Source of the DNA: Botryllus schlosseri
Lineage: Eukaryota
Length of the DNA: 64,000 bases
Direction: 5' to 3'
Assembly: GCA_051294905.1 (NCBI GenBank)
Contig: CM119371.1
Span: 4,590,001 to 4,654,000 of the forward strand
The translations under genes were made by a program, and so were the position numbers. A model generated the notes under the pieces. The model had not been told where the DNA came from, did no database searches, and was given only the letters and a program-made list of their open reading frames with translations. Below, piece after piece: positions 1-64,000 of this stretch (the stretch's first letter is position 1; every line of letters starts with the position of its first letter).

Positions 1-73
1 ATGCCTTGACTGGCTGCACAAGATGTTGTCTCGGGCCGCACGTGGCCCGCGGACCGTAGTTTGCCCACCCCTG
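1..73. mobile_element. Right end of a hAT (Charlie-like) MITE
   Basis: GGGCCGCA...TGGCCCGCGGACCGTAGTTTGCCCACCCCTG, a typical hAT MITE terminus; the other end lies outside the window. Confidence 0.6.
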
Positions 74-1347
74 GTCTAGCATATTCCAAACTTTGCGCAC
101 AAATGCAGTGCGTTTGAGAGAGACGGGGACTGAGACTGCAATTTAATATCTTCAGAGGTTTGGGACCAAAATTAAACAGCTTTGAACGAATTCCCCTTGA
201 GACCCTACTTGTTTTTATATTTTGATATGTGTTTGAGCAATATTGTAATGCTTGACTCATACCAGGTCATTAAGCAAGTTTTCACTCAATTTAACCTTTG
301 ACCCTACGCCGTAAGGTCTTAAATGTCACTTTGACATATAGACTATCAGACAAGCTACCGAGAAATCCAAGTGACAAATCTCAACTGTCTTCCAACATCA
401 GCTAAACCTTGATTAATGTATTGATAAAACAAAGTACTGTTCAGACCCGCAATGAGTGGAAAATTGTCAATTTTTAAAATGGCGTAACTTCTGTGATCCT
501 GTTTGGAATTAGCTCATCGATACAGGTGCTAAATTTCACGAGATTTAAAAAGGTAGTGATGTCGACATCGGAAGTCTAGGTTTGGGTCTTTGGGATTGTC
601 CTTTGATATCGAGGGCAGCTTTTACGATGGAGTACTGGGATCTGATTAGTGTATTAAATCTAGTGATCCCAGTCGAATATATTCCACGGTAGAAGTCTGT
701 GAACTGTGATCAACCTACAGCTTTGTTAAACAGTGCAATGAAATCCTCCACAGCCTGATACTCGATTCAAAATATATGGATATCGTTCCTAAACCTTCGG
801 ATGGCGCCAAACCTCTCAGTAACCGTGCCAGTTGCCCACTGCCCATGCATGCAGTTATTGAACATTTCGCAGTTGGATAATAGAATGTACTTTTTCGGTA
901 ATAGTATATTTAACTACCCAGAATGTATATGGATGAAAGTTGGTCTGAAATGTGCACTTCGCTCTAAATATGATGGTGAGTTTTTTTATGTGCTGGAAAA
1001 TTTGGTGAGCTTTAGGGAAACTAAGTCGTAACACACCAACTTTAACCACCACATTAGTCATCTTGGGTCTTTTACTATCATCTGAAACCTATTCTTGTCA
1101 AAATGTAATAAAAAGCAAATGAACAAATGGACAAATGGACAAATGGACAAATGAAGACAGCTATTTGGTAGCCACAGATCATAGTGATGGAGATTTGGTC
1201 AGTTGTGTTAAAGATGAATTTGAATACCATGCAACATGGCGGACCCTTACGCAAACTTGCATTCTGGTCCCAGGATTTTCGTCCAGTCTCATAAACTACA
1301 AAAATCTATCTCATTGCACGTCTGATACATCACGCGGCTGAATAGAA

Positions 1348-1490
1348 AGGTTTTGCGGGTGGCAAATCGGATTTTGCGGGTGAATAGCAGGGTTTTTCGG
1401 GTCACAAAGCGGGTTTTGCGGTTAACTATCAGGGTTTTGCGGGTCACAAAGCGGCTTTCGCGGGGGAATAGCAGGGTTTTGCGGGTGACA
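1348..1490 (+). repeat. ~21-bp minisatellite (GGGTTTTGCGGGTGAATAGCA-like)
   Basis: About 7 degenerate copies of GGGTTTTGCGGG at ~21-bp spacing; same motif as 3185-3410. Confidence 0.8.
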
Positions 1491-1639
1491 AAACTCGCAC
1501 AGTTAGAACCACTCGTATAACGGGCCGCATTTTATCAGCAAAAGACGCTGCGGGCCGCAGAACATTATTATCGTGTATTTGTGGGCTACTATTAAATTTA
1601 GGCTACTATAGACTATTTACCAGTCGTTTGCGGGCATTT

Positions 1640-2480
1640 TTATGCATTCTAAAGCATTAATGGACAACGTTCGTAAGTCTGCAGTTGCTGTATTTTGTGA
1701 GAATATGTATCTTCCAGTGGCGCAAGTCAATCCCTTCATGGAGGGTGTATTGCATTCGTTGCCAAGTCCTACATTCAAACCCTTCCAGCAGAGAACCGAA
1801 CTCTCTGTTTCGATGCGTGAGCGCGCAAATATAAAATTACGGTCGCTTTTTCGTTACGCAGGCCATGCATTATCACTTTGAGCTCTCTGTTGTTGTTTAC
1901 GAAACAAAAAGATGTGCCGCTTATCGCCTAGCGGCCATTTGCAACAGTGATCGGGCTCATTTCTGAGCAAACCAAGCAACTCTCCTCCTTTTCTTCCATG
2001 ACTGGAGCCCTGCACCAATATAGTTACATAAGTCAGCTTTGTCAAGTGGATGTTTTTAACTGGTCCCCTCCCCACGTTTGCCCTGCCAGCATTTGCTCTG
2101 GAAATATGTCCACTCAGATAAAATGCACCCAGATAATTAGCTATGTAATGTCTGTCGAGTCGGTGGATTCGTCCAATGCAAGGCTTAAGTATGTTCTGAA
2201 ACACGGCAGCGTGGTTCAGAACATGCGATAAAAGATCGACTGACATTGCTGTTACTCTTCTGGACACGGTTGAATCAGACAACTGTAGCTTCCAAATTTG
2301 TCAGGTGATGTTGTCCTTGCTGCTAAGTTCCGGAAACAGCGAATATTCGCACAGTATGTTAAGAGTTCTAATGAAATACACCGTCTCTAGCAGATTTATT
2401 GGGTTTAGCGATATTCCAAGCCATTTTTCGTTGGTAATTTTAACCAGGCCATGAAATATGGATTACTGGGCTTGACACCT
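1640..2480 (-). pseudogene. Degenerate hAT (Buster/SPIN/GTF2IRD2-like) transposase fragment
   Basis: Minus-strand translation gives MAWNIAKPNK..DGVF...LFPELSSKDNI..QLSDSTVSRRVTAMSVDL (LSxxTVxRR motif) with stops and frameshifts. Confidence 0.6.
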
Positions 2481-2656
2481 AGCTAGCAACGTTTTTCTAA
2501 GACCAGGCGATATGTGTAACTCCAGAAGAAACGACTGACCTATCGATCTCGCTTCCCATGACATGCCGCCCTATTCTTGTCGCTTTCTTTTTCTATAGCC
2601 TACTGTCTTCTTTACTTTCATTCAGTGTGCATGCCTCTTCTTTACATCGCCTAGGC

Positions 2657-3018
2657 CAGTGGTTCCCAACCTTTTTCGAACCATCGCCCCCTTTTCAAGC
2701 TTAACACCGATCATCGCCCCCCCCCCAGATTTTGTGTACCGAAAAATGGGCATACAAACTGTAATCACCGGCGGGTTGGCTAAAAAAAAAAGTCATATTT
2801 TTCCGCTCAGAGCTCAAAATAACGTTTTTCTCTCCGCATTGCTAGGTGGATGACTAAAAAAAAAAAAGTCAGTCGTTTTGGCGCGTCATCGCCCCCCTAT
2901 CGCCCCCTTGGCTAATTTCGCCCCCTGTCGCCCCCTTTGTCCATTTTCGCCCCCCTATCGCCCCCTTCGTCATTTTCGCCCCCCTGGACCGCCAAATCGC
3001 CCACGTTGGGAACCACTG
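2657..3018. mobile_element. hAT MITE
   Basis: TIRs CAGTGGTTCCCAAC / GTTGGGAACCACTG, perfect 8-bp TSD GCCTAGGC, subterminal TCGCCCCC repeats. Confidence 0.9.
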
Positions 3019-3184
3019 GCCTAGGCCAAGGTGGGTGTCTGATTCCATAGACAAATCCAAGTCGCTTCGATATCTTCCTGTCTATTCATTGTATCGCATT
3101 TTTTGTGGTGTATTGAACTGATAAAATCTGTAATAAACCAATGATGATGATGAAATTGGATTATCTAACAGATGTTTGCCGATG

Positions 3185-3410
3185 GCTTTTGCGGGGGAAT
3201 AGCAGGGTATTCACCAGCAAAACCCTGCTGGTTAACCGCAAAACCCACTTCGTCACCCGCAAAACCCTGGCATTCCTCCGCAAACCCTGCTATTCACCCG
3301 CCAAAGCCACTTTGTCACCCGCAAAACCCTGCGTTTATCCGCAAAACCCTGCTACTCACGCTGCGGGTTTGGCGGGTTTCACAGGTTTTGTGGGTTTTGC
3401 GGGTTTTACA
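3185..3410. repeat. ~21-bp minisatellite in both orientations (CCCGCAAAACCC / GGTTTTGCGGG)
   Basis: Inverted and direct copies of the 1348-1490 motif; probably a subterminal-repeat relic of a DNA transposon. Confidence 0.7.
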
Positions 3411-5068
3411 GTGTCCCATCTAGTTTTAGTTTTTAGTTAGATCCAATTCATGAGCATGAATACCAAGAAGTTATGATGTTGATTTTAATTTAATTTCGCA
3501 ACTGTTGCGAATTTGATAATTCCAATTTAATTTGTAAAAAAATCTTTAGCTATAATTCTAATTCTAGTCTAATCTGAAAAAAAAGTTGAAAATGTTCTAG
3601 TTCTGCTACAGTCCAGTGTATATGATCTAGTTTTACCACTGCTTCTTCGTCATGGGGTAGCGTGAAAGATTCCAATGGCGAAAAATCTTCTTGAGGTAGA
3701 ATCAATTGAGTCGAGCTTTACCATCAAAGCATTTATTACGAGCAATGATCGTTACCTAATCAATGTGTCGTATCTACCATATACACCAGTACTTCATAGA
3801 TTTTGGCCTGTAAATACCCTTATAAGATGGATTCTTCAACGCTAAATGAATTTGAATTGTTCTGAAACTTGTTGTGAAAGTCTTCAACTTCGGCAATCGT
3901 CCTAATATTATTTTAATTTTAAATGTCATCACTGTATCGTAACATGCATCACATTACCAATGTTTGAATTTGTCTGATCACCAGACGTAGGACCAAACAG
4001 AAAATATCCCTGACTCAAGTATGTTGGTAAATGTCTATAGTTGTTAGCAGACCTGGACAACCTGATCTAGTTAAATTAGACTAATTGGAGCAAAATGTCA
4101 GTAATCTAATGCCAATCCAACTTGTGCAGCGAAATGTTTCGTTCCTCTAATAATGAAAGGAACTTGATTCAATTTCAAGTTTTCGCCGATTCAGATAATT
4201 GTAATCTAATTTGGAAAGACCTGTTTATCATAGCTTCAATTCTATTCGAGTCTAATTTGGAAAAATGGTGATTGGCGGATTGTTTCGGGAGGGTGAAAAA
4301 GCAATATCGAGGAAAATAAATTTTATAATGCTGAAGTCGAATTAATGCATCCCTAAGTTAAATCAAGATCAATTCATCGGCCAATGATGGATGATATTAG
4401 CTATTTTCTATTTTGGCATTTAATGCTTAACATCGATATGCTTTAAACTGCTAGTGGAAGCAAATGCAATATATCTATCTTCTCATCGTTTTAATTGATC
4501 AAAACTGGATATACTGATTATTCCATTGCTGATATCCGACTGCATTAAACAAGAAGACCTGCATCTCGAATCTTGATAATTGATTCAGAATCTAAACTTG
4601 ATATAACAATAGTTCTCTTGACCAGTGGTTCCCAACCATTTTCGGTGGCAGGGCCAATTTTAGAATTTAAGAGTACGGCCGGGGCCGCACGAATAGCCTA
4701 CCTAGGCAATGAAAGGAACCCAAAATAGTCACCAAAATATGAAAATTGGCATTTTTCCGATCACTCGCTTGACGCCATTGGCCATTCATTGTGTTGCCGC
4801 GCTCCCGTTGTTCAGAACAATCAACCTTTGCTGGCTATTTCGGAGTAGTTTTATTGCCCTGGCGAGATTTCAATTCGCAGTTTTGGAATCAGTGCGACAC
4901 TTGCATGCTTTCGATAAACACCGACATATCAAATTATTCGGGCGCTTGGGTCGCGAGCTATAGGACTACCAATCATGCTGCTTTTTGCCGGCTAAGCAGT
5001 ACGCATCTCGCCGTATTCAATCGTGAGTCACTTGTTGCACATCTATCCGTAAATTAGTTTTCAATACC

Positions 5069-6360
5069 CAGGGCCGTAACGGCAATTCGTCAGCAACCCC
5101 CATAAAAATAAGTTTCTCTTGGGTCTCCCATAGGGTGATCAACAGAACTTCGAAGCCCCCAGACCCCCTCAAGCTAGATGGCTGTTTAACACTATTTATC
5201 ATGTAACTCGGATGTCCGTTTTAGGCAGTTCCTCTCGACTAATCGCGCCAAGCGCGAAAAATTTCTATAATTCATGATGGAATCGGTCAATATAATCGGG
5301 AATTTCATATGTATTGCTATCAATTTTTAACCTCTCTCTGCTCAGGTAATCAGATTGACCAGTTGAGCCGAGTGACTTGTGCTTGAAAAGGTAGTGTGTC
5401 ACTCAATAATAATTAAACATCTTCGGGCGTATACCCGTTGGCAGGAACGAAACAGCACTTCGTCAGGCCCCCAAAACACTTAGGTCTTGAGCTCCCATAG
5501 GGTGATAAACCGACCCCCCATGCCGTTGTTCGCTTCTGTCACGAAATCAGGATCCCCGTTCAGTGAGCCAGCATGGAGCGCGAAAATTTTCGATAGTTCA
5601 AAATAAAATAGGTCAATAAGATCAGGAATTGCATATATATATTGCTATCAATTACCGATTTACCGGTAGAGCTGAGTGAGGTGTCTTGGAAACTGTAGGG
5701 CACGTAAATAATAATTAATCATATTCGGACGGGCGGACCCGTAGGTACGACTTCGTTACATGATGTTATTTGTTATTTCGTGACCTCCAGTCTGCTATAT
5801 CAAGAATTATAGAATCGCCCAAACATACTAAACTGAAAGATGCACACGATTTCAAATTGGTAGTTCTTCACTGGCATATAATTATTCCCTGCGGGATGGT
5901 AGCCTATTTGTCTCGTGACGTTCAGATTGCCAGGACAGGAACATTTTGCGCCAGTCATTTAGGCGCCTATGGTCAATTATACCTATATGTATTTTGAATA
6001 TACATAACAAAGTGTTCGGTCAGCGTAAGGGCAGTCCTTTCGGCCAAGGTTTTGTCGCTGCCGATCGTTCTGGTACACTTCTTGGAGTCGCATGTTACAA
6101 TCGTTACATGCTGGCCTAAAACTTTATATGTCTTCGTGCGTCGTGGCGCGGTAATGGCCAACGCCGATATGCCCATTTCTATAAATCTTGCGTATTTTAT
6201 CTTGGTCGAAGAGTACCCAGTAATTAAGGTACTCGGAGACTTGAAATCGCGCGCTGCGCGAAAAATCTCTAATTTATGCTAATTCACTAAATAATTTTGG
6301 TCCCCCTTCGATCTCGCTCCCTCCAATTGGGGGGCTTGGGGTGCAGCAGTTACGGTCTGG
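5069..6360. mobile_element. Nested non-autonomous hAT element
   Basis: Termini CAGGGCCGTAAC / GTTACGGTCTGG, perfect 8-bp TSD TCAATACC; internal ~300-bp direct duplication (about 5130-5420 vs 5490-5730). Confidence 0.85.
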
Positions 6361-6458
6361 TCAATACCTATAGCTATACCTATATCTATTAGTACTGCCC
6401 GTTCAACTGGAAAGTTAGGGCACATTGCATTGAAACAGCAGTGACGTAATCTTAGCAG

Positions 6459-7634
6459 TAGGGCGATTTTTTTGACATGTCAAAAAAAGTCAAAATTAGG
6501 TCAAAATTGTAGCGTTAGGTCAAAATTTGTCAAAATTGTTTACAAAATCAGACCTTTTTTGACCTCAACATTTCGTTTGTATCTTAGATTTTGCGCTGTC
6601 TGTGAACTTATCATTTGATAATTTACAGCCTGTAGCCTATACTAGATAGGCCTACCGTTGTAAACGGCCCATCGTCTGCTCATTGTGAATCATAAACGGT
6701 CAAATGAAACAAATAGTGACATGGTTTTATGGTCAACGTACCGCAATATCCTAACTGAAGCAAGACTGCTTGGGCATCGCATGGTTCTTACATCAAGAAG
6801 CGCAAGCTGAAAAATTGTGATATAGACAACATTGTCAGAATGAAGCAACACGGTGCATCGCCAGCAAGCAGTGTGCACACAACTTCAGTGTTGTCAGCTA
6901 ACAACTGCTGCTGCTGAACGTTCTTTCTCCATTCATGGCAAGCTATACTTAGTAAAAACAGACACTTTCTACCCTAGATAGCGCAGTGGTATAATCCGCG
7001 GCTGCAACACCAATGGGTGTGGGTTCGATCCCGACCGAGGTCGACTTCATAATTCCGATAGCTAAGTGTTGGAGGTTCACCTAGGCTCCGCCTCGCCACC
7101 TCATCCGCGTAAGCGGTGTCTTACAAAAAATCCTAGAGGTGGACCATGCTATATGTTGGCAGTTACGGAAAATAATGAATAATATCGGCCTGGTGTAAAT
7201 GACCATAGTAGTTGACAAACCATGAATACCACAAAACAAACAAACAAAACAAACACTTTCTACACGAGAATGTAGGAAAGTATCTTTCGTTGTACTACAA
7301 CAAGTTTTAATTATTCCACCATAATACGTAATGTAACTACTGCAATTCTTCATAGGGCCAGATTTCGTTAAAATACTAGTTTTTTCATGTAAAAATGTGT
7401 CAGTTTTTGAGCCAAAAACGTTCTTTCAGGCCAATCTACTTTGTAAGGACAGACAGTTCCAACCAGAAATGAAGATAAGCAGTACAATTTTGACATTATG
7501 TGCGAAAACACCTAATTTGCATACGTGAGGTCAAAATTTGGTCAAATTTCAGTATTTTTAGGTCAAAAAAAGTCAAAATTTAGATTTTTTAGGTCAAAAT
7601 CATCCGTTTTTTAGGTCAAAAAAAAATCGCCCTA
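6459..7634 (+). mobile_element. Nested non-autonomous hAT element with C-terminal transposase relic
   Basis: TIRs TAGGGCGATTTTTT / AAAAAATCGCCCTA, perfect TSD CTTAGCAG, AGGTCAAAA subterminal repeats, TTAAAERSFS (hATC motif) at ~6901-6930; second copy at 52542-53395. Confidence 0.9.
6973..7252 (+). mobile_element. tRNA-derived SINE (family A)
   Basis: A-box TAGCGCAGTGG, B-box GGTTCGATCCC, (CAAA)n tail, TSD ACACTTTCTAC; absent from the paralogous host copy near 52915-52925. Confidence 0.9.
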
Positions 7635-8017
7635 CTTAGCAGTCTACTTACAAATTTCCTGCAATCCTAATTGAAAACTCCAGACTCCAATCCAAGCAAG
7701 AGTATTTTATAAATATAATTTTTTTCATAAATAGATTTCTCAATATTTTTGTGGGGGCCGCAAGAAAGCTAGCTGGGGGCCGCGGTTGGGAATCACTGCT
7801 ATTGACGATATCCGCCTACATTAAACAATAAGACTACATTACAATGTAATATAATGATTTTTACACTATCATTGATGAAGTCATGGTGATTGCTCCGTCT
7901 ACAATCTTATAATGCTCTTTGTTTAAAATAGTTCCACTCTTTCATGCATTGCAGATGTCGATAAGCGAACTAATTTTATATGCTGAAATGCTGAAACTCG
8001 GTGAGTCTTTTCCGTAG

Positions 8018-9274
8018 TGTCATAAAGAAAAGCATGATTTGGATCGAGTATCAACTATTGATCACAACTTGAAAGAACGCCAATTGGATATATATTGGAA
8101 AGCATTTACTGGGAATAGTAACCTCAAGCAACATATAAATATGAATGCTGGCATCAAAAATGTTGAATCTGATATATGTGGTGAAGCATTCACTCAGAAG
8201 GGTACCCTCGAGCGTCATATGGATGTGCATGCTGGAATAAACAATCGTGAATGTGATTTACATGGAGAAGCATTCACTAAGAAGGGTCACCTCAAGCGTC
8301 ATATGGATACGGATACTGGCATCAATAATCATGAATGTGATGTATGTGGGAAATCATTCACTAAAAAGCCTTACCTCAAGAGTCATATGGATATGCATGC
8401 TGGCATCAAAAATCATACATGTGCTATATGTGGTAAAGCATTCATACGTAAGAATCACCTCAAGCTTCATATGGATATGCATGCTGGCATCAAAAATCAT
8501 AAATGTGCTATATGTGGTAAAGCATTCACTGAGAAGAGTACCCTCAAGCGTCATATACATATGCATACTGGAACAAAAAATCATGAATGTGATGTATGTG
8601 GTAAAGCATTCACTCAGAAGGGTACCCTCAAGCTTCATATGGATGTGCATGCTGGTATACACAATAGTGAATGTGAGGTATGTGGTAAAGCATTCACTCG
8701 TAAGAGTCACCTCAAGCTTCATATGGAAATGCATGCCGGCATCAGAAATCATGTTTGTGATATATGTGGTAAAGCATTCACTCGTAGAGGTACCCTCAAT
8801 TTGCATATGGATAAGCATGCTGGAATTAAAAATCATAAATGCGCTATATGTGGTAAAGCATTCACTGAGAAAGGTTTCTTGAAACTTCATATGGATAAGC
8901 ATGCTGGCATCAAAAATCATGTTTGCGATATATGTGGGAAGGCATTCACTCGTAAGAGTCACCTCAATCGTCATATGAATATACATACTGGAATAAAAAA
9001 TCATATTTGTGATATATGTGGGAAAGCATTCACTGAGAAGGGTACCCTCAAGCTTCATATGGATATGCATGCTGGTATCAGAAATCATGTTTGTGATATA
9101 TGTGGGGAAGCATTTACTAGAAAGAGGCACCTCAAGCAACATATGGATATGCATGTTTGCATCAAAAATCGTGGTTGTGATATATTTGGGAAGGCATTTA
9201 CTCTTACGGGCAACCTCAATCATCATATGGCGGTGCATGCTGGCACCAAAATTCATTATTGTGATGTACCGTAA
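8018..9274 (+). CDS. Tandem C2H2 zinc-finger protein, terminal exon (10 canonical plus ~4 degenerate fingers)
   Basis: Open frame of 84-bp repeats CxxCGKAFxxxxxLxxHMxxH with HAGIKNH linkers; CTTTTCCGTAG acceptor at 8007-8017 is conserved in the paralog; the TTG start in the ORF track is not a real start; upstream exons not identified. Confidence 0.85.
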   Translation, partial: CHKEKHDLDRVSTIDHNLKERQLDIYWKAFTGNSNLKQHINMNAGIKNVESDICGEAFTQKGTLERHMDVHAGINNRECDLHGEAFTKKGHLKRHMDTDTGINNHECDVCGKSFTKKPYLKSHMDMHAGIKNHTCAICGKAFIRKNHLKLHMDMHAGIKNHKCAICGKAFTEKSTLKRHIHMHTGTKNHECDVCGKAFTQKGTLKLHMDVHAGIHNSECEVCGKAFTRKSHLKLHMEMHAGIRNHVCDICGKAFTRRGTLNLHMDKHAGIKNHKCAICGKAFTEKGFLKLHMDKHAGIKNHVCDICGKAFTRKSHLNRHMNIHTGIKNHICDICGKAFTEKGTLKLHMDMHAGIRNHVCDICGEAFTRKRHLKQHMDMHVCIKNRGCDIFGKAFTLTGNLNHHMAVHAGTKIHYCDVP

Positions 9275-9295
9275 TTTCCCTGTGTAAGACGCCCC
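9269..9295. mobile_element. Tc2/pogo-like transposon terminus supplying the ZNF stop codon
   Basis: TA|CCGTAATTTCCCTGTGTAAGACGCCCC; the same end is present at 62103-62130. Confidence 0.6.
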
Positions 9296-10889
9296 TGCAG
9301 TGCCTGTGACGCGATAGTTCAGACCAGTGACGATATCGTGTGCACGATCCCTATCACAGATGTGATTGCTCAGCCCAACGATTAGGCATATATCATGCGA
9401 ACCAGGCCTGTTGGAGAGTCGACTGTTTGGGTCTGTCGTTGACGCTATAAGTTAGCGAGCGTAGTTCTTAAGTCCTTTTCAAAGTGATGCTGGCTGTCGT
9501 GTGCTGTTTCAGATTGGCGCGCACGTTCCGATGTAGCATTCGCATCCGGTTCATCCGAGCTCTCATAGCGAAAGGGACATCGAACGTTTTCAATCCTTGG
9601 GGAACAATTCTGGCATGAGTTTCGGTTGACGAAATCAAAGGTACCGACCCGCAATTGACCGACTCGACCTCTACAGCATTCAATCGACCAGACTAGTGTT
9701 GACAACAAAATGCGTAGCCGCGTACGAAATACCAGCTACGGTACTGCGAGAGCACAATTCCCAGAAATCTGTTCAAAGACAGACCAGCCCGAGAATCAAA
9801 ACAAATATTACGCTGTTCACCACACCTGAAAGTAAGAGCCAGACATGCCAGACCCATACAAAGTCTGCCTTGGACATACCACAGCATGCAGATGTCCCTC
9901 AGCTATTGAGTAGTAGACGTGCACTGCGCGACTGAAGGATACGTCGATCATGCTCAGTGTACCATACTGATCGAAATATATGTACCTTTTTATTTGCCAC
10001 ACTTGTACATATTAGCGGACTAAGGGTATGTTGCTTACCACTTGAGTCGCGCATTATACTGACACAGAGGTGGTTAGTACAATTTTAGCATGACATACCT
10101 GTACAAGTGTACATATTGGTTTCCAGGAATCCTGTTTGAAGTTAGATATCCTCCCTTGGTGAGCAGTTGTGCCACTCTTGATATTTTCGAGCCACCAATG
10201 GGAAATATTGAGTTATTTCTAGCATTTTGGCTAGAAATTGTGTACAATTTGTATATTTGTTGTGTCTTAGTGTTAGTTGTGTCGTCACTTAAGTAAAAGA
10301 AAATATTTTGAGATTAATGCGTTGCCATTGTTTCGATAATGTGTTGGTGTATTTTGTTAGGCTTGGATAGCCTCGTATTTTCTTATCCTAACATTGTCTA
10401 GTACTCTAGTATGTTAGAGGCCAATAATTGTGTCAGGCAGTTCTATATCTCAATAAAGAGTATATGTTACTTTTCGACCCCGCCTATGTCATTGCAATTT
10501 TCGCGTTGGAAAATTACGTCTCAGTAAAGGAACGTATCATTGCAGTACTGTAAAAATCATCTGTCACTACTCGACTCCGTCAAGACCCATTAACACGACG
10601 ATGTTTAGCTGCTTGCTCCGTCCTGTAATCGCCCTCAACATTGAATATATTTACTACTTGTCTCTCGCTATCATGCCATGTAAGCTTACGTATCTCTCAT
10701 GCTCATTTTTGAGACACATGCAACATATTGAAGTTACTTATTCGATCAATACATGTGAATGAGCCAACAATCGTTCTATATATTCGTTGATGCTGGCAGG
10801 GTACGAACTAACGCCATATGCCGTTGCATCCGTTGAATCTCGACAGTATAGCAGTGGTTATTAGAGTACGGGCGGCATATGGTTTATAT

Positions 10890-11000
10890 CAAAGGTGTCA
10901 AACTCAATTTGCGTCGCGGGCCGGATTCGAACCTTCTCATCGCTCGTGGGCCGCACCAGTCAAATGATTTCAAAATTGTACCTCCAAATCCGTGACCTTG
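10890..11000. mobile_element. Left end of a hAT MITE (same family as 56240-57055)
   Basis: CAAAGGTGTCAAACTCAATTTGCGTCGCGGGCCGGATTC, nearly identical to the start of the 56240 element. Confidence 0.75.
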
Positions 11001-11325
11001 TTTCTCATTCGGATACTTTATTATCACTCCTTTATGTAAAATAGTATAATACAATATATTACGGATCATGGGGTATATTCTAGTTGGAAAAATTTAATGG
11101 CCCGAATTGAATTTAGTCACTTCCCAAATTCGACTACATTGACTTGACTCGAAGACCTGTAAGACTCGATATGACTTGGGACTCGATGTTAGTGACTTGA
11201 TTTGACTCAAGTCACAATAAAAAAATGAGTGACTCGAACTTGACTCGAGTCAAAATCTGTAATGATTGGTGACTCTTTGGTAGTGACACGCTCCCAACAC
11301 TGACCCAACATGATTTTGTCCACAG

Positions 11326-11435
11326 CATGTTGGCTATCGACCCATCTCAATGACCTACCACCAAGCAAGTTGTGTCAACCCACATTTGGCAAGGCTACTC
11401 ACCTCGACAACTACCGACCACCTGCTTGCCTATCA
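11326..11435 (+). pseudogene. PLK1: PLK1-like exon E6 copy (kinase C-terminus), truncated
   Basis: cacag|MLAIDPSQ*PTTKQVVSTHIWQGYSPRQLPTTCLPI vs PLK1 MLQTDPTARPT...GYIPARLPITCL. Confidence 0.8.
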
Positions 11436-12523
11436 TAGGGTTACCATATTTTTGTGGAGCAAATTCCGGACACTCTATAGCGCCCACTAGTGGATTTTAA
11501 AATAAGGTATAACATATTGTCTGTCAATCTGACGTCACACTAGCAAAGCATTGCCCATCGACTGTATTCAGGAATGGAGTGGGATATAGAGCACTGGTGA
11601 TTGCTACTTGCTAGGGCCTGCAATAGATTCCTCCACGGGCCGGATGAAATCATCTGGCGGGCCGTGTCTGGCCTGTCAGGATTGTGTTTGACAGCCCTGC
11701 TATACTCTTAGGTCGGTGCGGCTATCTGTTTATGTGTTTTAATCAGGTCCGAAACAGCATTTTTTCTGTCCCCTTCCGCCTAAAAAAGCACTGATCTTTG
11801 GCCTACCGTCGATGTGACTTGTGGGGTACTTACTAAGATGCATTTGGCTGTTAAATTTTATGTATGAATTATGTCAATAATATCGAATTTTCTATAGATT
11901 AGGCTACTATAAAACGCACCAGCAGGTTTCACATCCGGTGATTTCCAACCTTTCATGGTCGCGACCTCATTTCTCACTTAAAAATGTTCCGTGGCAAATC
12001 TCAAAACTTCATAAGCTGATTACTAAAAAAATTCAGCTTGCCCAAACTTTTACTCACGGCATAGGAAACTGATTACGTCCAACATCATCGCGATCCCCAG
12101 ATAAAGGCGGACGACGCCAAGATTTGAAACCACTGTATGTGACTGAAGCATCCAATCGGCCTTAACCAACTCAAGGAATATACCGTTAGCTTATAATTGT
12201 GATTGCAATCTTTCTTATTCAGTAAATGATGGTTATTTATATTTATTTTGATTGCATTTTTTTGGGCAAGGGTGGTGCCTGGTGCCCATACTAAAATCAT
12301 TATACGTTGCATTAACTCGAGCGCGTGCGAAGAACAATTTTGAATATAGCATAAATCTGCTTGAAAATAATATCGTTTATGTTGATTTACGAAAAACTTT
12401 TGGTCCTGCTTCAAGCCTTCAAAATTCCGGACATCTAGGCATATTTTAGAAATTCCTCCCGGACGCCGATTTTTCAGTGAAATTCCGGACATGTCCGGGG
12501 AATTCCGGACGTATGGCAACCCT
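11436..12523. mobile_element. hAT-type element with TAGGGTT(A/G)CCATA termini, composite interior
   Basis: Left TAGGGTTACCATA, right TATGGCAACCCTA, TCCGGAC subterminal repeats; TSD not recognisable. Confidence 0.55.
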
Positions 12524-12537
12524 ACATTACTCCCGCT

Positions 12538-13844
12538 TTGACCCCTCAGTCAACGTGTCCGCCACCTTGTGCCATTGGAGAAAGGTTTGCTGCCGATGTC
12601 CTGAAGCGTGAAAAACAATGCATTCTCGTGGTGCGCGAAACAGTGTCTTCATTTACCAAATCTATTATCATTACAGACGAAAGAGCGGAGACTCTACGTA
12701 GCGCACTCGTAATCCTGTGTCTAGACCTGCGTCCACTGAACAGCCCGAACTCGGTCATCAGGACGGACGGAGCTACATCGTTTTCAGCGCTGAAGAACGA
12801 CTCGCTCCTCACTACCTACGGCATGGCTGTGGAAACGGGAAGGGTCATGAACGTTAATAAAAATCCCGTCGCCGAAAGAGCAGTTCAAGAACTCTCCAGC
12901 GAGATACTGAAGCTTCAGGGATCCGGCTATCATGGAGGCCAAGTGACTCATCTACAAATTCAAATCGCCACTTGTAACCTCAACAACCGTATCCGCGGAA
13001 ATGGCGTCTCGGCAAGGGAGATCCTGCTTCAGAGAGATCATGTTCACCAACTCCTCTCTCCCAATCGATGATGAAGAGCTGATAAAGAAACAACAAGGAA
13101 CGTAGGACCGCTAATCATCCGGCAAGTGAAGTTGCGAAGGCCCCGAAACGAGAAACGAGGAAATCGGTTCCAGTCGGCGTTGGCGATATCGTTTACCTAT
13201 ACAACGATAAGAAAAAGCACCGAAGCAGGGATCGATATTTGGTGTTGTCAACCGAAGGCGAGTGGTGTAACATATCTCGGTTTGGAGGCAAACGACTGTC
13301 GTATGGGACTTATCGCGTGCGTCAAAATGACTGTTGCTTGGTACCAAACGAAATTGGACCAATAGATCGAACTTTGAATTACTCTGATTCAGATTGCGAA
13401 TCTATCGAGCATGAGCCCGAGATTCTCGACAATGCGTCGATCTCCGACGAAGGGCCCTTGGAAGCATCGACTCCCGACGAACGGCAATATCCCGCAGATC
13501 CTGTCTCCGAACCAGACTCGCAACAACGTCTACCTGACCTCGCATCGGAGAGTCCACCAATACGACCTCGTCGGTCTCTGAGAGTCAGAAAACCGTCTGT
13601 CTGGCAGAAAGATTATGTCATAGACAAATGAAGGAGAAAACGTTGCGCCAATATTGTTTTGTGTTGTGTTTGAACGGAGCCGAATGTTGGCTCCTGTTAA
13701 TTGATTGTTCGCTGATTGCGACTGATTGGTGTCATCGCATAATTACTTTATATAACGGTTGCTCGCGGTGTTGGGTTCTCATCTTTTGCTGCAATAAACT
13801 TCTGTCGTAAGCCGACATCGTTCTTGGTGCCTATAGGGAATACA
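12538..13844 (+). mobile_element. Gypsy-like LTR retrotransposon 3' fragment (integrase, PPT, 3' LTR)
   Basis: Integrase D,D,E: FAADV, IRTDGATSF, NPVAERAVQEL; frameshift/stops after ~13040; purine tract GAAGGAGAAAA at 13630-13640; then a ~200-bp LTR-like segment with TATATAA and AATAAA ending TACA. Confidence 0.8.
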
Positions 13845-13879
13845 GGCTCTATAAGGAAAGGACGTAGTTTATTTTTGTC

Positions 13880-13997
13880 CTGGAAGCCATGGATACCAGT
13901 GTTACTAATCAGGTCTTTGGTCTGACCCGGCCGGGAGTCGAACCCACGACCTACCGATCAAGAAGCCGGACGCTTAACCATTACGCTATCTTGGCGG
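13880..13997 (-). mobile_element. tRNA-derived SINE head (family B)
   Basis: Minus strand has A-box TAGCGTAATGG and B-box GGTTCGACTCCC followed by CGGGTCAGACCAAAGAC. Confidence 0.7.
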
Positions 13998-14339
13998 AGA
14001 AGTTCGCCATGTTAGTGAAGGTTGAAAACCACTGATCTAATATCAGTTTGGCGATTTATTAAATCTATTATTCCACATCTTGCATGGTTATTAACATTAT
14101 CTTCGGTGTGGTCGCCGAGATAAAAAAAAAACTGCCGTCTGTTTGTTGTGACGGTGTGATTCGTTTACGGCTCATTGACCGCAATGTAGATGGGGGATTC
14201 CCCTCTGTGTGAGTGGATATTTGATTGCTCACTGCTCAGCAAAAGTATAGATTACAATACGCTATAGCAAAAGTATAATACAGATTACTGTTATTATGAA
14301 GAAAAAGCTTTATACTTTATGACATGCCATATTAAGAAC

Positions 14340-15350
14340 CAACGTACTTCCTTTATTCACATATGTCTCCCAGACGTCAAAAATGCCGGGAACATCAGAA
14401 GCAGGATAAAAGTCGAAATCACGAAATTCCTCTTCGGTATAGATCCCAAGATTGATTACACCAAAATCACCCTGCCCAAAGAGCAGGGAGGACTCGGGAC
14501 CATCGACATCATTACAATGGCTGACTTGGCGTATACAAAGCCGGCGGTCGAGTACTTGAAAAGGGCGAACAAACAACCGGAAAGCAACTTGGACAGAAGG
14601 CTCGAACACCAACTGGCAATCATTTTAACAAGGTACCGAAACCATGATATCAATAACGCCATACCACATACATCACAGCCGCTCAGTCACTGGAACGATA
14701 CCAAGGAACGACTGGAAAGCATGAAGTTCGCAAAGGACGACTCGAAACAAAAGCAAGAACAACGCTACAAACTCACACTGTCAAGAACATGCAACAGAGA
14801 GATTGGCGAAATGATCGGACCGAGCTGGGAAAATATCAACCACACATGCATCACTTACCATCAGAGGCAGTTCAACTGGGAAGTAGCGCACAGACTCCTC
14901 CGAACCAACGAAGGCTTAAAAACCCAGTGGGCAACAAAAACAAGAGACTGCGCCTTGTGCGAAACCGAGATAGAGATGCATGAGCCTATATTTGTGACAT
15001 GTAAGTCCACTAAAAATCTCCCAATATCACTTTAGATTCGTGGCAAGAGGTGACGCAAAGAAGACTGCCAAAAAGTGACTTCCAAGCAATACTCGGCATG
15101 AACATCGCAACCGCAATGACAATTGAGCAAAAAAAATACGCTAACAATATTGATCACTGTTTACAAACTGGCAGTCTGGCGAGCAAGGGACATAAATAAA
15201 TACGAGAAGCGACCGATTGACGCGGAATGGATAATAACATCACTACAACAAAGGCTCCGTATGCGACATAGAACAAACCCAGGTGATCTCACGGAAAGAA
15301 CGCTTACAAGGATACAAGATGAAATATCGAATGCATCAAGATCGATGTGA
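14340..15350 (+). mobile_element. 5'-truncated L1/Tx1-clade LINE, 3' part of ORF2
   Basis: LPKEQGGLG motif, HRLLRTN, C-terminal zinc knuckle CALC..EMHEPIFVTC, KLAVWRAR; stop at 15033-15035 and later frameshift. Confidence 0.8.
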
Positions 15351-15886
15351 GTCGTAGATGGTTTTTGCCTTACAGCACTGACTGGGAAGACTCACAATAA
15401 ACCTCCAAATGTCAAGCTATATACTTAATGACATAATCTTTTACCAGTGTCACAGACTAATATCATTTATCCCACGCGACTTCGTATTTCTCAATTTGCG
15501 AATTATCACAAAATTATCTCTCTACTAGAGTATACATCGAGAAGGCAGGATGTCACCGTCACCGCTTATGATAAGTTCCGCTATTATAATTCAATCAGTT
15601 TTACCTGAGGACCTCAAGTTGAGGTTCTGTAACGCAGACTTCTACAAATTACCGACCTGGTCAGCTGATGGTCAATTAAGTGCTAGTTCCAGTTCTAGCT
15701 GTCTAGTCTTCTAGTCCAGTCTTTGAACTACAGTACAAGTATGAATCAAGTTTGTTATGTATATTTTTTAGACAATAAAACAATTTTAGCCAGTAAAATT
15801 TAACCATGAAGTAAGTTATTTTTGAACAACCCTATTAGACCATATCAGTTTCAGTATCTGTTAATGCACGATATTTCATTTTGCAG

Positions 15887-16093
15887 GCTGAGTTGTGCTA
15901 GATTTCACAATAATGTAAGATAAAGTTTACCATCGCTACCGGTACTAAAAAGATCCCGAAAGTCGTGTGTGACGACTGTACTGGAAAACGATACACAAGA
16001 GGTACATTTCTTGGCAAAGAGGGATTTGCGAAATGCTTTGAAATCACGGAAGTCGTAACAAAAGAAGTGTTCGCTTGTATAATTGTGCCAAAG
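15887..16093 (+). pseudogene. PLK1: PLK1-like exon E1 copy 1 (Gly-rich loop)
   Basis: ttttgcag|...[47 protein letters not shown]|gtgagt vs PLK1 [19 protein letters not shown]...KEVFAGKIVPK; catalytic Lys changed to Ile. Confidence 0.9.
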
Positions 16094-16608
16094 GTGAGTC
16101 AAGTGCAGACGCAAGGAATCTATGTGCCCAATATATGTTGTATGCATCAATGCCTTCTTTTGTTAACTGTGTTGAAACCATGGATTTGATCGGAAGCTTA
16201 CATGTTGTCATTCACAAAGCCAGTCTAACACAACCAAACAAACCATCTCTTGAGCACTCTTGTGCCTGTCATGTCGTCAGATTCTACAATTCAGCTTCTA
16301 TTCCTACTTCAACACACAGTCCCCCTAGGGCCATGTATGCAACTGCTCATGTAGAATTACATTTTGATTAGTTTCAATGGTAACTCTCTTCATCTCAAGT
16401 CTAAGTTCAAGTGTAATAGTGTTCAAGTGGCTAAATAATTTTGTTGTTTCTGTCTCTTTTCCCAACAGGAACTACTCACTTATCAAAACTCGCAACTGCA
16501 ACTAGAACCACTCACTTTATGAAATGTGCAACTAAAACTATTCAAAATAACAGTAGTCAGTCAACCGTCAACTCATTAGATTAAAATTCGTTCAAGTCTA
16601 AATTTCAG

Positions 16609-16749
16609 GCACTTCACAAGAATAAGCACGAGGAAGAGAGAGAGATCGGTCGCCATAGCAGTTTGAATCACAAGCACGACATTGGATTTCAAGGATTTTT
16701 CCAAGAACAGGATTTCGTCTACATTGTTCTCGAGTTGTGCAAAAGACAG
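16609..16749 (+). pseudogene. PLK1: PLK1-like exon E2 copy
   Basis: tttcag|ALHKNKHEEEREIGRHSSLNHKHDIGFQGFFQEQDFVYIVLELCKRQ|gcaagc. Confidence 0.9.
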
Positions 16750-17754
16750 GCAAGCGTATTTCCTCATTACAACTGTAATGTATATCTAACTGTAGTGATC
16801 GCAATTACATCAGATTTGTAGCGTTTATTAGCTAGCCCACTTGGACAACTAGATAATACCAGTTGTCTAATTAGACTAATCATAACCAAATGCCGTTAAT
16901 CTAATAATATTCTAATTTGAGAAATACTTTTATGCTGTCATTTCAATTCTAGTATAATTTATGGTGTACCTGTACCTGTACAGGAAAACTGTATAGTGTG
17001 AAACTAGCCTACTTCGGTGTACAGACGCAAGTCATTCTGTTGTTCATGAGAATGGACTCTTATTTGGTATGAAGTGATTTTGATCTTTACCGCATTGTTT
17101 TACGAATTAAGTGATTCTGATCTAATTTCGATAACTTGTGTAGCTATAATTTTAATTCTAATCTAGTTTGAAAATTTTCTTTAATAGCCCGACTCTGATC
17201 ACTAGAACTGGCACAAATATTCGAGTACGGTACTCAAATCTGAATCTGTATTGATTCTAATAATTCGAGTCATGAGAGATGGTTTTTTAGAATACTGTGC
17301 TTGTACGCTCCTGGCCACAAGAGGAAAAGATGATTAACAATAAACTGAACTGAACGAAGAGTAAATTTACCAATTAAATAATTACACTTTCAATAGTATT
17401 TCTCATCGTGGATATCTGTAAACCTCAATTGGTCGTGTCACAGCATACTAAACATGTGTAGTAAGGTACTCGCGTGAGTGGAAATGACATAGGCTTATCT
17501 GTGAAATCGTTAGGCTACCGTATCAACCAGCAACATTGCACAAAGTACAAAAAGATGGTGTTATCGTATATTCTTTGTGATTGCATGAAATGTGCATATT
17601 TGAACTTCACACAGCATTCATGCATATTTATATGTCGTCATAGTGACTATCATCGAATACTTGATTCGGAATTGAACACTCAGGCAGACCTAGTCGACTT
17701 TGCCCAAACCTAGTCAGCAAATTACGAATCACATATTTTGAAAGCTCATTCTTT

Positions 17755-17840
17755 CACAGTCTACGTTTCTCAGAACCTTCCAAAAACCGGATCAACAATA
17801 TCGCTCAGAATTTTGGAAAGTAAACTACAGAGTTTCAACA
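17755..17840 (+). pseudogene. PLK1: PLK1-like exon E6 3' remnant
   Basis: FTVYVSQNLPKTGSTISLRILESKLQSFN|gtaagt aligns to the E6 copies at 28668 and 31143; downstream intron is homologous. Confidence 0.65.
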
Positions 17841-18421
17841 GTAAGTTTTCTGTAGGTCTTGGCAAATGGAGTTCCTGATTGATTTGATTCTGAATCGAGT
17901 GTTACGTTTCGAATCTCGTACTCGAGTCTCATTCATCATAATTAGAGCCTGACCGATATCGTATTTTCGAGCCAATACCGATAAGTGGCACCTTCACCGA
18001 TAGCCACGATATATGCAGCCAATATTGAAACAATATGGCAACTAGTTTAAGACATATTTCCAAACCTTCAGAGCATTTATTTGAACAACTTTGCGGACGT
18101 TGCTATTCCTGGATATGAAATGAACGCGAAAGGATGCATCTCACTCAACGCATCCAAGCAGAGTCACTCAGTAGCAATAGTAGCCTACCTCTACTTTTAC
18201 AGAATATTCAAGAAGGTTTTGACCCGCATTTTCACCATTATTAGTAGTGCTTACTCTGAGACGGCTGGAAGAACAGCACACAACGAAAAACCGGTATCAT
18301 GATTCACGACAAACTAAGACCCGTGTTTTCTAGTTGATCGGCAACTAAAATATTTGTACATACACAACTAGAACAACGCACTTTTTAAAATCTGCAACTA
18401 AAGCCAGTATATGAATTTCAG

Positions 18422-18570
18422 GCATTGCTTCTGAAGTAGCATGAGAAAGACAAATGTGTGAAGAGATCAGTCTCCAACGAAGTTTGAATCACAAGCACAT
18501 CGTTGGAGTTCACGGATTCTTCCAAGACTGGGATTTTGTCGACGTCTTTCTCAAGTAGTGCAAAAGAATG
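18422..18570 (+). pseudogene. PLK1: PLK1-like exon E2 copy
   Basis: ALLLK*HEKDK../[36 protein letters not shown]|gt; stops and a frameshift. Confidence 0.9.
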
Positions 18571-19629
18571 GTAAAAGCATTTTTTCGTTACAATGTAATA
18601 TACCTCTAGCTGTGCCAATCGAAAATGCATTAGATCTGTCATGTTCATTACTAGCAGTCTTATGCAACCATGAAATTATTGTTCTATATCGTACTAGGCT
18701 AAATAAGGCGAAGTACTTGTAATGTAATTCTAATCTAATTAATCAACTAATTCTACACATATAGTGTGAAACGAGTCAGATTGGTGAACAGTTCTCATGC
18801 TTATGATAATCAACTCCGATTATGAAGGGAAATTGATTTCTTTTCCCAACTAGGTAATTGTAATTCTAATCTAATTTGGAAAAATGTGTTTATTATATTT
18901 CAAATTCTAATCTAGTTTGGATAATGGATTTGACATTTTTCTGGTTGCACCATTGTGATTTCTAGGGCTGAGCACAATGATTTGAGGACTCAAATCTGAA
19001 TCGAGTATCAATTCTGATAATTTGAGTCGAGTAGTCGGAAATGATTGTTTCGAGTGCCGATAATATACGCTCCATGCCACGAAAGGGAAAAATTATATTA
19101 ACAATAAGCTGAACTAAACCAATAGGAATTATATTTTGGATCATATTTCTCACTGTGAAAAGCTGTAAACCTTGATTGGTCGTATAGCAGCATACAAAAC
19201 ATATGGTACAAAGCTACTCGCGTACGTTGGAATGGCATTCCCGAGTAGTCGTGATCAACCTAAAGCATTGTCACAAAGTGTGATGGAATAGGTATGGTCA
19301 TAAAAGTGCCAAATAATCTTTATAATGTGACTAGAATCGGCATTATATTCTTTGTGGTGTTGCTTACACGAGTGACTGAAACTCATTACTCGATTCAGAA
19401 TCAAATCAGTCACACGCTCTGTTTTAGCCAGCCTGATTTATTACATGTTCGATTTCAAAGAGCAAATATTAAATAAGGTTTATAGTTTGGAAGGTTCATC
19501 GGTCTGCAAAAACAAATTTGACGGTCCCTCAAACTCGGAAAGGTTGAGAACCACTGATTTAGGTGTGTCCAACAAATTATACTTTTTTCTCATTCCAGCA
19601 AACCAATTACCATTGATTTTTGTTGTCAG

Positions 19630-19755
19630 TCGCTGATGGAAGTTTTCAAAAGAAAACGTTCCATCACAGAACCAGAGACCCGTTATCGCACGCAACGGAT
19701 TCTGCTTGGAGTTGTTTATCGTCACAATTGTAAAATCATTCACAGAGATATCAAG
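19630..19755 (+). pseudogene. PLK1: PLK1-like exon E3 copy (HRD exon)
   Basis: cag|[42 protein letters not shown]|gtaac, 126 nt. Confidence 0.9.
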
Positions 19756-20422
19756 GTAACATTGTAAGCAGTAGTGCATTTGTAAATAATCTTCGAAAAT
19801 TATGTCATGAACCAGAGCCGACCGATCATTGGTTTGTCAATTTGTGGATAAAACTATGCACATTATGTACCACTAAGGTAAAATGATTGATGGCGCTACA
19901 AGCTCTTGAAAGCGGACTTGGAGCAACTACTGGATTTTCAACATGCGCAACAAGAATTAGACCTGCTCACTTTTCCAAATTCCCTACATAACCAACGAAC
20001 ATTGAAAATCCGCTACTAACAAAGTTATACGCAACTCACTAATGGCTGTTTGGTTACTAAATTACAAATGCGCTGAGAAATATCGAAGATAGAATTGCTA
20101 TCTCAAATTGACGGGGTTTCGAGTTTGAAATGGGATTGGTTTCGACCCTCAATCCTCAGCCCTGCCTATACCACTGTTTAGCGTGATCACTCTGAGCCTG
20201 GGTTGTAATGACTCAAGTCATGACTTGACTCGATTCAAACTCAAGTCGCGATTATTTTATGACTCGGCTTGTCTCGTGTCATTTCTTCAAATGAGTAAAA
20301 TGACTGGACTCTAGTCATGTGACTCGAGACTAGGACTGTCACTGTAGCTTCGAAGAATAGTAAGTCAACACATGATTGGTATTTCGTATATCAGTCCTGG
20401 TGCTTGAAAATAGGGCCAGTAC

Positions 20423-23400
20423 AGTGGCGTAGACAGGGGGGGATAATCGGTGTCCGATACCCCCCGTTTCCAAGCTCGAAATACCCCCCGTCTTACGTAT
20501 ATTTCCATTGATCTAATATTTCTTGTTCTAATTCGATAATCCCCTAATAGACACTTACGTGACCTTTGACACGAACCAATCAGGTTGCAGCAGGATGTAA
20601 ACAAAGAACAAGGCCGGGCAAGCTTACTATGAGCTCTTATGGAAAAAGGTTGAAAAATGAAGGTTTTAAGCAAAATTACGTTGAATTGGGGATGACTGGC
20701 CTTAATGAATACTAATAGCGTAGAGCTAGTATGTAGTTGCAGCTTTCAGTCTAGGATGAACATGAATGGTGGCAAGTACGCATCAGCGTGCTGTGTCCAA
20801 ATGCATGGATTTTTGACAACTTTTCGGATTAAGCGACGATTGTTGTATACTATACTATAGGATTGTGGTAATGCATATGTTGACGATTTCATAGGCTCCA
20901 GGTCTGGAGCAAAATTTTCAAGCATATCTCATGTTCAGAAATATATGCTATAAAATACAGCTTCTGCCACACATCACAATTTTAGTGTATTGATTATGAA
21001 ACTTGAAAGCTATGGAGATTCTATCGAATTTCTGGATTTGAGTGGAACAGCATCTTCTAACACCGCGGAGAAAGCTACGAAGTATTTCATGGAGCGCTAT
21101 GCACACGACTTAGGGACAAAGATTGAGGAGACAAGTCACTCTTTGTTGAAGGGTTATTCTAGTGAACAGCCAATGTTATCGCAACTTGCGGAAAAGAGAG
21201 ATATCACACTCAATGGAAATACACATTCTCATAAAATCCATTATTGATTCGTCTTGCACTTGTAAGACAGGGTAAGTAAGGAAAAAGACATTTTGTCAGA
21301 GACTCCTGCAATAGATATTGTAACCATGATTTATTTTCACATTAGGTTCTGATATATGCTCTCATGCATATGCATTGATTAAGACAATCCAGCACCTAAA
21401 GCTACAAGGACTGCATTGTGATTTGCATCGGCATCAGTGAGCTCGATCGTGATTGACAAACCATCTCTCGACCGTACTCGCAACCGATCAACTCCTGCCT
21501 CAAGGTAGATTTTGGTGCGTATCTGGTGTCTTCAGTTTTATAACATTCCACCAAACACAAATAATCCTGGAACATTTTCACCTGGAGAATTGTTCATTCA
21601 ACAAATTGGGCATCTAAATGAGCTTCAATGCGCACCACTGGATTATAGTATGAATAGACATGCACTGTTGGTACACATAGACCATGGCACCGCACAATTA
21701 CGATCCATAGCATGCTATTAGGCATTACGATATTCACAATGGAACTGAATTTTCACAATTGCTGAATATGTTGTATCATTCATTTTTAATTTTCAATCTT
21801 GAATTAGAGTAAGCAATTAGTCCATATTTGGTTAGTTGATACACAATGCTGCATAGTACGACACCAGACAAAATTTTATACTTGTTGATTCTTCCGATCA
21901 GCTGTTCAATATGAATACGCTGTCCCACCATCTTTCTTGTTGTGGAACAGTCTGGCTCAGGCATACAAATCATGTGCAGGAATATTTAAATCTAGATTCA
22001 ATTTCTTGATTTCAGACTCAATGGTGAATCCTTTTTCTGCCATGATAGCATTTCCTGGTTCACCATAGCTGAACTCCATCATTTTCTCACATTTCTTGTC
22101 GAACCCACATATTTCACTAATATTTCGATCTGAAATGGTCCCTGTGAACAGTTCCTACACAAAAGTAAGTGCACAACAATCCATCAATCCTTTCAAAGTT
22201 GTATGTAATCTATTGACAGTCAGTAATCATTCTAGTTTTGAGAAATCATGAATGAATGCAAATGGTGCATTTTTAAGAACCACATATCTACATGGCCAAA
22301 TCGAAATTTAATGAAGCAGTTACATACGGTTTAATACTATGCTTACAGCAATACTATAAATTTGATGTCAGTAGGATAAGTCGGACAATTCAGAAATAAT
22401 TTATTGTAGTCTAGCATGAAATTTCAGCTTCTCCGCATCTTTTGACATTATGATGCTCCTCTGAGAACTGAACTTCACTAGCAATAATTGTCCGTCAATT
22501 TGTAATTTTCCTGGACTAGTTTCCTGTTTTGTGCTTCTACTTCTTCCAGAAATTTGATTTTCTTGCGTTTTATCCATCAACTTCCTCTTTCTGCAGCTTC
22601 ATTAAAGATATCCATCAAGCCTGCACAAAATATATAATATGTTTATTTTACAGAGCAACACTGCTGTGCAGGCACCTATCAAGGCGTACTCGTCAGACTC
22701 ATGCAACGTATCACCGCTACCAATTTCAACTATTCATCTCATTATTGAATATATTGCTCTCAACAATTTCAACCCACACCATCATGCAGCAAAACTGTGG
22801 AATAAAACGAGACACACACCAAGTCGATTGTGGCGTCAAGTGTGACTGCATTTCAGATTAGACTCATTCTGAAATACAGAATTATTTCATCTTAATTATG
22901 TCACGATTCAATATTTTTGGTACAATAATAGATATGTCATTTTATTAATAAAATGAGAATTCAGATGACTACAAGGAAGTCCACATGCCTTTATCCAGAT
23001 TTTACATTCTTCCATGCATGTTATTGGCTCTGGGAAAGGTACAAGCGCACACCAGGAACGGTCTGAGTAGTCATCTCCAAGTTACACAGGCTATTAGCAC
23101 AGTGTTTATCCGGCATTTGTCCTGATTGATTCAATACACGAGCTAGAACAAAAAAATGACAATTTCAGCTGGGAACGGATCATATTGCCTATCATATTAA
23201 TATGATCATTAAATATGCAGACAAGTGTCCAGTGTAACAGTAATTTTCTATATAATGATGCAGACTGTAGACTGTACTATATACGATTCCATAAATAGAA
23301 CGCAGATAACGCAAAGCCCACATAATGAATACCCCACATATCCTCACTCAAGATTAATCTAATACATGCTATTCGGTACGACAGTCCTATAGTATACGAC

Positions 23401-25046
23401 TAAGGATAATACAGCAATAGTTGCTTCATCCGAAAAGTTGTCAGAAATCCATTTATTTGGACATACCATGCTGACGAGTGCTTGCCACCATTCATGTTTA
23501 TTGTAGGTTAGAACACTGCAAATACATACTAGCTCTACGTTATTACCATTCACCAAAGTCAGCTATTCCCAATTCAATGTAATTTTGCTAAAAACCTTCA
23601 TTTTTCAACCCTTTTCCATAAGCGCTCATAGTAAGCATGCCCGGCCTCGTTCTTTGTTTACATCCTGCTGCAACCTGATTGGATCGTGTCAAAGGTCACG
23701 TAAGTGTCTATTGCCGCGCGGCATCATCACGCCATCGATCAATGCATTGCGGTGATGCCTTTTTCTCATATTGTTCTCTCGTCTACGGAAGCCCGAAAAA
23801 CGCATCTCACATGGCTCTCCCGTCTCATCTGAACGATATTATCCAGTTACAGAACCAGAAGTCACAGTAACAATAACACTCGCATTGAAATTTCGATACC
23901 GCGCGAGTTGGTTTTCGTGTTTGACAGTCTATTGTCAACAAACGTTTAGAACATGCGCGCTAGGCTTGAATCATTAGAGATAGCAGATCCCTACAGTACC
24001 AAAACAGATCGTACTAATCAAATGTTCTGTATGGAATCTATTATGTATTGATCCAATTTGCGATCATTTAGTTCGGTTGTTGTGTGTGGGTTTCCAGATC
24101 TCCAGCCGTTTCGTGTCTCAGGCCTCTGGCACATCTGCTGACTGTCCTATCATAACGCGCTTGGCTAGTAGTAAAACATTGGAGGCTAGGAAAATTAGGC
24201 CGCTCTGTGACTCGCGGCGCGTGATAGTGCTACTCGATGTGCTATTGTAATAACCAGAAGTTATAGTCTTGGCCTCGACAATTCGCAATTGTCACTTCTA
24301 CACCGCAAACGCGTTTAGGAATGCATTTTGATCGCGAGCCTAAGCCTGCGCCAGGCCACTGTTATTCACGTGATGCAAGCACAAGCTCGAGCGGTAATTA
24401 GTCTTTACCATCTCCACACACCATCTTGGCAGACAGTCAAAATCATATTGATTTAAAACAAAATGAATCCAGATTGTTTGTATCAAACGGCAACAGACTA
24501 TAATTCATTTGCGTATCTTCACTGTTCGAGTGTTCGTCTTTGAGCGCAAAATGGAGAGATCTTCCACTGTGTTGTAATATGATCTGCGCGCACTTTCGTG
24601 ATTACATCCTCGCTTTGGTAATTAAGGTCAAGATACCTCGCTGTCATCGAAATTTGTTTGCTACTTCCATCTGATCTGATACATTGTGATTTGCGAGGTG
24701 ATCGTCGATCACCTGCTGCGTTGAGTCATGATTCGAGCGCGCTTTGTATTAAAATCCGCGCGCATGAAACTCGCTGTCGGCAAATAGTGGCGCGCAAGGG
24801 AAAAGCGCCTTCTGTTTGTTACTGTAGCATGCGACTGCGCATAATAGAGCTATATTTTAAGATAATTGGCAAATGTTCATGTGTATAAAGACGTAAACAC
24901 AAACTAGATTATCTTACCCTTGTTGTATCGGCATTTGTGTGTACTAAACCGCAATAAAGTGGTTAGCATAACGAATATCGTCTTTTCAAAAAATATCCCC
25001 CGTTTTAATAAATATCCCCCGTTTTTTTTCGGCTGGCTACGCCCCT
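20423..25046. mobile_element. Nested hAT-type element (AGTGGCGTAG...CTACGCCCCT)
   Basis: Inverted termini; right flank CCAGAAAC, degenerate left flank CCAGTAC; empty site AGGGCCAGAAACTGTTA visible in the related MITE at ~48941. Confidence 0.75.
20549..23709 (-). mobile_element. ISL2EU/PIF-Harbinger-type DNA transposon, decayed
   Basis: ~200-bp TIRs starting AGACACTTACGTGACCTTTGACACG, AT on both flanks; - strand THAP domain from ATG at 23116 (MPDKHCANSLCN..PFPEP..CKIWIKACG) and DDE_Tnp_4 motifs at ~22205-21800 (HTTLKGL, ELFTGTISDR, AIMAEKGFTI, LNIP, RIHIEQLIGRINKYKIL); convergent + strand ORF relic near 20990. Confidence 0.9.
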
Positions 25047-25621
25047 CCAGAAACTGTTAAACTGAGGAAAATAACGATATTATGAGTGCGAGCATTCTAT
25101 ATCACTCGAGGAGAGTTGGAAAAAGTGAATTGAACCAGATTGGAATGATAACTGAACAGTGAACATAATGACTTGGACTCGAGTCAAAACAATGACCCAT
25201 ATTCCACTCTCTACTAGCGGGCTTGCACATGGACTAGACTCGGTGGTGAATTGGAAATACTCGGCTTGACTCGAGTCAAAACTATAAAAGTGAGATTGAC
25301 TTGTGACTCGGAACTTTATGACTTGATCACAACCCTGCTCTGAGCTAGCGAAGGCTGCAAAAAATCATGCAGCTGGACACCGGTATCATGACGACACGTT
25401 TTCTAGTTGTCGGCAACTACATTTTTTAAATGCACAACTTGAAGTAGAAACACTGCTATTCCAGATCTGCAACTGCAACTAGAACAACTTACTTTTATAT
25501 TACGCAACTAAAACCTGAACTCCTCAAAATGGCAGTGTTTTGTGGACCAATAATCAACTAGATTGGAAGGTCGTACAAATCTGTATACTTGTGTAATTGA
25601 ATATGAAATTGGTATTGACAG

Positions 25622-25814
25622 CTTGGAATCTATTCGCTGAACAACATGGAGTTGAGGGATGAAGATTTCGACGAGATTTCATCCTGGCAACCTAAGTAGA
25701 CTTTGTCAGCCAAACAAAAAACTTTTTGCCGCACCCAAACTATATTGCCCCGCAAGTTATCGGAAAGAGTGGACACAGTTTCGATGTGGAGACCTGGCCG
25801 CTGGGCTGTGTTTT
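25622..25814 (+). pseudogene. PLK1: PLK1-like exon E4 copy (DFG/activation loop), frameshifted
   Basis: ..NNMEL..ILAT*VDF..PNYIAPQVIGKSGHSFDVETWPLGCV|gtgagt. Confidence 0.85.
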
Positions 25815-26739
25815 GTGAGTATATAAGAACATTCATGTGGAAGTTTATTAAAAGAGAATCGCGAGGGACTTAGGGGTAGGTCTGGGAAAATTCGAGCACC
25901 GGAGTGATTTGAATCAAAATCCCGTAGATTTTTGAGACCTCTATTTGAGTATCACTCAATATGACGTCATAACAGTATGAATGATGTGGAAAGTACAGAT
26001 ACGTACATTTTACGCGACCACAAATAATATAATGCCAGATCTGTAATTCTGGATCACATTGAAGGTGATTTATATTTTTTGGACCGCATCTATTTCATCG
26101 CATCTTGTGGCAAACCTGTGTGATGATCACAACTTCACCGAAATGTCATTTCCATTAACTTGCGTAGATTTGTACTGCATGTTTTGTATGCTGTAATACG
26201 GCCAATTGACGTTTCAGGGCTGCCATAGTAGACAGTAGGTTTATTCAAAAATAACTTTTTTTTGGATTCCGGATATTCACTGAATAAATTGTCTGCACAC
26301 CAAATTTGGCTCAATTCCAACCAGCCGAAGCCGCGGCTGAGCCAATTGTAATTTTTAAATTTATTCAAAATAATAAAAATTGAGTTCCAAATTTTACACT
26401 TAACCCCATGGAATTGTTGAGTTGAGCTGTCAAGTTAAGAATGATGTTTGACAGTTTTTGCTCACACAGCCGGTAGAAGCGAAGTTATTGCAGTTGACAA
26501 TTATTTGAAAAGATTAATGGTGTATAATCCCTGAGTAGGGATGTTCTTGTAGCCGCATCCTGCCAATAAGCTGTGCGAATTCGATTTCTGCTGAGTATAG
26601 ATTATGTCTTTTTATGAGGTCATAAAACCTACTAATCCACCTTGTAACATATTATGCGTTAGCAAAGAAAATGAATTTTTCCAGTCCACGTCACATTTGC
26701 AGTGCTGTTATTCCAAGGCTGTATTTCTTTAATTGACAG

Positions 26740-26898
26740 GTGTTACCAACACAGAGTCATGGATGCACATATGTGACAAGTAAGCCGTGACCATCATATG
26801 CAGTAACGAATCATCGGACTTTCATGTGGCAAAATTGGAAGCTCAGCTCAAGAAATTGATGCATACCAATCCAACTGTGAAGTCTGCAACAATTCTGG
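26740..26898 (+). pseudogene. PLK1: PLK1-like exon E7 copy (interdomain linker)
   Basis: AG/GT bounded; SDFHVAKLEAQLKKLMHTNPT resembles PLK1 [20 protein letters not shown]; paralog at 46085. Confidence 0.7.
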
Positions 26899-27659
26899 GT
26901 AGGTATTTATGTAATCAGTAATTTATCTCATTTTAAATAGATTTCATACTTTTCATGACTGTCGTGTCAGCTGAAGAATCGAGCATTATTTTTCTTGACT
27001 CCAGTTGAATGGTGAGAAACGATCCGTTCCATCACGAAATCCTGCGCTCCTTATCATTCAGAGTTGAAAATGAAAATGAAAAATGAAAATGAAAATGATC
27101 GCTTCCATACTCATATCCACTGTGCGAAGCTGTAAACCTACATTGGTTGTATCGCAACATACTTAACATCTAGTACAAGTATGCACAAATACAAGTTGAA
27201 ATCACACAACTGTGAAGTCCTGATCAACCGACAGCATTGTCGAAAAGCGCAATGAAATAGGTGTGCTCAAAGGATCCAAATGGTCTTTAATGTGATGCAG
27301 GACCGGCATTATATTTCTTGTAGTAATGTGAAAAGTGATCTACATATTTTAACTTTCCACATCATCAACACTGGTATGACATCATAATAAGCACTACTCA
27401 AACACTAATACTTGATTCAATTTCAAATCACCCATATACTCGATTTTTGACAGCCCTACATATATCAAGTCAGATATCAAAGAGGCATCATGAAATGAAA
27501 TTTAGAATTAGGAAGGTTTATCGGTTCAAAATATTTGTTGTCAAATTTTACAGGGCCGCCAAGTCAAAAAGGTTGGGAACCCCTGATTTAGATGTTCCCA
27601 ACAAATAATTTTGTTGTTTTCATACTGTCAATCCAGTTACCTTTAATTTATGTTTTCAG

Positions 27660-27783
27660 TCGCTAATGGAAGTTTACAAAAAAGACGCGTCATCACAGAA
27701 GCAGAGACTCGTTATTGCATGCGACAGATTCTGATTAACGTTGTTATCTTCACGATTGTAAGATCATTCACAGAGGTATCAAG
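27660..27783 (+). pseudogene. PLK1: PLK1-like exon E3 copy, frameshifted, HRD changed to HRG
   Basis: SLMEVYK../[32 protein letters not shown]|gt. Confidence 0.9.
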
Positions 27784-28143
27784 GTTGTCTAATAAAACTA
27801 AATAGAGCGAGGCTGTAATCTAATTCTAACCTAATTTGTCAAATTTCTCTATGCTCTCAATATTCTAATTTCTGGTTTTCCTGAAATTGCTACAGGAGAA
27901 CTGTATCGTGTGAAACCACCGAAGCTCGGTGTACAGACACTTGTCATTCTTATGCTGATGAGAACGAACTCCGATTGGATATGAACTTGACTTCATTCGA
28001 TGTCCAAGGTTTTGTCAATTCAGTAATTCTAATCTAATTTTGAAAAATTTGTGTGGCTATCATTCTACACTGATTTGGAGAAAATCTATCTGGCTTTAAC
28101 TCAAATTCAAATCTAATTCATAAAAAACTGTGTAGCTGTCATT

Positions 28144-28339
28144 CAATGTTCCCTCTAAGCTGCGCACGTGCGCAAATTTGCAGTGATGAGACGGTCTCTA
28201 CGCACAGAAAATCTATGTTGTGCACAAAAAATTCGAAGTGATGACCTTTTGTTGTTAGTCGTTACGCAATATTGTCCAAGGGTCTGAGCAGTGGGTTTAT
28301 GAGTGTGCGCAGACTCGTCAAAATGTAGAGGGAGAATTG
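28144..28339. mobile_element. Short hAT MITE
   Basis: Termini CAATGTTCCCTCTA / TAGAGGGAGAATTG; TSD CTGTCATT / CTTTCATT. Confidence 0.8.
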
Positions 28340-28667
28340 CTTTCATTGTAATTTTCTGATTTGGAAAAGCTGTCTATCTATAATTCTAATTTAACTCTAG
28401 TATTAATAAAAAAAACTTATCAGCTGTGATTTCATTCGTAATCAAATTTGGAAAAGCTGAAAATTTTCTAGTTGATCAATTCTACAAATAGGTTTATCCT
28501 TATACTTGAATCTCTTCCTATCGAACTACGGGAATACTTTACTATTTCAAATCCAAATCTTGATTGATATTATGGTTTTAAATCCACAAATCTTGATTCC
28601 CAAACAATCTCATAAAAATATGAGTTACTAGCTGTGATTTTGTTACTATTTTTGAATTTTTCACTAG

Positions 28668-28833
28668 AATATTGGCATGCGACCCCTCTCAAGGACTCTC
28701 TTTAAGAAAGTGCAGGTGAGCGAGTATTTAAACGGCTATATTTCACAGAAACTGCCCACAACCTGCTTGACCATGGCGCCCAGGTTCTCGGAAAGCCAAG
28801 TGCAGCGAAGGCAAATTGTACAGAGTTTGAACA
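28668..28833 (+). pseudogene. PLK1: PLK1-like exon E6 copy
   Basis: ILACDPSQ../KKVQVSEYLNGYISQKLPTTCLTMAPRFSESQVQRRQIVQSLN|gtgaga. Confidence 0.9.
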
Positions 28834-30231
28834 GTGAGACATTTTGTAGCTCTCAGCAAATTAGAATTCCTGTTTGATTCGATTCTGAACCGATTATTAT
28901 ATTTCTAGTCCCGTACTCGAAGCTCATTCATGATAGCTAAAGCCCGACCAAAATCACATTTTTTAGCCAATATCGATAAGCAGCACTTTCGCCGATAACC
29001 CCGATATATTCGGCCTATATTAAAACAATATGGCAACTAGCGTATGGCACATTTCCAAACCTTCCGAGCATTGATTTGAACAACTTTAGGGACATTGCTA
29101 GACTTGGACATGAAATATACTAGAAAGGATGCATCTGTACCTCCTATGTAACAGTCCAGTTTTTCCGCAAAACCAGGTCTAACACACTTGCCGTATTACC
29201 GTACCTACTTTGAAATCGCTACTTCTGCGTATGCTCGAGTAGACATTTACAATGTTACTTCTACTTCAATGCTCGAGTACCAATGTGACCACTTGTAACT
29301 TAAGAGAAATAGATGAATATTCCCAATGTAGCAATCGCAAATGATACTTTTCCCTGAGTGCTACCATGTCGTGACGTCGCAAAATTTGCCGATATATATA
29401 TATTAAAATAAACCACCTACTGACATTGATGAAGTGGTAATATCTTCTGACTGTACAATTCATCTCTAGTCCTAGTTCTAAACACATTCCATAGGGCAGC
29501 ATATGGAACTGCTGGAGTAGAATAACCATTTTGATCAGTTTTAGTACCTCAATTCTTCTCAAGTCCGAGTGAAAGCGTAGTAAACATCCCTAATTAACTA
29601 ACTAATAGGCCCAACTGATTATACGAAATACTGAATTTTATATGAGCTAATGAATGTTCGAGATAGAATTAGCATTTCAATATGACATGTTTTCGAGTTT
29701 AAAATCAGAGGGTTTCGATTATAAAACCACCCCGATGCTGCTTCTTTCTTAGTAGTGATGACTCTAAGCTGGCTGCAAGAACAACGCTATCATGATTCAC
29801 ACCAAATGAAGACACATGTTTTCTCGTTGATCGGCAACTAAAGTTCTTTTAAATGAATGACTGGGATTGCACTCTTAGTGGTTGCATCAAAGGTCCTTAT
29901 TTGAACTTTATACATCATTCACGCTGTTCTCATGACACAATGAGTTTTACTGATATACTCGATGTGACTCAAAGGCTAATACTCGGTTCAGTTTTAAATC
30001 AGTCTGGTATTCCGTTTTGCACGGCCCTACGTATAACAAGTCAAATATCAAAATGGCAGCGTGATATGAAACTTCTAACTTAGAACGTTCACCGATCTGC
30101 AAAATTTGTTGTTGAATTTTCACCTGCGCTCGAACTCAAAACGGTTGAGAACCACTGATTTATATGTACCCAACAAACACTGCTATTGATTTCATTCTAT
30201 CAAACCGATTAGCTTTGATTTTCATTGACAG

Positions 30232-30357
30232 TGGCCGATGGATCTTGACAAAAAAAGACGCTTCATCACAGAAGCAGAGACACGTTATTACATGCAGCGG
30301 ATTCTGCTCGGAATCGTTGACCTTCACGATTGTAAGATTATTCACAGAGATATCAAG
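30232..30357 (+). pseudogene. PLK1: PLK1-like exon E3 copy
   Basis: cag|[42 protein letters not shown]|gtaac. Confidence 0.9.
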
Positions 30358-31142
30358 GTAACATTGTTTGCGGTGGTTCCAAACAGTGCAAACTGCTGGA
30401 TTTTTAGTATGTGCAACTACAACAAGGACTACTCAGTTTTCTAAACTCGTAACCAAAACTAGAACCAACGACCGTTGAAAATCCCAACTAACTAGCTAAA
30501 ATATAGCCAAGTAATACCAGATAAATTAATTTTTGAATCGCAAATGAGCTAAAAACTATAGGAGATAGAATCGGCATTTTAAACTGACTTGCCTCCAAAA
30601 ATTGAGTAACTGGACTCTATTCAAAAGATCCTCTACTGGGATATCAAGGTAGCGTTGCTTACAGCAGTACATTGTACTAGGTCAGAGGTGGTCATGGTCC
30701 GTAAAAATGGACTTCTGGTTTATCGTAGCGATCAGGCTTGGACAACTAGATCATTATTGAGTAGTCTAATTTTGGTTTTCCTGAAATTGCTACAGGAAAA
30801 CTTTATAGCGTGAAACGTGCCAAGCTCAATGTACAGACATTTGCATTGTTGTGCTTATGAGATTCAATTCCAATTTGATATAGACTGAACTTCATTCGAT
30901 GTCCAAGGTTTCTCGAATTCAGTAATTTTTAGTCTAATTTGAAGAAATTCTAATTCAAATCTAATTCGTGAAAATCTGTGTAGCTGTCAGTTTAATTTTA
31001 ATGTAATTTGGAAATGACTGTGTAGCTATAATTCCAATTCTACTCTAATATACAAAAAAACTTTGTAGGTGTAATTATGTAATTCTAAGTCTAATCTAAT
31101 TCGACAGAGCTAAAAATTTTCTATGTGTGATTTTCTCACTAG

Positions 31143-31309
31143 AATGTCGGCGAGCGACCCGTCTCAACGATTCTCTGTAAAGGAAGTGCTGGCCAGCGAG
31201 GTCTTCAACAGCTGAATTCCTCAGAAACTGCCCACAACCTGCTTGATCATGGATCCCAGGTTCTCGGAAAGCCAACTGCAGCAAAGGCGTCCTCTGCAGA
31301 GTTTGAACA
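31143..31309 (+). pseudogene. PLK1: PLK1-like exon E6 copy
   Basis: MSASDPSQRFSVKEVLASEVFNS*IPQKLPTTCLIMDPRFSESQLQQRRPLQSLN|gtgaga. Confidence 0.9.
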
Positions 31310-31773
31310 GTGAGAATTTTGAAGGGCTCGGCAAAACCGAGTTCATATGTGAATCCATTCTGAACCGAGTATTGCGATTCTAGTTTCGCACTCGAGTCTC
31401 ATTCATGATAAGTAGGGATATTGTATTTATGAGCCAATTCCGATAAGTAGTACCTTCACCGATAACTTTGGTACCTATATTTGACCGATATTGAAATACT
31501 GTAACAACCAGCTTCAGGCACATTTCCAAATCTTCGGTGCATTGATTTATACAACTTTGCAGCCGTTGTTCTACTCGGTAGTGAACTAAACTAGAAAGGC
31601 TGCATCTCGACACGTGAAAGCAGAGGTGCTCAGTAACAAAACAGGATTTGCCGTATACTTGCACTAATTACACAAGTCAGTCAAGTAAGTGGTTGTGGTG
31701 CACAAATAGAACTAGAACTATTCACTTTTCGAAATCCGCAACTGAAACTGGTATCCGGGTATCTGAATTCCAG

Positions 31774-31905
31774 GCATTTCTCGCGAATGATCACCAGAAA
31801 GACGAAATTTGTCAAGAGATCATCTCCATCACAGTTTGAATCACAAGCACGTCGTTGGATTTCGCGAAATTTGTCTACGTCGTTCTCGCGTTGTGCAAAA
31901 GAAGG
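31774..31905 (+). pseudogene. PLK1: PLK1-like exon E2 copy
   Basis: AFLANDHQKDEICQEI/LHHSLNHKHVVGFR/FVYVVLALCKRR|gtaaaa; frameshift and internal deletion. Confidence 0.9.
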
Positions 31906-32917
31906 GTAAAAGCATTTCCTCGTTACAACTGTAATGTCTCTCAAACTGTGCCGGTCACGAATGCATCAGCTCTGTAAAGTTTAATACGAACAGTAACAGA
32001 CCTTGGATAACCAATTAATATCAAGTGAACTGATTTTTGGAGTATTTCTTCTGCGAATTCAGTAATTCTAGTCTAATTTGTAAATAAATGATGTATCTGT
32101 GATTCTAATTTCAAGTATATTTGGAAAAAGATGGTTCCTATATTTCTAATCTAACTTTGAAAAAAAAAAGTGTAGTGTATGATTTTAATTCAAAACTAGT
32201 TTTGAAAAGCTGTAAATTTTCTAGGTAAACAACTATATGATCGTTGTCTAATGATTCGAGTCGAGGAGTGAGTTAATATTGTTTTGTGTCATGAAATTAT
32301 ATGGTCTTTGCCACAAAAGTCGAAATGATGAACAATAAACTAAGAGTCAATTCACCAATGAGAATTAGGGTTTCGAATGTATTTTCTCATTGTGGAAGAC
32401 TGTAAACTTGGATTGGTCGTATCGCAATAAATGTAACATGTAGTAGAAAGCTACACATATTACTGGAAAGACATGTCTGTGAAGTCGTGATCAACCCACA
32501 GCATTGTTGCAGAGTGCAATGAAATCGGTACCGTACCGGTATGGTTAAAATATATAAATTATCTTTATTGCGATGTAAAACTGACATGATCTTGCTTGTG
32601 GTCGCATAAAAAGTACATTTTTGAAATTTCCACATCTTCCATACTGCTGTGGCGTGATAATAAGTGATAATCGGCTCAAAGGCTAATACTTGTTTCAGAA
32701 TCGAATCACTATGCTACTCGATTTCATGTCTAATATCAAAAAAGCAACACAAAATGAAGTTTTTAATTTGAAAAGTCCTCCAGTCTGCCAAATTTGTTGT
32801 CGAATCGTTTGTTGCCTAGTAGCTCAAACAAGTGGAAACTATGGTTTTAGATGTTCCAACAAATAACATTGTTGCTTTCATTCAATCAATTCCATGACTT
32901 TTGATTTTTGTTGTCAG

Positions 32918-33040
32918 TGTCTGATGGAAGTTCACAAAAGAAGGCGCGCCATCACAGAACCAGAGACTCGTTATATGTATCAGATTCTGCCTGGAGTCGT
33001 TTATCTTCATGATTGTAAGATCATTCACAGAGATATCAAG
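32918..33040 (+). pseudogene. PLK1: PLK1-like exon E3 copy
   Basis: cag|[41 protein letters not shown]|gtgact. Confidence 0.9.
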
Positions 33041-34844
33041 GTGACTTTGGTTGTAGTGGCACTAGACTTCTGGATATTCATTGTGTAACTAAAACTAGTA
33101 CTCAGTTTTCAATACTCGGAACTAGAACTACTAAATTTTCTACATTCAGAACTACAACTAGACCTATTCACTTTTCCAAAGTTGCAACTAGTTTTTGAAC
33201 TACTGACTTTGATACAACTAGGACTAACGACTGTTAAATATCTGCACATAATTTCACTAAAAATATGGCCGACTAATAATAATAGATAATGAGAATCACA
33301 AACGGGCTAAAAATATCAGAGATAGCATCGACATTTCCAAAGAACAGCATTTTTAGTTCAAAATGGGAGGAATTTTGACCATGAGTCCTGCCCCTAGGAT
33401 AATGTTAGTGATGATGACCTAGCAATATCTGCAAGAACATCCCAGCAAACACAAAACCGTAAAAGGATCATCCGGGATCATCTCGATTAGGTTCTGATTT
33501 TCTAAGTGTCGAGGGAATGTCTAAAATACGTAGTAGGATGGTCTTGTGGTTATATTCAATCAGAATAAATTCATACTCGGTGTTGTTCCATCTCATGCAT
33601 TAGGCTTCGTTATATCCGGTAGTTAACCTAATAATGCAAATTTTCTATCTCTCGCGGGTACGACTAAAATACGTAGAAAGGATGACTTTGTCGGTACATT
33701 CAATCACGATGAATTCTATCCGGTTTTGTTCGATCTCATGCGGTAGCTTCGTTCTATCCATTAGAAAACAATGTTCTCCCTTCGTTTTATTGCGTGAGGA
33801 TGTCACCGGTGTTGTATATTCGTGTTGTTGCTCTAAGGTCGAATAGTTTTGTTTTCCTCTGATATATATGATCTTCATTATATATATATTCGCTCTTTCG
33901 GTAATCTCGCATGTTCAACGAGTATGGTTAATAGTTTTATTCAGAGAATAACTAAATAAGTGATATGTTGTACGTTTAGGAATATGATTATCGATGCGTG
34001 ACTTCTAGAATATTTCGCCGATTCAAATTTTACGCCATCGCGCCATACAAAGATTTGACGCGCAACAGGTCGCACCCAGGCATAGTTCGCTCTTTCTGTA
34101 TGGTAAATGCCGTAAATATATAGGAATTGTGACTGACTGAGGTAGCGGGTTAAAGGTATATATGCAGTAGCATATAGCTTATGGGGTATTTCGAATTGCC
34201 TGTAGTATATGACGCCTAGAGCTGTTTGACTTTCTGCAAAACAGGTGTAGACAACTATAGAAAAGTTTCAGCTTTTCCAGGTTAGAATTAGAGCTAAACC
34301 GTTTTTCCGAATTAGATTATAATTATATTGCTGGCATTTCGCTCTAATTTAGTGAAATTAGACCACTATAATTCGCTTCAAACATCTGAATTACCGGTAC
34401 CGATACCTACGGTATATCATAATATTTATGCTTGAATTTTCTAGGTATATAAGTCATATAGATACATTCCTGTAGAACACTGATTCATGATTTTATAAAA
34501 GTTGGTGCAAGAATGGACATTTTCAACTTGATGTTGATTAATGGAGCAAAATTTGATATTTGAGTGCAATTATACCTCGAATCCAGTGACAAGATTATTA
34601 ATCGTTGAAACCAAACGCAGCTTGATTATGTTGGCCCAGAGAATTTAGCTAGCCAGACTATATTGATGGAATATGGTCACAGTAAGATAATATTTTGGGC
34701 TATTTTACATGAACTTTCCAACATTTGATTTGATATGTCCACTAAAACAGTTGTTATTCTGCTTTCGAATAAGACCTTAATTGCTGGTTTCAATGGTAAC
34801 TGTGTTTGTCAAAGGCTGCAAAGGTAATTTCTTTTCCATGTTAG

Positions 34845-35985
34845 GTGTTTATTTGTTTGTTTGTGGTGTTCATGGTGGTGGTTCGACTACACTGGTCATT
34901 TTACACCAGGCCGGATCTTATTATTATTATTCCGTATCTGCCCGATTACCAGTGAACTCGGCACTTAGTGAATTCGGCCGCACAAACTCGGCACTTGGTG
35001 AATTCGGCCGTGGTAGATCTCATAGCGGTACCGGTCACCATGATTGGTTACTGGAATGTTTGCCGGTGAACTTGGCACTTTGAGTGGTTGTCAATGTTGT
35101 ACGGGGGTCAGGGCATGCGTAGATCACACAGTCACGGCGTGATTAGATCACAGACTGCGTAATTGCGGGAAATAACGCGACGCTCTTTACTTGGTGAACT
35201 CGGCCCTTGGAGGAATTGGCACTAGAACACCTTCGCATTAGAAATGCATTTAGTATGAATGACCAGTATCAAAAAGGAAATTTAAACGTGTCGTGGCTCG
35301 TGGTAAATCTCGTAATCTTGGGATCCTTCAACCGTGTCATCGAGACACCCTAATCCCAGAGTGGAATCGTCTCTCCAAAGGCAAAAAATAATTTATTTTG
35401 ACTTGATCATGCGAAACATTTGTTGATGAGGAACACTGGCTTGTCGTGATCGATAAACGAAGAAGCGCCGCTTGATGTTCCACAGTTTTGATCTCACATA
35501 CAACGCCAAGATCCATCTTCTCAAAACTTACACGACACAGGCCCGTGACTCACGCCATCGATTCCAAGCAGACCGCGCGTGGTCGGTATATGAGCGCTGT
35601 GTTATTTCCCGTGGCTACGCAATCCGTGATCTAATCACGCCGTGACTGCGCGATCTACGGATGCCCTGACCTCCTTACAAGATTGACGAATCACTTGATA
35701 ATACTATTATTAGTTTGATAATTCATATTAATAGCTGTAAATACACTTCATTTCAAAATTTCCCGAGGGCCGAATTCACCAAGTGCCGAGTTTGTGCGGC
35801 CGAATTCACCAAGTGCCGGGTGCATCGGCAACCATCTGCCCATCGGCTATGCGAATCAGATGGCGAGGAGGAGCCTAGATAAACGGCCAACACTTCGGTA
35901 GGAATTATGGAGTCGACGTGTCACGCTCGAACCCGCAATTCATTGGTGTTTAGCTATAATGGAACGTACCACTACGTTTCCTCGC
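34845..35985 (-). mobile_element. SINE family A copy, interrupted by the 34944-35833 element
   Basis: (TTTG)n tail and body similar to 6973-7252 in reverse; CTCGAACCC B-box relic near 35927. Confidence 0.75.
34944..35833. mobile_element. MULE/MuDR-like non-autonomous element
   Basis: Inverted termini with tandem AACTCGGCACTTGGTGAATTCGGCC subrepeats, 8-bp TSD ATCTGCCC, second internal inverted repeat (about 35105-35185 vs 35590-35672); weak WRC (FLYWCH-like) relic on - strand. Confidence 0.7.
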
Positions 35986-36948
35986 CATACCTTGTAAAAT
36001 GAGACCGTAGCATTTGGCATTTCGTGTGGCAATTGACTTTTGTGTGGAAAATTGTGTTCGTTTTAGAACTTATCCGAAACTTTTATTCCGCCATAGATTG
36101 TATATGATAAAACGATATCGGAATTGATCCTAGAAGAATTCCAAAGCAACTCACCACAAAGGAGGATTTAAAGAAGTTTGATGGAAAATTGAATGAAAGC
36201 AAAAGCCTTTGCAAGAGATGTGGTATGTTGAATCTGTTTTGGTATTTTTAAATAGGCCTACTTTGTTGTGCCGATAGCAGACGGTATATATAAACGTAAG
36301 ATGTGGAAGCTATCAAGGTGTTTTTAGAAATTCAGTCAGTCAAAGTGGACGATCGTATTGCTTGGATTATATTTAGGCTTATTTTAGCATCTTTGAGATG
36401 CAACTCTAAACGTGGACGGTCATGAACAGTAGGGCTCTTCAAAAATGACTTTTTTTCTCAAATCGTACTGGCTACTTGATAAAATTGTTAGGTTACCTAA
36501 TTTAAGCCTACAAACAAAATATGGTTCAAATCCAGCCAGTATCCGCTTTGCTACAAGAGAAGAAAGTTCCTATTTATTATATAAAAATGAATAGTAAAAA
36601 ATTTGAAGATTTTCTGTTAACCCCATGGAAGTGTTAGGCTGTCTATAGAAACGATGCTCACCAAATTTGGTTCAATTCCAACCAGTGGAAGCGGAGTTAT
36701 TGCTGTCGAAAAATTTGGATTTTAATAAAATAGTACTTACGGTGAGCACAACTTTAATAAGTAAACAAAGAATCGGTCACCGTAAATACTATTTTATTCA
36801 AATCCAAATTTTTCGACGGCAATATCTCCGCTTCCACTGGTTGGAATTGAACCAAATTTGGTGAGCATCGTTTCTATAGACAGCCTAACACTTTCATGGG
36901 GTGAACAGAAAATTTTCAAATTTTTATTACCTATTTATTTTTATATAA

Positions 36949-38424
36949 GATAATGTACCTCTTCGCCCCATATTGTCTATGTGTGGATCGGCACAACATA
37001 ATTTAGCCAAATGGCTTAACACCGTCATTGAGCCAGTTCGATCCTTGTATACGCACCACTGTGTTCGCGACTCGTTCACGTTTGTAGACGAATTGAAACG
37101 CGCCAAATTAAATCCGTCCAATGTATTTCTTGGCTCATTTGATGTGAAAAGTCTTTTTACCAACGTACCATTGTCGGAAACTTTCGAAATCTGCGCAGAC
37201 GCACTTTATGATGGCACGCTTGAACCTCCGAAACTACCGCGTGAAATATTTCTTGAATTGTTGCAAACTGCTACTAGTAGCGTTGAATTCAGCTTCAATG
37301 ACACGATGTTCCGCCAATGCAATGGCATTGCGATGGGTTCACCGTTGGGACCTAGTTTGGCCGATATATTCGTGGGATACCATGAAAAGAAATTGTTTGA
37401 AAACGTCGCAAAACCTCTCCTCTATTTTAGATATGTCGATGACACCCTTGTTGCCTTTAAAAATGAGCGAGAGTGTGATAATTTCTTTGAAAAATTGAAC
37501 TTTCTCCATCCAGCTCTACAATTTACCGTGGAAAAGGAAACTGATGCTGCCCTTCCCTTTTTAGACGTCTTAGTAGAGAGATCAGGACAAACGTTTCTAA
37601 CGTCGGTGTACAGAAAACCTACCTTCACTGGTCATTATATCCGTTGGGATTCATTCTGCCCGAAGCGGCGTAAACTAAACCTTATTTCATCTCTTGTCAA
37701 TCGGGCCTTGCGCATTTGTTCACCGGAAAAACTGTCACGTGAATTGGATGATATCCACTTGATTCTGTCCAAAAATGGCTATCCAGACCAGATATTAAAA
37801 TGCTCCATCTCCAGGGTTTTGAAAAAATCGGATATAGCTCCCGAATACGGACCAGAAAAATGCCCGGCATTTTTACACTTATCTTGGCTAGGTAACGTGT
37901 CCAACCGTTTTGAAAAACTCATTAAGTCGGCTGTTCACCGTTGTTATTACAGCGTAAACACGCATGTGGTGTACACAACGAAACCCATGTTGCCCAACTC
38001 TCGAAAAGATGTACTTCCTGCCTTTAATGCAAGTAATGTTGTTTACCAATACAAGTGCCACTGTGATAGTAGGTATGTAGGACGTACATCTCAAAGATTG
38101 TTTGAGCGTATCAAGCAGCATATCCCAAAATTGATTCGGTCAAAAACATGCGCAAATACTCGCACGGAGCTCACACGCCAGTGCAAATTGGCTGCCAAAA
38201 CAGACTGCTATGACGATTACCAAGCATATGCTTCGTCAATCGGTCAGCATTTGAGTGAAAACCTCGCCTGTGCACAGCACTATGATGACAATATGTTCAC
38301 TGTCATTGCGCGTGGTAGGTCTTCGTTTCATCTAAAAGTGCTGGAGTCTACTATTTTTCAGTTGAACAAACCTATTTTATGCAGACAAAAAGATTTTCTC
38401 TATAACCTACAAATTTCCCATTAG
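36949..38424 (+). CDS. Penelope-like reverse transcriptase + GIY-YIG endonuclease (N-terminally truncated, uninterrupted)
   Basis: VPLRPI, SFDVKSLFTNVP, GIAMGSPLGP, RYVDDT, LPFLDV, VYRKPT, then NVVYQYKCHCDSRYVGRTSQRLFERIKQH and SSIGQH. Confidence 0.93.
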   Translation, partial: DNVPLRPILSMCGSAQHNLAKWLNTVIEPVRSLYTHHCVRDSFTFVDELKRAKLNPSNVFLGSFDVKSLFTNVPLSETFEICADALYDGTLEPPKLPREIFLELLQTATSSVEFSFNDTMFRQCNGIAMGSPLGPSLADIFVGYHEKKLFENVAKPLLYFRYVDDTLVAFKNERECDNFFEKLNFLHPALQFTVEKETDAALPFLDVLVERSGQTFLTSVYRKPTFTGHYIRWDSFCPKRRKLNLISSLVNRALRICSPEKLSRELDDIHLILSKNGYPDQILKCSISRVLKKSDIAPEYGPEKCPAFLHLSWLGNVSNRFEKLIKSAVHRCYYSVNTHVVYTTKPMLPNSRKDVLPAFNASNVVYQYKCHCDSRYVGRTSQRLFERIKQHIPKLIRSKTCANTRTELTRQCKLAAKTDCYDDYQAYASSIGQHLSENLACAQHYDDNMFTVIARGRSSFHLKVLESTIFQLNKPILCRQKDFLYNLQISH

Positions 38425-38621
38425 TTCACTTGTTTCGTGTGTGTAACTGTTTATTTACGAATTGCGTTGCTACTATAGTACCGTATGTCCGTATACTTCA
38501 TAGTTTGTTATTGTTGCCATTGGTACAATGCGAATTTCATGGTTTGTGATTTTGATTGTTGCGTCATACTTTGCCTTTTTGGTTTTGCTTTTAAATCTGT
38601 TCAAATCCCTTTAGTGTGCCG

Positions 38622-38661
38622 TTAACTCTTGAAAGAGGCACCCGAAAAGTCTTCGAGTTAA
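38622..38661 (+). ncRNA. Putative minimal type I hammerhead ribozyme (variant core)
   Basis: TTAACTC-TTGAAAGA-GG CAC CC-GAAA-AGTCT-TC-GAGTTAA: 7-bp stem I, short stem II, GAAA, near-palindromic stem III, UH cleavage site. Confidence 0.7.
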
Positions 38662-39186
38662 TAAATATTATTATACAATGGATATTGTATTGAAAGCTAT
38701 ATATAATAAATAGAAACTTTCTTCTCCTGTAGCAAAGCGGTTACTGGCTGGAATTGAACCAAATTTTGTGTTTAGGCTTAAATCAGGTAACCTAACAATT
38801 TTATCAAGTAGCCAGAACGATTTGAGAAAAAGTCATATTTTAAGAGCCCTAATGTCCATGTCAGAGAAACGTTTTAGGGTAGGCCTACTCATATGTCTCG
38901 CAGCGTTCTCTACATAATCGTCAATTGCGATACAAACTGTTTGCTTGTATTGGTAAAGCCATCCAACTTCGAATTGTAAAATGTTGGGAGTCTTGATATC
39001 AAATTTTTGAAAGGTGCACTTTGAGAAGATTTCGGAATCTGTCAAATTATACAAAAATTTAGCAAATTCTTTGACATATTTCATCTATTTGGGACTCGAT
39101 CAACGTAAAAGAATTGGTAATCATTTTATACAATATATTGTATTTGTAGTTGAAGTATAGTAATAATTCTTATGGTTACCGCACTT

Positions 39187-39260
39187 GTAACGATTCACGG
39201 CCATAACTGGAATAATTAGAATGGTAACGATTCACGGCCATAACTGGAATAATTAGAATG
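39187..39260 (+). repeat. Perfect 37-bp tandem duplication
   Basis: GTAACGATTCACGGCCATAACTGGAATAATTAGAATG x2. Confidence 0.9.
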
Positions 39261-41051
39261 ATGTAACTTTCAAATTGTCATGCATTTTGCAACAACATTG
39301 TTCTCAATTTTCAAGGTGCTGACCATTCGAGGAAGAATCACCCACCGGGAATTCACGATCCGTAAACGCGGCCGACTGTTTCTCTCCTCAAGCGGAAGCG
39401 ACAGAGAAGAGGAACGAAGAGAAAAAAGGAGCAGAAATAGCAAGAGTGCTGTGACAAGTCGCGTCCGTTCGCTTTAATGCGTATTTCCATCCGCGAAGTA
39501 GTAGGTGGGAAAACTAATGGGCGTTTGGTTAGCGCTTATATAAGGTTGACTCCAGCGCTGTATTTGCTAAATGTTGCTATGAAATAGGGGTGGTGTCATT
39601 TGGTATCAATATTGACTATTGAAAGACCATTTGTTAGTGGTCATGGATTTGTTCGGCCAGTATGCAGTAATTTCTGATGGTCACTTCCCGGGCTTCTGTT
39701 CTCTAACCCCTCATGATTGTTATTCTGCTTCTAGTAAGACTGTCGATTCTAATGTTTTATCGTATCATTTGTCGGAGGTTTCGCTCGCTTTATTTACAAC
39801 GTTTTGCTCTCTGCTAGGTCAATTACTGGCTGAGTATCACTACAGCCTAAGAAGCTGCACTAATTCTCATTTTAATGTCTTGCTGGTTATCTTGCTGTCA
39901 ATTCTAATGATTTATTAATGTCTATACCAGTGCCGCCACTCAAATGTTTTGTTCTCTGTACACAATATTATTAGGTCTTCAGCTTTCCATGCAGAGTATC
40001 ATTCCACTTTCTAGACTTGAGTATATATCTCTCCAACTAGCTGCCAAATAACTGATTCATTTGGATTGTTGAATTGATCATTTTGAACAGAATGTGAAGA
40101 AATTTTAGTCAAGAATTCTTTTTGTGTTAGTGGCTGTTTTCAAAGAGTGCTGAAGTAGTCATCGTTGATCTTGATAATCAAGTCGAAGTGACGATTGAAG
40201 TCAGTTCTCTAGTCATATAATATTAAAAAATATAATAATAAAACTTGAAAACATGAGTGGAAATAGTTCAGAATCGAATCCATTTTAGTAAGTATGGGCG
40301 AAAAAAATGTAGGAGTCATTCGTTAGTCGCTACCTCTGCCATTTTCGCAGTACGAATGTCTTAGCTATTAATCATCATTTTCATTTTATTTCTGCAGGGT
40401 GTTGAAAAGAAAAGGCCGCATGCTGGTTATTTAACTGGCTCATCAGAAGATGAAACCTGATGATAAGGACTGTTTTCACTTTCTTTCTAAAGACATTCGT
40501 TCGTTTGTTCGTTTTATTTTTTACAACGGCATTATTGCCAATTCGTTTGAAATTAAATTATCACAAATGTGATTAATATGTAGTAAATAATGTGGTGTGT
40601 GTACGCAGCCGTGATCAGGTTAAGCCCATAGTGGTAGAAAACAGGTTATTATATCAGGATCTTCTTCTTCTAACGTAGGATCTACATTCTACTCACCATG
40701 TTTAAAGGCTGTAGCATCTGCATAATATTTACATTATTGAAGGACATGGAAAAGACGTTGAATTGAGTCGACACAAAATCCCCCTTTCTACGACCTGCCA
40801 AGATCTAATATCTACTATATCGGCTCGGCTTTTCTACATCTTTGGTCTGTACTGTGTTTGCTGGGATCACAGATCAAAACACCGGTATCGAGATTGTGTC
40901 AACTAGTTGTTCGGTAACTATTTTTCTGAAAATCTTCATTTAGAACTAGACTAGAACTGCTCCCAAAGCCACTAGTCAGTTGACCATCAACCAACTAGTT
41001 TGTCAGTTTGTGCAAGTCTGTTCAGTTGCTCAACTGGATTTGTCTTGGTAG

Positions 41052-41227
41052 CTGTAGAACCTCTTCCTGAACAACAACATGGAGTGGAAGATTGAAGATC
41101 TTGGCCTAGCTACCAATGTCGACTTTGACAACCATTGAAGAACACTTTTTGTGCCACTCCCAGCTATATTGGTCCGCAAGAATGGACACAGTTTCAAAAT
41201 GGACATCTGGTTGCTGAGTTGTATTTT
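41052..41227 (+). pseudogene. PLK1: PLK1-like exon E4 copy
   Basis: L*NLFLNNNMEWKIEDLGLATNVDFDN../KNTFCATPSYIGPQ/NGHSFKMDIWLLSCI|gtgagt. Confidence 0.9.
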
Positions 41228-41384
41228 GTGAGTATGATGCAACACTCGTCTGGAATTCAATAAAAAGGGCTGCAAGGGCGTTAGAAATAGAGTTTGGCAA
41301 AATCAAGCGCATAAGCGATTTCCTTTTGAGCCGAGTATTAGTCTTCGACTCGTGTATCACTCATTATGTCGCCTTAACGGTATT

Positions 41385-41562
41385 TTTTGAGTTATTCATG
41401 GTGTTTGTCGACGACAATGGTCATTTACACCAGGCCAGTTTTCTGAATTTTTATTCCGTAGCTGTCGACTTGTAACACAGCCACTTCTAGGCTTTTAAGA
41501 CACCGCTTACTGCCATACACGGATAAGATGGCGAGAAGGAGCCTAGATAAACCTCACACACT
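41385..41562 (-). mobile_element. SINE family A, partial copy
   Basis: GGTCATTTACACCAGGCC, TAAGACACCGCTTAC and GGCGAGAAGGAGCCTAG match 6973-7252 in reverse. Confidence 0.75.
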
Positions 41563-42060
41563 TGGGTTGTGTTGTTTCTGGAGCCATAACCGTATGAAAG
41601 ATGTGCAAGTTGCAATATGTATCTTTTATGCTACCGCAAATAACATAATGTCAGATTACATTTGTTATTTTTTGACGATGCCTATTTCATTGCACTTTGT
41701 GACAATGCTGTGTGTTTATCACGACTTCAGAGAAATGTCATTTCCACTAACACTGTGCTTTATTACTATATATTTCTTAAGCTGTGATGCGGCCAATCGA
41801 TGTTCACAGCCTTCCTCAGTGGAAAATAGTATTCAAGTTATAGTTCTTGTTATTAAATTTACTGTTGGTGGCAAGAAGCGTATCATTTCATTACTGAAAA
41901 AAAAATCATCTCTCACTACTCGACTCGAGCCATAGTGCCATGGTTACATTGAAAAATCTAGTAACTGGACTCCATTTAGAATATGCAATGACTCAATTAT
42001 GACTTGTGACTCGAACATACTGACTCGTTTGCAACGCTAACCTATCATGATTTTTCCCAG

Positions 42061-42201
42061 CATGTCTTCTATTTACCCATCACAACGACTTACCGCGAAG
42101 CAAGCTCTGTCCAGTGACTTTTCCACGGCTACATTCCACAACAACTACCGACAACCTGCTTACCTGATTATCGGAAAGTCAACTTGAGCCAAGTTGCAAC
42201 A
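42061..42201 (+). pseudogene. PLK1: PLK1-like exon E6 copy
   Basis: ccag|MSSIYPSQRLTAKQALSSDF/HGYIPQQLPTTCL...|gtgaga. Confidence 0.8.
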
Positions 42202-43937
42202 GTGAGATTTTTAAAATTCTATAATATGGTTACGGCTGGGCAAAATCGAGTACCTGAGCGAATCGATTCTAGATCGAGTATTAGACTTCTAGTCAAGAAC
42301 TCGAGTACCATCTATAATGACAATATAGCAGTATGAAAGGTGTAGAAAGTTAAGTATGTAGCCGCAAACAATATAACGCCAGTTGCACATCAAGATAATA
42401 TTGTATTTTTTCGACTACACCTATTTCATTACACTTTGCTGTTGGTTGATCACGACTCACAGATATGTCACCGATGCTTACAGCCTTCTATAATGGGAAT
42501 TATAATCGAATCACTTGGGTGCTTCGCGTTTCACCAAGACCTACATAGGACATGTATTCATGTAATTTCAATTAGAAAGGCTCACCGATATGCAAAATTA
42601 GTTGTCGAATTTGACCATCACAAATGAAGATGATGAAATTATGAACCTTCACAAAAGAAGGCAAGTCATCACAGAACCAGAGACTCGTTATTACATGCAA
42701 CAGATTCTGCTGGTAGTTGTTTGTCGTCACGATGGTAAGATTACTCAAACTGATATCAAGGTAACATTTGGTTGCAGTGATACCGGACTTGTACCAACCA
42801 CTGGATTTATGGAAATGTGCTGCTAGTACTAGAACTAGACTCACTTTCCAGAATTTTCAACTATAACTGGAACAAATGACCGTTAAGAATCCACAACTAA
42901 CCACTTAACTAACATATTAATTACTGAATTGCAATGAACTAAGAAATGAGAACATGACACAACAGGTAAAATGGCATCACGATTCACATGAAACGTGTTT
43001 TCTAGTTGTCCGACATCTAAACTTTTCAAATCCGCGACTACAACTACTAAAAAAGCAGTAGTTTGTTGGCCATCAACTAACTAAATTGGGAATTTGTACC
43101 AGTCTGAATGCTTGTGTAACTAAATGTGAAATTTGTAGTAAAAGCTGGAGAATCTATTCCTGAGCAACAACATGAAGATTGGAGATTTTGACCTAGCTAC
43201 CAGAGTCGACTTTGACAGCCAAACAAGGAACACGTTTTGCGGCACATCCAACTATATTGCCCCGGGAGTTGTAGGGAAGTAATGACACAATTTCAAAGTG
43301 GACACTCGGTCAATGGGTTGTGTTTTGTGAGTATGACGCAGCATTGGTGTTGTAAGGGTCTTAGGTGTAGAGGTGTAAAATATTGCGCACCCGAGTAATT
43401 CTATTCTAAATCGAGTCGAGGATTTGAGTAGCATTCATTACAGCGTCAACAACATTATGAATGCAGTTCTACATGATATTAAAGATAATTTTGTGTTTTT
43501 TCGGCCGTGCTTATTTCATTGCACTTTGTGGCAATGCTGTGAGTTGATTCCTTCAGAGATATGTCATTCCTACTAACGTGTGTAGTTTTGTTATACATGT
43601 TTTGCATGCTGCGATACGACCAATCGAGGTTTACAACCTTCCACAGAGGAAATCAGTGTAGAAACTATAATTCTTGTCGATAAATTCACTCTTACTATGA
43701 AGGAACGTGTCATTTTAGCACTGGAAAAGAATCATCTCTCACTACTGAGCTCGAACGATCAGAATTGATACTCGATTCAGATTCGGGCACTTGAATCATT
43801 GTGTCCAAGATTATCGGTAATTTCTGGTATTAAGAGTCATCTGACCAACAAACATACCTATTGGCAACTTGATGAACGTTTTGCTCTATTGTAGATATAC
43901 ATTGTTGGCCGGTAGGCCACCGTTTGACGGCCAGACT

Positions 43938-44285
43938 CGACTTGACTCGAGTCAAATTGTGTAATAACGTCATATGACTTGTGACTCGAAGATTTACTTG
44001 ACTTGATCCGAGTGACCGTCTAAAACCTAGTGACTTGACTCGAGTTAAACTATGCAATGACTCGATATGACTTGTGACTAGAAAATAATAACTTGACTTG
44101 ACTCGAGTCAAAATATGCAATGACTCGATATGACTTGTGACTAGAAAATAATAACTTGACTTGACTCGAGTCAAAATATGCAATGACTTGATATGACTTG
44201 TGACTAATAAATAGTAACTTGACTTGACTCGAGTCAAGATTGGCAAAGACTTGGATGACTTGTGACTTGAAGGCAACTTGATCCA
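43938..44285. repeat. GACTTGACTCGAGTC-rich MITE relic with ~63-bp tandem repeats
   Basis: Three near-identical ~63-bp units at about 44030-44240; replaces the 3' part of exon E5. Confidence 0.85.
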
Positions 44286-47200
44286 AACAACACTGACCTA
44301 CTGTAATTTTATCCACAGAATGTTATCTATTGACTCATCTCAACGACCTTCCGGAAAGCAAGTTGAGTCCAAAGCCAGTTTTTGCAAGGCTACATACCTC
44401 AACAACTACCGAACACCTTCTTGACTACCTCTATTACATTATCACAACACATCAACTCGAGACGACGTTCAATGGTGAGCTTTTTATAATTCTACGATAA
44501 CGTTGTGATATATTGCGGCCTGACTTGGACAACTAGATACTTTTAAGCTATTCAAATTGCAATACAGTTACAATTATAAATACAGTTTTTTGTTCAACTT
44601 GGACTAGAATTAGAATTATAGCTACACAATATTTGCCAAATTAGATTAGAATACTAATTATAGCTAGATATATAGTTTTCTTCAAAATAGTTTATGATCA
44701 AAATCATTGCTACTCAGGTTTTTCGAAATTACATTAGAATTTGATTTACTGAATTCGCGAAAACTATGAAATTGCATCAAGTTCGGTACATTTAAAATCA
44801 GAGTCCATTCTCATAAGCACGGGAATGGCAAATATCTGCTTGGATTGTTTTACATGATACAGTTCTCTCGTAGCAATTTCAGGAAAATCAGAAATTAGAT
44901 TAGAATTAAAATAATAACGTAGAAACATTTCACAAATTGAATATGAATTAGCTTACAGGTATTTCGCTGTAATTAGTGTAATTAAGCCGGATCAGTGTGA
45001 TTGGACCAAATCAAGTTTCTGTGTGAATCGATTCTGAGTCTAGTACTGAGTGTCGAGTAGACTAATCTAGTATCGGTCCCCGACAAGTAGTAGTTTACCG
45101 ATCATATCGAGTCTGTATCAGACTTTGAAAGAAATATCGGTATTGGCCATGAGCGGCGATACAATATCAACAATCTTGATGACGTCACAACTTGGTAGTA
45201 GGGAGTTAGACAACTCTAATCTATGACTGTTTGACTGGGGACATTCATATGTCATAATTCTAGACTACAGACATAGATGGTCGAAGTAGTCAGTAGAGTT
45301 TTCACTCAATTACAGGTGGCTTGGCTATGCTAGGTGGCTACTTCAGGTTCACGGCAATATATTGGGTGTTGTTTCAAGCCCTGTGGATGGCATTTTGTGT
45401 TTGTTTTTTTATGTAGACCGGCTGATTACAAAGGGTTGATCTAGATACCAGACCTTTTGAGTGTCTACCTAATATATCTGCTTTTTCTGTGACTTCAAAA
45501 TCTGATATTGGTCATGCTCTTGTCACGATACATTACAGAGCCTGCCAATCTTGCTAAGCTGTAGGGCTGGGTAAAATCGAGTATCTGGGTGATTTGAATC
45601 CGAATGTAATGTTAGATTTCAGTATAGTATTCCAGTACCCCGTACCATGAAGTTAATAACAGTTGTAATAACTTTAAAAGGTGACATAAGTATTGCTTGT
45701 GGCCGCAAGGAAAATGCCAGATACACTTCATGCAAAATAATTTCGTATTTTTAAAGCATCACTGTTTTGAAGCTATTGTGCGAGTTGATCTCTAAGAGAA
45801 ATATTTATGCTGAGATATGACTAACGGCGGTTTCGGGTAACCAATAGCAAAAGAGAAGTATTGAAACTATTTTTCGTTATTAATTTATTACGCTTGTCGC
45901 TTAGTGTAGGTGACGATGCCTGATAATCACGCTGTGGATTTGGAAACGTATGGTGTGTGACTTCGAATTTCAAGAATCCTATTAATTCACACTCTAATCA
46001 ATTATATGAAGTTTTACCAACTCATCACAAAGGTGATGCTATTGTCGACTAGTTGTATCAATTTAATCTTGTTATATTTTACAGGTGCTACTAATACAGA
46101 GACACAGACACTTGTTGGTGACAAGCCAGAGCGACCATCATATGCGGTAACAAATCACCAGACTTCCATATGACAGAATTGGATGCTCAGCTTCAGATAT
46201 TGATCAATAACAATTCAACGAGCAGCTTGCTATCATCTATCAATATGGGTGAGTCTTTGTGTAATCTATGATATTTTTATTTCGGATAGCTCTCTGAAAT
46301 GTAGGGTATTTCTACGAACCAGAGATTTAATATCTTGAAATCCGAAACTGGTATTGGGTCAAATCAATTCATGAGTGACAACTCTGTAGCAGACTTGGAC
46401 AACTTGAAAATTTCCACCTTTTCAAAATTACATTAGAATAACAATTGAAGCTCAATATTTTTTTTACATTAGACTAGAATTAGAATGATATCTGCATAGT
46501 TTTTTTTTTCAAACTTGGTAAAAATTAGTATTAGAGCTACACAGTTTTTTTTCTTCAAATTAGATTATAATTAGAATTACTGGAATTGCAAAAACTTGGA
46601 CTTAGAATCAAGTTCATTTCGTATCAAATTGTAGTTCGTTCTTATAGGCATGAAAATGGGAAATCTCGGTGCAAGCTAGACTCGCTTCGCACTATACAGT
46701 TCTCCTGTAGTATTTTCAGGAAATCCGGAAATTAGATTACAATGAGAGCATATAAACATTTCACAAATTAGATTATAATTTTCTAGTTATCCAAGTCTGC
46801 TCCGATTAAAATATCAGAAATTTCCTGTTACAATCCAGTTTATAAAATGATATTGACGCAAATCTGGCGATAACCAGATATCCGAAATTATTCTGAGCCA
46901 GTGCTGATCTTAAAATTCAAAAGGAAATGTTTAAATTCAAAGTTATTGGGAATTCCGTGTCCATGTTGTGTTAAACAGATACATCTCAACTCTTGCTGGT
47001 GTGTGACTTCACCTAAAGGATTCTTAGCCCTGGCTGACTTTTCAATTTTCGTATTTCAAAACTCCTTTCAATTCAAGTGATGAGGCAGAAGACCCAGCCG
47101 ATCAGCAAATGGGCGAATTTGACGGATAAAGCAGGATTTGGTATGGAAATCTTGGTATCAGGTTTGTACAGATCACAGGATTTTTAAATTAGAGCTAGAA

Positions 47201-47917
47201 CTACACACTTTCAAAACTTGCAACTAGAACTAGAACTTTTCAAAACTCACAACTAGATCTCGAACTGCTCACTTTAAAATCTGAAGTTAGAACTTACTTT
47301 CCAAAATATTCATCCACAACTAGAATAACTCTATTTTTTAAAGCTAAACTAGAAGTAGAGCTATTCACTTTTCAAACCTTGCAACTGCATTGCTCACTTT
47401 ACAAAACTTGCAACTAGAACAGGGGTTTTACACCACAGAAGCATTCTGAGAAGAGCGTCTGTTTCTGCGTCATGTCTGTTTGAGAAATTAGGGGTTTAAT
47501 GAAAGTTTGTCATATTCTTCCCGCAAGACATATATCGATATTGTCGAATTAAATGCACATCGAGTTATTCACCTGACTCTAATATTGAGACATAGTGGCA
47601 GTTATAGTGTCATAATGTAGCCTACAAGTCGAAAATGGGAGTGGGAGTAGCTCACTGTTGCCGCAACTAGAGCTAGTCACTTTTCAAAACTAGCAACTAT
47701 AACTGGAACTGGAACTACTCGCTTTTCAATACTCGCAACTACAACTAGAACTACTCTTTGTTTAAATCTCGCAATGACAACTTGAAAACCAGAAGTCGGA
47801 AATGCAGCAGTTAGTTGATCGTTAACTAACTGCTAGTCCGTACAAGTCTGCTTCAAACGTTTGTTTGTGCTCCAAAATATTGTATGAATTTTGATTGATT
47901 CACTTCATATTTCAGGC

Positions 47918-48381
47918 CAGGGTTGTAACCAAGTCATAAACCTCCGAGTCACAAGTCAATCTCAGTTTTATAGTTTTGACTCGAGTCAAGTCGATTCATT
48001 TGCAATTCACCACCGAGTCAAGTCGAGTCCAATTCACGGAACAGAGGTTCGAGTCCGAGTCATGGTGTTATGACTCGATCCGAGTCCAAGTCATTGTGTT
48101 AACTTCTCAGTTTCCAGTTAAAGTTACGTTAAACCCACTTTTATCATGTTGTTTGGTGATATCGAATGGTTCACATTTGCAAAATACTAATTTTCCTCAT
48201 TTTTAACAGTCTCCTGTCGCATTTTGAAATACCCGTACCAATACACGAAATCCCAATAGGGTGGTTACTTTACTTGTTCTTTAAAATTTTAATGAAATGT
48301 CGATCTTGGCCGTCTGAGTCTCGAGTCATATGACTTGGTTCGAGTCATCAGAAAATCATGTCTCGAGTCATTACAACCCTG
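47918..48381. mobile_element. hAT MITE (CAGGGTTGTAA family) inserted at a splice acceptor
   Basis: Perfect TIRs CAGGGTTGTAA / TTACAACCCTG, perfect TSD TTTCAGGC. Confidence 0.95.
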
Positions 48382-48822
48382 TTTCAGGCTACCCACGATG
48401 TGTCAACGGCAACGAAGTTCTTTTCAACGATAGCACGCGAATGCTTCTGTGCGCCAACAGAGACATGATAGAGTCCTACTACACACTCCAACAATACCTG
48501 AGCACTCTAACCAGGAGAGTGCATGTCCAAGTAATTGATCAAGGCGAGTCGAATAATATTGTTGCAATTTCATTGTAAAACAACAAGTGATGATTCTATA
48601 CTGATAGACTATATCAATGAGAGGTGGTCAGTAAAGAAGTACTTCCACTTTGTCAGTGTACTCAAGTACAAGAAACGGTTTTAAGACATGACAAATTGTA
48701 CTGCAAGTAGCTGTCAGCGTTGTAGAAGTAGAAGTAACAACATGGATTTCTACTCGATTACATTTGGGAGTAGCGGTTTAAGACATGATAAATCTAATTC
48801 GAGTAGCAGTTAACGTTGCTAC

Positions 48823-49195
48823 CAGGTTGTAATGACTTGAGTCCAAGATGGCCACGACAGCCATTTCATTGTCAATTCGAAGGATAGTCAAGTCACCACA
48901 TGATTGGTATTTCGTCTATCAGTCCTGATACTTGGAAAATAGGGCCAGAAACTGTTAGGACTGAAGACAATTACGATGTTATGAATGCGAGCCATTCTAT
49001 GTCACTCGAGAAGAGATGAAAAAGCGAGTTGAACCGGATTGGACTGAAAACTGATCACAATGACCTTGACCTTGAGTCACAACACTATGACTTGACTCGG
49101 TGATGAATTGAAAATGACTCGACTTGACTCGAATCAAAACTATTGAAGTGAGATTGACTTGTGCCTCGGATACTTGTCGCTTGGTTACAACCCTG
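48823..49195. mobile_element. hAT MITE (same family, opposite orientation)
   Basis: CAGGTTGTAA / TTACAACCCTG, TSD GTTGCTAC / GCTGCTAC; its right end plus flank is tandemly duplicated (about 49140-49297 and 49300-49456). Confidence 0.85.
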
Positions 49196-52100
49196 GCTGC
49201 TACTCATGTAGAAATGGAAATTAAGAATAGTAGAAGTGATTTGAAAGTATGTAGAATGTAGATTTTCTAAGCCTAGTTTGGCAGACAAAACTGGAAACAC
49301 TATAAAAGTGAGATTGACTTGTGACTTGGAAACTTGTCACTTGGTTACAATCCTGGTTGCTACTCAAGTAGAAGTGGAAATTACGAGTAGAAGTTGTGAT
49401 TTGAAAGTATGCAGAATGTAGATTTTCTAAGCCCAGTTTGGCTAACAAAATTGGAATGGTAAACTAGAAGTATTCAAAACAATGTGTACTTGAGACGTGG
49501 TCCAAGTGGGAAAACCTACTTCGTTAATGAGCAGTGAGCACGAGGGTTGTCCAAAACAAACTATTTTTTCGGGTTCCTGGGATTTACTGATGAAATTGTT
49601 AGGTTGCCTAAAAAATCGCTGCACACCATAGTTGGTTCGATTCCAACTGATAGATGTGAACGCACACGAGTTTAGAAATTTCGAATTCATTATGAAAAAA
49701 ATTGAATGAAAATTCAGATTTTACTGTCCACCCACGAAATTGTTACATTTTCTAAAAGAACGATGCGTGCCCATTTTTGCTCACCTCGAACAGGTAGAAG
49801 CGAAGTGATTGCACTTGAAAATGATGGATTCGCTAAAATATCCTGTCTACTTGGACCAAATTTAACTTTACTACTTGTAGTTCAGTGACAGTAAACTAGG
49901 TTACCTCTACTTGAGTAGCATCGGTAACTACTTTGACCACCATCTAGTTAAGCTTGCAATTTCATGTAAATTTACGAAGTTACTTCTACTTGACTTGCAA
50001 ATCTGATTACTTTGATCACTTCTGCGAGGGCTTTAATATATGCTTTTCTATCATAAAGGACAGCAGGAACTCGCCAAAGTGATTCTGTGTCCTCTGATGG
50101 AAGCCGCGACTTGCATCGACCACCAAAGTAACTTCACAACCTACAAAAGTTTGGGCACTGGCTTGCGATACACAGATTTTATGTTGGAAAGAATCATGTT
50201 TGCAGACTCTACTTCAGAAGATGAATCTTGATACGCTCAATACAACGAGCAATATATCTGTATCTATTTTCTACATATTTAATCATCTAAGCTTTCAATT
50301 CACTCTTTTTGAGCTTGGAGTGAATAAATGAATGAATGCATAATAGGAATGTATTGTTCGTTTCCGTATTCCAACTCTTGTAAACCGAGCTGATAGAATT
50401 TATCGAATTAGATGTGTCGAATTGAATTTCTGCAATAGGCTTTTTTTGGCGTTACAGTTTTGATGCGTGCAGGGGTGGTCAAAAGTAGTCTAATCTTTTT
50501 ACTCGATTTGCAGTGGAAGTCAAAGTCGCGAGGTAAATTTCCGCTAAATCACGAGTAGAGCTAGCGATTGTGGAGACATTTCAAAACTACTAGCCACTAG
50601 CGGGAGCAGATCATGAGAGACCTGAAAAGTAGCCTACTTCAGTAATTACTGTATATTGAAAAAGTTGATTAGGCTGAGGTGTACTACACGCAGTTAATCT
50701 CAAGAGTATATTTTCCAATGACGACATTAGGAATAGTTTCAATATTAAAAGATATTCCGTGACCGTGATACAGCTGTTTTGTTCACTTGTCCAGTTTATA
50801 TGACAATTTCACTCGTTAAAGGGATACAGACTTAGCCTAAATCATGTTATACTTTTCAAAATACAAAGTGTGTCATGTAACTAGCGTTGCTGAAAAAACT
50901 TTTGAGTAGCCCAGTAGTCCAAAGACCTAGCCAGTAAGTCAGATTGAGAACGCCGAAAAGTAAAAGTAGGCTGCTTTGCTACTGACCAGCGCTGAAGATG
51001 TAGGGGTGGCTGTTGGAAAAAGATTAAGAAAGTGTAATTTGTTGAGACAAAGTCTCCATTCACCCATGCTGTCTATGCCGACGTTGGAAGGTGAAAATGG
51101 TCGACAGATAGTGCCCTGTTCCTGATGTATTCTGAGATTTTGAAGTTACCTGAGAGACATTCATTACGTCAACCGATGAGGCAAAACATGTATAAATATT
51201 CCTATCAATTACTGACACACGTCTGTCTTTTATGAATATTAATTGCAGGCTAGTGCCAAATATAGCAAGAAAATAACTTGTTTACGTGGAAATTGGTAGA
51301 CGCTAGCGAATTCTGTAGCTGACTTTCTTGAAATAAACGTCCATCGTTCATCCCATTCATTTTCATCCAGCAGCTCATTTTGAGGTTGTTCTGGGATAGT
51401 GGTTATGTATATCACCCACTGAGCTATATAAACACTGGAGTGCGCAACTTACCGTGACGGCGGAGAAAATTGAAAAACAGCTCTGGCTACCTACTTGCGC
51501 ACTGGTGCTTATGGTGAACTACTGGGATTCTCCGTGTTTTTACGCTTTTCGGGGGGTTTTCGTCTGGAATAAGTATGTTTTATCACAAAACTAACACAGA
51601 CCATATTAATGAACTATAGTATACCCTTTCTAATAGGTATGTCAGCCTTGAATGACGCCATGGATTGCATTTGCGACTTCAGTATCCATAGATGGATCTA
51701 AAACGGCGAAGACTCGTGTGTAACTTCAAGGGATACTGCATTGCAACGACATTCCGACGCGAATATTTCAACGATTAGCTTCTGACTACATCAAACTCAA
51801 CGTGAAGCAGTCTTGAGTAGCAGTGATGCTAATCGCCTTCGGTGATGTTTGCTTGCGAGTGCAGGAACACATCAAGTTTGCTCTCGATGTCTCAAAGAAG
51901 TTATCTAAACCTAAACTGCTTCTGCCCTGTCCATGATTTTGCCACGGTTATTAAACTGTAATTGCACTATGACTATACGGTTCTATGCACCAGAAATATA
52001 TCAACGAGATCATTGTGATATACGGTATTTTTATTTTAGCGATCCACATAGAAAGAGTATGGTTCAACTGGGCAATTCATAAATAGTTTTCAACGTTGCC

Positions 52101-52541
52101 GGAAATATGCCAGTCTTTTGTGCCACCGAAATAAAGAAGGATAATTGGTTTCTTGCAGATTGAGATAACCAAATAGGCTTGTCATTGAATACGGTACCCT
52201 GTAAAACCAAAATATCAGAAACAGAACAACAAAACTAATTCATGTAATTGCTTGAGTGTCAGGAATGCTGAACACTTGCATTTAAAACAGAACTAGCCAA
52301 GAAAGAAACATGTTGACATTGATGCTACTGAAATAATTCCTGGTCGAGTTGATATAGTTGCCGATTGTCAACATTGAAATCTTTTGGGTGAAATCTGGCT
52401 TTAGGGTTGTATCGGAAGACACACTGGGTATACGAGGTTTTAAGATTTTTATGGTAGAACTGTTAAAATATATGGAACTAGTTCTTTACAATAGTATTTT
52501 CTTTTGGCGATTTTTAGCTAGATGTATGTATGTATAATTAT

Positions 52542-53395
52542 TAGGGCGTTTTTTTTTTACCTAAAAAAAAGGGAAATTTTAACCTAAAAAATCAAAATTT
52601 TGACTTTTTTTGACCTAAACAAACTGAATCTTGACCAAATTCTGGCCTAACATATGCAGATTAGGTGTTTTCCCACATAATGTTAAAATTGTACCACTCA
52701 ATCTTTATTTCCGGCTGGAACTGACTGTCCTAACGACGCAGTTTGGCCTGAAAAAAAAACGTTTTTGGCTTAGAAACAGGCAACTTTTTACATGAAAAAA
52801 ACAATATTTTAACGAAATCTGGCCCTATGAAGAATTCCAGTGGTTACAATATGTATTATGGTAGAAATAATTAAAAGATGTTATAGTACAACGAGAGATA
52901 CTTTCCTACATTCTTGGGTAGAAAGTGCATGTCATTACTAAGAAGCTTGCCAAGGACGTTTAACAGCAGCAGTTGTTGGCTGACAACACTCAAGTTGTGC
53001 GTACACTGCTGGTGACACACCGTGTTGCTTTATTCTGACAATGTTGTCTACATCACAATTTTTCATCGTGCTCTTCTTAATGTAAGAATGATGCAATGTC
53101 CAAGAAGTCTTTCTTCAGTTAGGATATTGCGGTATGTTGACCATAACACCATGTCTACCTATTTGTTTTATTTGACCGTTTACGATTCACAATGAGCAGA
53201 CAATTAGCCGTTTACAACGGTAGTCCTATAAAATAGGCTACAAGCTGTAAAATATCAAATGATATGTACACCGACAGTGCAGAATCTACGATACAAACGA
53301 AATGCAGATGTCGAAAAAATTTTGACTTGATGAAAAATTTTGACAAATTTTGACCTAACGCTACAATTTTGACATGTCAAAAAAAAACCGCCCTA
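52542..53395 (-). mobile_element. Non-autonomous hAT element, inverted paralog of 6459-7634 without the SINE
   Basis: TIRs TAGGGCG / CGCCCTA, TSD ATAATTAT / ATAATTAA, colinear similarity along its length. Confidence 0.9.
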
Positions 53396-53599
53396 ATAAT
53401 TAAACATAAATGATTTCAGTAGAAATTCCACCCCCTATTTAAGTGAGGGTCTCGAGACGATTTCATTGGGTCTGTGACAGCTTTTCGACCAAATTGCTAC
53501 TAAGCACGGAAAAGTCAGGCCGCTGGTGAAAGTAAATCAAAAATCGTCAGATTATATTTTCATCTGAACAAGACACACACAGATAGGAGCATGCCGAAC

Positions 53600-54195
53600 G
53601 ACCATAGTTGCAGTTTCTCAAACTGGCATCCACCTTGGCCTAGTGCTCGTCTGCTCGATGTCACAGTTCCTTTCAGTGTTAGTCTCTATTCCGCGGCTCT
53701 TTCTTGCTCATTCCATTGTTTCAGAGCTCTTTCCATTCTTTGGAGCAGATCCTTTAATATTTTGAGGGCTTCCAATTTTCTCTCTTGATGTCTCTAATCC
53801 ATTCGTTCTTTAGAGCATCATTGCTTCCAAGGGAAACTGAACACATACCATAGTAATAATCAGGTGTTCTTAAGCATTCCTTCAGCTACAAACTAATGCA
53901 TAATACAATCATCTGTTCATGTATATCTGTAAATAGAAAATTGTTCAAAGTGTCAAGCTGGCATCAAGCAAAATGTTAGATGAAAAATTGTCTCCCTTAT
54001 AAATGCTAAAATCTCACAGATAAAAAGTAAGTGGATATCGCCGCTTACACTGTATTTCCTCATCCTCGCTATAACTCCTCACAAACTCGATACTGCCTTC
54101 AAACGTTTTGTACAGCCATAAGCTTATAACTTATAAGCACAGCACACCTGACCGACTGATCCCCACCCCCCTCGACATTATCTTCTTGGAATCAC
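53600..54195 (-). pseudogene. Spliced THAP-domain gene or transposase relic
   Basis: Exon 54195-54049 gives QVCCAY[dup]GCTKR then gtaagc; exon from 53836 (after tgttcag) gives FPL/GSNDALKNEWIRDIKRENWKPSKY*RICSK, matching the THAP C2CH consensus. Confidence 0.75.
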
Positions 54196-55627
54196 CTGTA
54201 CATGGATGTGAGAATGCATATGGATGAAAAATTTAAAAGGATCACCCAGTGATCAGTGATATTAGTTCAGAGTTGTGAATCTTACTTCTATAGCTAACTG
54301 CTGTTCTGACATCTGAGTTATATCCTGTTTCTATCGTACTTCTTATTCTATTCCCAGAATTCCCGATGTTATAATCTGTAAGTTATAGGAATAAATGGTT
54401 TAGTATAAACGCAATATCAAAAGATGGACGGCTGATAACTAACAGTACCTGATTATTAGTCCGTTTTATGAAGGTACAATGCGTAAACCCAAAAGCGTCC
54501 AGGTAAAATTTCCGACGACTAGGTAGATAAGGAGACAAAATGGCTACGCTTCAATTGTCTCCGCTGGAGACAACATTGGGAATACGAGATGCGCAGGCGC
54601 ACCGCTTGATATCACCCCAATAAACCTCTCTAAACGGCAATATGTTTTTATGAGTAGGCTATTGGCAATTAAAATGAGTTTGCGCAGTAGGATATTTCAT
54701 CTCAGACGGCCATTATGTCGATGTGAGTCATGCAGTTGTAAGCGAAACTGTCTTGTAATAATCAATCATTTTGCAAGTTTAGAGGCTTAGCGGACCAACT
54801 GAACATGCTTCGCGGACCTACGGTTGAGAACCGCTGAACTAGGTTCTCTGTTCTTTCTACGCAATTAAAGGGTGTGACGGAGGTGTGTCTGTAGCCAGTG
54901 CCGGGCTGCCGGCTGGCAAAATCGATATGCGGCACTTCCGAAAGCGATACGAAAGCGCGCGTGTAGTAGCCTAATAACAGTAGCACAGATACTGTTGCAG
55001 ACAGATTGAATATTATGGGAAATTGTACCAGTCAGGCGCTTCCAGATAACTTAGGGTGGCATGTTTTACTTTACGATAATAATGTCATGTAGCATTCAAG
55101 CTGTCAGGATTCCAGAATTTCATCTATGAAATTTACATGTTGTAACGACTCTTGCCTTACACTGATAGCTAATTCGTTGAGTTCCCCGAGACCTAAGATT
55201 GTGTTGCACGTATGTCTGGAGAAAGAGCAAGCTTATACAAACCACCAATCCAGTTAGTTGACGTTCAACTAGTTACTGTCTTTTTTAGTAGTTCTGGTTG
55301 TCCTGTATGTAATTGGTGTCCTGTTCTCACACAATTCTTTAATTTTTAGTTCTATTTAATCACTGTATCTTGGAGAATCATCGTGACTCACCTAGGCAAA
55401 ACGTACCGAGATTTCAATAGGGCTAGTTGTAGTTGCGCATTTTAAAAAGTGATTAGTTCTAGTTGTGTATTTCTAAGCTAGGTTCACAAAACCCAAGTTC
55501 TTGACAGCATTGAAATAATATAAATGTGCAGTTGTTGTCGGTCAAGTAACATTTCGTGGATCTAGTCTACTTTCTTATCCATAACAACATGACCATCACC
55601 AATCAGAGTCCCCCCATGAACACATCT

Positions 55628-55977
55628 AAATTTATGGCGTTTATAATTGAATTAGGGTTGGGGTATCGAAGTAACGTAGGAGCATTCTGTTGTACTCTTA
55701 CTCCCAACCCTAATCCTATGATACCCCAACCTAATTATAATTACGGTACTAACAACCCACTTTAAACCTCATCCGAACTCTAATATCATGGACTCCAGCC
55801 TAGCCTTTCAATACCCTAACCAATCCACAACTCTAATTTAAAGATACCTTAATTTTACTACCCTAACCTAATCCTAAACTACAACCCTAATCTTATGCGA
55901 CTCCAGCCTAACCCTTACCCCAACCCTAATTTTATGACTCAAACTAATCCCTAATCAATTATAAACCCAATAAATTT
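55628..55977. repeat. Degenerate (CCCTAA)-like repeat inside inverted termini
   Basis: AAATTTATGGCGTTTATAATTGAATTAGGG ... CCCTAATCAATTATAAACCCAATAAATTT; MITE-like, not a telomere. Confidence 0.6.
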
Positions 55978-56239
55978 GGCAACATTGTCATAGAATGAAT
56001 ATCCAGTGAAATCTTCAAAATATCATGTATGATACAAACTGATTATATGTTGTGACAGACAGTTTGTATTCTAGTACTCGTACTCGTACCATCTTCTGCT
56101 GGATGATTTTTTTGAATTTGTTTTTGTATTTTCTCAATGACGCAGTCTACGGTGTGATAAAATCTTGTAGTTTAGTCCTTCCATCTTTCGTAGCCAGTGC
56201 TGGGATCGATGCAATACCTTCGAGTCCTTTCCTGTAGAT

Positions 56240-57055
56240 CAGGGGTGTCAAACTCAAATTGCGTCGCGGGCCGGATTCAAGCCTTCAAATCGCTCCCGGG
56301 CCGGACCAGTCAACTGATTCCAAAATGTTACCTCGTGCTCTTGCTTTTCACTTGAATACCTTAAAAGCATATATAGATGGTACGATGATCATAAGGTTTT
56401 TAAAGTAGCAAGTCGCAAAACCTCTATTCGCGAACAATGGACTTGGCAAAAATGCGATGATTGCCAGTTGAATACAGTTTAGAACTGCTGGAACAGTGGC
56501 GTTAACGAAGATATAAGTAGCCATATTCTATGCTCCCTTTGCTTTAGTAGTAGTCTGCCGTTAGCCCTGCATATGGGTTGCGAGGAATACAAGATATTTG
56601 ATTGGAAACGCGGACGTTGCAGTTTAGTTTATTATTATTAAACCGTGAGTCCGGTTTCTCTGATGTGTGGGGATATATTGGGTCGAAATTGACACACCAG
56701 TGCGACCATGAATCTTTCAATTATATATTTGTGCAACTAATATATTTCCCCTACTTTTTCCCTGTCCTCATTGGCGTTTTCGCTCCTGTGAATAACTACC
56801 TTTTTGGTCCATATTTGGTGTGCATTTTTGCCTTCTTGAAATTGGATGTTGATTTCACCGATTTGGTACTATAGAGGTAACTAGAGTGAAACCACAGTGC
56901 TGTAGTCGAATAATGGGCATTATGAAAATGGACGTATTTTCTGCAAAATATCTCAACATTTGTTATAAATGTGCTGGAAAATATATAAAAAAATTTCAAT
57001 CCACTCAAAATTGCTTCGCGAGCCGGATGAAATGGCCGTATGTTTGACACCCCTG
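56240..57055. mobile_element. hAT (Charlie-like) MITE
   Basis: TIRs CAGGGGTGTCAAAC / GTTTGACACCCCTG, perfect TSD CTGTAGAT. Confidence 0.95.
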
Positions 57056-57262
57056 CTGTAGATAATAAAACGACTTTCACCAATCCGTGTTCCCCACGAA
57101 CATGTCGAAATTTATGGCTTTTATAATTGGTTCAGGGCAGACTTCAACTTTGAGCTGTTCTATTTTAGCTTAGCATTAGAATTATTGTGACATTATACAT
57201 TGTTTTCAAATCTCATTGATGAAGTCTTCCCCATTATATTGATAGTTTTGTATGTTGTACTC

Positions 57263-60200
57263 CAGTGCTGTTCAACCTGTGTGACGGTTTGCACTTGTGC
57301 GAATAAAAAAAATTGCAGTGCGAATGACGAAGGTGGTGCGAATGAAAATCTGGATCAAGTGCGAATGAAAATTGGGATTAAATGTTCATTTTTCTGACGT
57401 GGAATAATTCAAATGAGCCTAATAGGAAATTTAAGAATAGTGTAACCTTTGTAGTTGCGACGCAATCGTAAAAACTTGATACGACGCACCACTATAATTA
57501 TTACATAACCAAAGCCTGGTTTGGAAGCTGGTGTAGTGACAGTATAGAGATCTCTACAATCTCTATAGTGGCAGACATACAGTATATCAGCCCGTCTGAG
57601 CCTGCGCCAGACTGACAAAAATGACGTCAAATTGACTTTCTGCTTTCTTTCGCTAATCAATCATCATATTTCCGTAATAACTGTTCGATTAGCGCGAGGC
57701 ACGAGGATAGTAGTAAATACCATCATTACAGACTCACATTTGCAAGTTACTGTAACGTAAAATTTTACCCCTTCAAGGGTTATCAAAGTTTGGATCGCAA
57801 ATGGTATAATTTTGGGTCGACACGGTGCCAGAGCTATCTGTTTATATGTATGCAATAATTATTGAATTTATTGCAAAAAATCCTGCGATCGTTTTTACAT
57901 ATCTAAGATCACTGTGTTGCGTACTATAGCCAATAAGCGAGACACGCAATAAATACGGCTTCATCATGAGAATTCATGATAAGATTGTTTCGACTGTTTT
58001 TTTTTCTTCTGGAAAACATGATCGAAGACCGTTGGGATGAACTAGTGTAGGGGTGTGCAACGAGCGAATTCAGGCCTATGAGACACATTCATTTCGAGGC
58101 CAACCCTTTTCTGCGTCGGGACACAAGAAGACGTAAAGTTTTGGCGAACAAACCGCTGGCGAACTTAAAAACCTCGGTTTAAAAATGGCCGATGCTGGAT
58201 GGCCGAACATTTCGAGATGGATTGGATATGCACCGTTGTCGGCACGGAATAGTCCCGTTCCTACATCTGAGTAGACAGTAGTACAACTGCGATACGCAGA
58301 GGAATTTAATTCTCCCTAATTTGAAATCGCGAGCGTCAGACATGTTTTGTAGAGCTGTGATGGTAGAATTGTGGTGTGCGTGTTCTGTACGTCATACATG
58401 TCCGTAAAATCGTAGCATACAACTGTAATATTAAAAATAAATTCTTTTTCATGGGTAAGGCTCGGGTCGCGAAATGCTACAAAAACTCAGATTTTAGTGG
58501 TAGTCTAAAAGCTGCTTTACCTGTATAAAATGTCGTGCATTCTCAAGTTAGATTGAGCTAAAGGGCAGAACACACAGTATCGTGAGTTATTTGATATTCT
58601 CATAAACTTGCGAGACAGAAGTTGGAGCAACGTATCATAAGGTAGCGAGCTCTAATGTGCCTGCACTTTATGTTCCAAAGACATAAGGCAAAAACGTCAA
58701 CACAAACATGTTGGTTTGACATCCTTTCGACAAACTGGAGCCTCGCGGGACCTTTGTGTCAGCTCTCATAAACGATTTCTGCCAGCAAGCATTTTTCACT
58801 CGCGAAAAATACGCTATATTTTTGATAGGACTGCAGAACAGATTTTAAGACCTGGCCATCCAATCACTCAGGCGCGTATCCAGAGTGCGAAAAAGGGGGG
58901 GGGGTTGCGTTACGAAATTGGCTATTGTGACGTCATCATTACGATCACTCGTCTCCACGCCATGACGAATATTTATATATTATAGTTTAATAATAAACAG
59001 AGATTTGCGGTGAGTGGGAGATGTACGAATACGATACGAACATTGCCTGAAAATCGCGTTTCTTTTACGGTATGATTGAAAGAAATTCGTAAAGGCTCAC
59101 ATCTAGTCCGTCTTCAAGCGCCTAGTTCCGGTCAGAGATGCGCGATTTTGTTGGGCTTTGACGATATTATGCGCACGGTCGGTAGTATCGCAGCGGACGA
59201 ACAAGCGCGGAATGGGGCGGTAGCATAAACGAGGGCCATCGCGATCGCCACAGAGAGGTGTGGTGTGAACAGTGTACGTCGTATACGAATGTGTGCTTTT
59301 CGATGGCTTTACAAGCCATACGGCTGAGCGTGTAGTGTGCGCGAAGATAATTAGACCTTCATTGCAAGCACGCAAGTCAGTCAACTAATACAGAGTACAC
59401 ACTGGGATAATAACTTGATCGACAGAGAAACTTGTCAGCCGATATAATTAGGTTAACTTTACTACTAGGCCTACTCAATTCTCCCGTTCAGCGACAACAT
59501 AGGCCTGTATTTGGACGACAGCAGGTCACCTAACAATCGGGAACGTGGATTGCTAGGCTTGTATTTTGAAATGTGAATGTCAATCCTAGGCCATTTCTCG
59601 CCAATAATCGCGAATACAATGTGGATTTCAGAATAGCATTGTCGTACTGGTGCTGTCGTGTCTGCGTCTCGCTGATCAATCAACACGCCGCGTGCAATTC
59701 TAAATTAGGATTTCAAGGCGAGCAGGTGCAGCGAATTCGCGAGCGATGTTGATTGCCGACAACTTCGTCTTTGCAATTACGTATCGCGTCGGCCAATTAG
59801 ATTAGACTTTCCTAAAATGCGTCTCTCGTTTTAGCAAGGCGAGAGAGAAATCGAGGGAAGAAAGTTGAGAACGTCAGCAATTGCCACAGCTGAAATGTAG
59901 CTGAACAAGCGCAGAATTCGTATGGAATTAGCGAATTATAATGACCTATTTTATCCTTTCGACTAATTCGGCGCATAATTCCAATATTTGGTAGGGGTGT
60001 TAGTCCCCTTAAATAACATTAAGACGCCATATTCGCCTTCTCATACGTAAAAACGAATATGTTAAACTAATAAATTAGCAAATATTAGAGGCTATATTGA
60101 CATCAATTTTTAGGATTTAGAAAAGGGGGGGGGGGTTCCGACCCCCTAAAAACCCCCCCCTGGATACGCCACTGCAATCACTAGTAGACATTGTTGTACA

Positions 60201-60440
60201 AATTCCCAACAACATTGTTTGGCTGAGAAGGGTTTTAGTGAAATAATTGAAAGCAATACGAGCGAAAAAAGTTGCCTTTTTAATGAGACACTAGATAGCT
60301 TGAGCTACATAGTTGCCAATTTGTTGCACATCTGAAAAAAATGTTGTTCTTTTTTATAACAATTTTCGATTAGTTTGTGCGAATGAAATTTATCTTACAA
60401 AAAAAGTGCGAACGGAGCTCAAAAAGGTTAAAAAGCACTG
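57263..60440. mobile_element. Non-autonomous hAT element upstream of ZNF copy 2
   Basis: Termini CAGTGCTGTTCAACC / GGTTAAAAAGCACTG, perfect TSD TTGTACTC, GTGCGAATGA subterminal repeats. Confidence 0.9.
58869..60174. mobile_element. Nested non-autonomous hAT element
   Basis: Termini CAGGCGCGTATCCAG / CTGGATACGCCACTG, perfect TSD CAATCACT. Confidence 0.9.
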
Positions 60441-60604
60441 TTGTACTCTATTTTGTTATGATAATTGCTCTGTCTACAATCTTGTAATGCTGTTTGTTTA
60501 AAATAGTTCTACACTTGATGCATTGCAGATGTAGCCATACTATAATTGAACCAAGTTTATATGCTGAAATACCGAAGATCTGTGGCTGTGGGTCTTTTCT
60601 CTAG

Positions 60605-62108
60605 TGTCATAAAGAAAAGCATTCTGTGGATCCAGTATTAACTATTGATCACGACTTGACAGAACGCCAATTCGATATATATTGGAAAGCCTTTAATGGG
60701 AATAGTAACCTCAAGCTTCATTTGGATATGCACGCTGGCATCAGAAATGTTGAATGTGATGTATGTGGTAAACTCACTCCGAAGGATACCATCAAGCGTC
60801 ATATGAATATGCATACTGGCATCAAAAATCATGTTTGTGATATCTGTGGGAAAGCATTCACTCAGAAGGGTACCCTCAAGCATCATATGGATGTACATGC
60901 TGGGATAAAAAATCATATGTGTGAAATATGTGGTAATGCATTCACTCAGAAGGGTACCCTCAAGTTGCATATGGATATTCATACTGGCATCAAAAATCAT
61001 GTTTGTGATATCTGTGGGAAAGCATTCACTGAGAAGGGTACCCTCAAGCATCATATGGATGTACATGCTGGAATCAAAAATCATACATGTGCTATATGTG
61101 GTAAGGCATTTACTCGGAAGGATACCATGAAGCATCATATGGATATGCATACTGGCATCAAAATCATATTTGTGATATATGTGGGAAAGCATTTACTGAG
61201 AAAAGTACCTTCAAGGATCATATGGATATGCATGCTGGCATAAAAAATCATGTTTGTGATATCTGTGGGAAAGCATTCACTAGGAATGGTCACCTCAAGT
61301 GTCATATGGATAGGCATGCTGGAAGCAGAAATCATACATGTGCTATATGTGATAAAGCATTCACTCAGAGGGGTGACCTCAAGCTTCATATGGATATGCA
61401 TGCTGGCATCAAAAAGCATGTTTGTGATATCTGTGGGAAAGCATTCACTAAGAATGGTCACCTCAAGTGTCATATGGATAGGCATGCTGGAAGCAGAAAT
61501 CATACATGTGCTATATGTGATAAAGCATTCACTCAGAGGGGTAACCTCAAGCGTCATATGGATAGGCATGCTGGAAGCAGAAATCATACATGTGCTATAT
61601 GTGGTAAAGCATTCACTCAGAGGGGTGACCTCAAGCTTCATATGGATATACATGCTGGCATCAAAAAGCATGTTTGTGATATCTGTGGGAAAGCATTCAC
61701 CAAGAATGGTCACCTCAAGCGTCATATGGATAGGCATGCTGGAAGCAGAAATCATACATGTGCTATATGTGGTAAAGCATTCACTCAGAGGGGTGACCTC
61801 AAGCTTCATATGGATATACATGCTGGCATCAAAAAGCATGTTTGTGATATCTGTGGGAAAGCATTCACCAAGAATGGTCACCTCAAGCGTCATATGGATA
61901 GGCATGCTGGAAGCAGAAATCATACATGTGCTATATGTGGTAAAGCATTCACTCAGACGGGTACCCTCAAGCTTCATATGGATAGGCATGCTGGGAGCAA
62001 AAATCATGCATGTGCTATATGAGATATAGCATTCACTCGGAAGGGTACCCTCGAGCAAAATATGGCTATGCATGCTGGCACCAAGATTCATATTGTCATA
62101 TACCGTAA
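60605..62108 (+). pseudogene. Tandem C2H2 zinc-finger exon, paralog of 8018-9274 (~14 canonical fingers); frameshifted, so either a pseudogene or an assembly indel
   Basis: Same acceptor CTTTTCTCTAG and N-terminal leader; A5 to A4 change at 61160-61163 splits ORFs 60626-61243 and 61222-62022; TGA at 62020-62022 in the last finger. Confidence 0.85.
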
Positions 62109-62839
62109 TTTCTCATGTATGATACGCCCCGCGAGACTTGCGACACGGTAATCCTTGTTAATACTGGCAAAAAAAAATCATAAATGTCAAGCTTTCTGAA
62201 ACCGCCAACATCAAGCACGTGGATTGAAGTGTTGAGTTCTAAAGTCACGCAAGGTCATGATCAAGTAATTCGAGTCGTGCATGATGCATCCACCTTAGAA
62301 TTGTTTCGCTGCTAGCAGTGTCAAGTGATTGCCCTTGAGAGCGGACGTATCACTACATTTCTCAAGCTATCATACTGTATGAGCCAACATATTTTTCATG
62401 TACACTTTATGATAGTCATGCAACATATTGCATTAATACTGGGTAATATGAAAGAGACAAGTATTGTTGTACATTTTTTGAGTATTGATGTACATTTGTT
62501 GACAAGCGTTCTACATTTCTCCAATATCCTTGTGATCGGTTTTCGTTTGTGTGATGATCTTGCAGCCATTGCTAGCTAGTAATTGCTTAGTTAGTCCTGA
62601 ATAGTGGTAGTTCTGTCTGTCTGATTCTTCAGTCATTTTGTACCGATGTTCATGTAGAAAGCAAATCTGATTCCTATAAAATATAACGATTGGTCTGCTT
62701 CGGAATCAAATCTGGTAGTTGTGTTTCGTTTGTTACTGATTTTCAAATGTCGTTAGTGATTTAGTTGTGCAGTTTAAACATTCAGTAGTTTGTATAAGTC
62801 TGGTGCCAGCTTGTTTATGTACGATATTTCATTTTGCAG

Positions 62840-63028
62840 ATTGATTAAATCGATTATATCCGAAAAAGTATACCTTGCAACGAAAGAGATCTCTGAATTC
62901 ATGTGTGATGACTCTACTTGGAACCATACAGGAGAGATCCATTTCTTGGCAAAGGCGGATTTGCCAAATGCATTATACTTATTGAAGTCAGAACAAAACA
63001 AGCTTTCGCTTGTTAAAATATGCCAACG
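62840..63028 (+). pseudogene. PLK1: PLK1-like exon E1 copy 2
   Basis: ttttgcag|..TKEISEFMCDDST/PYRRDPFLGKGGFAKCIILIEVRTKQAFAC*NMPT|gtgagt. Confidence 0.9.
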
Positions 63029-63560
63029 GTGAGTCGTCTTTGTTGACACTATAGAATCTGTGTTACTGATTCTATTTGTCACATTCACTAATGCCATTTT
63101 GTAAAGACTCTAGTGAAAACAAATGTGGCCAAGAACTTGCAAGTTGCCATTTCTACATGCTTTTTATAACTAGAGCTGAGTTGATTTTGGGATTTTGAGG
63201 CGATAACGATGAAACTGAAACCAAACACCTTCGCCGATAACCTCGATGTTTATTTAGATTAGGCCACATTTTCACAAATATAACAGCTTCACAGTCATTG
63301 CTATGCCTAGAACGGACATGAAATAAACTAGAAAGGCTGCATCTGGACACCTGTAAGATATAAGAAGTCTATTAATATTTCCAGTGTAGCAGTCGCACAG
63401 TATTTTGTGACCACGGTATGGCCACGCTGAAATTATATATATATTTGCTTCTCATGGACGATACCAGTCTATCTTCCAAAGTGTGATATCGATACGGTGT
63501 TGTTAGCAAACCTGATGGGCCTGGCAGTAGATGCGAGCATTAATTTAGCGTTCATTTTAG

Positions 63561-63694
63561 GCACTTCTTGTGAATAAGCATCATAAAGACGAAATGTGTC
63601 AAGAGACCAGTCTCCATCGCGGTTTGTTTGATTTTATGGATTTTTCAAACTCAAGAATTTCTTCCATATTGCTCTGTAGTTGTGCAAAAGAAGC
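63561..63694 (+). pseudogene. PLK1: PLK1-like exon E2 copy
   Basis: ttag|ALLVNKHHKDEMCQETSLHRGL../GFFKLKNFFHIAL*LCKRS|gtaaag. Confidence 0.85.
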
Positions 63695-64000
63695 GTAAAG
63701 CATTTCTTTGATACAGCTGTAATGTCTCTCAAACTGTTATGTTGGCAATTGCATCAACTCTGCCACGTCCATTACTAGCCGACTAGGACGACAAATTGAT
63801 ATAAAGTGAACTGATTTTTGGTGTCATTCTTTTTTAGAATTTAGTAATTCTAGTCTACTTTATAAAAAAATGATGTAGCCTTGATTCTAATTCCAAGCAC
63901 ACTCGGAAAAACACGAAAGTTATAATTCTGATCTAAATTGAAAAAACTTGTGTAGCTTTAATGCTACTTCTAATCCAATTTAGAAAAAAAACTGTAGATA

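Follow-up and report, generated by a model that had tools for sequence, protein, structure and literature searches.

Lineage-specific clusters of poly-zinc-finger genes that grow in tandem and by segmental duplication include those of the KRAB-ZNF genes in mammals and of the FiNZ-ZNF genes in cyprinid fish. The zinc-finger (ZNF) exons described here lie in a stretch of 64,000 nucleotides of Botryllus schlosseri DNA (the window). They resemble these systems in their long arrays of 28-residue C2H2 fingers within one large terminal exon, in their very many clustered paralogues (1,282 first-look candidates), in zinc ligands that are conserved while dN/dS is ~0.6, and in a finger number that shifts within arrays, here from 10 to 27. 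They differ in the tunicate host, in the linker H-AGIKNH-x-C in place of TGEKPY/F, and in that the finger exon scanned showed neither a KRAB nor another N-terminal domain.

Pieces of the kinase gene PLK1 are found next to the ZNF exons. These compare best with unprocessed (duplicated) pseudogenes in segmental duplications, because introns, splice sites and 5' flank are kept, inactivating lesions are inherited and the parent genes adjoin on the same contig (C1). In contrast to such pseudogenes, there are unusually many copies, given that the kinase is essential and single-copy (37 places with the first coding exon, E1), and the exon order is heavily scrambled. The listings of a full-text literature search contained no relevant paper on PLK1 pseudogene amplification in tunicates. 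A third related system is the chimeric duplication unit formed by recombination between dispersed repeats. As there, the ZNF and PLK1 halves overlap in a ~120-bp element present in both parents; unlike there, the recombination event is a putative one. We consider it probable, at roughly three in four, that the window belongs to a segmental-duplication hub in which a ZNF unit joined a dead PLK1 and was amplified, that the second ZNF/PLK1 pair of the window (copy 2) is a member of this unit, and that the adjacency in the first pair (copy 1) is secondary. The features of the window are as follows.

6375-11088, +, copy-1 ZNF unit, common to the close paralogue L022 at C1:5.55 Mb (megablast)
7880-8017, +, intron tail and splice acceptor (ttttccgtag) of ZNF exon 1, aligned with 18 other copies, ZNF-only loci among them
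8018-9274, +, ZNF exon copy 1, open for 418 aa, 14.0 x 84 bp, 10 intact C2H2 fingers and ~4 fingers lacking a zinc ligand
10602-10730, +, weak trace of the sequence 3' of the ZNF (positions 167-295 of spacer A), 69% identical to 62302-62430
11139-11432, +, isolated fragment of PLK1 pseudo-exon 6 that contains a stop codon (aa 250-291 by tblastn, 11303-11428)
11450-13853, no strand, two nested dispersed repeats of ~1.1 kb and 1.33 kb in the copy-1 gap (multi-contig matches)
15683-15886, +, 5' flank and acceptor typical of a ZNF-less PLK1 pseudogene clade, 74-82% to L032-L036, L039-L042 and L047
15887-16093, +, PLK1 pseudo-exon E1 copy 1, ATG at 15913 followed by TAA at codon 2
16606-16752, +, PLK1 pseudo-exon E2 copy 1 (tblastn aa 59-110, 52% identity)
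16600-50216, all +, at least 17 further PLK1 pseudo-exon pieces between both ZNFs (tblastn with P0002; self-blast)
57263-60438, no strand, insertion in the intron directly upstream of ZNF copy 2, missing from the 95-97% twin L009
60439-60604, +, end of the intron before ZNF copy 2 with its acceptor, conserved (alignment)
60605-62110, +, ZNF exon copy 2, broken, 14 intact fingers across two frames
62136-62470, +, spacer A, ZNF-derived 3' flank, also 3' of ZNF-only genes at C1:26.14 Mb
62471-62592, +, junction zone, common to the 3' side of ZNF-only genes and the 5' side of ZNF-less PLK1 pseudogenes
62593-62839, +, PLK1-derived 5' flank and acceptor, copy 2 (sequence comparison)
62840-63028, +, PLK1 pseudo-exon E1 copy 2, cassette clade, ATA for start and a 1-base deletion
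63561-63691, +, PLK1 pseudo-exon E2 copy 2 (tblastn), stops and a frameshift

The ZNF regions 7880-9295 and 60455-62130 are 79% identical over ~1.4 kb. Both are arrays with an 84-bp period, of 14.0 repeats in copy 1 and 16.7 in copy 2, and they hold 10 and 14 intact fingers, respectively. The zf-C2H2 profile (PF00096) matched at 8018-9271 with an E-value of 3.9e-73 (238 bits, cut-off 25.2, 11 stretches). In the translations the finger linker is H-AGIKNH-x-C throughout, and the canonical TGEKP linker was not found. Copy 2 is broken by the loss of one base in the A-run 61160-61163 and by a TGA at 62020-62022. The core of the insertion upstream of it (58869-60174) is a young dispersed element with at least 38 copies at 86-95%. 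The alignment confirmed that both ZNF exons share the intron tail and the leader. A common 3' breakpoint had also been claimed. The 3' end is indeed shared, but it is where the reading frame of the ZNF naturally ends and is also present in the ZNF-only locus L013. In four RNA runs, read without a positive control gene, the depth was at most 0.4 over ZNF exon 1 and ~0 over E1/E2.

Between the E1 regions 15859-16100 and 62812-63035 the identity is 71%, and the E1 peptide matched PLK1 kinase chains with an E-value of 4.9e-14 (phmmer against PDB), consistent with a PLK1-like kinase N-terminus. An open PLK1 frame with intact glycine loop and catalytic lysine is found in neither E1 of the window. 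In copy 1 GKEG stands in the glycine loop and Ile has replaced the catalytic Lys (ACIIVPK); copy 2 has a stop at the catalytic-Lys codon (AC*NMP). As noted, E1 and then E2 follow each ZNF on the + strand. The acceptor motif ACGATATTTCATTTTGCAG has exactly two occurrences (15868-15886 and 62821-62839), with 0.02 expected by chance. However, the motif is not specific to this pair, since with at most three mismatches it is present in 29 of 33 pseudogene E1 rows from all clades. Splice motifs common to two loci can be family-wide.

A true cassette, consisting of a ZNF unit, a shared spacer and a dead PLK1 E1-E2, was found in 12 copies, and copy 2 of the window is one of them. Leader, ZNF, 3' end, spacer A, spacer B, E1 and E2 are colinear at 12 of 19 ZNF-leader places, and all 12 cassettes lie within one 2.4-Mb stretch of C1. 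Copy 2 has leader, ZNF, spacer A, spacer B and E1 in this order, together with a cassette-clade E1 that carries the catalytic-Lys stop. Copy 1 has neither: spacer B (331 bp, just ahead of the copy-2 E1) is absent, spacer A is reduced to a 69% remnant and the E1 belongs to a different clade. Thus, the proposed amplified unit of ZNF plus PLK1 exists in the genome, but the two pairs of the window are not both copies of it. The ends of the unit vary between copies, and in some the ZNF upstream region is kept to 1.3-1.4 kb. ZNF-only loci have spacer A together with the first ~110 bp of spacer B, and the remainder of spacer B is found at ZNF-less E1s. Matches to the junction zone extend up to 62592 in L010 (88.8%) and start from 62471 in L046 and from 62568 in the second-E1 units; pieces of the zone are also present in introns of intact PLK1 (L026). 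Since the joint lies inside a ~120-bp element of both parents, repeat recombination is its likely cause.

According to the original prediction, both pairs are one duplicated cassette ~50 kb apart, with copy 1 stretched by transposons. Order and strand are identical and leader, acceptor motif and E2 are held in common. The gap in copy 1 is indeed partly filled by dispersed repeats (11450-12524 and 12524-13853; 45 matches at 83-96% on many contigs, 40 scored of 5,470 first-look candidates), and the weak spacer A remnant is colinear. Against this, the E1 clades are separate and well supported, the inactivating lesions are distinct, spacer B is missing from copy 1, and the copy-1 E1 bears a ZNF-less 5' flank. 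In the E1 tree, all 33 pseudogene rows fall on one side of a branch with 100/100 support, opposite the two intact genes. Cassette E1s and one extra row form a 100/99 clade. The copy-1 E1 and its twin group with seven ZNF-less E1s (99/97), and this clade shares the 5' flank 15683-15859 with copy 1. Forcing copy 1 into the cassette clade lowers the log-likelihood by 58 units (p-AU 2e-15), for a grouping that was fixed by the predicted pairing and a test that was run after the tree was seen. The ages of the two parts, expected to be concordant, also disagree: along the tree, the two copies are 0.43 substitutions per site apart in E1 versus ~0.22 in the ZNF leader. Furthermore, L022 matches the window with 96.2% over 8090-11088 and 92.8% over 6375-9265 (megablast), and the last match ends at 11088, ahead of any PLK1 exon and 4.8 kb short of the copy-1 E1. 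Descent of both window pairs from one cassette is therefore very improbable. As they are not mutual copies, ordinary duplication and decay remain, with zinc fingers that are kept unusually well; the window is a case of ordinary segmental duplication. Genes that recur as neighbours within a duplication hot spot do not have to stem from a single unit.

Of the 13 cassette-clade rows, 12 have a stop at the catalytic-Lys codon and the thirteenth (L009) is cut short at this point and uninformative; in the wider clade of copy 1, codon 2 is a stop in 10 of 12 rows. Each PLK1 clade has its own shared stop codon, so the PLK1 parts were already dead when they were amplified. The Lys-codon stop also argues against the suggestion that the pair was once a functional unit, at least in the ancestor of today's copies. 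ZNF-leader and E1 trees concur on four terminal pairs, and the copy-1 group among the cassette ZNFs is an open polytomy in the leader tree. We infer that the copy-1 ZNF descends from the cassette rather than from a sister ZNF unit.

The best PLK1 matches, at 79-86%, mark the genome as that of a tunicate. Genome-wide, 37 distinct PLK1-E1 places were detected (merged union of two genome searches). Of these, at least 33 fall into a 2.4-Mb stretch of C1 (4.05-6.47 Mb) that includes the window. Two apparently intact PLK1 genes are located at C1 5.79-5.81 Mb and 6.285-6.298 Mb, and intact 11-exon PLK1 matches were obtained in L026/L027 and L029/L028 (tblastn, tunicate PLK1 protein P0002). For an essential mitotic kinase, 37 first exons beside two apparently intact genes are an unusual accumulation of pseudogenes. 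Between both ZNFs of the window (16600-50216) the PLK1 pieces are scrambled in the order E2, E3, E4, E7, E3, E6, E3, E6, E3, E4, E6, E3, E4, E7, E9, E11, with repeats interspersed. The polo-box side is represented by a degenerate E9 (48387) and E11 (50076) upstream of ZNF copy 2, and a genome profile search with PF00659 gave no polo-box match in the window at E 0.001 or better. The stray exon 6 fragment at 11139-11432 matches 44093-44427 and 41999-42165 (self-blast) and has no relation to the cassette layout. For annotation, the PLK1 pieces of the window are best masked as pseudogenes.

Spread of the cassette as gene-fragment cargo of a transposable element, by Pack-type or Helitron-like capture, would account for copies in both orientations, for a spacing of tens to hundreds of kb, for lone ZNF or E1 copies on C17, C13 and C2, and for a joint in a dispersed repeat. 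We regard this as a very slim possibility, because every cassette sits in the same 2.4-Mb stretch, homology continues into further PLK1 exons to an extent that differs by copy, and common termini were not seen in flanks of up to 10 kb; two off-cluster contigs (46 kb and 18 kb) may moreover be unplaced pieces of the hub. Somewhat less improbable, but still unlikely, is that part of the copy number reflects uncollapsed haplotypes or mis-joined repeats in the assembly. Window positions 6379-16367 have an inverted twin with 99.65% identity over all 10 kb compared, the E1s of L011 and L020 are almost identical, and E1 copies occur on the tiny contigs C94 and C183. Most copies, however, are 15-30% apart and have insertions and lesions of their own, and errors of assembly could not produce these.

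In the segmental-duplication hub that we favour, a non-functional PLK1 duplicate would have been copied many times at C1 4.05-6.47 Mb, fragmented and invaded by repeats. A repeat unit of a large species-specific C2H2 ZNF family, made up of the finger exon with its 3' flank and of at most 1.3 kb from upstream, was probably joined once to the 5' flank of one dead PLK1. Duplication of the region probably carried this chimeric unit along and raised it to 12 copies or more, which lie in both orientations. Copy 2 would be a cassette member whose ZNF has since been broken and which received a young insertion upstream. Copy 1 would have kept a ZNF of the same lineage and lost the downstream part of the cassette. 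The E1 that today follows this ZNF at a distance of 8 kb is from another clade, one without ZNFs, so this adjacency appears to be secondary. The PLK1 pieces are presumably without function. The ZNF arrays were probably long held intact by selection, in-array turnover or both, and several copies would have died since.

The ZNF family comprises ~1,282 first-look candidate loci, mostly distant from PLK1 pieces and with dense groups on C1. Hundreds of paralogues of the same type are far from any PLK1 piece, which counts against the proposed pairing. Among proteins of 229-732 aa nothing matched the leader, identity to the ZNF did not exceed 46% for any protein of the libraries searched, and a Pfam scan covered the finger exon alone. 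With its decay-resistant arrays, this very large tunicate-specific family may be an invertebrate-chordate counterpart of the repeat-silencing ZNFs of vertebrates. A bolder and rather unlikely reading sees in it a large, fast-evolving repertoire for a KRAB-ZNF-like arms race with repeats, which recruits inside the PLK1-littered hot spot and whose cassette arrays are or recently were working genes.

In a related proposal, selection for new ZNF genes drove the amplification, the dead PLK1 was passive and several cassette ZNFs work today. Finger integrity is 62-95% in the eight cassettes with a located array end, versus a mean of 24-38% intact fingers in simulated neutral decay at d 0.08-0.12. Between open cassette copies dN/dS is 0.65 (L025-L023) and 0.63 (L012-L023), and some copies keep 1.3-1.4 kb of upstream sequence. 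From the splice acceptor on, four of the 12 cassette ZNFs have an open frame of 380-777 aa. The arrays are far better kept than the PLK1 exons, as predicted. The other eight ZNFs are broken at or before codon 212, and the openness of four in 12 fits poorly with ongoing selection. PLK1 pseudogenes have been amplified equally without ZNF: at least 23 of the 37 E1 copies lack an adjoining cassette ZNF (lower bounds from match lists, 17 of these E1s being covered by 851 bp each), which contradicts a role of PLK1 as mere hitchhiker on the ZNF. A 5' coding exon or start codon was not found upstream of the finger exon, nor was a transcript in the four RNA runs. Selection as the driver is therefore rather unlikely, although less so than an assembly artefact. 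Copy 1 and L022 differ by 2 synonymous and 11 non-synonymous changes (ratio ~1.3), which looks neutral. Duplication within arrays can also mimic preservation: ZNF copy 2 contains four near-identical two-finger blocks, which indicates that array turnover can renew intact fingers without selection.

The two zinc-finger (ZNF) regions of the window, 7880-9295 (copy 1) and 60455-62130 (copy 2), were 79% identical over ~1.4 kb in a self-alignment of the window, and both carry arrays of an 84-bp unit (14.0 repeats in copy 1, 16.7 in copy 2). Both regions are real, as the original prediction had stated. ZNF copy 1 has an open frame of 418 aa and matches zf-C2H2 in Pfam (E 3.9e-73); ZNF copy 2 is interrupted twice, at 61160-61163, where one base is lost, and at 62020-62022, by a TGA. 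The acceptor motif described for the first PLK1 coding exon, E1, occurs exactly twice in the window (0.02 expected), once in each pair, and the E1-side regions behind it are 71% identical. The copy-1 E1 peptide matched PLK1 kinase chains (E 5e-14); a word-indexed protein search of the E1 peptide against longer proteins gave no match. The second exon, E2, follows E1 in both pairs, as had been claimed. Using the tunicate PLK1 protein P0002 as tblastn query, 22 PLK1 pseudo-exon pieces were detected in the window. All of them lie on the + strand; they contain stops, and their exon order is scrambled. No polo box was found at E 0.001 or better within the 64 kb.

When 20 window ORFs were compared with Pfam, only ZNF families and RVT_1 exceeded the cut-off; zf-RVT and DDE gave sub-threshold matches only. 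The RVT_1 match (E 4.7e-10) lies in a 491-aa open frame at 36949-38424 (+), among the PLK1 pieces, and this retroelement is possibly young. An ORF at 12481-13071 with the look of an integrase gained no confirmation from Pfam. An Rfam scan of the whole window gave no match.

The ZNF leader was found at 19 genomic places, and landmarks were mapped in 10 kb around each of the 17 outside the window. Twelve units share a colinear order of leader, ZNF exon, native 3' end, spacer A, spacer B, E1 and E2. An amplified ZNF + PLK1 unit therefore exists, and copy 2 is one of its members:

C1:4.11-6.47 Mb, 6 on + and 6 on -, cassettes: loci L009, L011, L014, L016, L017, L018, L019, L020, L021, L023, L025 and window copy 2

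At five further leader places (L010, L012, L013, L015 and L022) a PLK1 piece is absent within 8.5 kb downstream. In three cassettes E1 is interrupted by a ~0.8-kb insertion (L017 6873-7926, L021 4720-5605 and L023 4016-5071), with 9 bases duplicated at both edges in two of the three. This common insertion is a sub-lineage marker.

The original prediction had both pairs, ~50 kb apart, as copies of this one cassette. An E1 tree of 35 rows (265 columns) was built after removal of three short pieces (L027, 73 bp; L048, 93 bp; L045, 117 bp). The 12 cassette E1s and one extra row form a clade (support 100/99), and the copy-1 E1 groups with its twin and seven ZNF-less E1s in another (99/97). Forcing copy 1 into the cassette clade cost 58 log-likelihood units (p-AU 2e-15), in a test of the predicted grouping that was run after the tree was seen. 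Spacer B is absent from copy 1, and the 175 bp 5' of its E1 are common to the ZNF-less clade. The two pairs in the window are therefore not copies of each other. The path from copy 1 to copy 2 measures 0.43 for E1 versus ~0.22 for the ZNF leader (from branch lengths), so the duplication ages are discordant rather than alike. Homology to L022, a 96% identical paralogue of copy 1, is limited to window 6375-11088; between 11088 and the copy-1 E1 lie a stray fragment of PLK1 exon E6 and two dispersed repeats. The ZNF tree has a 100/99 clade that contains all cassette ZNFs and also the copy-1 group (100/100), which is placed there in an open polytomy. Four terminal pairs match between the two trees (L009 with window copy 2, L011-L020, L017-L023 and L018-L019), which supports co-duplication within the cassette.

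Copy 1 has an inverted twin: window 6379-16367 is 99.65% identical to C1:5266353-5276352 (L024) across all 10 kb compared. A direct twin of copy 2 lies at C1:5.217 Mb (L009, 95-97%). The order and orientation of these twins are at odds with one simple block duplication. Window 58869-60174 is the core of a dispersed element of ~1.3 kb, of which many contigs together carry at least 38 copies (86-95% identity); it inserted 5' of ZNF copy 2 once that copy and its twin L009 had diverged.

The origin of the joint was traced through places carrying one partner only. At C1:26.14 Mb, tandem genes of the ZNF-only type (period 5.9 kb) carry the sequence taken for a common 3' breakpoint, as well as spacer A and ~110 bp from the start of spacer B. 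All three are therefore native ZNF flank and not a breakpoint. The remainder of spacer B is found on ZNF-less E1s. Window 62471-62592 is common to these two contexts, and pieces of this stretch also occur in introns of intact PLK1; hence the joint lies within an element common to both, and it probably arose by recombination between repeats. Upstream, the cassette ZNFs are homologous to ZNF-only units for up to 1.3-1.4 kb. A chimeric ZNF-PLK1 protein was ruled out by the native stop of the ZNF exon and a PLK1 part already dead in the cassette ancestor.

Decay of the PLK1 part was borne out by common inactivating stops in each E1 clade. In alignment with the intact exon, the catalytic-lysine codon is replaced by a stop in 12 of 13 cassette-clade rows, and the remaining row is truncated at that point; a one-base deletion is common to 10 of the 12 cassettes. 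In the wider clade of copy 1 the lesion is a stop at codon 2 (10 of 12 rows). The PLK1 parts were thus dead before amplification. The acceptor motif, with three or fewer mismatches, is present in 29 of 33 pseudogene rows, unlike the two intact PLK1 genes, in which 11 of its 19 positions are different. It therefore marks the whole pseudogene lineage and is not a link specific to the pair.

The window corresponds to C1:4590001-4654000 in a eukaryotic assembly of 495.5 Mb, which contains two apparently intact PLK1 genes, located by tblastn with P0002:

C1:6285472-6298495, +, apparently intact PLK1, 11 exons
C1:5807150-5790873, -, apparently intact PLK1, 11 exons

The best matches of the intact-gene polo-box exon were tunicate PLK1 (Ciona, Styela and Clavelina, 79-82%; unnamed tunicate proteins, 85-86%). 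The two genes (L026/L027, 6.285-6.298 Mb; L029/L028, 5.791-5.807 Mb) lie in opposite orientation and encode an identical E1 peptide, and a 230-base E1 stretch (coding part and flank) shows only 90% DNA identity. A partial PLK1 copy lies 3.9 kb past the first gene (L027 8957-9074). By our own merging of two genome searches, E1 occurs at 37 distinct places, 33 of them on C1 at 4.05-6.47 Mb and the other four on C2, C13, C94 and C183; 851 bp of sequence were taken for each of the 17 ZNF-less E1s. A pseudo-exon count was not obtainable from the whole PLK1 protein, as other kinases dominated its genome matches. Polo-box exons 81-83% identical to PLK1 were found at C8:20711127, C12:20420043 and 20461280, and C16:22464334 and 22489149, as inverted pairs on two of the three contigs; in some of them the matching stretch contains a TAG. 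These exons may represent additional copies derived from PLK1 beyond the C1 cluster. A literature search found nothing relevant.

The ZNF family is very large: scoring 100 of 1,282 first-look candidates gave at least 192 matches with E no higher than 1e-30. C1 has dense groups at 10, 26, 28.7-28.9, 32.4-33.5, 34.8-35.3, 36.9-37.2 and 41.1 Mb, and other contigs have them too; the genome E1 searches found no E1 in any of these groups. Most loci of this ZNF type lie at a distance from PLK1 pieces. With ZNF copy 1, phmmer returned 165,972 matches, all generic poly-ZNF proteins; the best 150 reached at most 46% identity, and no close relative was apparent among them. Leader residues 1-60 gave zero candidates in a word-indexed protein search. 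Taken together, the original observation is partly confirmed and its interpretation partly supported: the region is an ordinary segmental duplication with pseudogene decay, in which one chimeric unit of ZNF and dead PLK1 is present in a dozen copies. The large, well-kept tunicate ZNF family is the more interesting by-product.

The claim that the ZNF stays largely open while PLK1 decays held for the finger arrays but less so for the reading frames. Each cassette keeps 12 to 27 intact fingers, and by our own arithmetic 62-95% of the 84-bp units are intact in the 8 cassettes with a located array end; copy 2, as a caveat on preservation, contains four near-identical two-finger blocks. Simulated random substitution at 0.08-0.12 per site, half of the E1 distances within the cassette clade (0.17-0.23), left 24-38% of fingers intact. 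Only 4 of 12 cassette ZNFs (L011, L014, L023 and L025) are open from the acceptor for at least 380 aa, the remainder being disrupted at or before codon 212. Non-coding frames of the arrays are also long and open: the reverse strand for 365 aa (window 8354-9451, -) and 325 aa (61135-62112, -), and another forward frame for 213-261 aa. An open frame in these arrays, however long, is therefore weak evidence of coding if taken alone. dN/dS was 0.65 for L025-L023, 0.63 for L012-L023 and 0.59 for a ZNF-only pair; L011-L020 and L012-L015 were dropped because of an insertion or frameshifts (alignments of 51% and 64% identity). Copy 1 and L022 differ by 2 synonymous and 11 non-synonymous changes, a pattern that looks neutral.

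For these ZNFs neither an upstream exon nor a transcript was detected. In four runs, RNA depth did not exceed 0.4 over ZNF exon 1 and was ~0 over E1/E2, with 96-99% of reads aligned partially and no control gene alongside. At window 13882-13997 (116 bp) the mean bin depth rose to ~870 in one run, with zero in the surroundings. The reads continue into unlike sequence at both sides, one of which resembles what we take to be a cDNA template-switch adapter. The piece has no Rfam match, and similar pieces occur at L012, L013, L014 and L019; it may be a fragmentary copy of the 5' end of an abundant RNA.

Follow-up and report, generated by a model that had tools for sequence, protein, structure and literature searches.

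What do the PLK1-like exons that recur on one strand over some 50 kb of the Botryllus schlosseri genome represent, and can they still encode or do anything? We analysed the 64,000-nucleotide stretch that holds them, referred to here as the window. The region is best read, with a probability of roughly 0.8, as a cluster of unprocessed PLK1 pseudogenes derived from old tandem copies and encoding nothing functional.

All 2410 stop-to-stop ORFs of 18 aa or more, taken from both strands of the window, were searched with an HMM built from 23 PLK1 proteins. At i-E < 5 the search returned 31 domain rows, of which the plus strand has 30 and the minus strand a single weak one; all 25 rows with i-E ≤ 0.12 are on the plus strand and represent 22 exon copies. 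Read 5' to 3', with positions in kb, these copies form the blocks E6 (11.3); E1, E2 (15.9, 16.6); E2, E3, E4 (18.4, 19.6, 25.6); E3, E6 (27.7, 28.7); E3, E6 (30.2, 31.1); E2, E3, E4, E6 (31.8, 32.9, 41.1, 42.1); E3, E4, E5, E6, E9, last exon (42.6, 43.1, 43.9, 44.3, 48.4, 50.1); and E1, E2 (62.9, 63.6). Four further fragments bring the total to 26 (Table 1): E8, recognised by two motifs, and E7a, E7b and E6b, placed by DNA homology or position only. E7a and E7b are 71.5% identical (blastn E = 2e-21) and have AG/GT splice sites in common. Profile, motifs and DNA homology together thus reproduce the total, order and per-exon counts of the initial annotation, which had described about 26 co-oriented PLK1 exon copies. 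Its assignment to PLK1 also stands, in that PLK1 is the best PDB match for E1, E3, E4 and one polo-box exon; in the same search the PLK2/3 matches fell 3–4 orders of magnitude short of those to PLK1, and other kinases trailed by 6 orders or more. Pfam detected Pkinase and POLO_box fragments in the array. The polo-box segment at profile positions 488–545 was not found in the window with the PLK1 profile.

Table 1 PLK1 exon copies and flanking zinc-finger genes in the window.
Feature	Positions	Strand	Evidence	State
ZNF-A, C2H2 zinc-finger array ORF	8018..9274	+	Pfam zf-C2H2 E = 4e-73	5' of first PLK copy
E6a, exon-6-like, A-type	11326..11479	+	HMM i-E 0.017; 11139–11432 matches 44093–44427 (blastn)	in-frame TGA; minisatellite-like sequence upstream
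E1a, first coding exon	15913..16093	+	PDB PLK1 E = 5e-14; HMM i-E 2e-16	ATG, out of frame with PLK-like ORF, then immediate TAA; second glycine of glycine loop is Glu; residue aligned to catalytic Lys is Ile
E2a	16609..16749	+	profile match	frame open; 9-nt in-frame deletion; donor GC, not GT
E6b, heavily decayed E6	17683..17840	+	inferred from position, no protein-level match; downstream intron 17826–18141 80% identical to 28819–29136 (blastn)	
E2b	18422..18570	+	profile match	two TAG stops; 1-nt deletion
E3a	19630..19755	+	HMM i-E 6e-14; Pfam Pkinase	126-nt exon intact; HRD-type motif retained
E4a	25622..25814	+	profile match	multiple frameshifting indels; stop; no DFG-type motif
E7a, probable linker exon	26740..26898	+	weak protein similarity, i-E 0.76	
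E3b	27660..27783	+	profile match	two 1-nt deletions; HRD to HRG
E6c, B-type	28668..28833	+	HMM i-E 1.3e-7	frameshift; stops
E3c	30232..30357	+	profile and Pfam	126-nt exon intact
E6d, B-type	31143..31309	+	profile match	single TGA; frame otherwise kept
E2c	31774..31905	+	profile match	deletions of 1 nt and 17 nt
E3d	32918..33040	+	HMM i-E 1.2e-16; PDB PLK1 E = 1.2e-11	open; 3-nt in-frame deletion
E4b, A-type	41052..41227	+	profile match	stops; 11-nt deletion; DFG to DLG
E6e, A-type	42061..42201	+	profile match	15-nt deletion; frameshift
E3e	42628..42760	+	profile match	frame open; no acceptor site; no HRD motif
E4c	43145..43326	+	HMM i-E 2.6e-15; PDB PLK1 E = 2e-11	frame kept; two neighbouring stops; DFG to DFD
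E5	43893..43937	+	blastp-short E = 1.5e-4	~15 codons left; passes into minisatellite-like sequence (63-bp array at 44031–44271, TRF)
E6f, A-type	44319..44474	+	profile match	2-nt insertion causing frameshift
E7b, probable linker exon	46085..46248	+	weak protein similarity, i-E 31	
E8, polo-box 1 start	47028..47126	+	two collinear PLK1 motifs, matching 132 and 123 reference proteins	frameshifted, since the two conserved motifs sit in different frames
E9, polo-box 1 fragment	48387..48524	+	HMM i-E 3e-4; Pfam POLO_box; PDB PLK1 polo-box E = 7e-5	internal deletion
Last exon, polo-box 2 fragment	50064..50198	+	HMM i-E 6e-6; Pfam POLO_box	internal deletion, ~11 residues
ZNF-B, C2H2 zinc-finger array	60605..62022	+		two overlapping frames; ends 834 bp upstream of E1b
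E1b, C-type	62856..63028	+	profile match	ATG to ATA; 7-nt and 1-nt deletions; TAA at site aligned to catalytic Lys; gene copy continues past window end
E2d	63561..63694	+	profile match	16-nt deletion; TAG stop

In blastn comparisons within the window, HSPs of 67–85% identity extend out of the exons into the adjoining introns, and in nearly all copies the AG acceptor with its pyrimidine tract and the GT donor are still present (acceptor sites kept in about 19 of 20, donor sites in 20 of 22). Because intron sequence and splice sites are common to them, the copies are duplicates made at the DNA level and not retrocopies, as had been proposed. Capture and spread by a mobile element (transduplication of the Helitron, Pack-MULE or a similar kind), which carries exon-plus-intron fragments, would make the array a set of element cargo copies and not of local gene duplications. 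The surroundings are rich in high-copy repeats and transposable-element ORFs, among them a reverse-transcriptase element at 36.9–38.4 kb, a Harbinger-like remnant at 20.5–23.7 kb, and integrase-like and reverse-transcriptase ORFs at 12.5–15.0 kb, and two short repeat families adjoin many of the PLK exons in both orientations (R1 near 16862, 27790 and 30761 on the plus strand and 44534 and 46433 on the minus strand; R2 near 17111, 18860, 27094 and 32247, plus, and 26017, 41583 and 43480, minus). Such capture is nevertheless improbable: (i) the exon order of the gene is kept inside blocks, locally and on a single strand; (ii) the units are not bracketed by element termini; (iii) the copies never exceed about 85% identity in any pair; and (iv) in sequencing run X14, which resembles DNA in that its reads cover each of the 30 bins, intronic sequence as well, the three repeat-free PLK-exon bins (E3e, E7b and the last exon) have word depths of 1.6–4, as for unique sequence, against 100–9500 for repeats.

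The exon copies are 72–85% identical in pairwise comparison (48–81% for E6), with a maximum of 85.1% for any pair. None of them is young, and the lack of any closer pair argues against recent amplification or homogenisation. Over the 19 HSPs that span both, exons show little more conservation than their flanking introns (79.7% vs 74.4% identity). The old local amplification and decay originally suggested are supported. Differences at the three codon positions are 0.163, 0.177 and 0.222 in close pairs (n = 5; p = 0.23) and 0.240, 0.247 and 0.401 in deep pairs (n = 6; p < 1e-4), a pattern consistent with copies that first diverged while coding constraint still acted to some degree and later decayed neutrally. 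The excess of third-position differences among the deep pairs is a hint of a possible early phase in which the oldest copies were functional paralogues; it sits uneasily with the comparison of A-type and B-type E6, in which exons are 57–68% identical, no higher than one aligned intron family (63%).

Three RNA-seq runs of unspecified tissues (6–13% of reads sampled) were compared with the interval 31–51 kb. Depth in the PLK exon bins of this interval is 0–1.7, and exactly 0 at E7b and the last exon, in all three runs; an adjacent non-PLK transcript reaches 100–190 in the same runs. Among the 15 RNA joints listed for the interval, none connects two PLK exons.

Genetic conflict, meiotic drive or small-RNA production had been put forward as the meaning of the array, and our data lend this no support. 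The locus would then be, now or recently, a functional non-coding element, either a uni-strand piRNA/siRNA source or a drive or suppressor amplicon targeting a functional PLK1 paralogue. The co-orientation of all fragments, their TE-rich surroundings and the fairly good preservation of splice sites and some exon ORFs would suit such a role, and in Drosophila, according to the available excerpt of one study (PMC11708218), Plk duplicates have been linked with sexual conflict and with effects on the sex ratio. Against this stand the identity range without young or homogenised members, the almost equal divergence of exons and introns, the absence of codon-position bias in close pairs and the near-zero long-RNA depth over PLK exon bins at 31–51 kb; copies that differ among themselves by some 25% also seem unlikely to yield small RNAs matching a parent gene perfectly over long stretches. 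We therefore regard a conflict locus as very unlikely. The ampliconic germline conflict arrays Stellate/Su(Ste) and Slx/Sly likewise consist of many co-oriented copies of a gene with a germline or cell-division function, but their copies are nearly identical and expressed, unlike the 72–85% identical copies here, which show no expression in the 31–51 kb tested.

Coding capacity has been lost across the array, and the stops, frameshifts and missing catalytic residues first reported are confirmed. No kinase can be encoded here, because stops or frameshifts interrupt each of the two E1 and three E4 copies; several copies also lack HRD- or DFG-type motifs. Open frames are kept by four of the five E3 copies (E3a, E3c, E3d and E3e) and by E2a, which, with the splice-site retention, is somewhat above a rough expectation for fully neutral decay, a sign, perhaps, of pseudogenisation that came late or of constraint that persisted. 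These frames, and the AG/GT sites of most copies, might suggest a diverged gene, PLK-like or pseudokinase, that still functions with some of the exons as mutually exclusive alternatives, but the broken E1 and E4 copies, the 15-codon remnant of E5, the frameshifted E8, the absent polo-box segment and the lack of PLK exon-exon joints among those listed make this scarcely credible. Equally hard to credit is an assembly artefact such as collapsed or mis-joined haplotigs: the many repeats of the region and an apparent frameshift in ZNF-B would fit it, but the copies differ by 15–50%, far above allelic or error levels, and 59–70% of sampled 31-mers from 42.0–50.4 kb occur in DNA-type runs X1–X4 of one sample, which may be that of the assembly itself, and 35% in a run from a different sample and study.

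For the pseudogene cluster we infer an order of events and a split into A, B and C lineages, the latter assigned from short exons and from pairs that are not independent of one another. On this reading the plus strand carries a head-to-tail series of three or more old copies of a PLK1-type gene: a B-type copy at 15.9–33.1 kb (E1a, E2a–c, E3a–d, E4a, E6b–d and E7a), an A-type copy at 41.0–50.2 kb (E4b, E6e, E3e, E4c, E5, E6f, E7b, E8, E9 and the last exon) and a C-type copy that begins at 62.9 kb and leaves the window, the E6 at 11.3 kb being possibly a stray A-type piece. Paralogous C2H2 zinc-finger genes (7880–9265 vs 60455–61848, 79% identical in blastn) precede the B copy and the C copy, so the ancestral unit probably comprised a zinc-finger gene and PLK1. 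Each copy may have been scrambled after, or around the time of, its loss of function, by partial tandem duplication of 2–3 kb units (E2-E3-E6 in B, E4-(E5)-E6 in A), perhaps where repeats in the introns allowed unequal crossing-over or replication slippage, and by internal deletions that would have removed E4-E5 from the short B units and E5-E6 ahead of E7a. The insertions of the mobile elements named above, and the 63-bp minisatellite truncating E5, would be later.

That PLK1 is normally low-copy, as had been assumed, holds less firmly than claimed. Plk genes have duplicated independently in many animal lineages, according to the excerpted text of PMC11708218, and partial PLK1 pseudogenes are already known from Daphnia pulex, in which the portion available of Schurko et al. 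2009 (PMC2680839) gives six partial PLK1-like copies, POLO-F to POLO-K, interpreted as pseudogenes or remnants of partial duplication. Those copies are, like ours, PLK1-clade fragments that are truncated, rearranged, chimeric or interrupted by stops. They belong to a freshwater crustacean and not to a marine animal, and that portion does not speak of a single co-oriented array spanning 50 kb with about 26 exon pieces. Functional paralogues such as Dpse-polo-dup1 of Drosophila pseudoobscura (PMC11708218, in excerpt) and those of the C. elegans lineage, where PLK1 was duplicated independently several times (PMC2680839, in excerpt), also arose by independent duplication of a PLK1-type gene, but they are intact and expressed, whereas every copy here is disabled. 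The array shares with unprocessed pseudogenes of tandem or segmental origin its retained introns and splice sites, local tandem arrangement, disabling mutations and near-neutral divergence of exons and introns; it differs in its unusually many partial internal re-duplications and deletions, through which the exon order seems scrambled. Apart from its unusually large size it is thus an ordinary graveyard of pseudogenes, whose earliest members may once have served as functional PLK1 paralogues.

At this locus lies a large, old cluster of unprocessed PLK1 pseudogene fragments that is decaying neutrally. As is typical of unprocessed pseudogenes, the copies combine the intron–exon structure of a parent-type gene with homologous introns, disabling mutations and near-neutral divergence. 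A profile of 23 PLK1 proteins, run against all 2410 ORFs of 18 aa or more on the two strands, returned 31 rows with i-E < 5, of which 30 are on the + strand; the sole minus-strand row is weak (i-E 3.4), and the 25 rows with i-E <= 0.12, on the + strand only, represent 22 exon copies. With exon classes numbered E1 to E9 plus the last exon, the order along the + strand is E6 / E1 E2 E6 / E2 E3 E4 E7 / E3 E6 / E3 E6 / E2 E3 E4 E6 / E3 E4 E5 E6 E7 E8 E9 last / E1 E2. Profile matches, motifs and DNA homology together thus reproduce exactly the order and per-exon counts of the initial annotation. Copies of a class are lettered in window order. E7a and E7b show weak protein similarity, have a mutual DNA identity of 71.5% (blastn E = 2e-21), share aligned AG and GT sites and occupy the expected place of the linker exon. 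E8, in which the start motif of polo-box 1 is present, is confirmed by two conserved PLK1 motifs, collinear with the protein but in two different frames. Pfam recognizes Pkinase and POLO_box pieces among the fragments, the C-terminal POLO_box matches in E9 and the last exon being partial and below the gathering score. The polo-box segment at profile positions 488–545 was not found in 48525–50063 with stops read as X, and a by-eye match to it there was dropped as too weak.

The assignment to PLK1, which had been put forward as refutable, stands: the best PDB matches of E1, E3, E4 and the polo-box exon are all PLK1. For E1, E3 and E4, each of the 12 top-scoring PDB sequences is a PLK1 or polo-like kinase 1, PLK2/3 score 3–4 logs lower and the remaining kinases lower by 6 logs or more; the polo-box exon matches the PLK1 polo-box domain with E = 7e-5. 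All 14 PDB matches of the ORF at 15914–16189 are PLK1, PLK2 or PLK3. Searching the full library with this ORF (phmmer) returned PLK proteins and single-exon ORFs, and a second search with an octocoral PLK1 as query returned named PLK1 proteins from many animals. The named proteins are all ~41–45% identical to the window copies, and none stands out as closest. Word-index protein searches with the E1a ORF gave no matches, a result uninformative in either direction. Based on sequence similarity, a database ORF of 81 aa (P0001, from a Logan contig of 1363 bp), in which the first PLK1 exon is intact and 73% identical to E1a, may be a candidate for the intact parent gene or for an orthologue of the parent in a close relative. 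Judged by eye, the similarity of P0001 to the window extends to the sequence immediately 5' of the ATG and to the first part of the intron.

Self-comparison by blastn yielded 78 HSPs outside the zinc-finger (ZNF) arrays, with identities of 66–93%, and many of them cross from an exon into its flank. In the class alignments, pyrimidine tracts with AG are conserved and aligned, as are GT donors. The 22 mapped copies retain about 19 of 20 acceptors and 20 of 22 donors; the exceptions are E3e, which lacks an acceptor, E2a, with a GC donor, and E6a, whose 3' border is unclear. Given homologous introns and kept splice sites across copies, we conclude that these are DNA-level duplicates rather than retrocopies, in agreement with the initial annotation.

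Of the defects reported initially for every block of exons (stops, frameshifts, missing exons or lost catalytic residues), stops and frameshifts are present in most copies. We take the names of the glycine loop, HRD and DFG motifs and the role of the catalytic lysine as given; the residues themselves come from the alignments. In E1a, TAA comes immediately after the ATG, which is not in frame with the PLK-like ORF; the glycine loop contains Glu, and Ile stands at the position aligned to the catalytic Lys. In E1b, the ATG has become ATA, 7-nt and 1-nt deletions are present, and TAA occupies the position of the catalytic Lys. Stops, frameshifts or both interrupt E2b, E2c and E2d; E3b carries two 1-nt deletions, and the HRD-type motif is gone from E3e. 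Each of the three E4 copies contains stops and lacks the DFG-type motif, and none of the six E6 copies has escaped breakage or decay. In E5, ~15 codons remain before minisatellite-like sequence, including a 63-bp array detected by TRF; E8 is frameshifted, and E9 and the last exon have internal deletions. Only E2a, E3a, E3c, E3d and E3e are open. Judged at the sequence level, no path through these exons encodes a kinase.

The divergence among copies bears out the proposed old amplification and decay. No pair of exons exceeds 85.1% identity. Across the 19 HSPs to which exon and intron each contribute 60 columns or more, identity is 79.7% (1951/2448) for exons and 74.4% (2516/3382) for introns, the latter biased upward because alignable intron alone was counted. 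Codon positions 1, 2 and 3 differ at rates of 0.163, 0.177 and 0.222 in five close pairs (chi-square p = 0.23, no position bias) and of 0.240, 0.247 and 0.401 in six deep pairs (p < 1e-4), the pairs being short, small in number and assigned by hand to the close or deep set from their identity, with E4 frames possibly displaced by indels. Taken at face value, these rates suggest some coding constraint on the divergence of the earliest copies and neutral evolution of the later partial duplicates.

Identities within classes suggest two old gene copies, termed A- and B-type. E3a–d are 80–85% alike and 75–79% identical to E3e; E4b and E4c are 79% identical to each other and 73% to E4a. E6c and E6d share 81%, E6a, E6e and E6f share 66–71%, and identity between the two E6 groups is 57–68%. 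An upstream minisatellite-like sequence is common to E6a, E6e and E6f, and a downstream intron to E6b, E6c and E6d. In the proposed scheme (see table), an A-type and a B-type copy would account for most fragments, and a C-type copy would begin near the end of the window. Within B, a unit of ~2.5–3 kb (E2, R2, E3, R1, E6; R1 and R2 are short repeat families), without E4 and E5, recurs several times; within A, a ~2.1 kb unit (E4, inverted R2, E5 where present, minisatellite, E6) occurs twice. Like the lineage scheme, the mechanism is inferred: intronic repeats would have mediated unequal crossing-over or replication slippage. Since ZNF-A and ZNF-B are paralogous and each lies upstream of an E1, the unit first duplicated was probably ZNF plus PLK. 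Rfam (gathering threshold) and ARAGORN returned nothing in the window, so neither R1 nor R2 could be assigned to the tRNA-derived SINEs. We also considered whether 15.9–50.2 kb is a single gene with internal duplications; the separation of E3e, E4b/c and E6a/e/f from the rest fits two old copies better.

Coordinates of features in the window (nt unless kb is stated; lineage assignments are proposed)
Feature	Position	Strand	Details
ZNF-A, C2H2 array ORF	8018-9274	+	84-nt (28-aa) repeat unit; 79% identical to ZNF-B over 1.4 kb
Diverged relative of 63-bp minisatellite	11135-11229		
Stray A-type E6	11.3 kb		
ORFs, integrase-like by eye	12481-13631	+	DDE_Tnp_IS1595, weak, E = 0.0014
ORF	14268-15035	+	zf-RVT, sub-threshold, E = 5e-5
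PLK-like ORF, stop-to-stop	15914-16189		PDB polo-like kinase 1 chains, E = 5e-14
Old B-type copy	15.9-33.1 kb		
Decayed E6 copy	17.68 kb		Too decayed to score; placed solely by 80%-identical downstream intron
Inverted repeats	20546-20848 / 23409-23712		300 nt, 87% identical; bracket ~3.2 kb
Transposase-fragment ORFs	21776-22154	-	DDE_Tnp_4 (PIF/Harbinger-type), sub-threshold, E = 0.0016, 0.022
Non-PLK transcript exons	36095-36221, 39315-39502, 40396 to ~41000	+	GT..AG joints 36221 to 39315, 39502 to 40396
High-depth bins, run X14	36337-37003, 47676-48342, 49010-49676		Word depth 6900-9600
Inverted repeats	36421-36583 / 38700-38860		163 nt, 91% identical
Reverse-transcriptase ORF	36949-38424	+	491 aa, open; RVT_1, E = 5e-10
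A-type repeated unit, two copies	40949-42221, 43036-44494		
Old A-type copy	41.0-50.2 kb		
63-bp minisatellite	44031-44271		3.8 copies, 91% matches
E7b bin	45675-46341		RNA-seq depth exactly 0 in 3/3 runs
160-bp tandem duplication	49139-49456		
Last-exon bin	49677-50343		RNA-seq depth exactly 0 in 3/3 runs
ZNF-B, C2H2 array	60605-62022	+	84-nt (28-aa) repeat unit; two overlapping frames around 61105-61243
C-type copy	from 62.9 kb		Continues onward

Three raw RNA-seq runs under one species label and one contig run were compared with 31001–51000, with 6–13% of each run read. RNA-seq depth over bins with PLK exons at 31–51 kb is 0–1.7 (three runs, tissues unspecified), and 83–99% of the placed reads continue into unlike sequence and therefore come mostly from repeats elsewhere. 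No joint linking PLK exons appears among the 15 shown of 73 joints in 31001–51000. For 42.0–50.4 kb, 24 runs are listed, and none of those that contain the stretch is on record as RNA, which is evidence for neither side. Coverage by run X14 extends to each of the 30 bins and to introns, and the run behaves like low-coverage DNA. Its word depth is 1.6–4 in unique bins, those with E3e, E7b and the last exon among them, against 100–9500 over repeats, which speaks against that genome containing PLK fragments in many near-identical copies. The fragments might have been captured by Helitron- or Pack-type transposable elements; we regard this alternative, for which the search for termini was non-exhaustive, as improbable, based on the unique depth of the E3e, E7b and last-exon bins and on copies that are local and in gene order.

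The window has a G+C content of 36–44% and also holds C2H2 zinc-finger arrays, reverse-transcriptase ORFs and many repeats. The bins of highest X14 depth contain very high-copy repeats, as that depth implies. A spliced, expressed non-PLK transcript lies between E3d and E4b. Its joints are crossed by hundreds of X23 reads (depth 100–190) and by fewer from the runs X19 and X21; its first intron contains the reverse-transcriptase ORF, its upstream exon falls outside the read-mapped 31001–51000, and its joined exons (36095 to ~41000) contain no long ORF. Differences at fixed sites occur in many reads (a 3-nt gap at 39447, for example), and a paralogue or a different allele may therefore contribute some of the signal. 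The reverse-transcriptase ORF is flanked by inverted repeats and is probably a fairly young retroelement, in a layout that we take to be suggestive of a Penelope-like element. The stretch 20546–23712, within the gap between E3a and E4a, is probably a decayed DNA transposon, and the ORFs at 12481–15035, between E6a and E1a, are likely retroelement remnants that widened the gap between ZNF-A and E1a. The split of ZNF-B suggests a frameshift, reflecting either a pseudogene or a sequencing error.

The initial annotation had linked the array to genetic conflict, as a drive, suppressor or small-RNA source locus. Under this alternative, the array would be a fossil or still-active remnant of a genetic conflict in the germline over the dosage of PLK1: paralogues would have amplified in a burst long ago beside fast-evolving zinc-finger genes, and their co-oriented fragments would now be weakly transcribed in the gonad as a uni-strand source of small RNAs acting on the surviving PLK1 paralogue(s). 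None of the tests run lends it support. Ampliconic drive or suppressor arrays consist of near-identical recent copies, and the maximum exon identity here is that of old ones (85.1%); we regard this alternative as very improbable. The finding would gain greater importance only with evidence of small RNAs in the germline or of sex linkage.

Our literature search found no description of a PLK1 fragment array like the present one, a species-specific report of which could exist; the related finds are from Daphnia and Drosophila. A paper on duplicated Drosophila meiosis genes reportedly includes polo among them (PMC3053365). One study describes independent duplication of Plk genes in many animal lineages and a testis-biased, fast-evolving Plk duplicate in Drosophila pseudoobscura (PMC11708218). 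Another counts eleven PLK homologues in Daphnia pulex, of which six, partial, rearranged or stop-containing members of the PLK1 clade, lack expression evidence and are read as pseudogenes or remnants of partial duplication (PMC2680839).

If the array is indeed a decaying cluster of unprocessed PLK1 pseudogene fragments, its main weight would lie in annotation, as a 50-kb trap in which gene predictors may call PLK1-like fragments. It would also illustrate clearly how a pseudogene can come to look "scrambled" through nested partial tandem duplications and deletions. B. schlosseri would then be the second animal, after Daphnia, with a trail of partial PLK1 copies, and such a trail agrees with repeated PLK duplication across animals.

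Follow-up and report, generated by a model that had tools for sequence, protein, structure and literature searches.

Identity and parentage of the fragments

A stretch of 64,000 nucleotides from Botryllus schlosseri (hereafter the window) contains many exon-like sequences of PLK1, a regulator of meiosis and mitosis, and raises the question of whether such an array is coding, a product of genetic conflict or the residue of duplication. The window was searched by tblastn with P0002, a 570-aa PLK1-type protein, giving 34 HSPs at E<1, all 34 on the plus strand and 24 reaching E<1e-3; by comparison, reversing the query left a single HSP, and shuffling it three times left 1, 0 and 0. The merged HSPs corresponded to 26 PLK1 exon fragments between positions 11318 and 63691, all on the plus strand, in the order E6; E1 E2 E6; E2 E3 E4 E7; E3 E6; E3 E6; E2 E3 E4 E6; E3 E4 E5 E6 E7 E8 E9 last; E1 E2 (E1 ×2, E2 ×4, E3 ×5, E4 ×3, E6 ×6, E7 ×2, and one each of E5, E8, E9 and the last exon). 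The sequence-only reading had proposed some 26 co-oriented PLK1 exon copies, and tblastn with P0002 reproduced this figure together with its exon order and per-exon counts. Three fragments were weak by protein score alone, namely E6 at 17738 (E=0.34), E5 at 43896 (E=0.26) and E8 at 47058 (E=0.1); the first is backed by its downstream flank (17826–18141), which shares 79.9% identity with the flank of another E6 copy (28819–29136).

Among solved structures, the top matches were zebrafish and human PLK1 (E 1e-11), with PLK2, PLK3 and PLK4 at 1e-7, 2e-6 and 9e-4, respectively, and the post-kinase exon ‘GYI.QKLPTTCLTMAPRF’ matched PLK1 chains only (12 of 12 among the matches listed). The Pkinase domain was matched on E2 and E3 ORFs of the window, and the polo-box part is also represented, with fragments aligning to P0002 aa 360–568, the region with PF00659. 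At the level of sequence, the fragments were thus confirmed as derived from PLK1 (polo subfamily), as had been proposed, no other kinase family having scored better.

A search for the intact parent, suggested earlier, yielded two intact PLK1 genes. Both lie in the same field of ~2.5 Mb on contig C1 (C1:4.03–6.51 Mb) of which the window is a slice:

C1:5790878–5807146, minus strand: parent A, intact PLK1 gene
C1:6285475–6298501: parent B, 11 GT-AG exons with an open 567-aa frame

Parent B, located 1.7 Mb from the window, encodes a protein identical to P0002 at 478/570 positions. At sites where the two differ, the window copies agreed with parent B in 62 cases, with P0002 in 17 and with neither in 63, a preference (62 vs 17) showing that they derive from this genome’s own PLK1 lineage. 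The window shares 60 24-mers with the coding sequence of parent B and matches it exactly over up to 56 nt, which leaves room for small-RNA cross-talk.

Tandem units and their decay

The fragments were assigned to units as follows, all on the plus strand:

11318–11428, +: lone E6 remnant, aa 255–291 of P0002 (E 2.9e-6, 46% identity), one in-frame stop
15947–16108, +: unit 1 E1, aa 11–64 of P0002
16606–16752, +: unit 1 E2, aa 59–110 of P0002, 3-codon gap
17738–17830, +: unit 1 E6, weak remnant closing the unit, aa 273–303
18419–26876, +: unit 2 overall, without E5 and E6
18419–18567, +: unit 2 E2, 1-bp deletion, two stops
19606–19758, +: unit 2 E3, exon intact
25675–25815, +: unit 2 E4, stop, DFG changed to DFI
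26796–26876, +: unit 2 E7, from tblastn
27677–27786, +: unit 3 E3, 2-bp deletion, joined to E6
28671–28835, +: unit 3 E6, with E4 and E5 deleted between E3 and E6
30238–30360, +: unit 4 E3, exon intact
31135–31311, +: unit 4 E6, one stop, 89% DNA identity to parent B
31771–31905, +: unit 5 E2, broken
32921–33043, +: unit 5 E3, 3-bp deletion, no stop
41058–41306, +: unit 5 E4, stops, DFG changed to DLG
42062–42306, +: unit 5 E6, frameshift
42638–50225, +: unit 6 overall, the fullest, without E1, E2 and E10
42638–42763, +: unit 6 E3, HRD changed to QTD
43142–43327, +: unit 6 E4, two stops, DFG changed to DFD
43896–43937, +: unit 6 E5, weak
44311–44480, +: unit 6 E6, frameshift
46140–46256, +: unit 6 E7, from tblastn
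47058–47151, +: unit 6 E8, weak
48387–48521, +: unit 6 E9, 8-codon gap
50076–50225, +: unit 6 last exon, from tblastn
62859–63020, +: unit 7 E1, frameshift
63561–63691, +: unit 7 E2, 16-bp deletion; the unit runs past the window end

The order had been described as scrambled, a term that does not fit, since the 5′ to 3′ exon order was kept within every block; the array consists of 7–8 collinear PLK1 units in tandem, with internal or terminal deletions. The lone E6 shares DNA homology with the E6 copies at 42–44 kb. E1 and E2 of unit 1 (15947–16752) show 79–80% DNA identity to the parent B exons, with Ile (‘ACIIVPK’ vs ‘AGKIVPK’) at the position of the conserved kinase Lys, and the unit ends in an E6/E2-E3 junction common to at least 25 copies. 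In unit 2, the gap between E3 and E4 is inflated by nested young transposons at 20422–25046. The E3/E6 junction of unit 3 was seen at at least 15 other places on C1; its E6 carries the 56-nt exact match to the parent B coding sequence (starting at 28744), and unit 4 (30238–31311) is its tandem copy at ~75% identity. Unit 5 (31771–42306) is split at 33–41 kb by an insert including a reverse-transcriptase ORF, and unit 6 has paralogous blocks at C1:4.84, 5.20–5.21, 5.50 and 5.72–5.74 Mb sharing 75–91% identity.

Copy-to-copy DNA alignments spanned 150–690 bp, with 70.1% identity in the flanks (2740/3909 aligned columns) vs 76.4% in the exons (2287/2992). AG/GT dinucleotides were preserved in copies aligning cleanly to the intact gene, and each fragment is a single exon with the next one 0.3–10 kb away. 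The retention of intron flanks and AG/GT indicates DNA-level copies, in agreement with the sequence-only reading. A processed pseudogene or retrocopy was ruled out, the exons being non-contiguous and the introns and splice dinucleotides retained.

Stops or frameshifts hit most fragments, only four E3 copies being free of both, and these four retain AG/GT. The DFG motif was changed in all three E4 copies, and none of the window’s units had all 11 exons; the earlier claim that every block is broken by stops, frameshifts, missing exons or lost catalytic residues was borne out. A functional PLK1 gene within the window was rejected on the lack of a complete ORF, the stops and frameshifts, and the altered DFG in 3/3 E4 copies. 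From the parent B exon lengths, E3 ends in phase 0 and E6 needs phase 2, while E6 ends in phase 1 and E2 needs phase 0, so that the E3/E6 and E6/E2 junctions are out of phase and the composite units cannot encode a PLK1-like product. Pooled dN/dS was 0.35 for window copies against parent B (1154 codons) and 0.59 between copies (1362 codon pairs). These values below 1, together with exons ~6 points more alike than flanks, suggest that some divergence may have accrued under constraint. The dN/dS and identity figures are, however, biased, as protein similarity was used to find and align the fragments and stops were left out.

Transcription was assessed over window positions 31000–50999 in three bulk RNA runs of unknown tissue (X5, X7 and X9), of which 6–13% each was read. 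Bins over PLK1 fragments had depths of 0–0.9 in the three runs, the comparison being nearby spliced exons, with depths of 100–190 in X9. No splice junction linking PLK1 fragments was found among the 15 joints listed, out of 73. This RNA evidence is thin. Taken together, the out-of-frame units, the near-intron evolutionary rate and the RNA silence in the runs sampled indicate that the array most likely does nothing and is without function.

A megabase field of PLK1 duplication on C1

The field contained 97 of 127 C-terminal and 121 of 150 N-terminal PLK1 matches (218 in all), of which 197 lie outside the intact genes and are decayed (E2 60, E3 50, E6 44, E9 16, E7 9, E11 7, E1 5, E8 4 and E10 2, in a census covering E1–E3 and E6–E11). 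The field matches form 20 strand-consistent runs of 2–196 kb each; a few copies occur off C1, on C17, C5, C13 and C15. Two composite units, E6/E2-E3 and E3/E6, recur at least 15–25 times at 72–90% identity, nearly all within the field. The former is present as at least 25 contiguous copies of ~2 kb at 76–84%, and C1 carries 71 of the 80 matches listed for it (self-match included); the latter gave 111 matches (self-match included), 108 of them on C1 and three on C93. Outside C1, the matches of the two units fall on C17 or on three short contigs (C93, C94 and C183). As their junctions are common to many copies, these units would have arisen once and then been amplified, rather than by independent scramblings.

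Copy identity is layered, with 65–84% inside the window, 80–91% for unit 6 and 95–100% for an inverted copy of window positions 7300–19900 at C1:5.263–5.275 Mb, ~0.66 Mb away. The amplification had been read as old and local; it is indeed old, decayed and local, but not long over, since some copies share 91%, 95% or 100% identity, from which duplication appears to have continued until recently.

Probable non-processed pseudogenes and alternative explanations

It is quite likely that the locus is a decayed array of non-processed pseudogenes and a slice of the ~2.5-Mb PLK1 duplication field, the field itself being most likely composed of neutral, non-processed pseudogenes. As in this pseudogene class, introns and splice dinucleotides are kept and the copies are clustered with their parents on C1. 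What the data show is the identity, structure, copy distribution and decay of the fragments and their lack of coverage in bulk RNA; the recombination mechanism and the neutrality of the array are inferred. Within a local cluster, one PLK1 copy would have lost segments by deletion, leaving derivative units such as E3/E6 and E6/E2-E3; these dead units would have multiplied in tandem first, probably as repeats crossed over unequally or slipped during replication, and larger blocks would later have been copied in both orientations by segmental duplication, until recently, with young transposons since inserted between the fragments.

An unlikely alternative, raised by the sequence-only reading, is a conflict amplicon, i.e. 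a present or former germline small-RNA cluster or a drive/suppressor array acting on PLK1 dosage in the way that Su(Ste) acts on Stellate. That orientation is strictly kept for tens to hundreds of kb within the 20 runs would suit such an array, as would the exact parental matches and the continuing duplication at 91–100% identity; co-orientation is, however, the default result of tandem duplication anyway. The source gene is also apt, as a link between duplication of this meiotic/mitotic regulator and sexual conflict has been drawn in Drosophila (PMC11708218). Against this, the window copies are only 65–84% alike and not homogenised, no unit is intact, all 34 HSPs are sense and no transcription was seen in the three bulk RNA runs, so that the conflict, meiotic-drive and small-RNA proposal found no support. 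The copies of at least 97% identity with intact ORFs that define ampliconic families were not seen, only one inverted copy elsewhere being 95–100% identical. We likewise consider it improbable that the field is not inert, as the remnant or still-active centre of a conflict in the germline over how chromosomes segregate. If true, the co-oriented PLK1 runs could serve as gonad small-RNA precursors tuning or silencing the PLK1 paralogues, or could bias transmission through copy number, and the hundreds-fold, still continuing copying of one cell-division kinase would be explained.

The intron-bearing fragments, the many copies of deletion-derivative units, the repeats adjoining several exon copies and the few copies on C17, C5, C13 and C15 could also reflect capture and spread of PLK1 exon-intron fragments by a Helitron-like or Pack-type element. 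This is very unlikely given that nearly all copies of the composite units fall within one 2.5-Mb interval on C1, whereas the true transposons of the window match nearly all chromosomes at 87–100% identity, and that a single host gene is represented: none of 41 non-PLK1 ORFs had a credible Pfam match (one had two hits, both under the curated cut-off), and beyond PLK1 the window’s domains were zinc-finger and retroelement only. That copy number was raised by uncollapsed haplotypes or mis-joins is highly improbable; the 95–100% inverted copy could be an uncollapsed haplotig, allelic divergence being in that range, since the contigs of a second run labelled as the same species differ from the window by 1–5%. 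The 26 window fragments, however, differ mutually by 16–35%, beyond any haplotype or assembly error, and contigs of an independent run cover 30/30 bins of window positions 31000–50999, including pieces in PLK1-only stretches (e.g. 45381–45688 and 50154–50585). Still-functional coding sequence, whether fast-evolving PLK1 paralogues or an alternative-exon cluster of a live gene, is scarcely credible: the four open E3 copies with AG/GT and the dN/dS below 1 would accord with it, but every unit lacks some exons and carries stops or frameshifts, DFG is altered throughout E4, unit junctions are out of phase, and the fragments had near-zero RNA depth with no joining junction among the 15 joints listed, out of 73.

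Comparison with known systems

Ampliconic arrays associated with conflict, such as Stellate/Su(Ste) or the amplified neo-Y genes of Drosophila miranda, consist of near-identical copies that are mostly intact or give rise to small RNAs, are expressed in the germline and are sex-linked. The present array resembles them in its many co-oriented copies of one gene in a duplication-prone region, but its copies are 65–90% alike, all broken and silent in the RNA sampled. The same gene, PLK1, occurs as intact plus partial copies in Daphnia pulex, for which Schurko et al. 2009 (PMC2680839) describe three intact copies, of which two share a scaffold at a distance of ~1 Mb, and six partial PLK1-like sequences, judged pseudogenes or partial-duplication remnants because stops, rearrangements and truncation were found and expression was lacking; here, at least 197 decayed fragments extend over 2.5 Mb, as against six partials, and are built from amplified deletion-derivative units, in what would be an independent case. 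The density of duplicated gene fragments in the PLK1 field recalls the Drosophila ‘tinkering loci’, which, according to Weisman (bioRxiv 10.64898/2026.08.09.743762), gather fragments of many unrelated genes genome-wide and re-transcribe them, with ectopic recombination at transposons as the proposed mechanism; in the present field, the fragments come from one gene, lie next to its intact parents and showed no transcription in the RNA sampled. A tinkering locus was rejected, 40 of the 41 other ORFs having no Pfam match and the RNA runs sampled showing no fragment transcription. With ordinary non-processed pseudogenes, the array shares exon-intron structure, proximity to the parent, disabling mutations, layered ages and both orientations, differing in the unusual dominance of one gene, in the few composite units that make up most copies and in its megabase extent. 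So strong a bias towards one gene across 2.5 Mb is not what a passive duplication hub usually shows, and it counts against the neutral reading.

Identity and structure of the PLK1 array

The window was searched by tblastn with P0002, a 570-aa PLK1-type protein obtained by query with one window ORF and carrying precomputed Pfam Pkinase and POLO_box domains. The search returned 34 HSPs at E<1 (34/34 on the + strand, 24 at E<1e-3); control queries gave one HSP for the reversed protein and 1, 0 and 0 for three shuffles. HSP merging left 26 exon fragments, the outermost ends at 11318 and 63691, in exact agreement with the exon order and counts proposed by the sequence-only reading. The assignment to PLK1 made there was borne out by searches of solved structures with two fragments, in both of which PLK1 ranked top: the E3 exon matched PLK1 at E 1e-11, PLK2 at 1e-7 and PLK3 at 2e-6, and for a post-kinase exon PLK1 accounted for 12/12 among the matches listed. 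Each fragment corresponds to a single exon lying 0.3-10 kb from its neighbors. The description of the array as “scrambled” did not hold, every block keeping the 5'->3' exon order, so that the array is a series of 7-8 head-to-tail gene units with deletions.

Copy-to-copy DNA alignments within the window were 150-690 bp long, with identities of 76.4% (2287/2992) over exon columns and 70.1% (2740/3909) over flank columns. Copies aligning cleanly to gene B, a PLK1 gene on the same contig, retained the AG and GT dinucleotides, alignments requiring large gaps being left out of this count. The identity and DNA-level origin of the fragments are thus supported, introns traveling with the exons as had been claimed, and a retrocopy reading is ruled out by their presence. 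The blocks are also broken, as described earlier: the complete exon set is present in none of the units, and most fragments carry stops or frameshifts, the only E3 copies free of both being those at 19630-19755, 30232-30357, 32918-33040 and 42605-42760. Each of the three E4 copies has lost the DFG motif, to DFI, DLG and DFD, and HRD has become QTD in one E3 copy.

Parent genes and the 2.5-Mb field

Two near-intact PLK1 genes and a partial one share contig C1 with the window (C1:4590001-4654000) in the 495.5-Mb assembly.

PLK1 genes on contig C1 (own-genome search)
C1:5790878-5807146, - strand: gene A, near-intact PLK1
C1:6285475-6298501, + strand: gene B, near-intact PLK1
C1:6306598-6308493: third PLK1 copy, partial, 3' part

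An intact parent was found in gene B, whose 11 coding exons are all bounded by GT-AG introns and form an open frame of 567 aa, with 478/570 positions identical to P0002; genes A and B share 75-96% identity, introns included. Gene B exons showed 70-87.5% DNA identity to the window copies, several alignments reaching into introns. At sites where gene B and P0002 differ, the window copies agreed with gene B 62 times, with P0002 17 times and with neither 63 times, and the copies therefore descend from this genome's own PLK1 lineage.

For a census, the own genome was searched with two segments of P0002, one from the N terminus (aa 1-152) and one from the C terminus (aa 255-570); 121 of 150 matches to the former and 97 of 127 to the latter fell within C1:4,029,825-6,510,910. 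The original array observation was confirmed and even understated, the window array belonging to a field in which the decayed fragments number at least 197, intact and partial genes set aside (E2 60, E3 50, E6 44, E9 16, E7 9, E11 7, E1 5, E8 4 and E10 2). These counts are lower bounds, since the census covers E1-E3 and E6-E11 and recovered 10 window fragments vs 22 by the more sensitive tblastn with E4 and E5 set aside. The field fragments form 20 uniform-strand runs of 2-196 kb each, and the window sits in the largest + run, C1:4.495-4.677 Mb.

PLK1-like pieces off C1 were few (C8, C12, C16, C17, C5, C13, C15 and some short contigs). Copies of the 3' part (E8-E10) on other chromosomes showed ~82% identity to gene B, including introns; those on C12 and C16 were 99.3% identical to each other, and those within C16 99.96%.

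PLK1 3' copies on other chromosomes
C8:20709627-20712842: L011, E8-E10 copy, no stops in these three exons
C16 22.46/22.49 Mb and C12 20.42/20.46 Mb: L014-L017, stops present, inverted pairs 25-41 kb apart

Composite units and layered ages

Two composite units recur across the field. The E6/E2-E3 unit (window 17746-19900) occurs in at least 25 contiguous ~2-kb copies with 76-84% identity, and its 80 listed matches, including self, comprised 71 on C1:4.07-6.50 Mb and 9 on C17, C94 and C183. The E3/E6 unit, which is without E4 and E5 (window 27396-29966), gave 111 matches including self, 108 on C1 and 3 on C93, and at several places it is followed by the E3 of a next unit. Recurrence of both junctions elsewhere shows a single origin with multiplication afterwards. 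From gene B exon lengths, E3 ends in phase 0 vs the phase 2 expected by E6, and E6 ends in phase 1 vs the phase 0 expected by E2; owing to these clashes, the composite units cannot splice into a PLK1-like frame.

Judged from sequence identity, the ages of the PLK1 copies lie in layers. Units within the window are 65-84% identical to one another, and the fullest block (window 41000-50400) has paralogues at C1:4.84 Mb (91%), 5.20-5.21 Mb (80-91%), 5.50 Mb (83-88%) and 5.72-5.74 Mb (75-85%). An inverted copy of window 7300-19900, collinear with it, lies ~0.66 Mb off at C1:5262866-5275432 (- strand), at 95-100% identity (100% over 7300-8200, 95% over 15500-19900). Either a genuine segmental duplication of recent date or a haplotype left uncollapsed could account for this copy, the latter option being raised by contigs from another run that differ from the window by 1-5%. 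A further related copy (96%) lies at C1:5558665-5559536.

Selection and possible gene conversion

Pooled Nei-Gojobori estimates gave dN 0.26, dS 0.74 and a ratio of 0.35 for copies against gene B (1154 codons), and dN 0.38, dS 0.65 and a ratio of 0.59 between copies (1362 codon pairs), both ratios being biased downward because stops were left out and the fragments had been detected and aligned via protein similarity. Together with the small difference between exons and flanks, these values are compatible with mostly neutral decay, and leave room for some early constraint on the copies. The window and the gene B coding sequence have 60 exact 24-mers in common, and a 56-nt tract at 28744-28799 is identical to gene B within an E6 copy otherwise about 25-40% diverged; a long exact tract in so diverged a copy suggests that it may be a gene-conversion tract.

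Expression

RNA was sampled from three bulk runs (X5, X7 and X9) that carry the same species label, at about 1.1-1.9 Gb or 6-13% of each, over window 31000-50999. Depth was 0-0.9 in PLK1-fragment bins (e.g. 42339-43005, 45007-46340 and 49676-50999) and 1-4 in dispersed-transposon bins, and none among the 15 joints listed (58 further) linked PLK1 fragments. On this limited evidence, the PLK1 fragments were silent in the bulk RNA sampled. Among reads placed on the window, 83-99% continued into unlike sequence, which indicates that many derive from paralogues.

Three + strand stretches were covered by RNA reads (36095-36221, 39315-39502 and 40396-~41000; depth 100-190 in X9) and joined by GT..AG junctions 36221^39315 and 39502^40396 into a product without an open frame. 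The 26-nt read consensus of their upstream exon had no window match at up to 3 mismatches, and the spliced reads of 36095-~41000 may come from an expressed paralogue elsewhere.

Origin of the field and its precedents

Most likely, and with good probability, dead PLK1 units were amplified by tandem duplication and then segmental duplication and decayed, all of it neutrally. The case is a large example of the non-processed pseudogene arrays that occur in duplication-rich regions; its scale and clean unit structure are striking, and no function is indicated. The genetic conflict or small-RNA source proposed from sequence alone is conceivable and unsupported, and we regard it as improbable; the 24-mers and the 56-nt tract shared with gene B coding sequence would allow a small-RNA role, and the importance of the array would be far greater if it made germline small RNAs or were sex-linked. 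A Dscam-like cluster of alternative exons is ruled out by the stops, the phase clashes and the absence of joining reads among the joints listed, and a centromere-like satellite seems unlikely, the copies being 65-90% alike and not homogenized.

Full-text literature searches found no PLK1 pseudogene field of megabase size described, and the only precedents they gave were the partial PLK1 copies of Daphnia and the polo duplicates of Drosophila. In Daphnia pulex (PMC2680839), three intact PLK1 genes are accompanied by six partial, rearranged, unexpressed PLK1-like copies; the present field is a second and far larger instance of this phenomenon. Of the polo duplicates in Drosophila pseudoobscura, one is described as testis-biased and one as probably a pseudogene, with a discussion of sexual conflict (PMC11708218). 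“Tinkering loci” bring together pieces of many genes, which are transcribed there (bioRxiv 10.64898/2026.08.09.743762). The field shows clearly how a gene unit that is dead and internally deleted has been multiplied to a megabase repeat field around living parents, and a natural record of the growth of a segmental-duplication hub, with tandem copying first and later block duplication in both orientations. It also calls for caution in PLK1 annotation and copy-number calls in this genome.

Transposons and other content of the window

The gaps between PLK1 fragments are filled by young transposons, with copies 87-100% identical on most chromosomes.

Repeats in the window
7300-7640: young repeat, 96-98% identity genome-wide
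20546-23713: 3.17-kb element with ~300-bp inverted ends, nested in a ~1.46-kb element
47917-48369: ~450-bp high-copy element, inverted partial copy at 48832-49196; 87-94%, many chromosomes
51416-54596 and 58869-60175: dispersed repeats of ~3.2 kb and ~1.3 kb; 92-97% copies, many chromosomes

Both elements of the nested pair (20422-25046) have 92-100% copies on most chromosomes. The transposons are genome-wide whereas the PLK1 units are confined to the field, which argues against spread of the latter by transposition. Intron 5 of gene B carries the ~450-bp element as well. Rfam gave no window match at the gathering threshold, and Pfam detected no other host genes on 41 further window ORFs, one of which, a repeat-derived frame, matched YlmH_1st and SYMPK_PTA1_N below threshold.

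Retroelement remnants at 12481-15035 include two ORFs, one of 196 aa that weakly matches a DDE-type domain and one of 255 aa that carries zf-RVT, the zinc-binding tail of reverse transcriptases. A 372-bp self-complementary stretch (36577-36948, 89.6%) leads into an RT ORF (36949-38424, Pfam RVT_1), and both lie within the intron skipped by the 36221^39315 reads. In the fullest unit, a tandem repeat at 44031-44271 (63 bp x 3.8 copies, 91% match) separates the fragments of E5 and E6. The PLK1 array is flanked by two + strand arrays of C2H2 zinc fingers, one at 8018-9274 with 14 tandem finger units of 84 bp and one at 60605-62112 with about 17, which are ~79% alike, ~200 bp of upstream sequence included.
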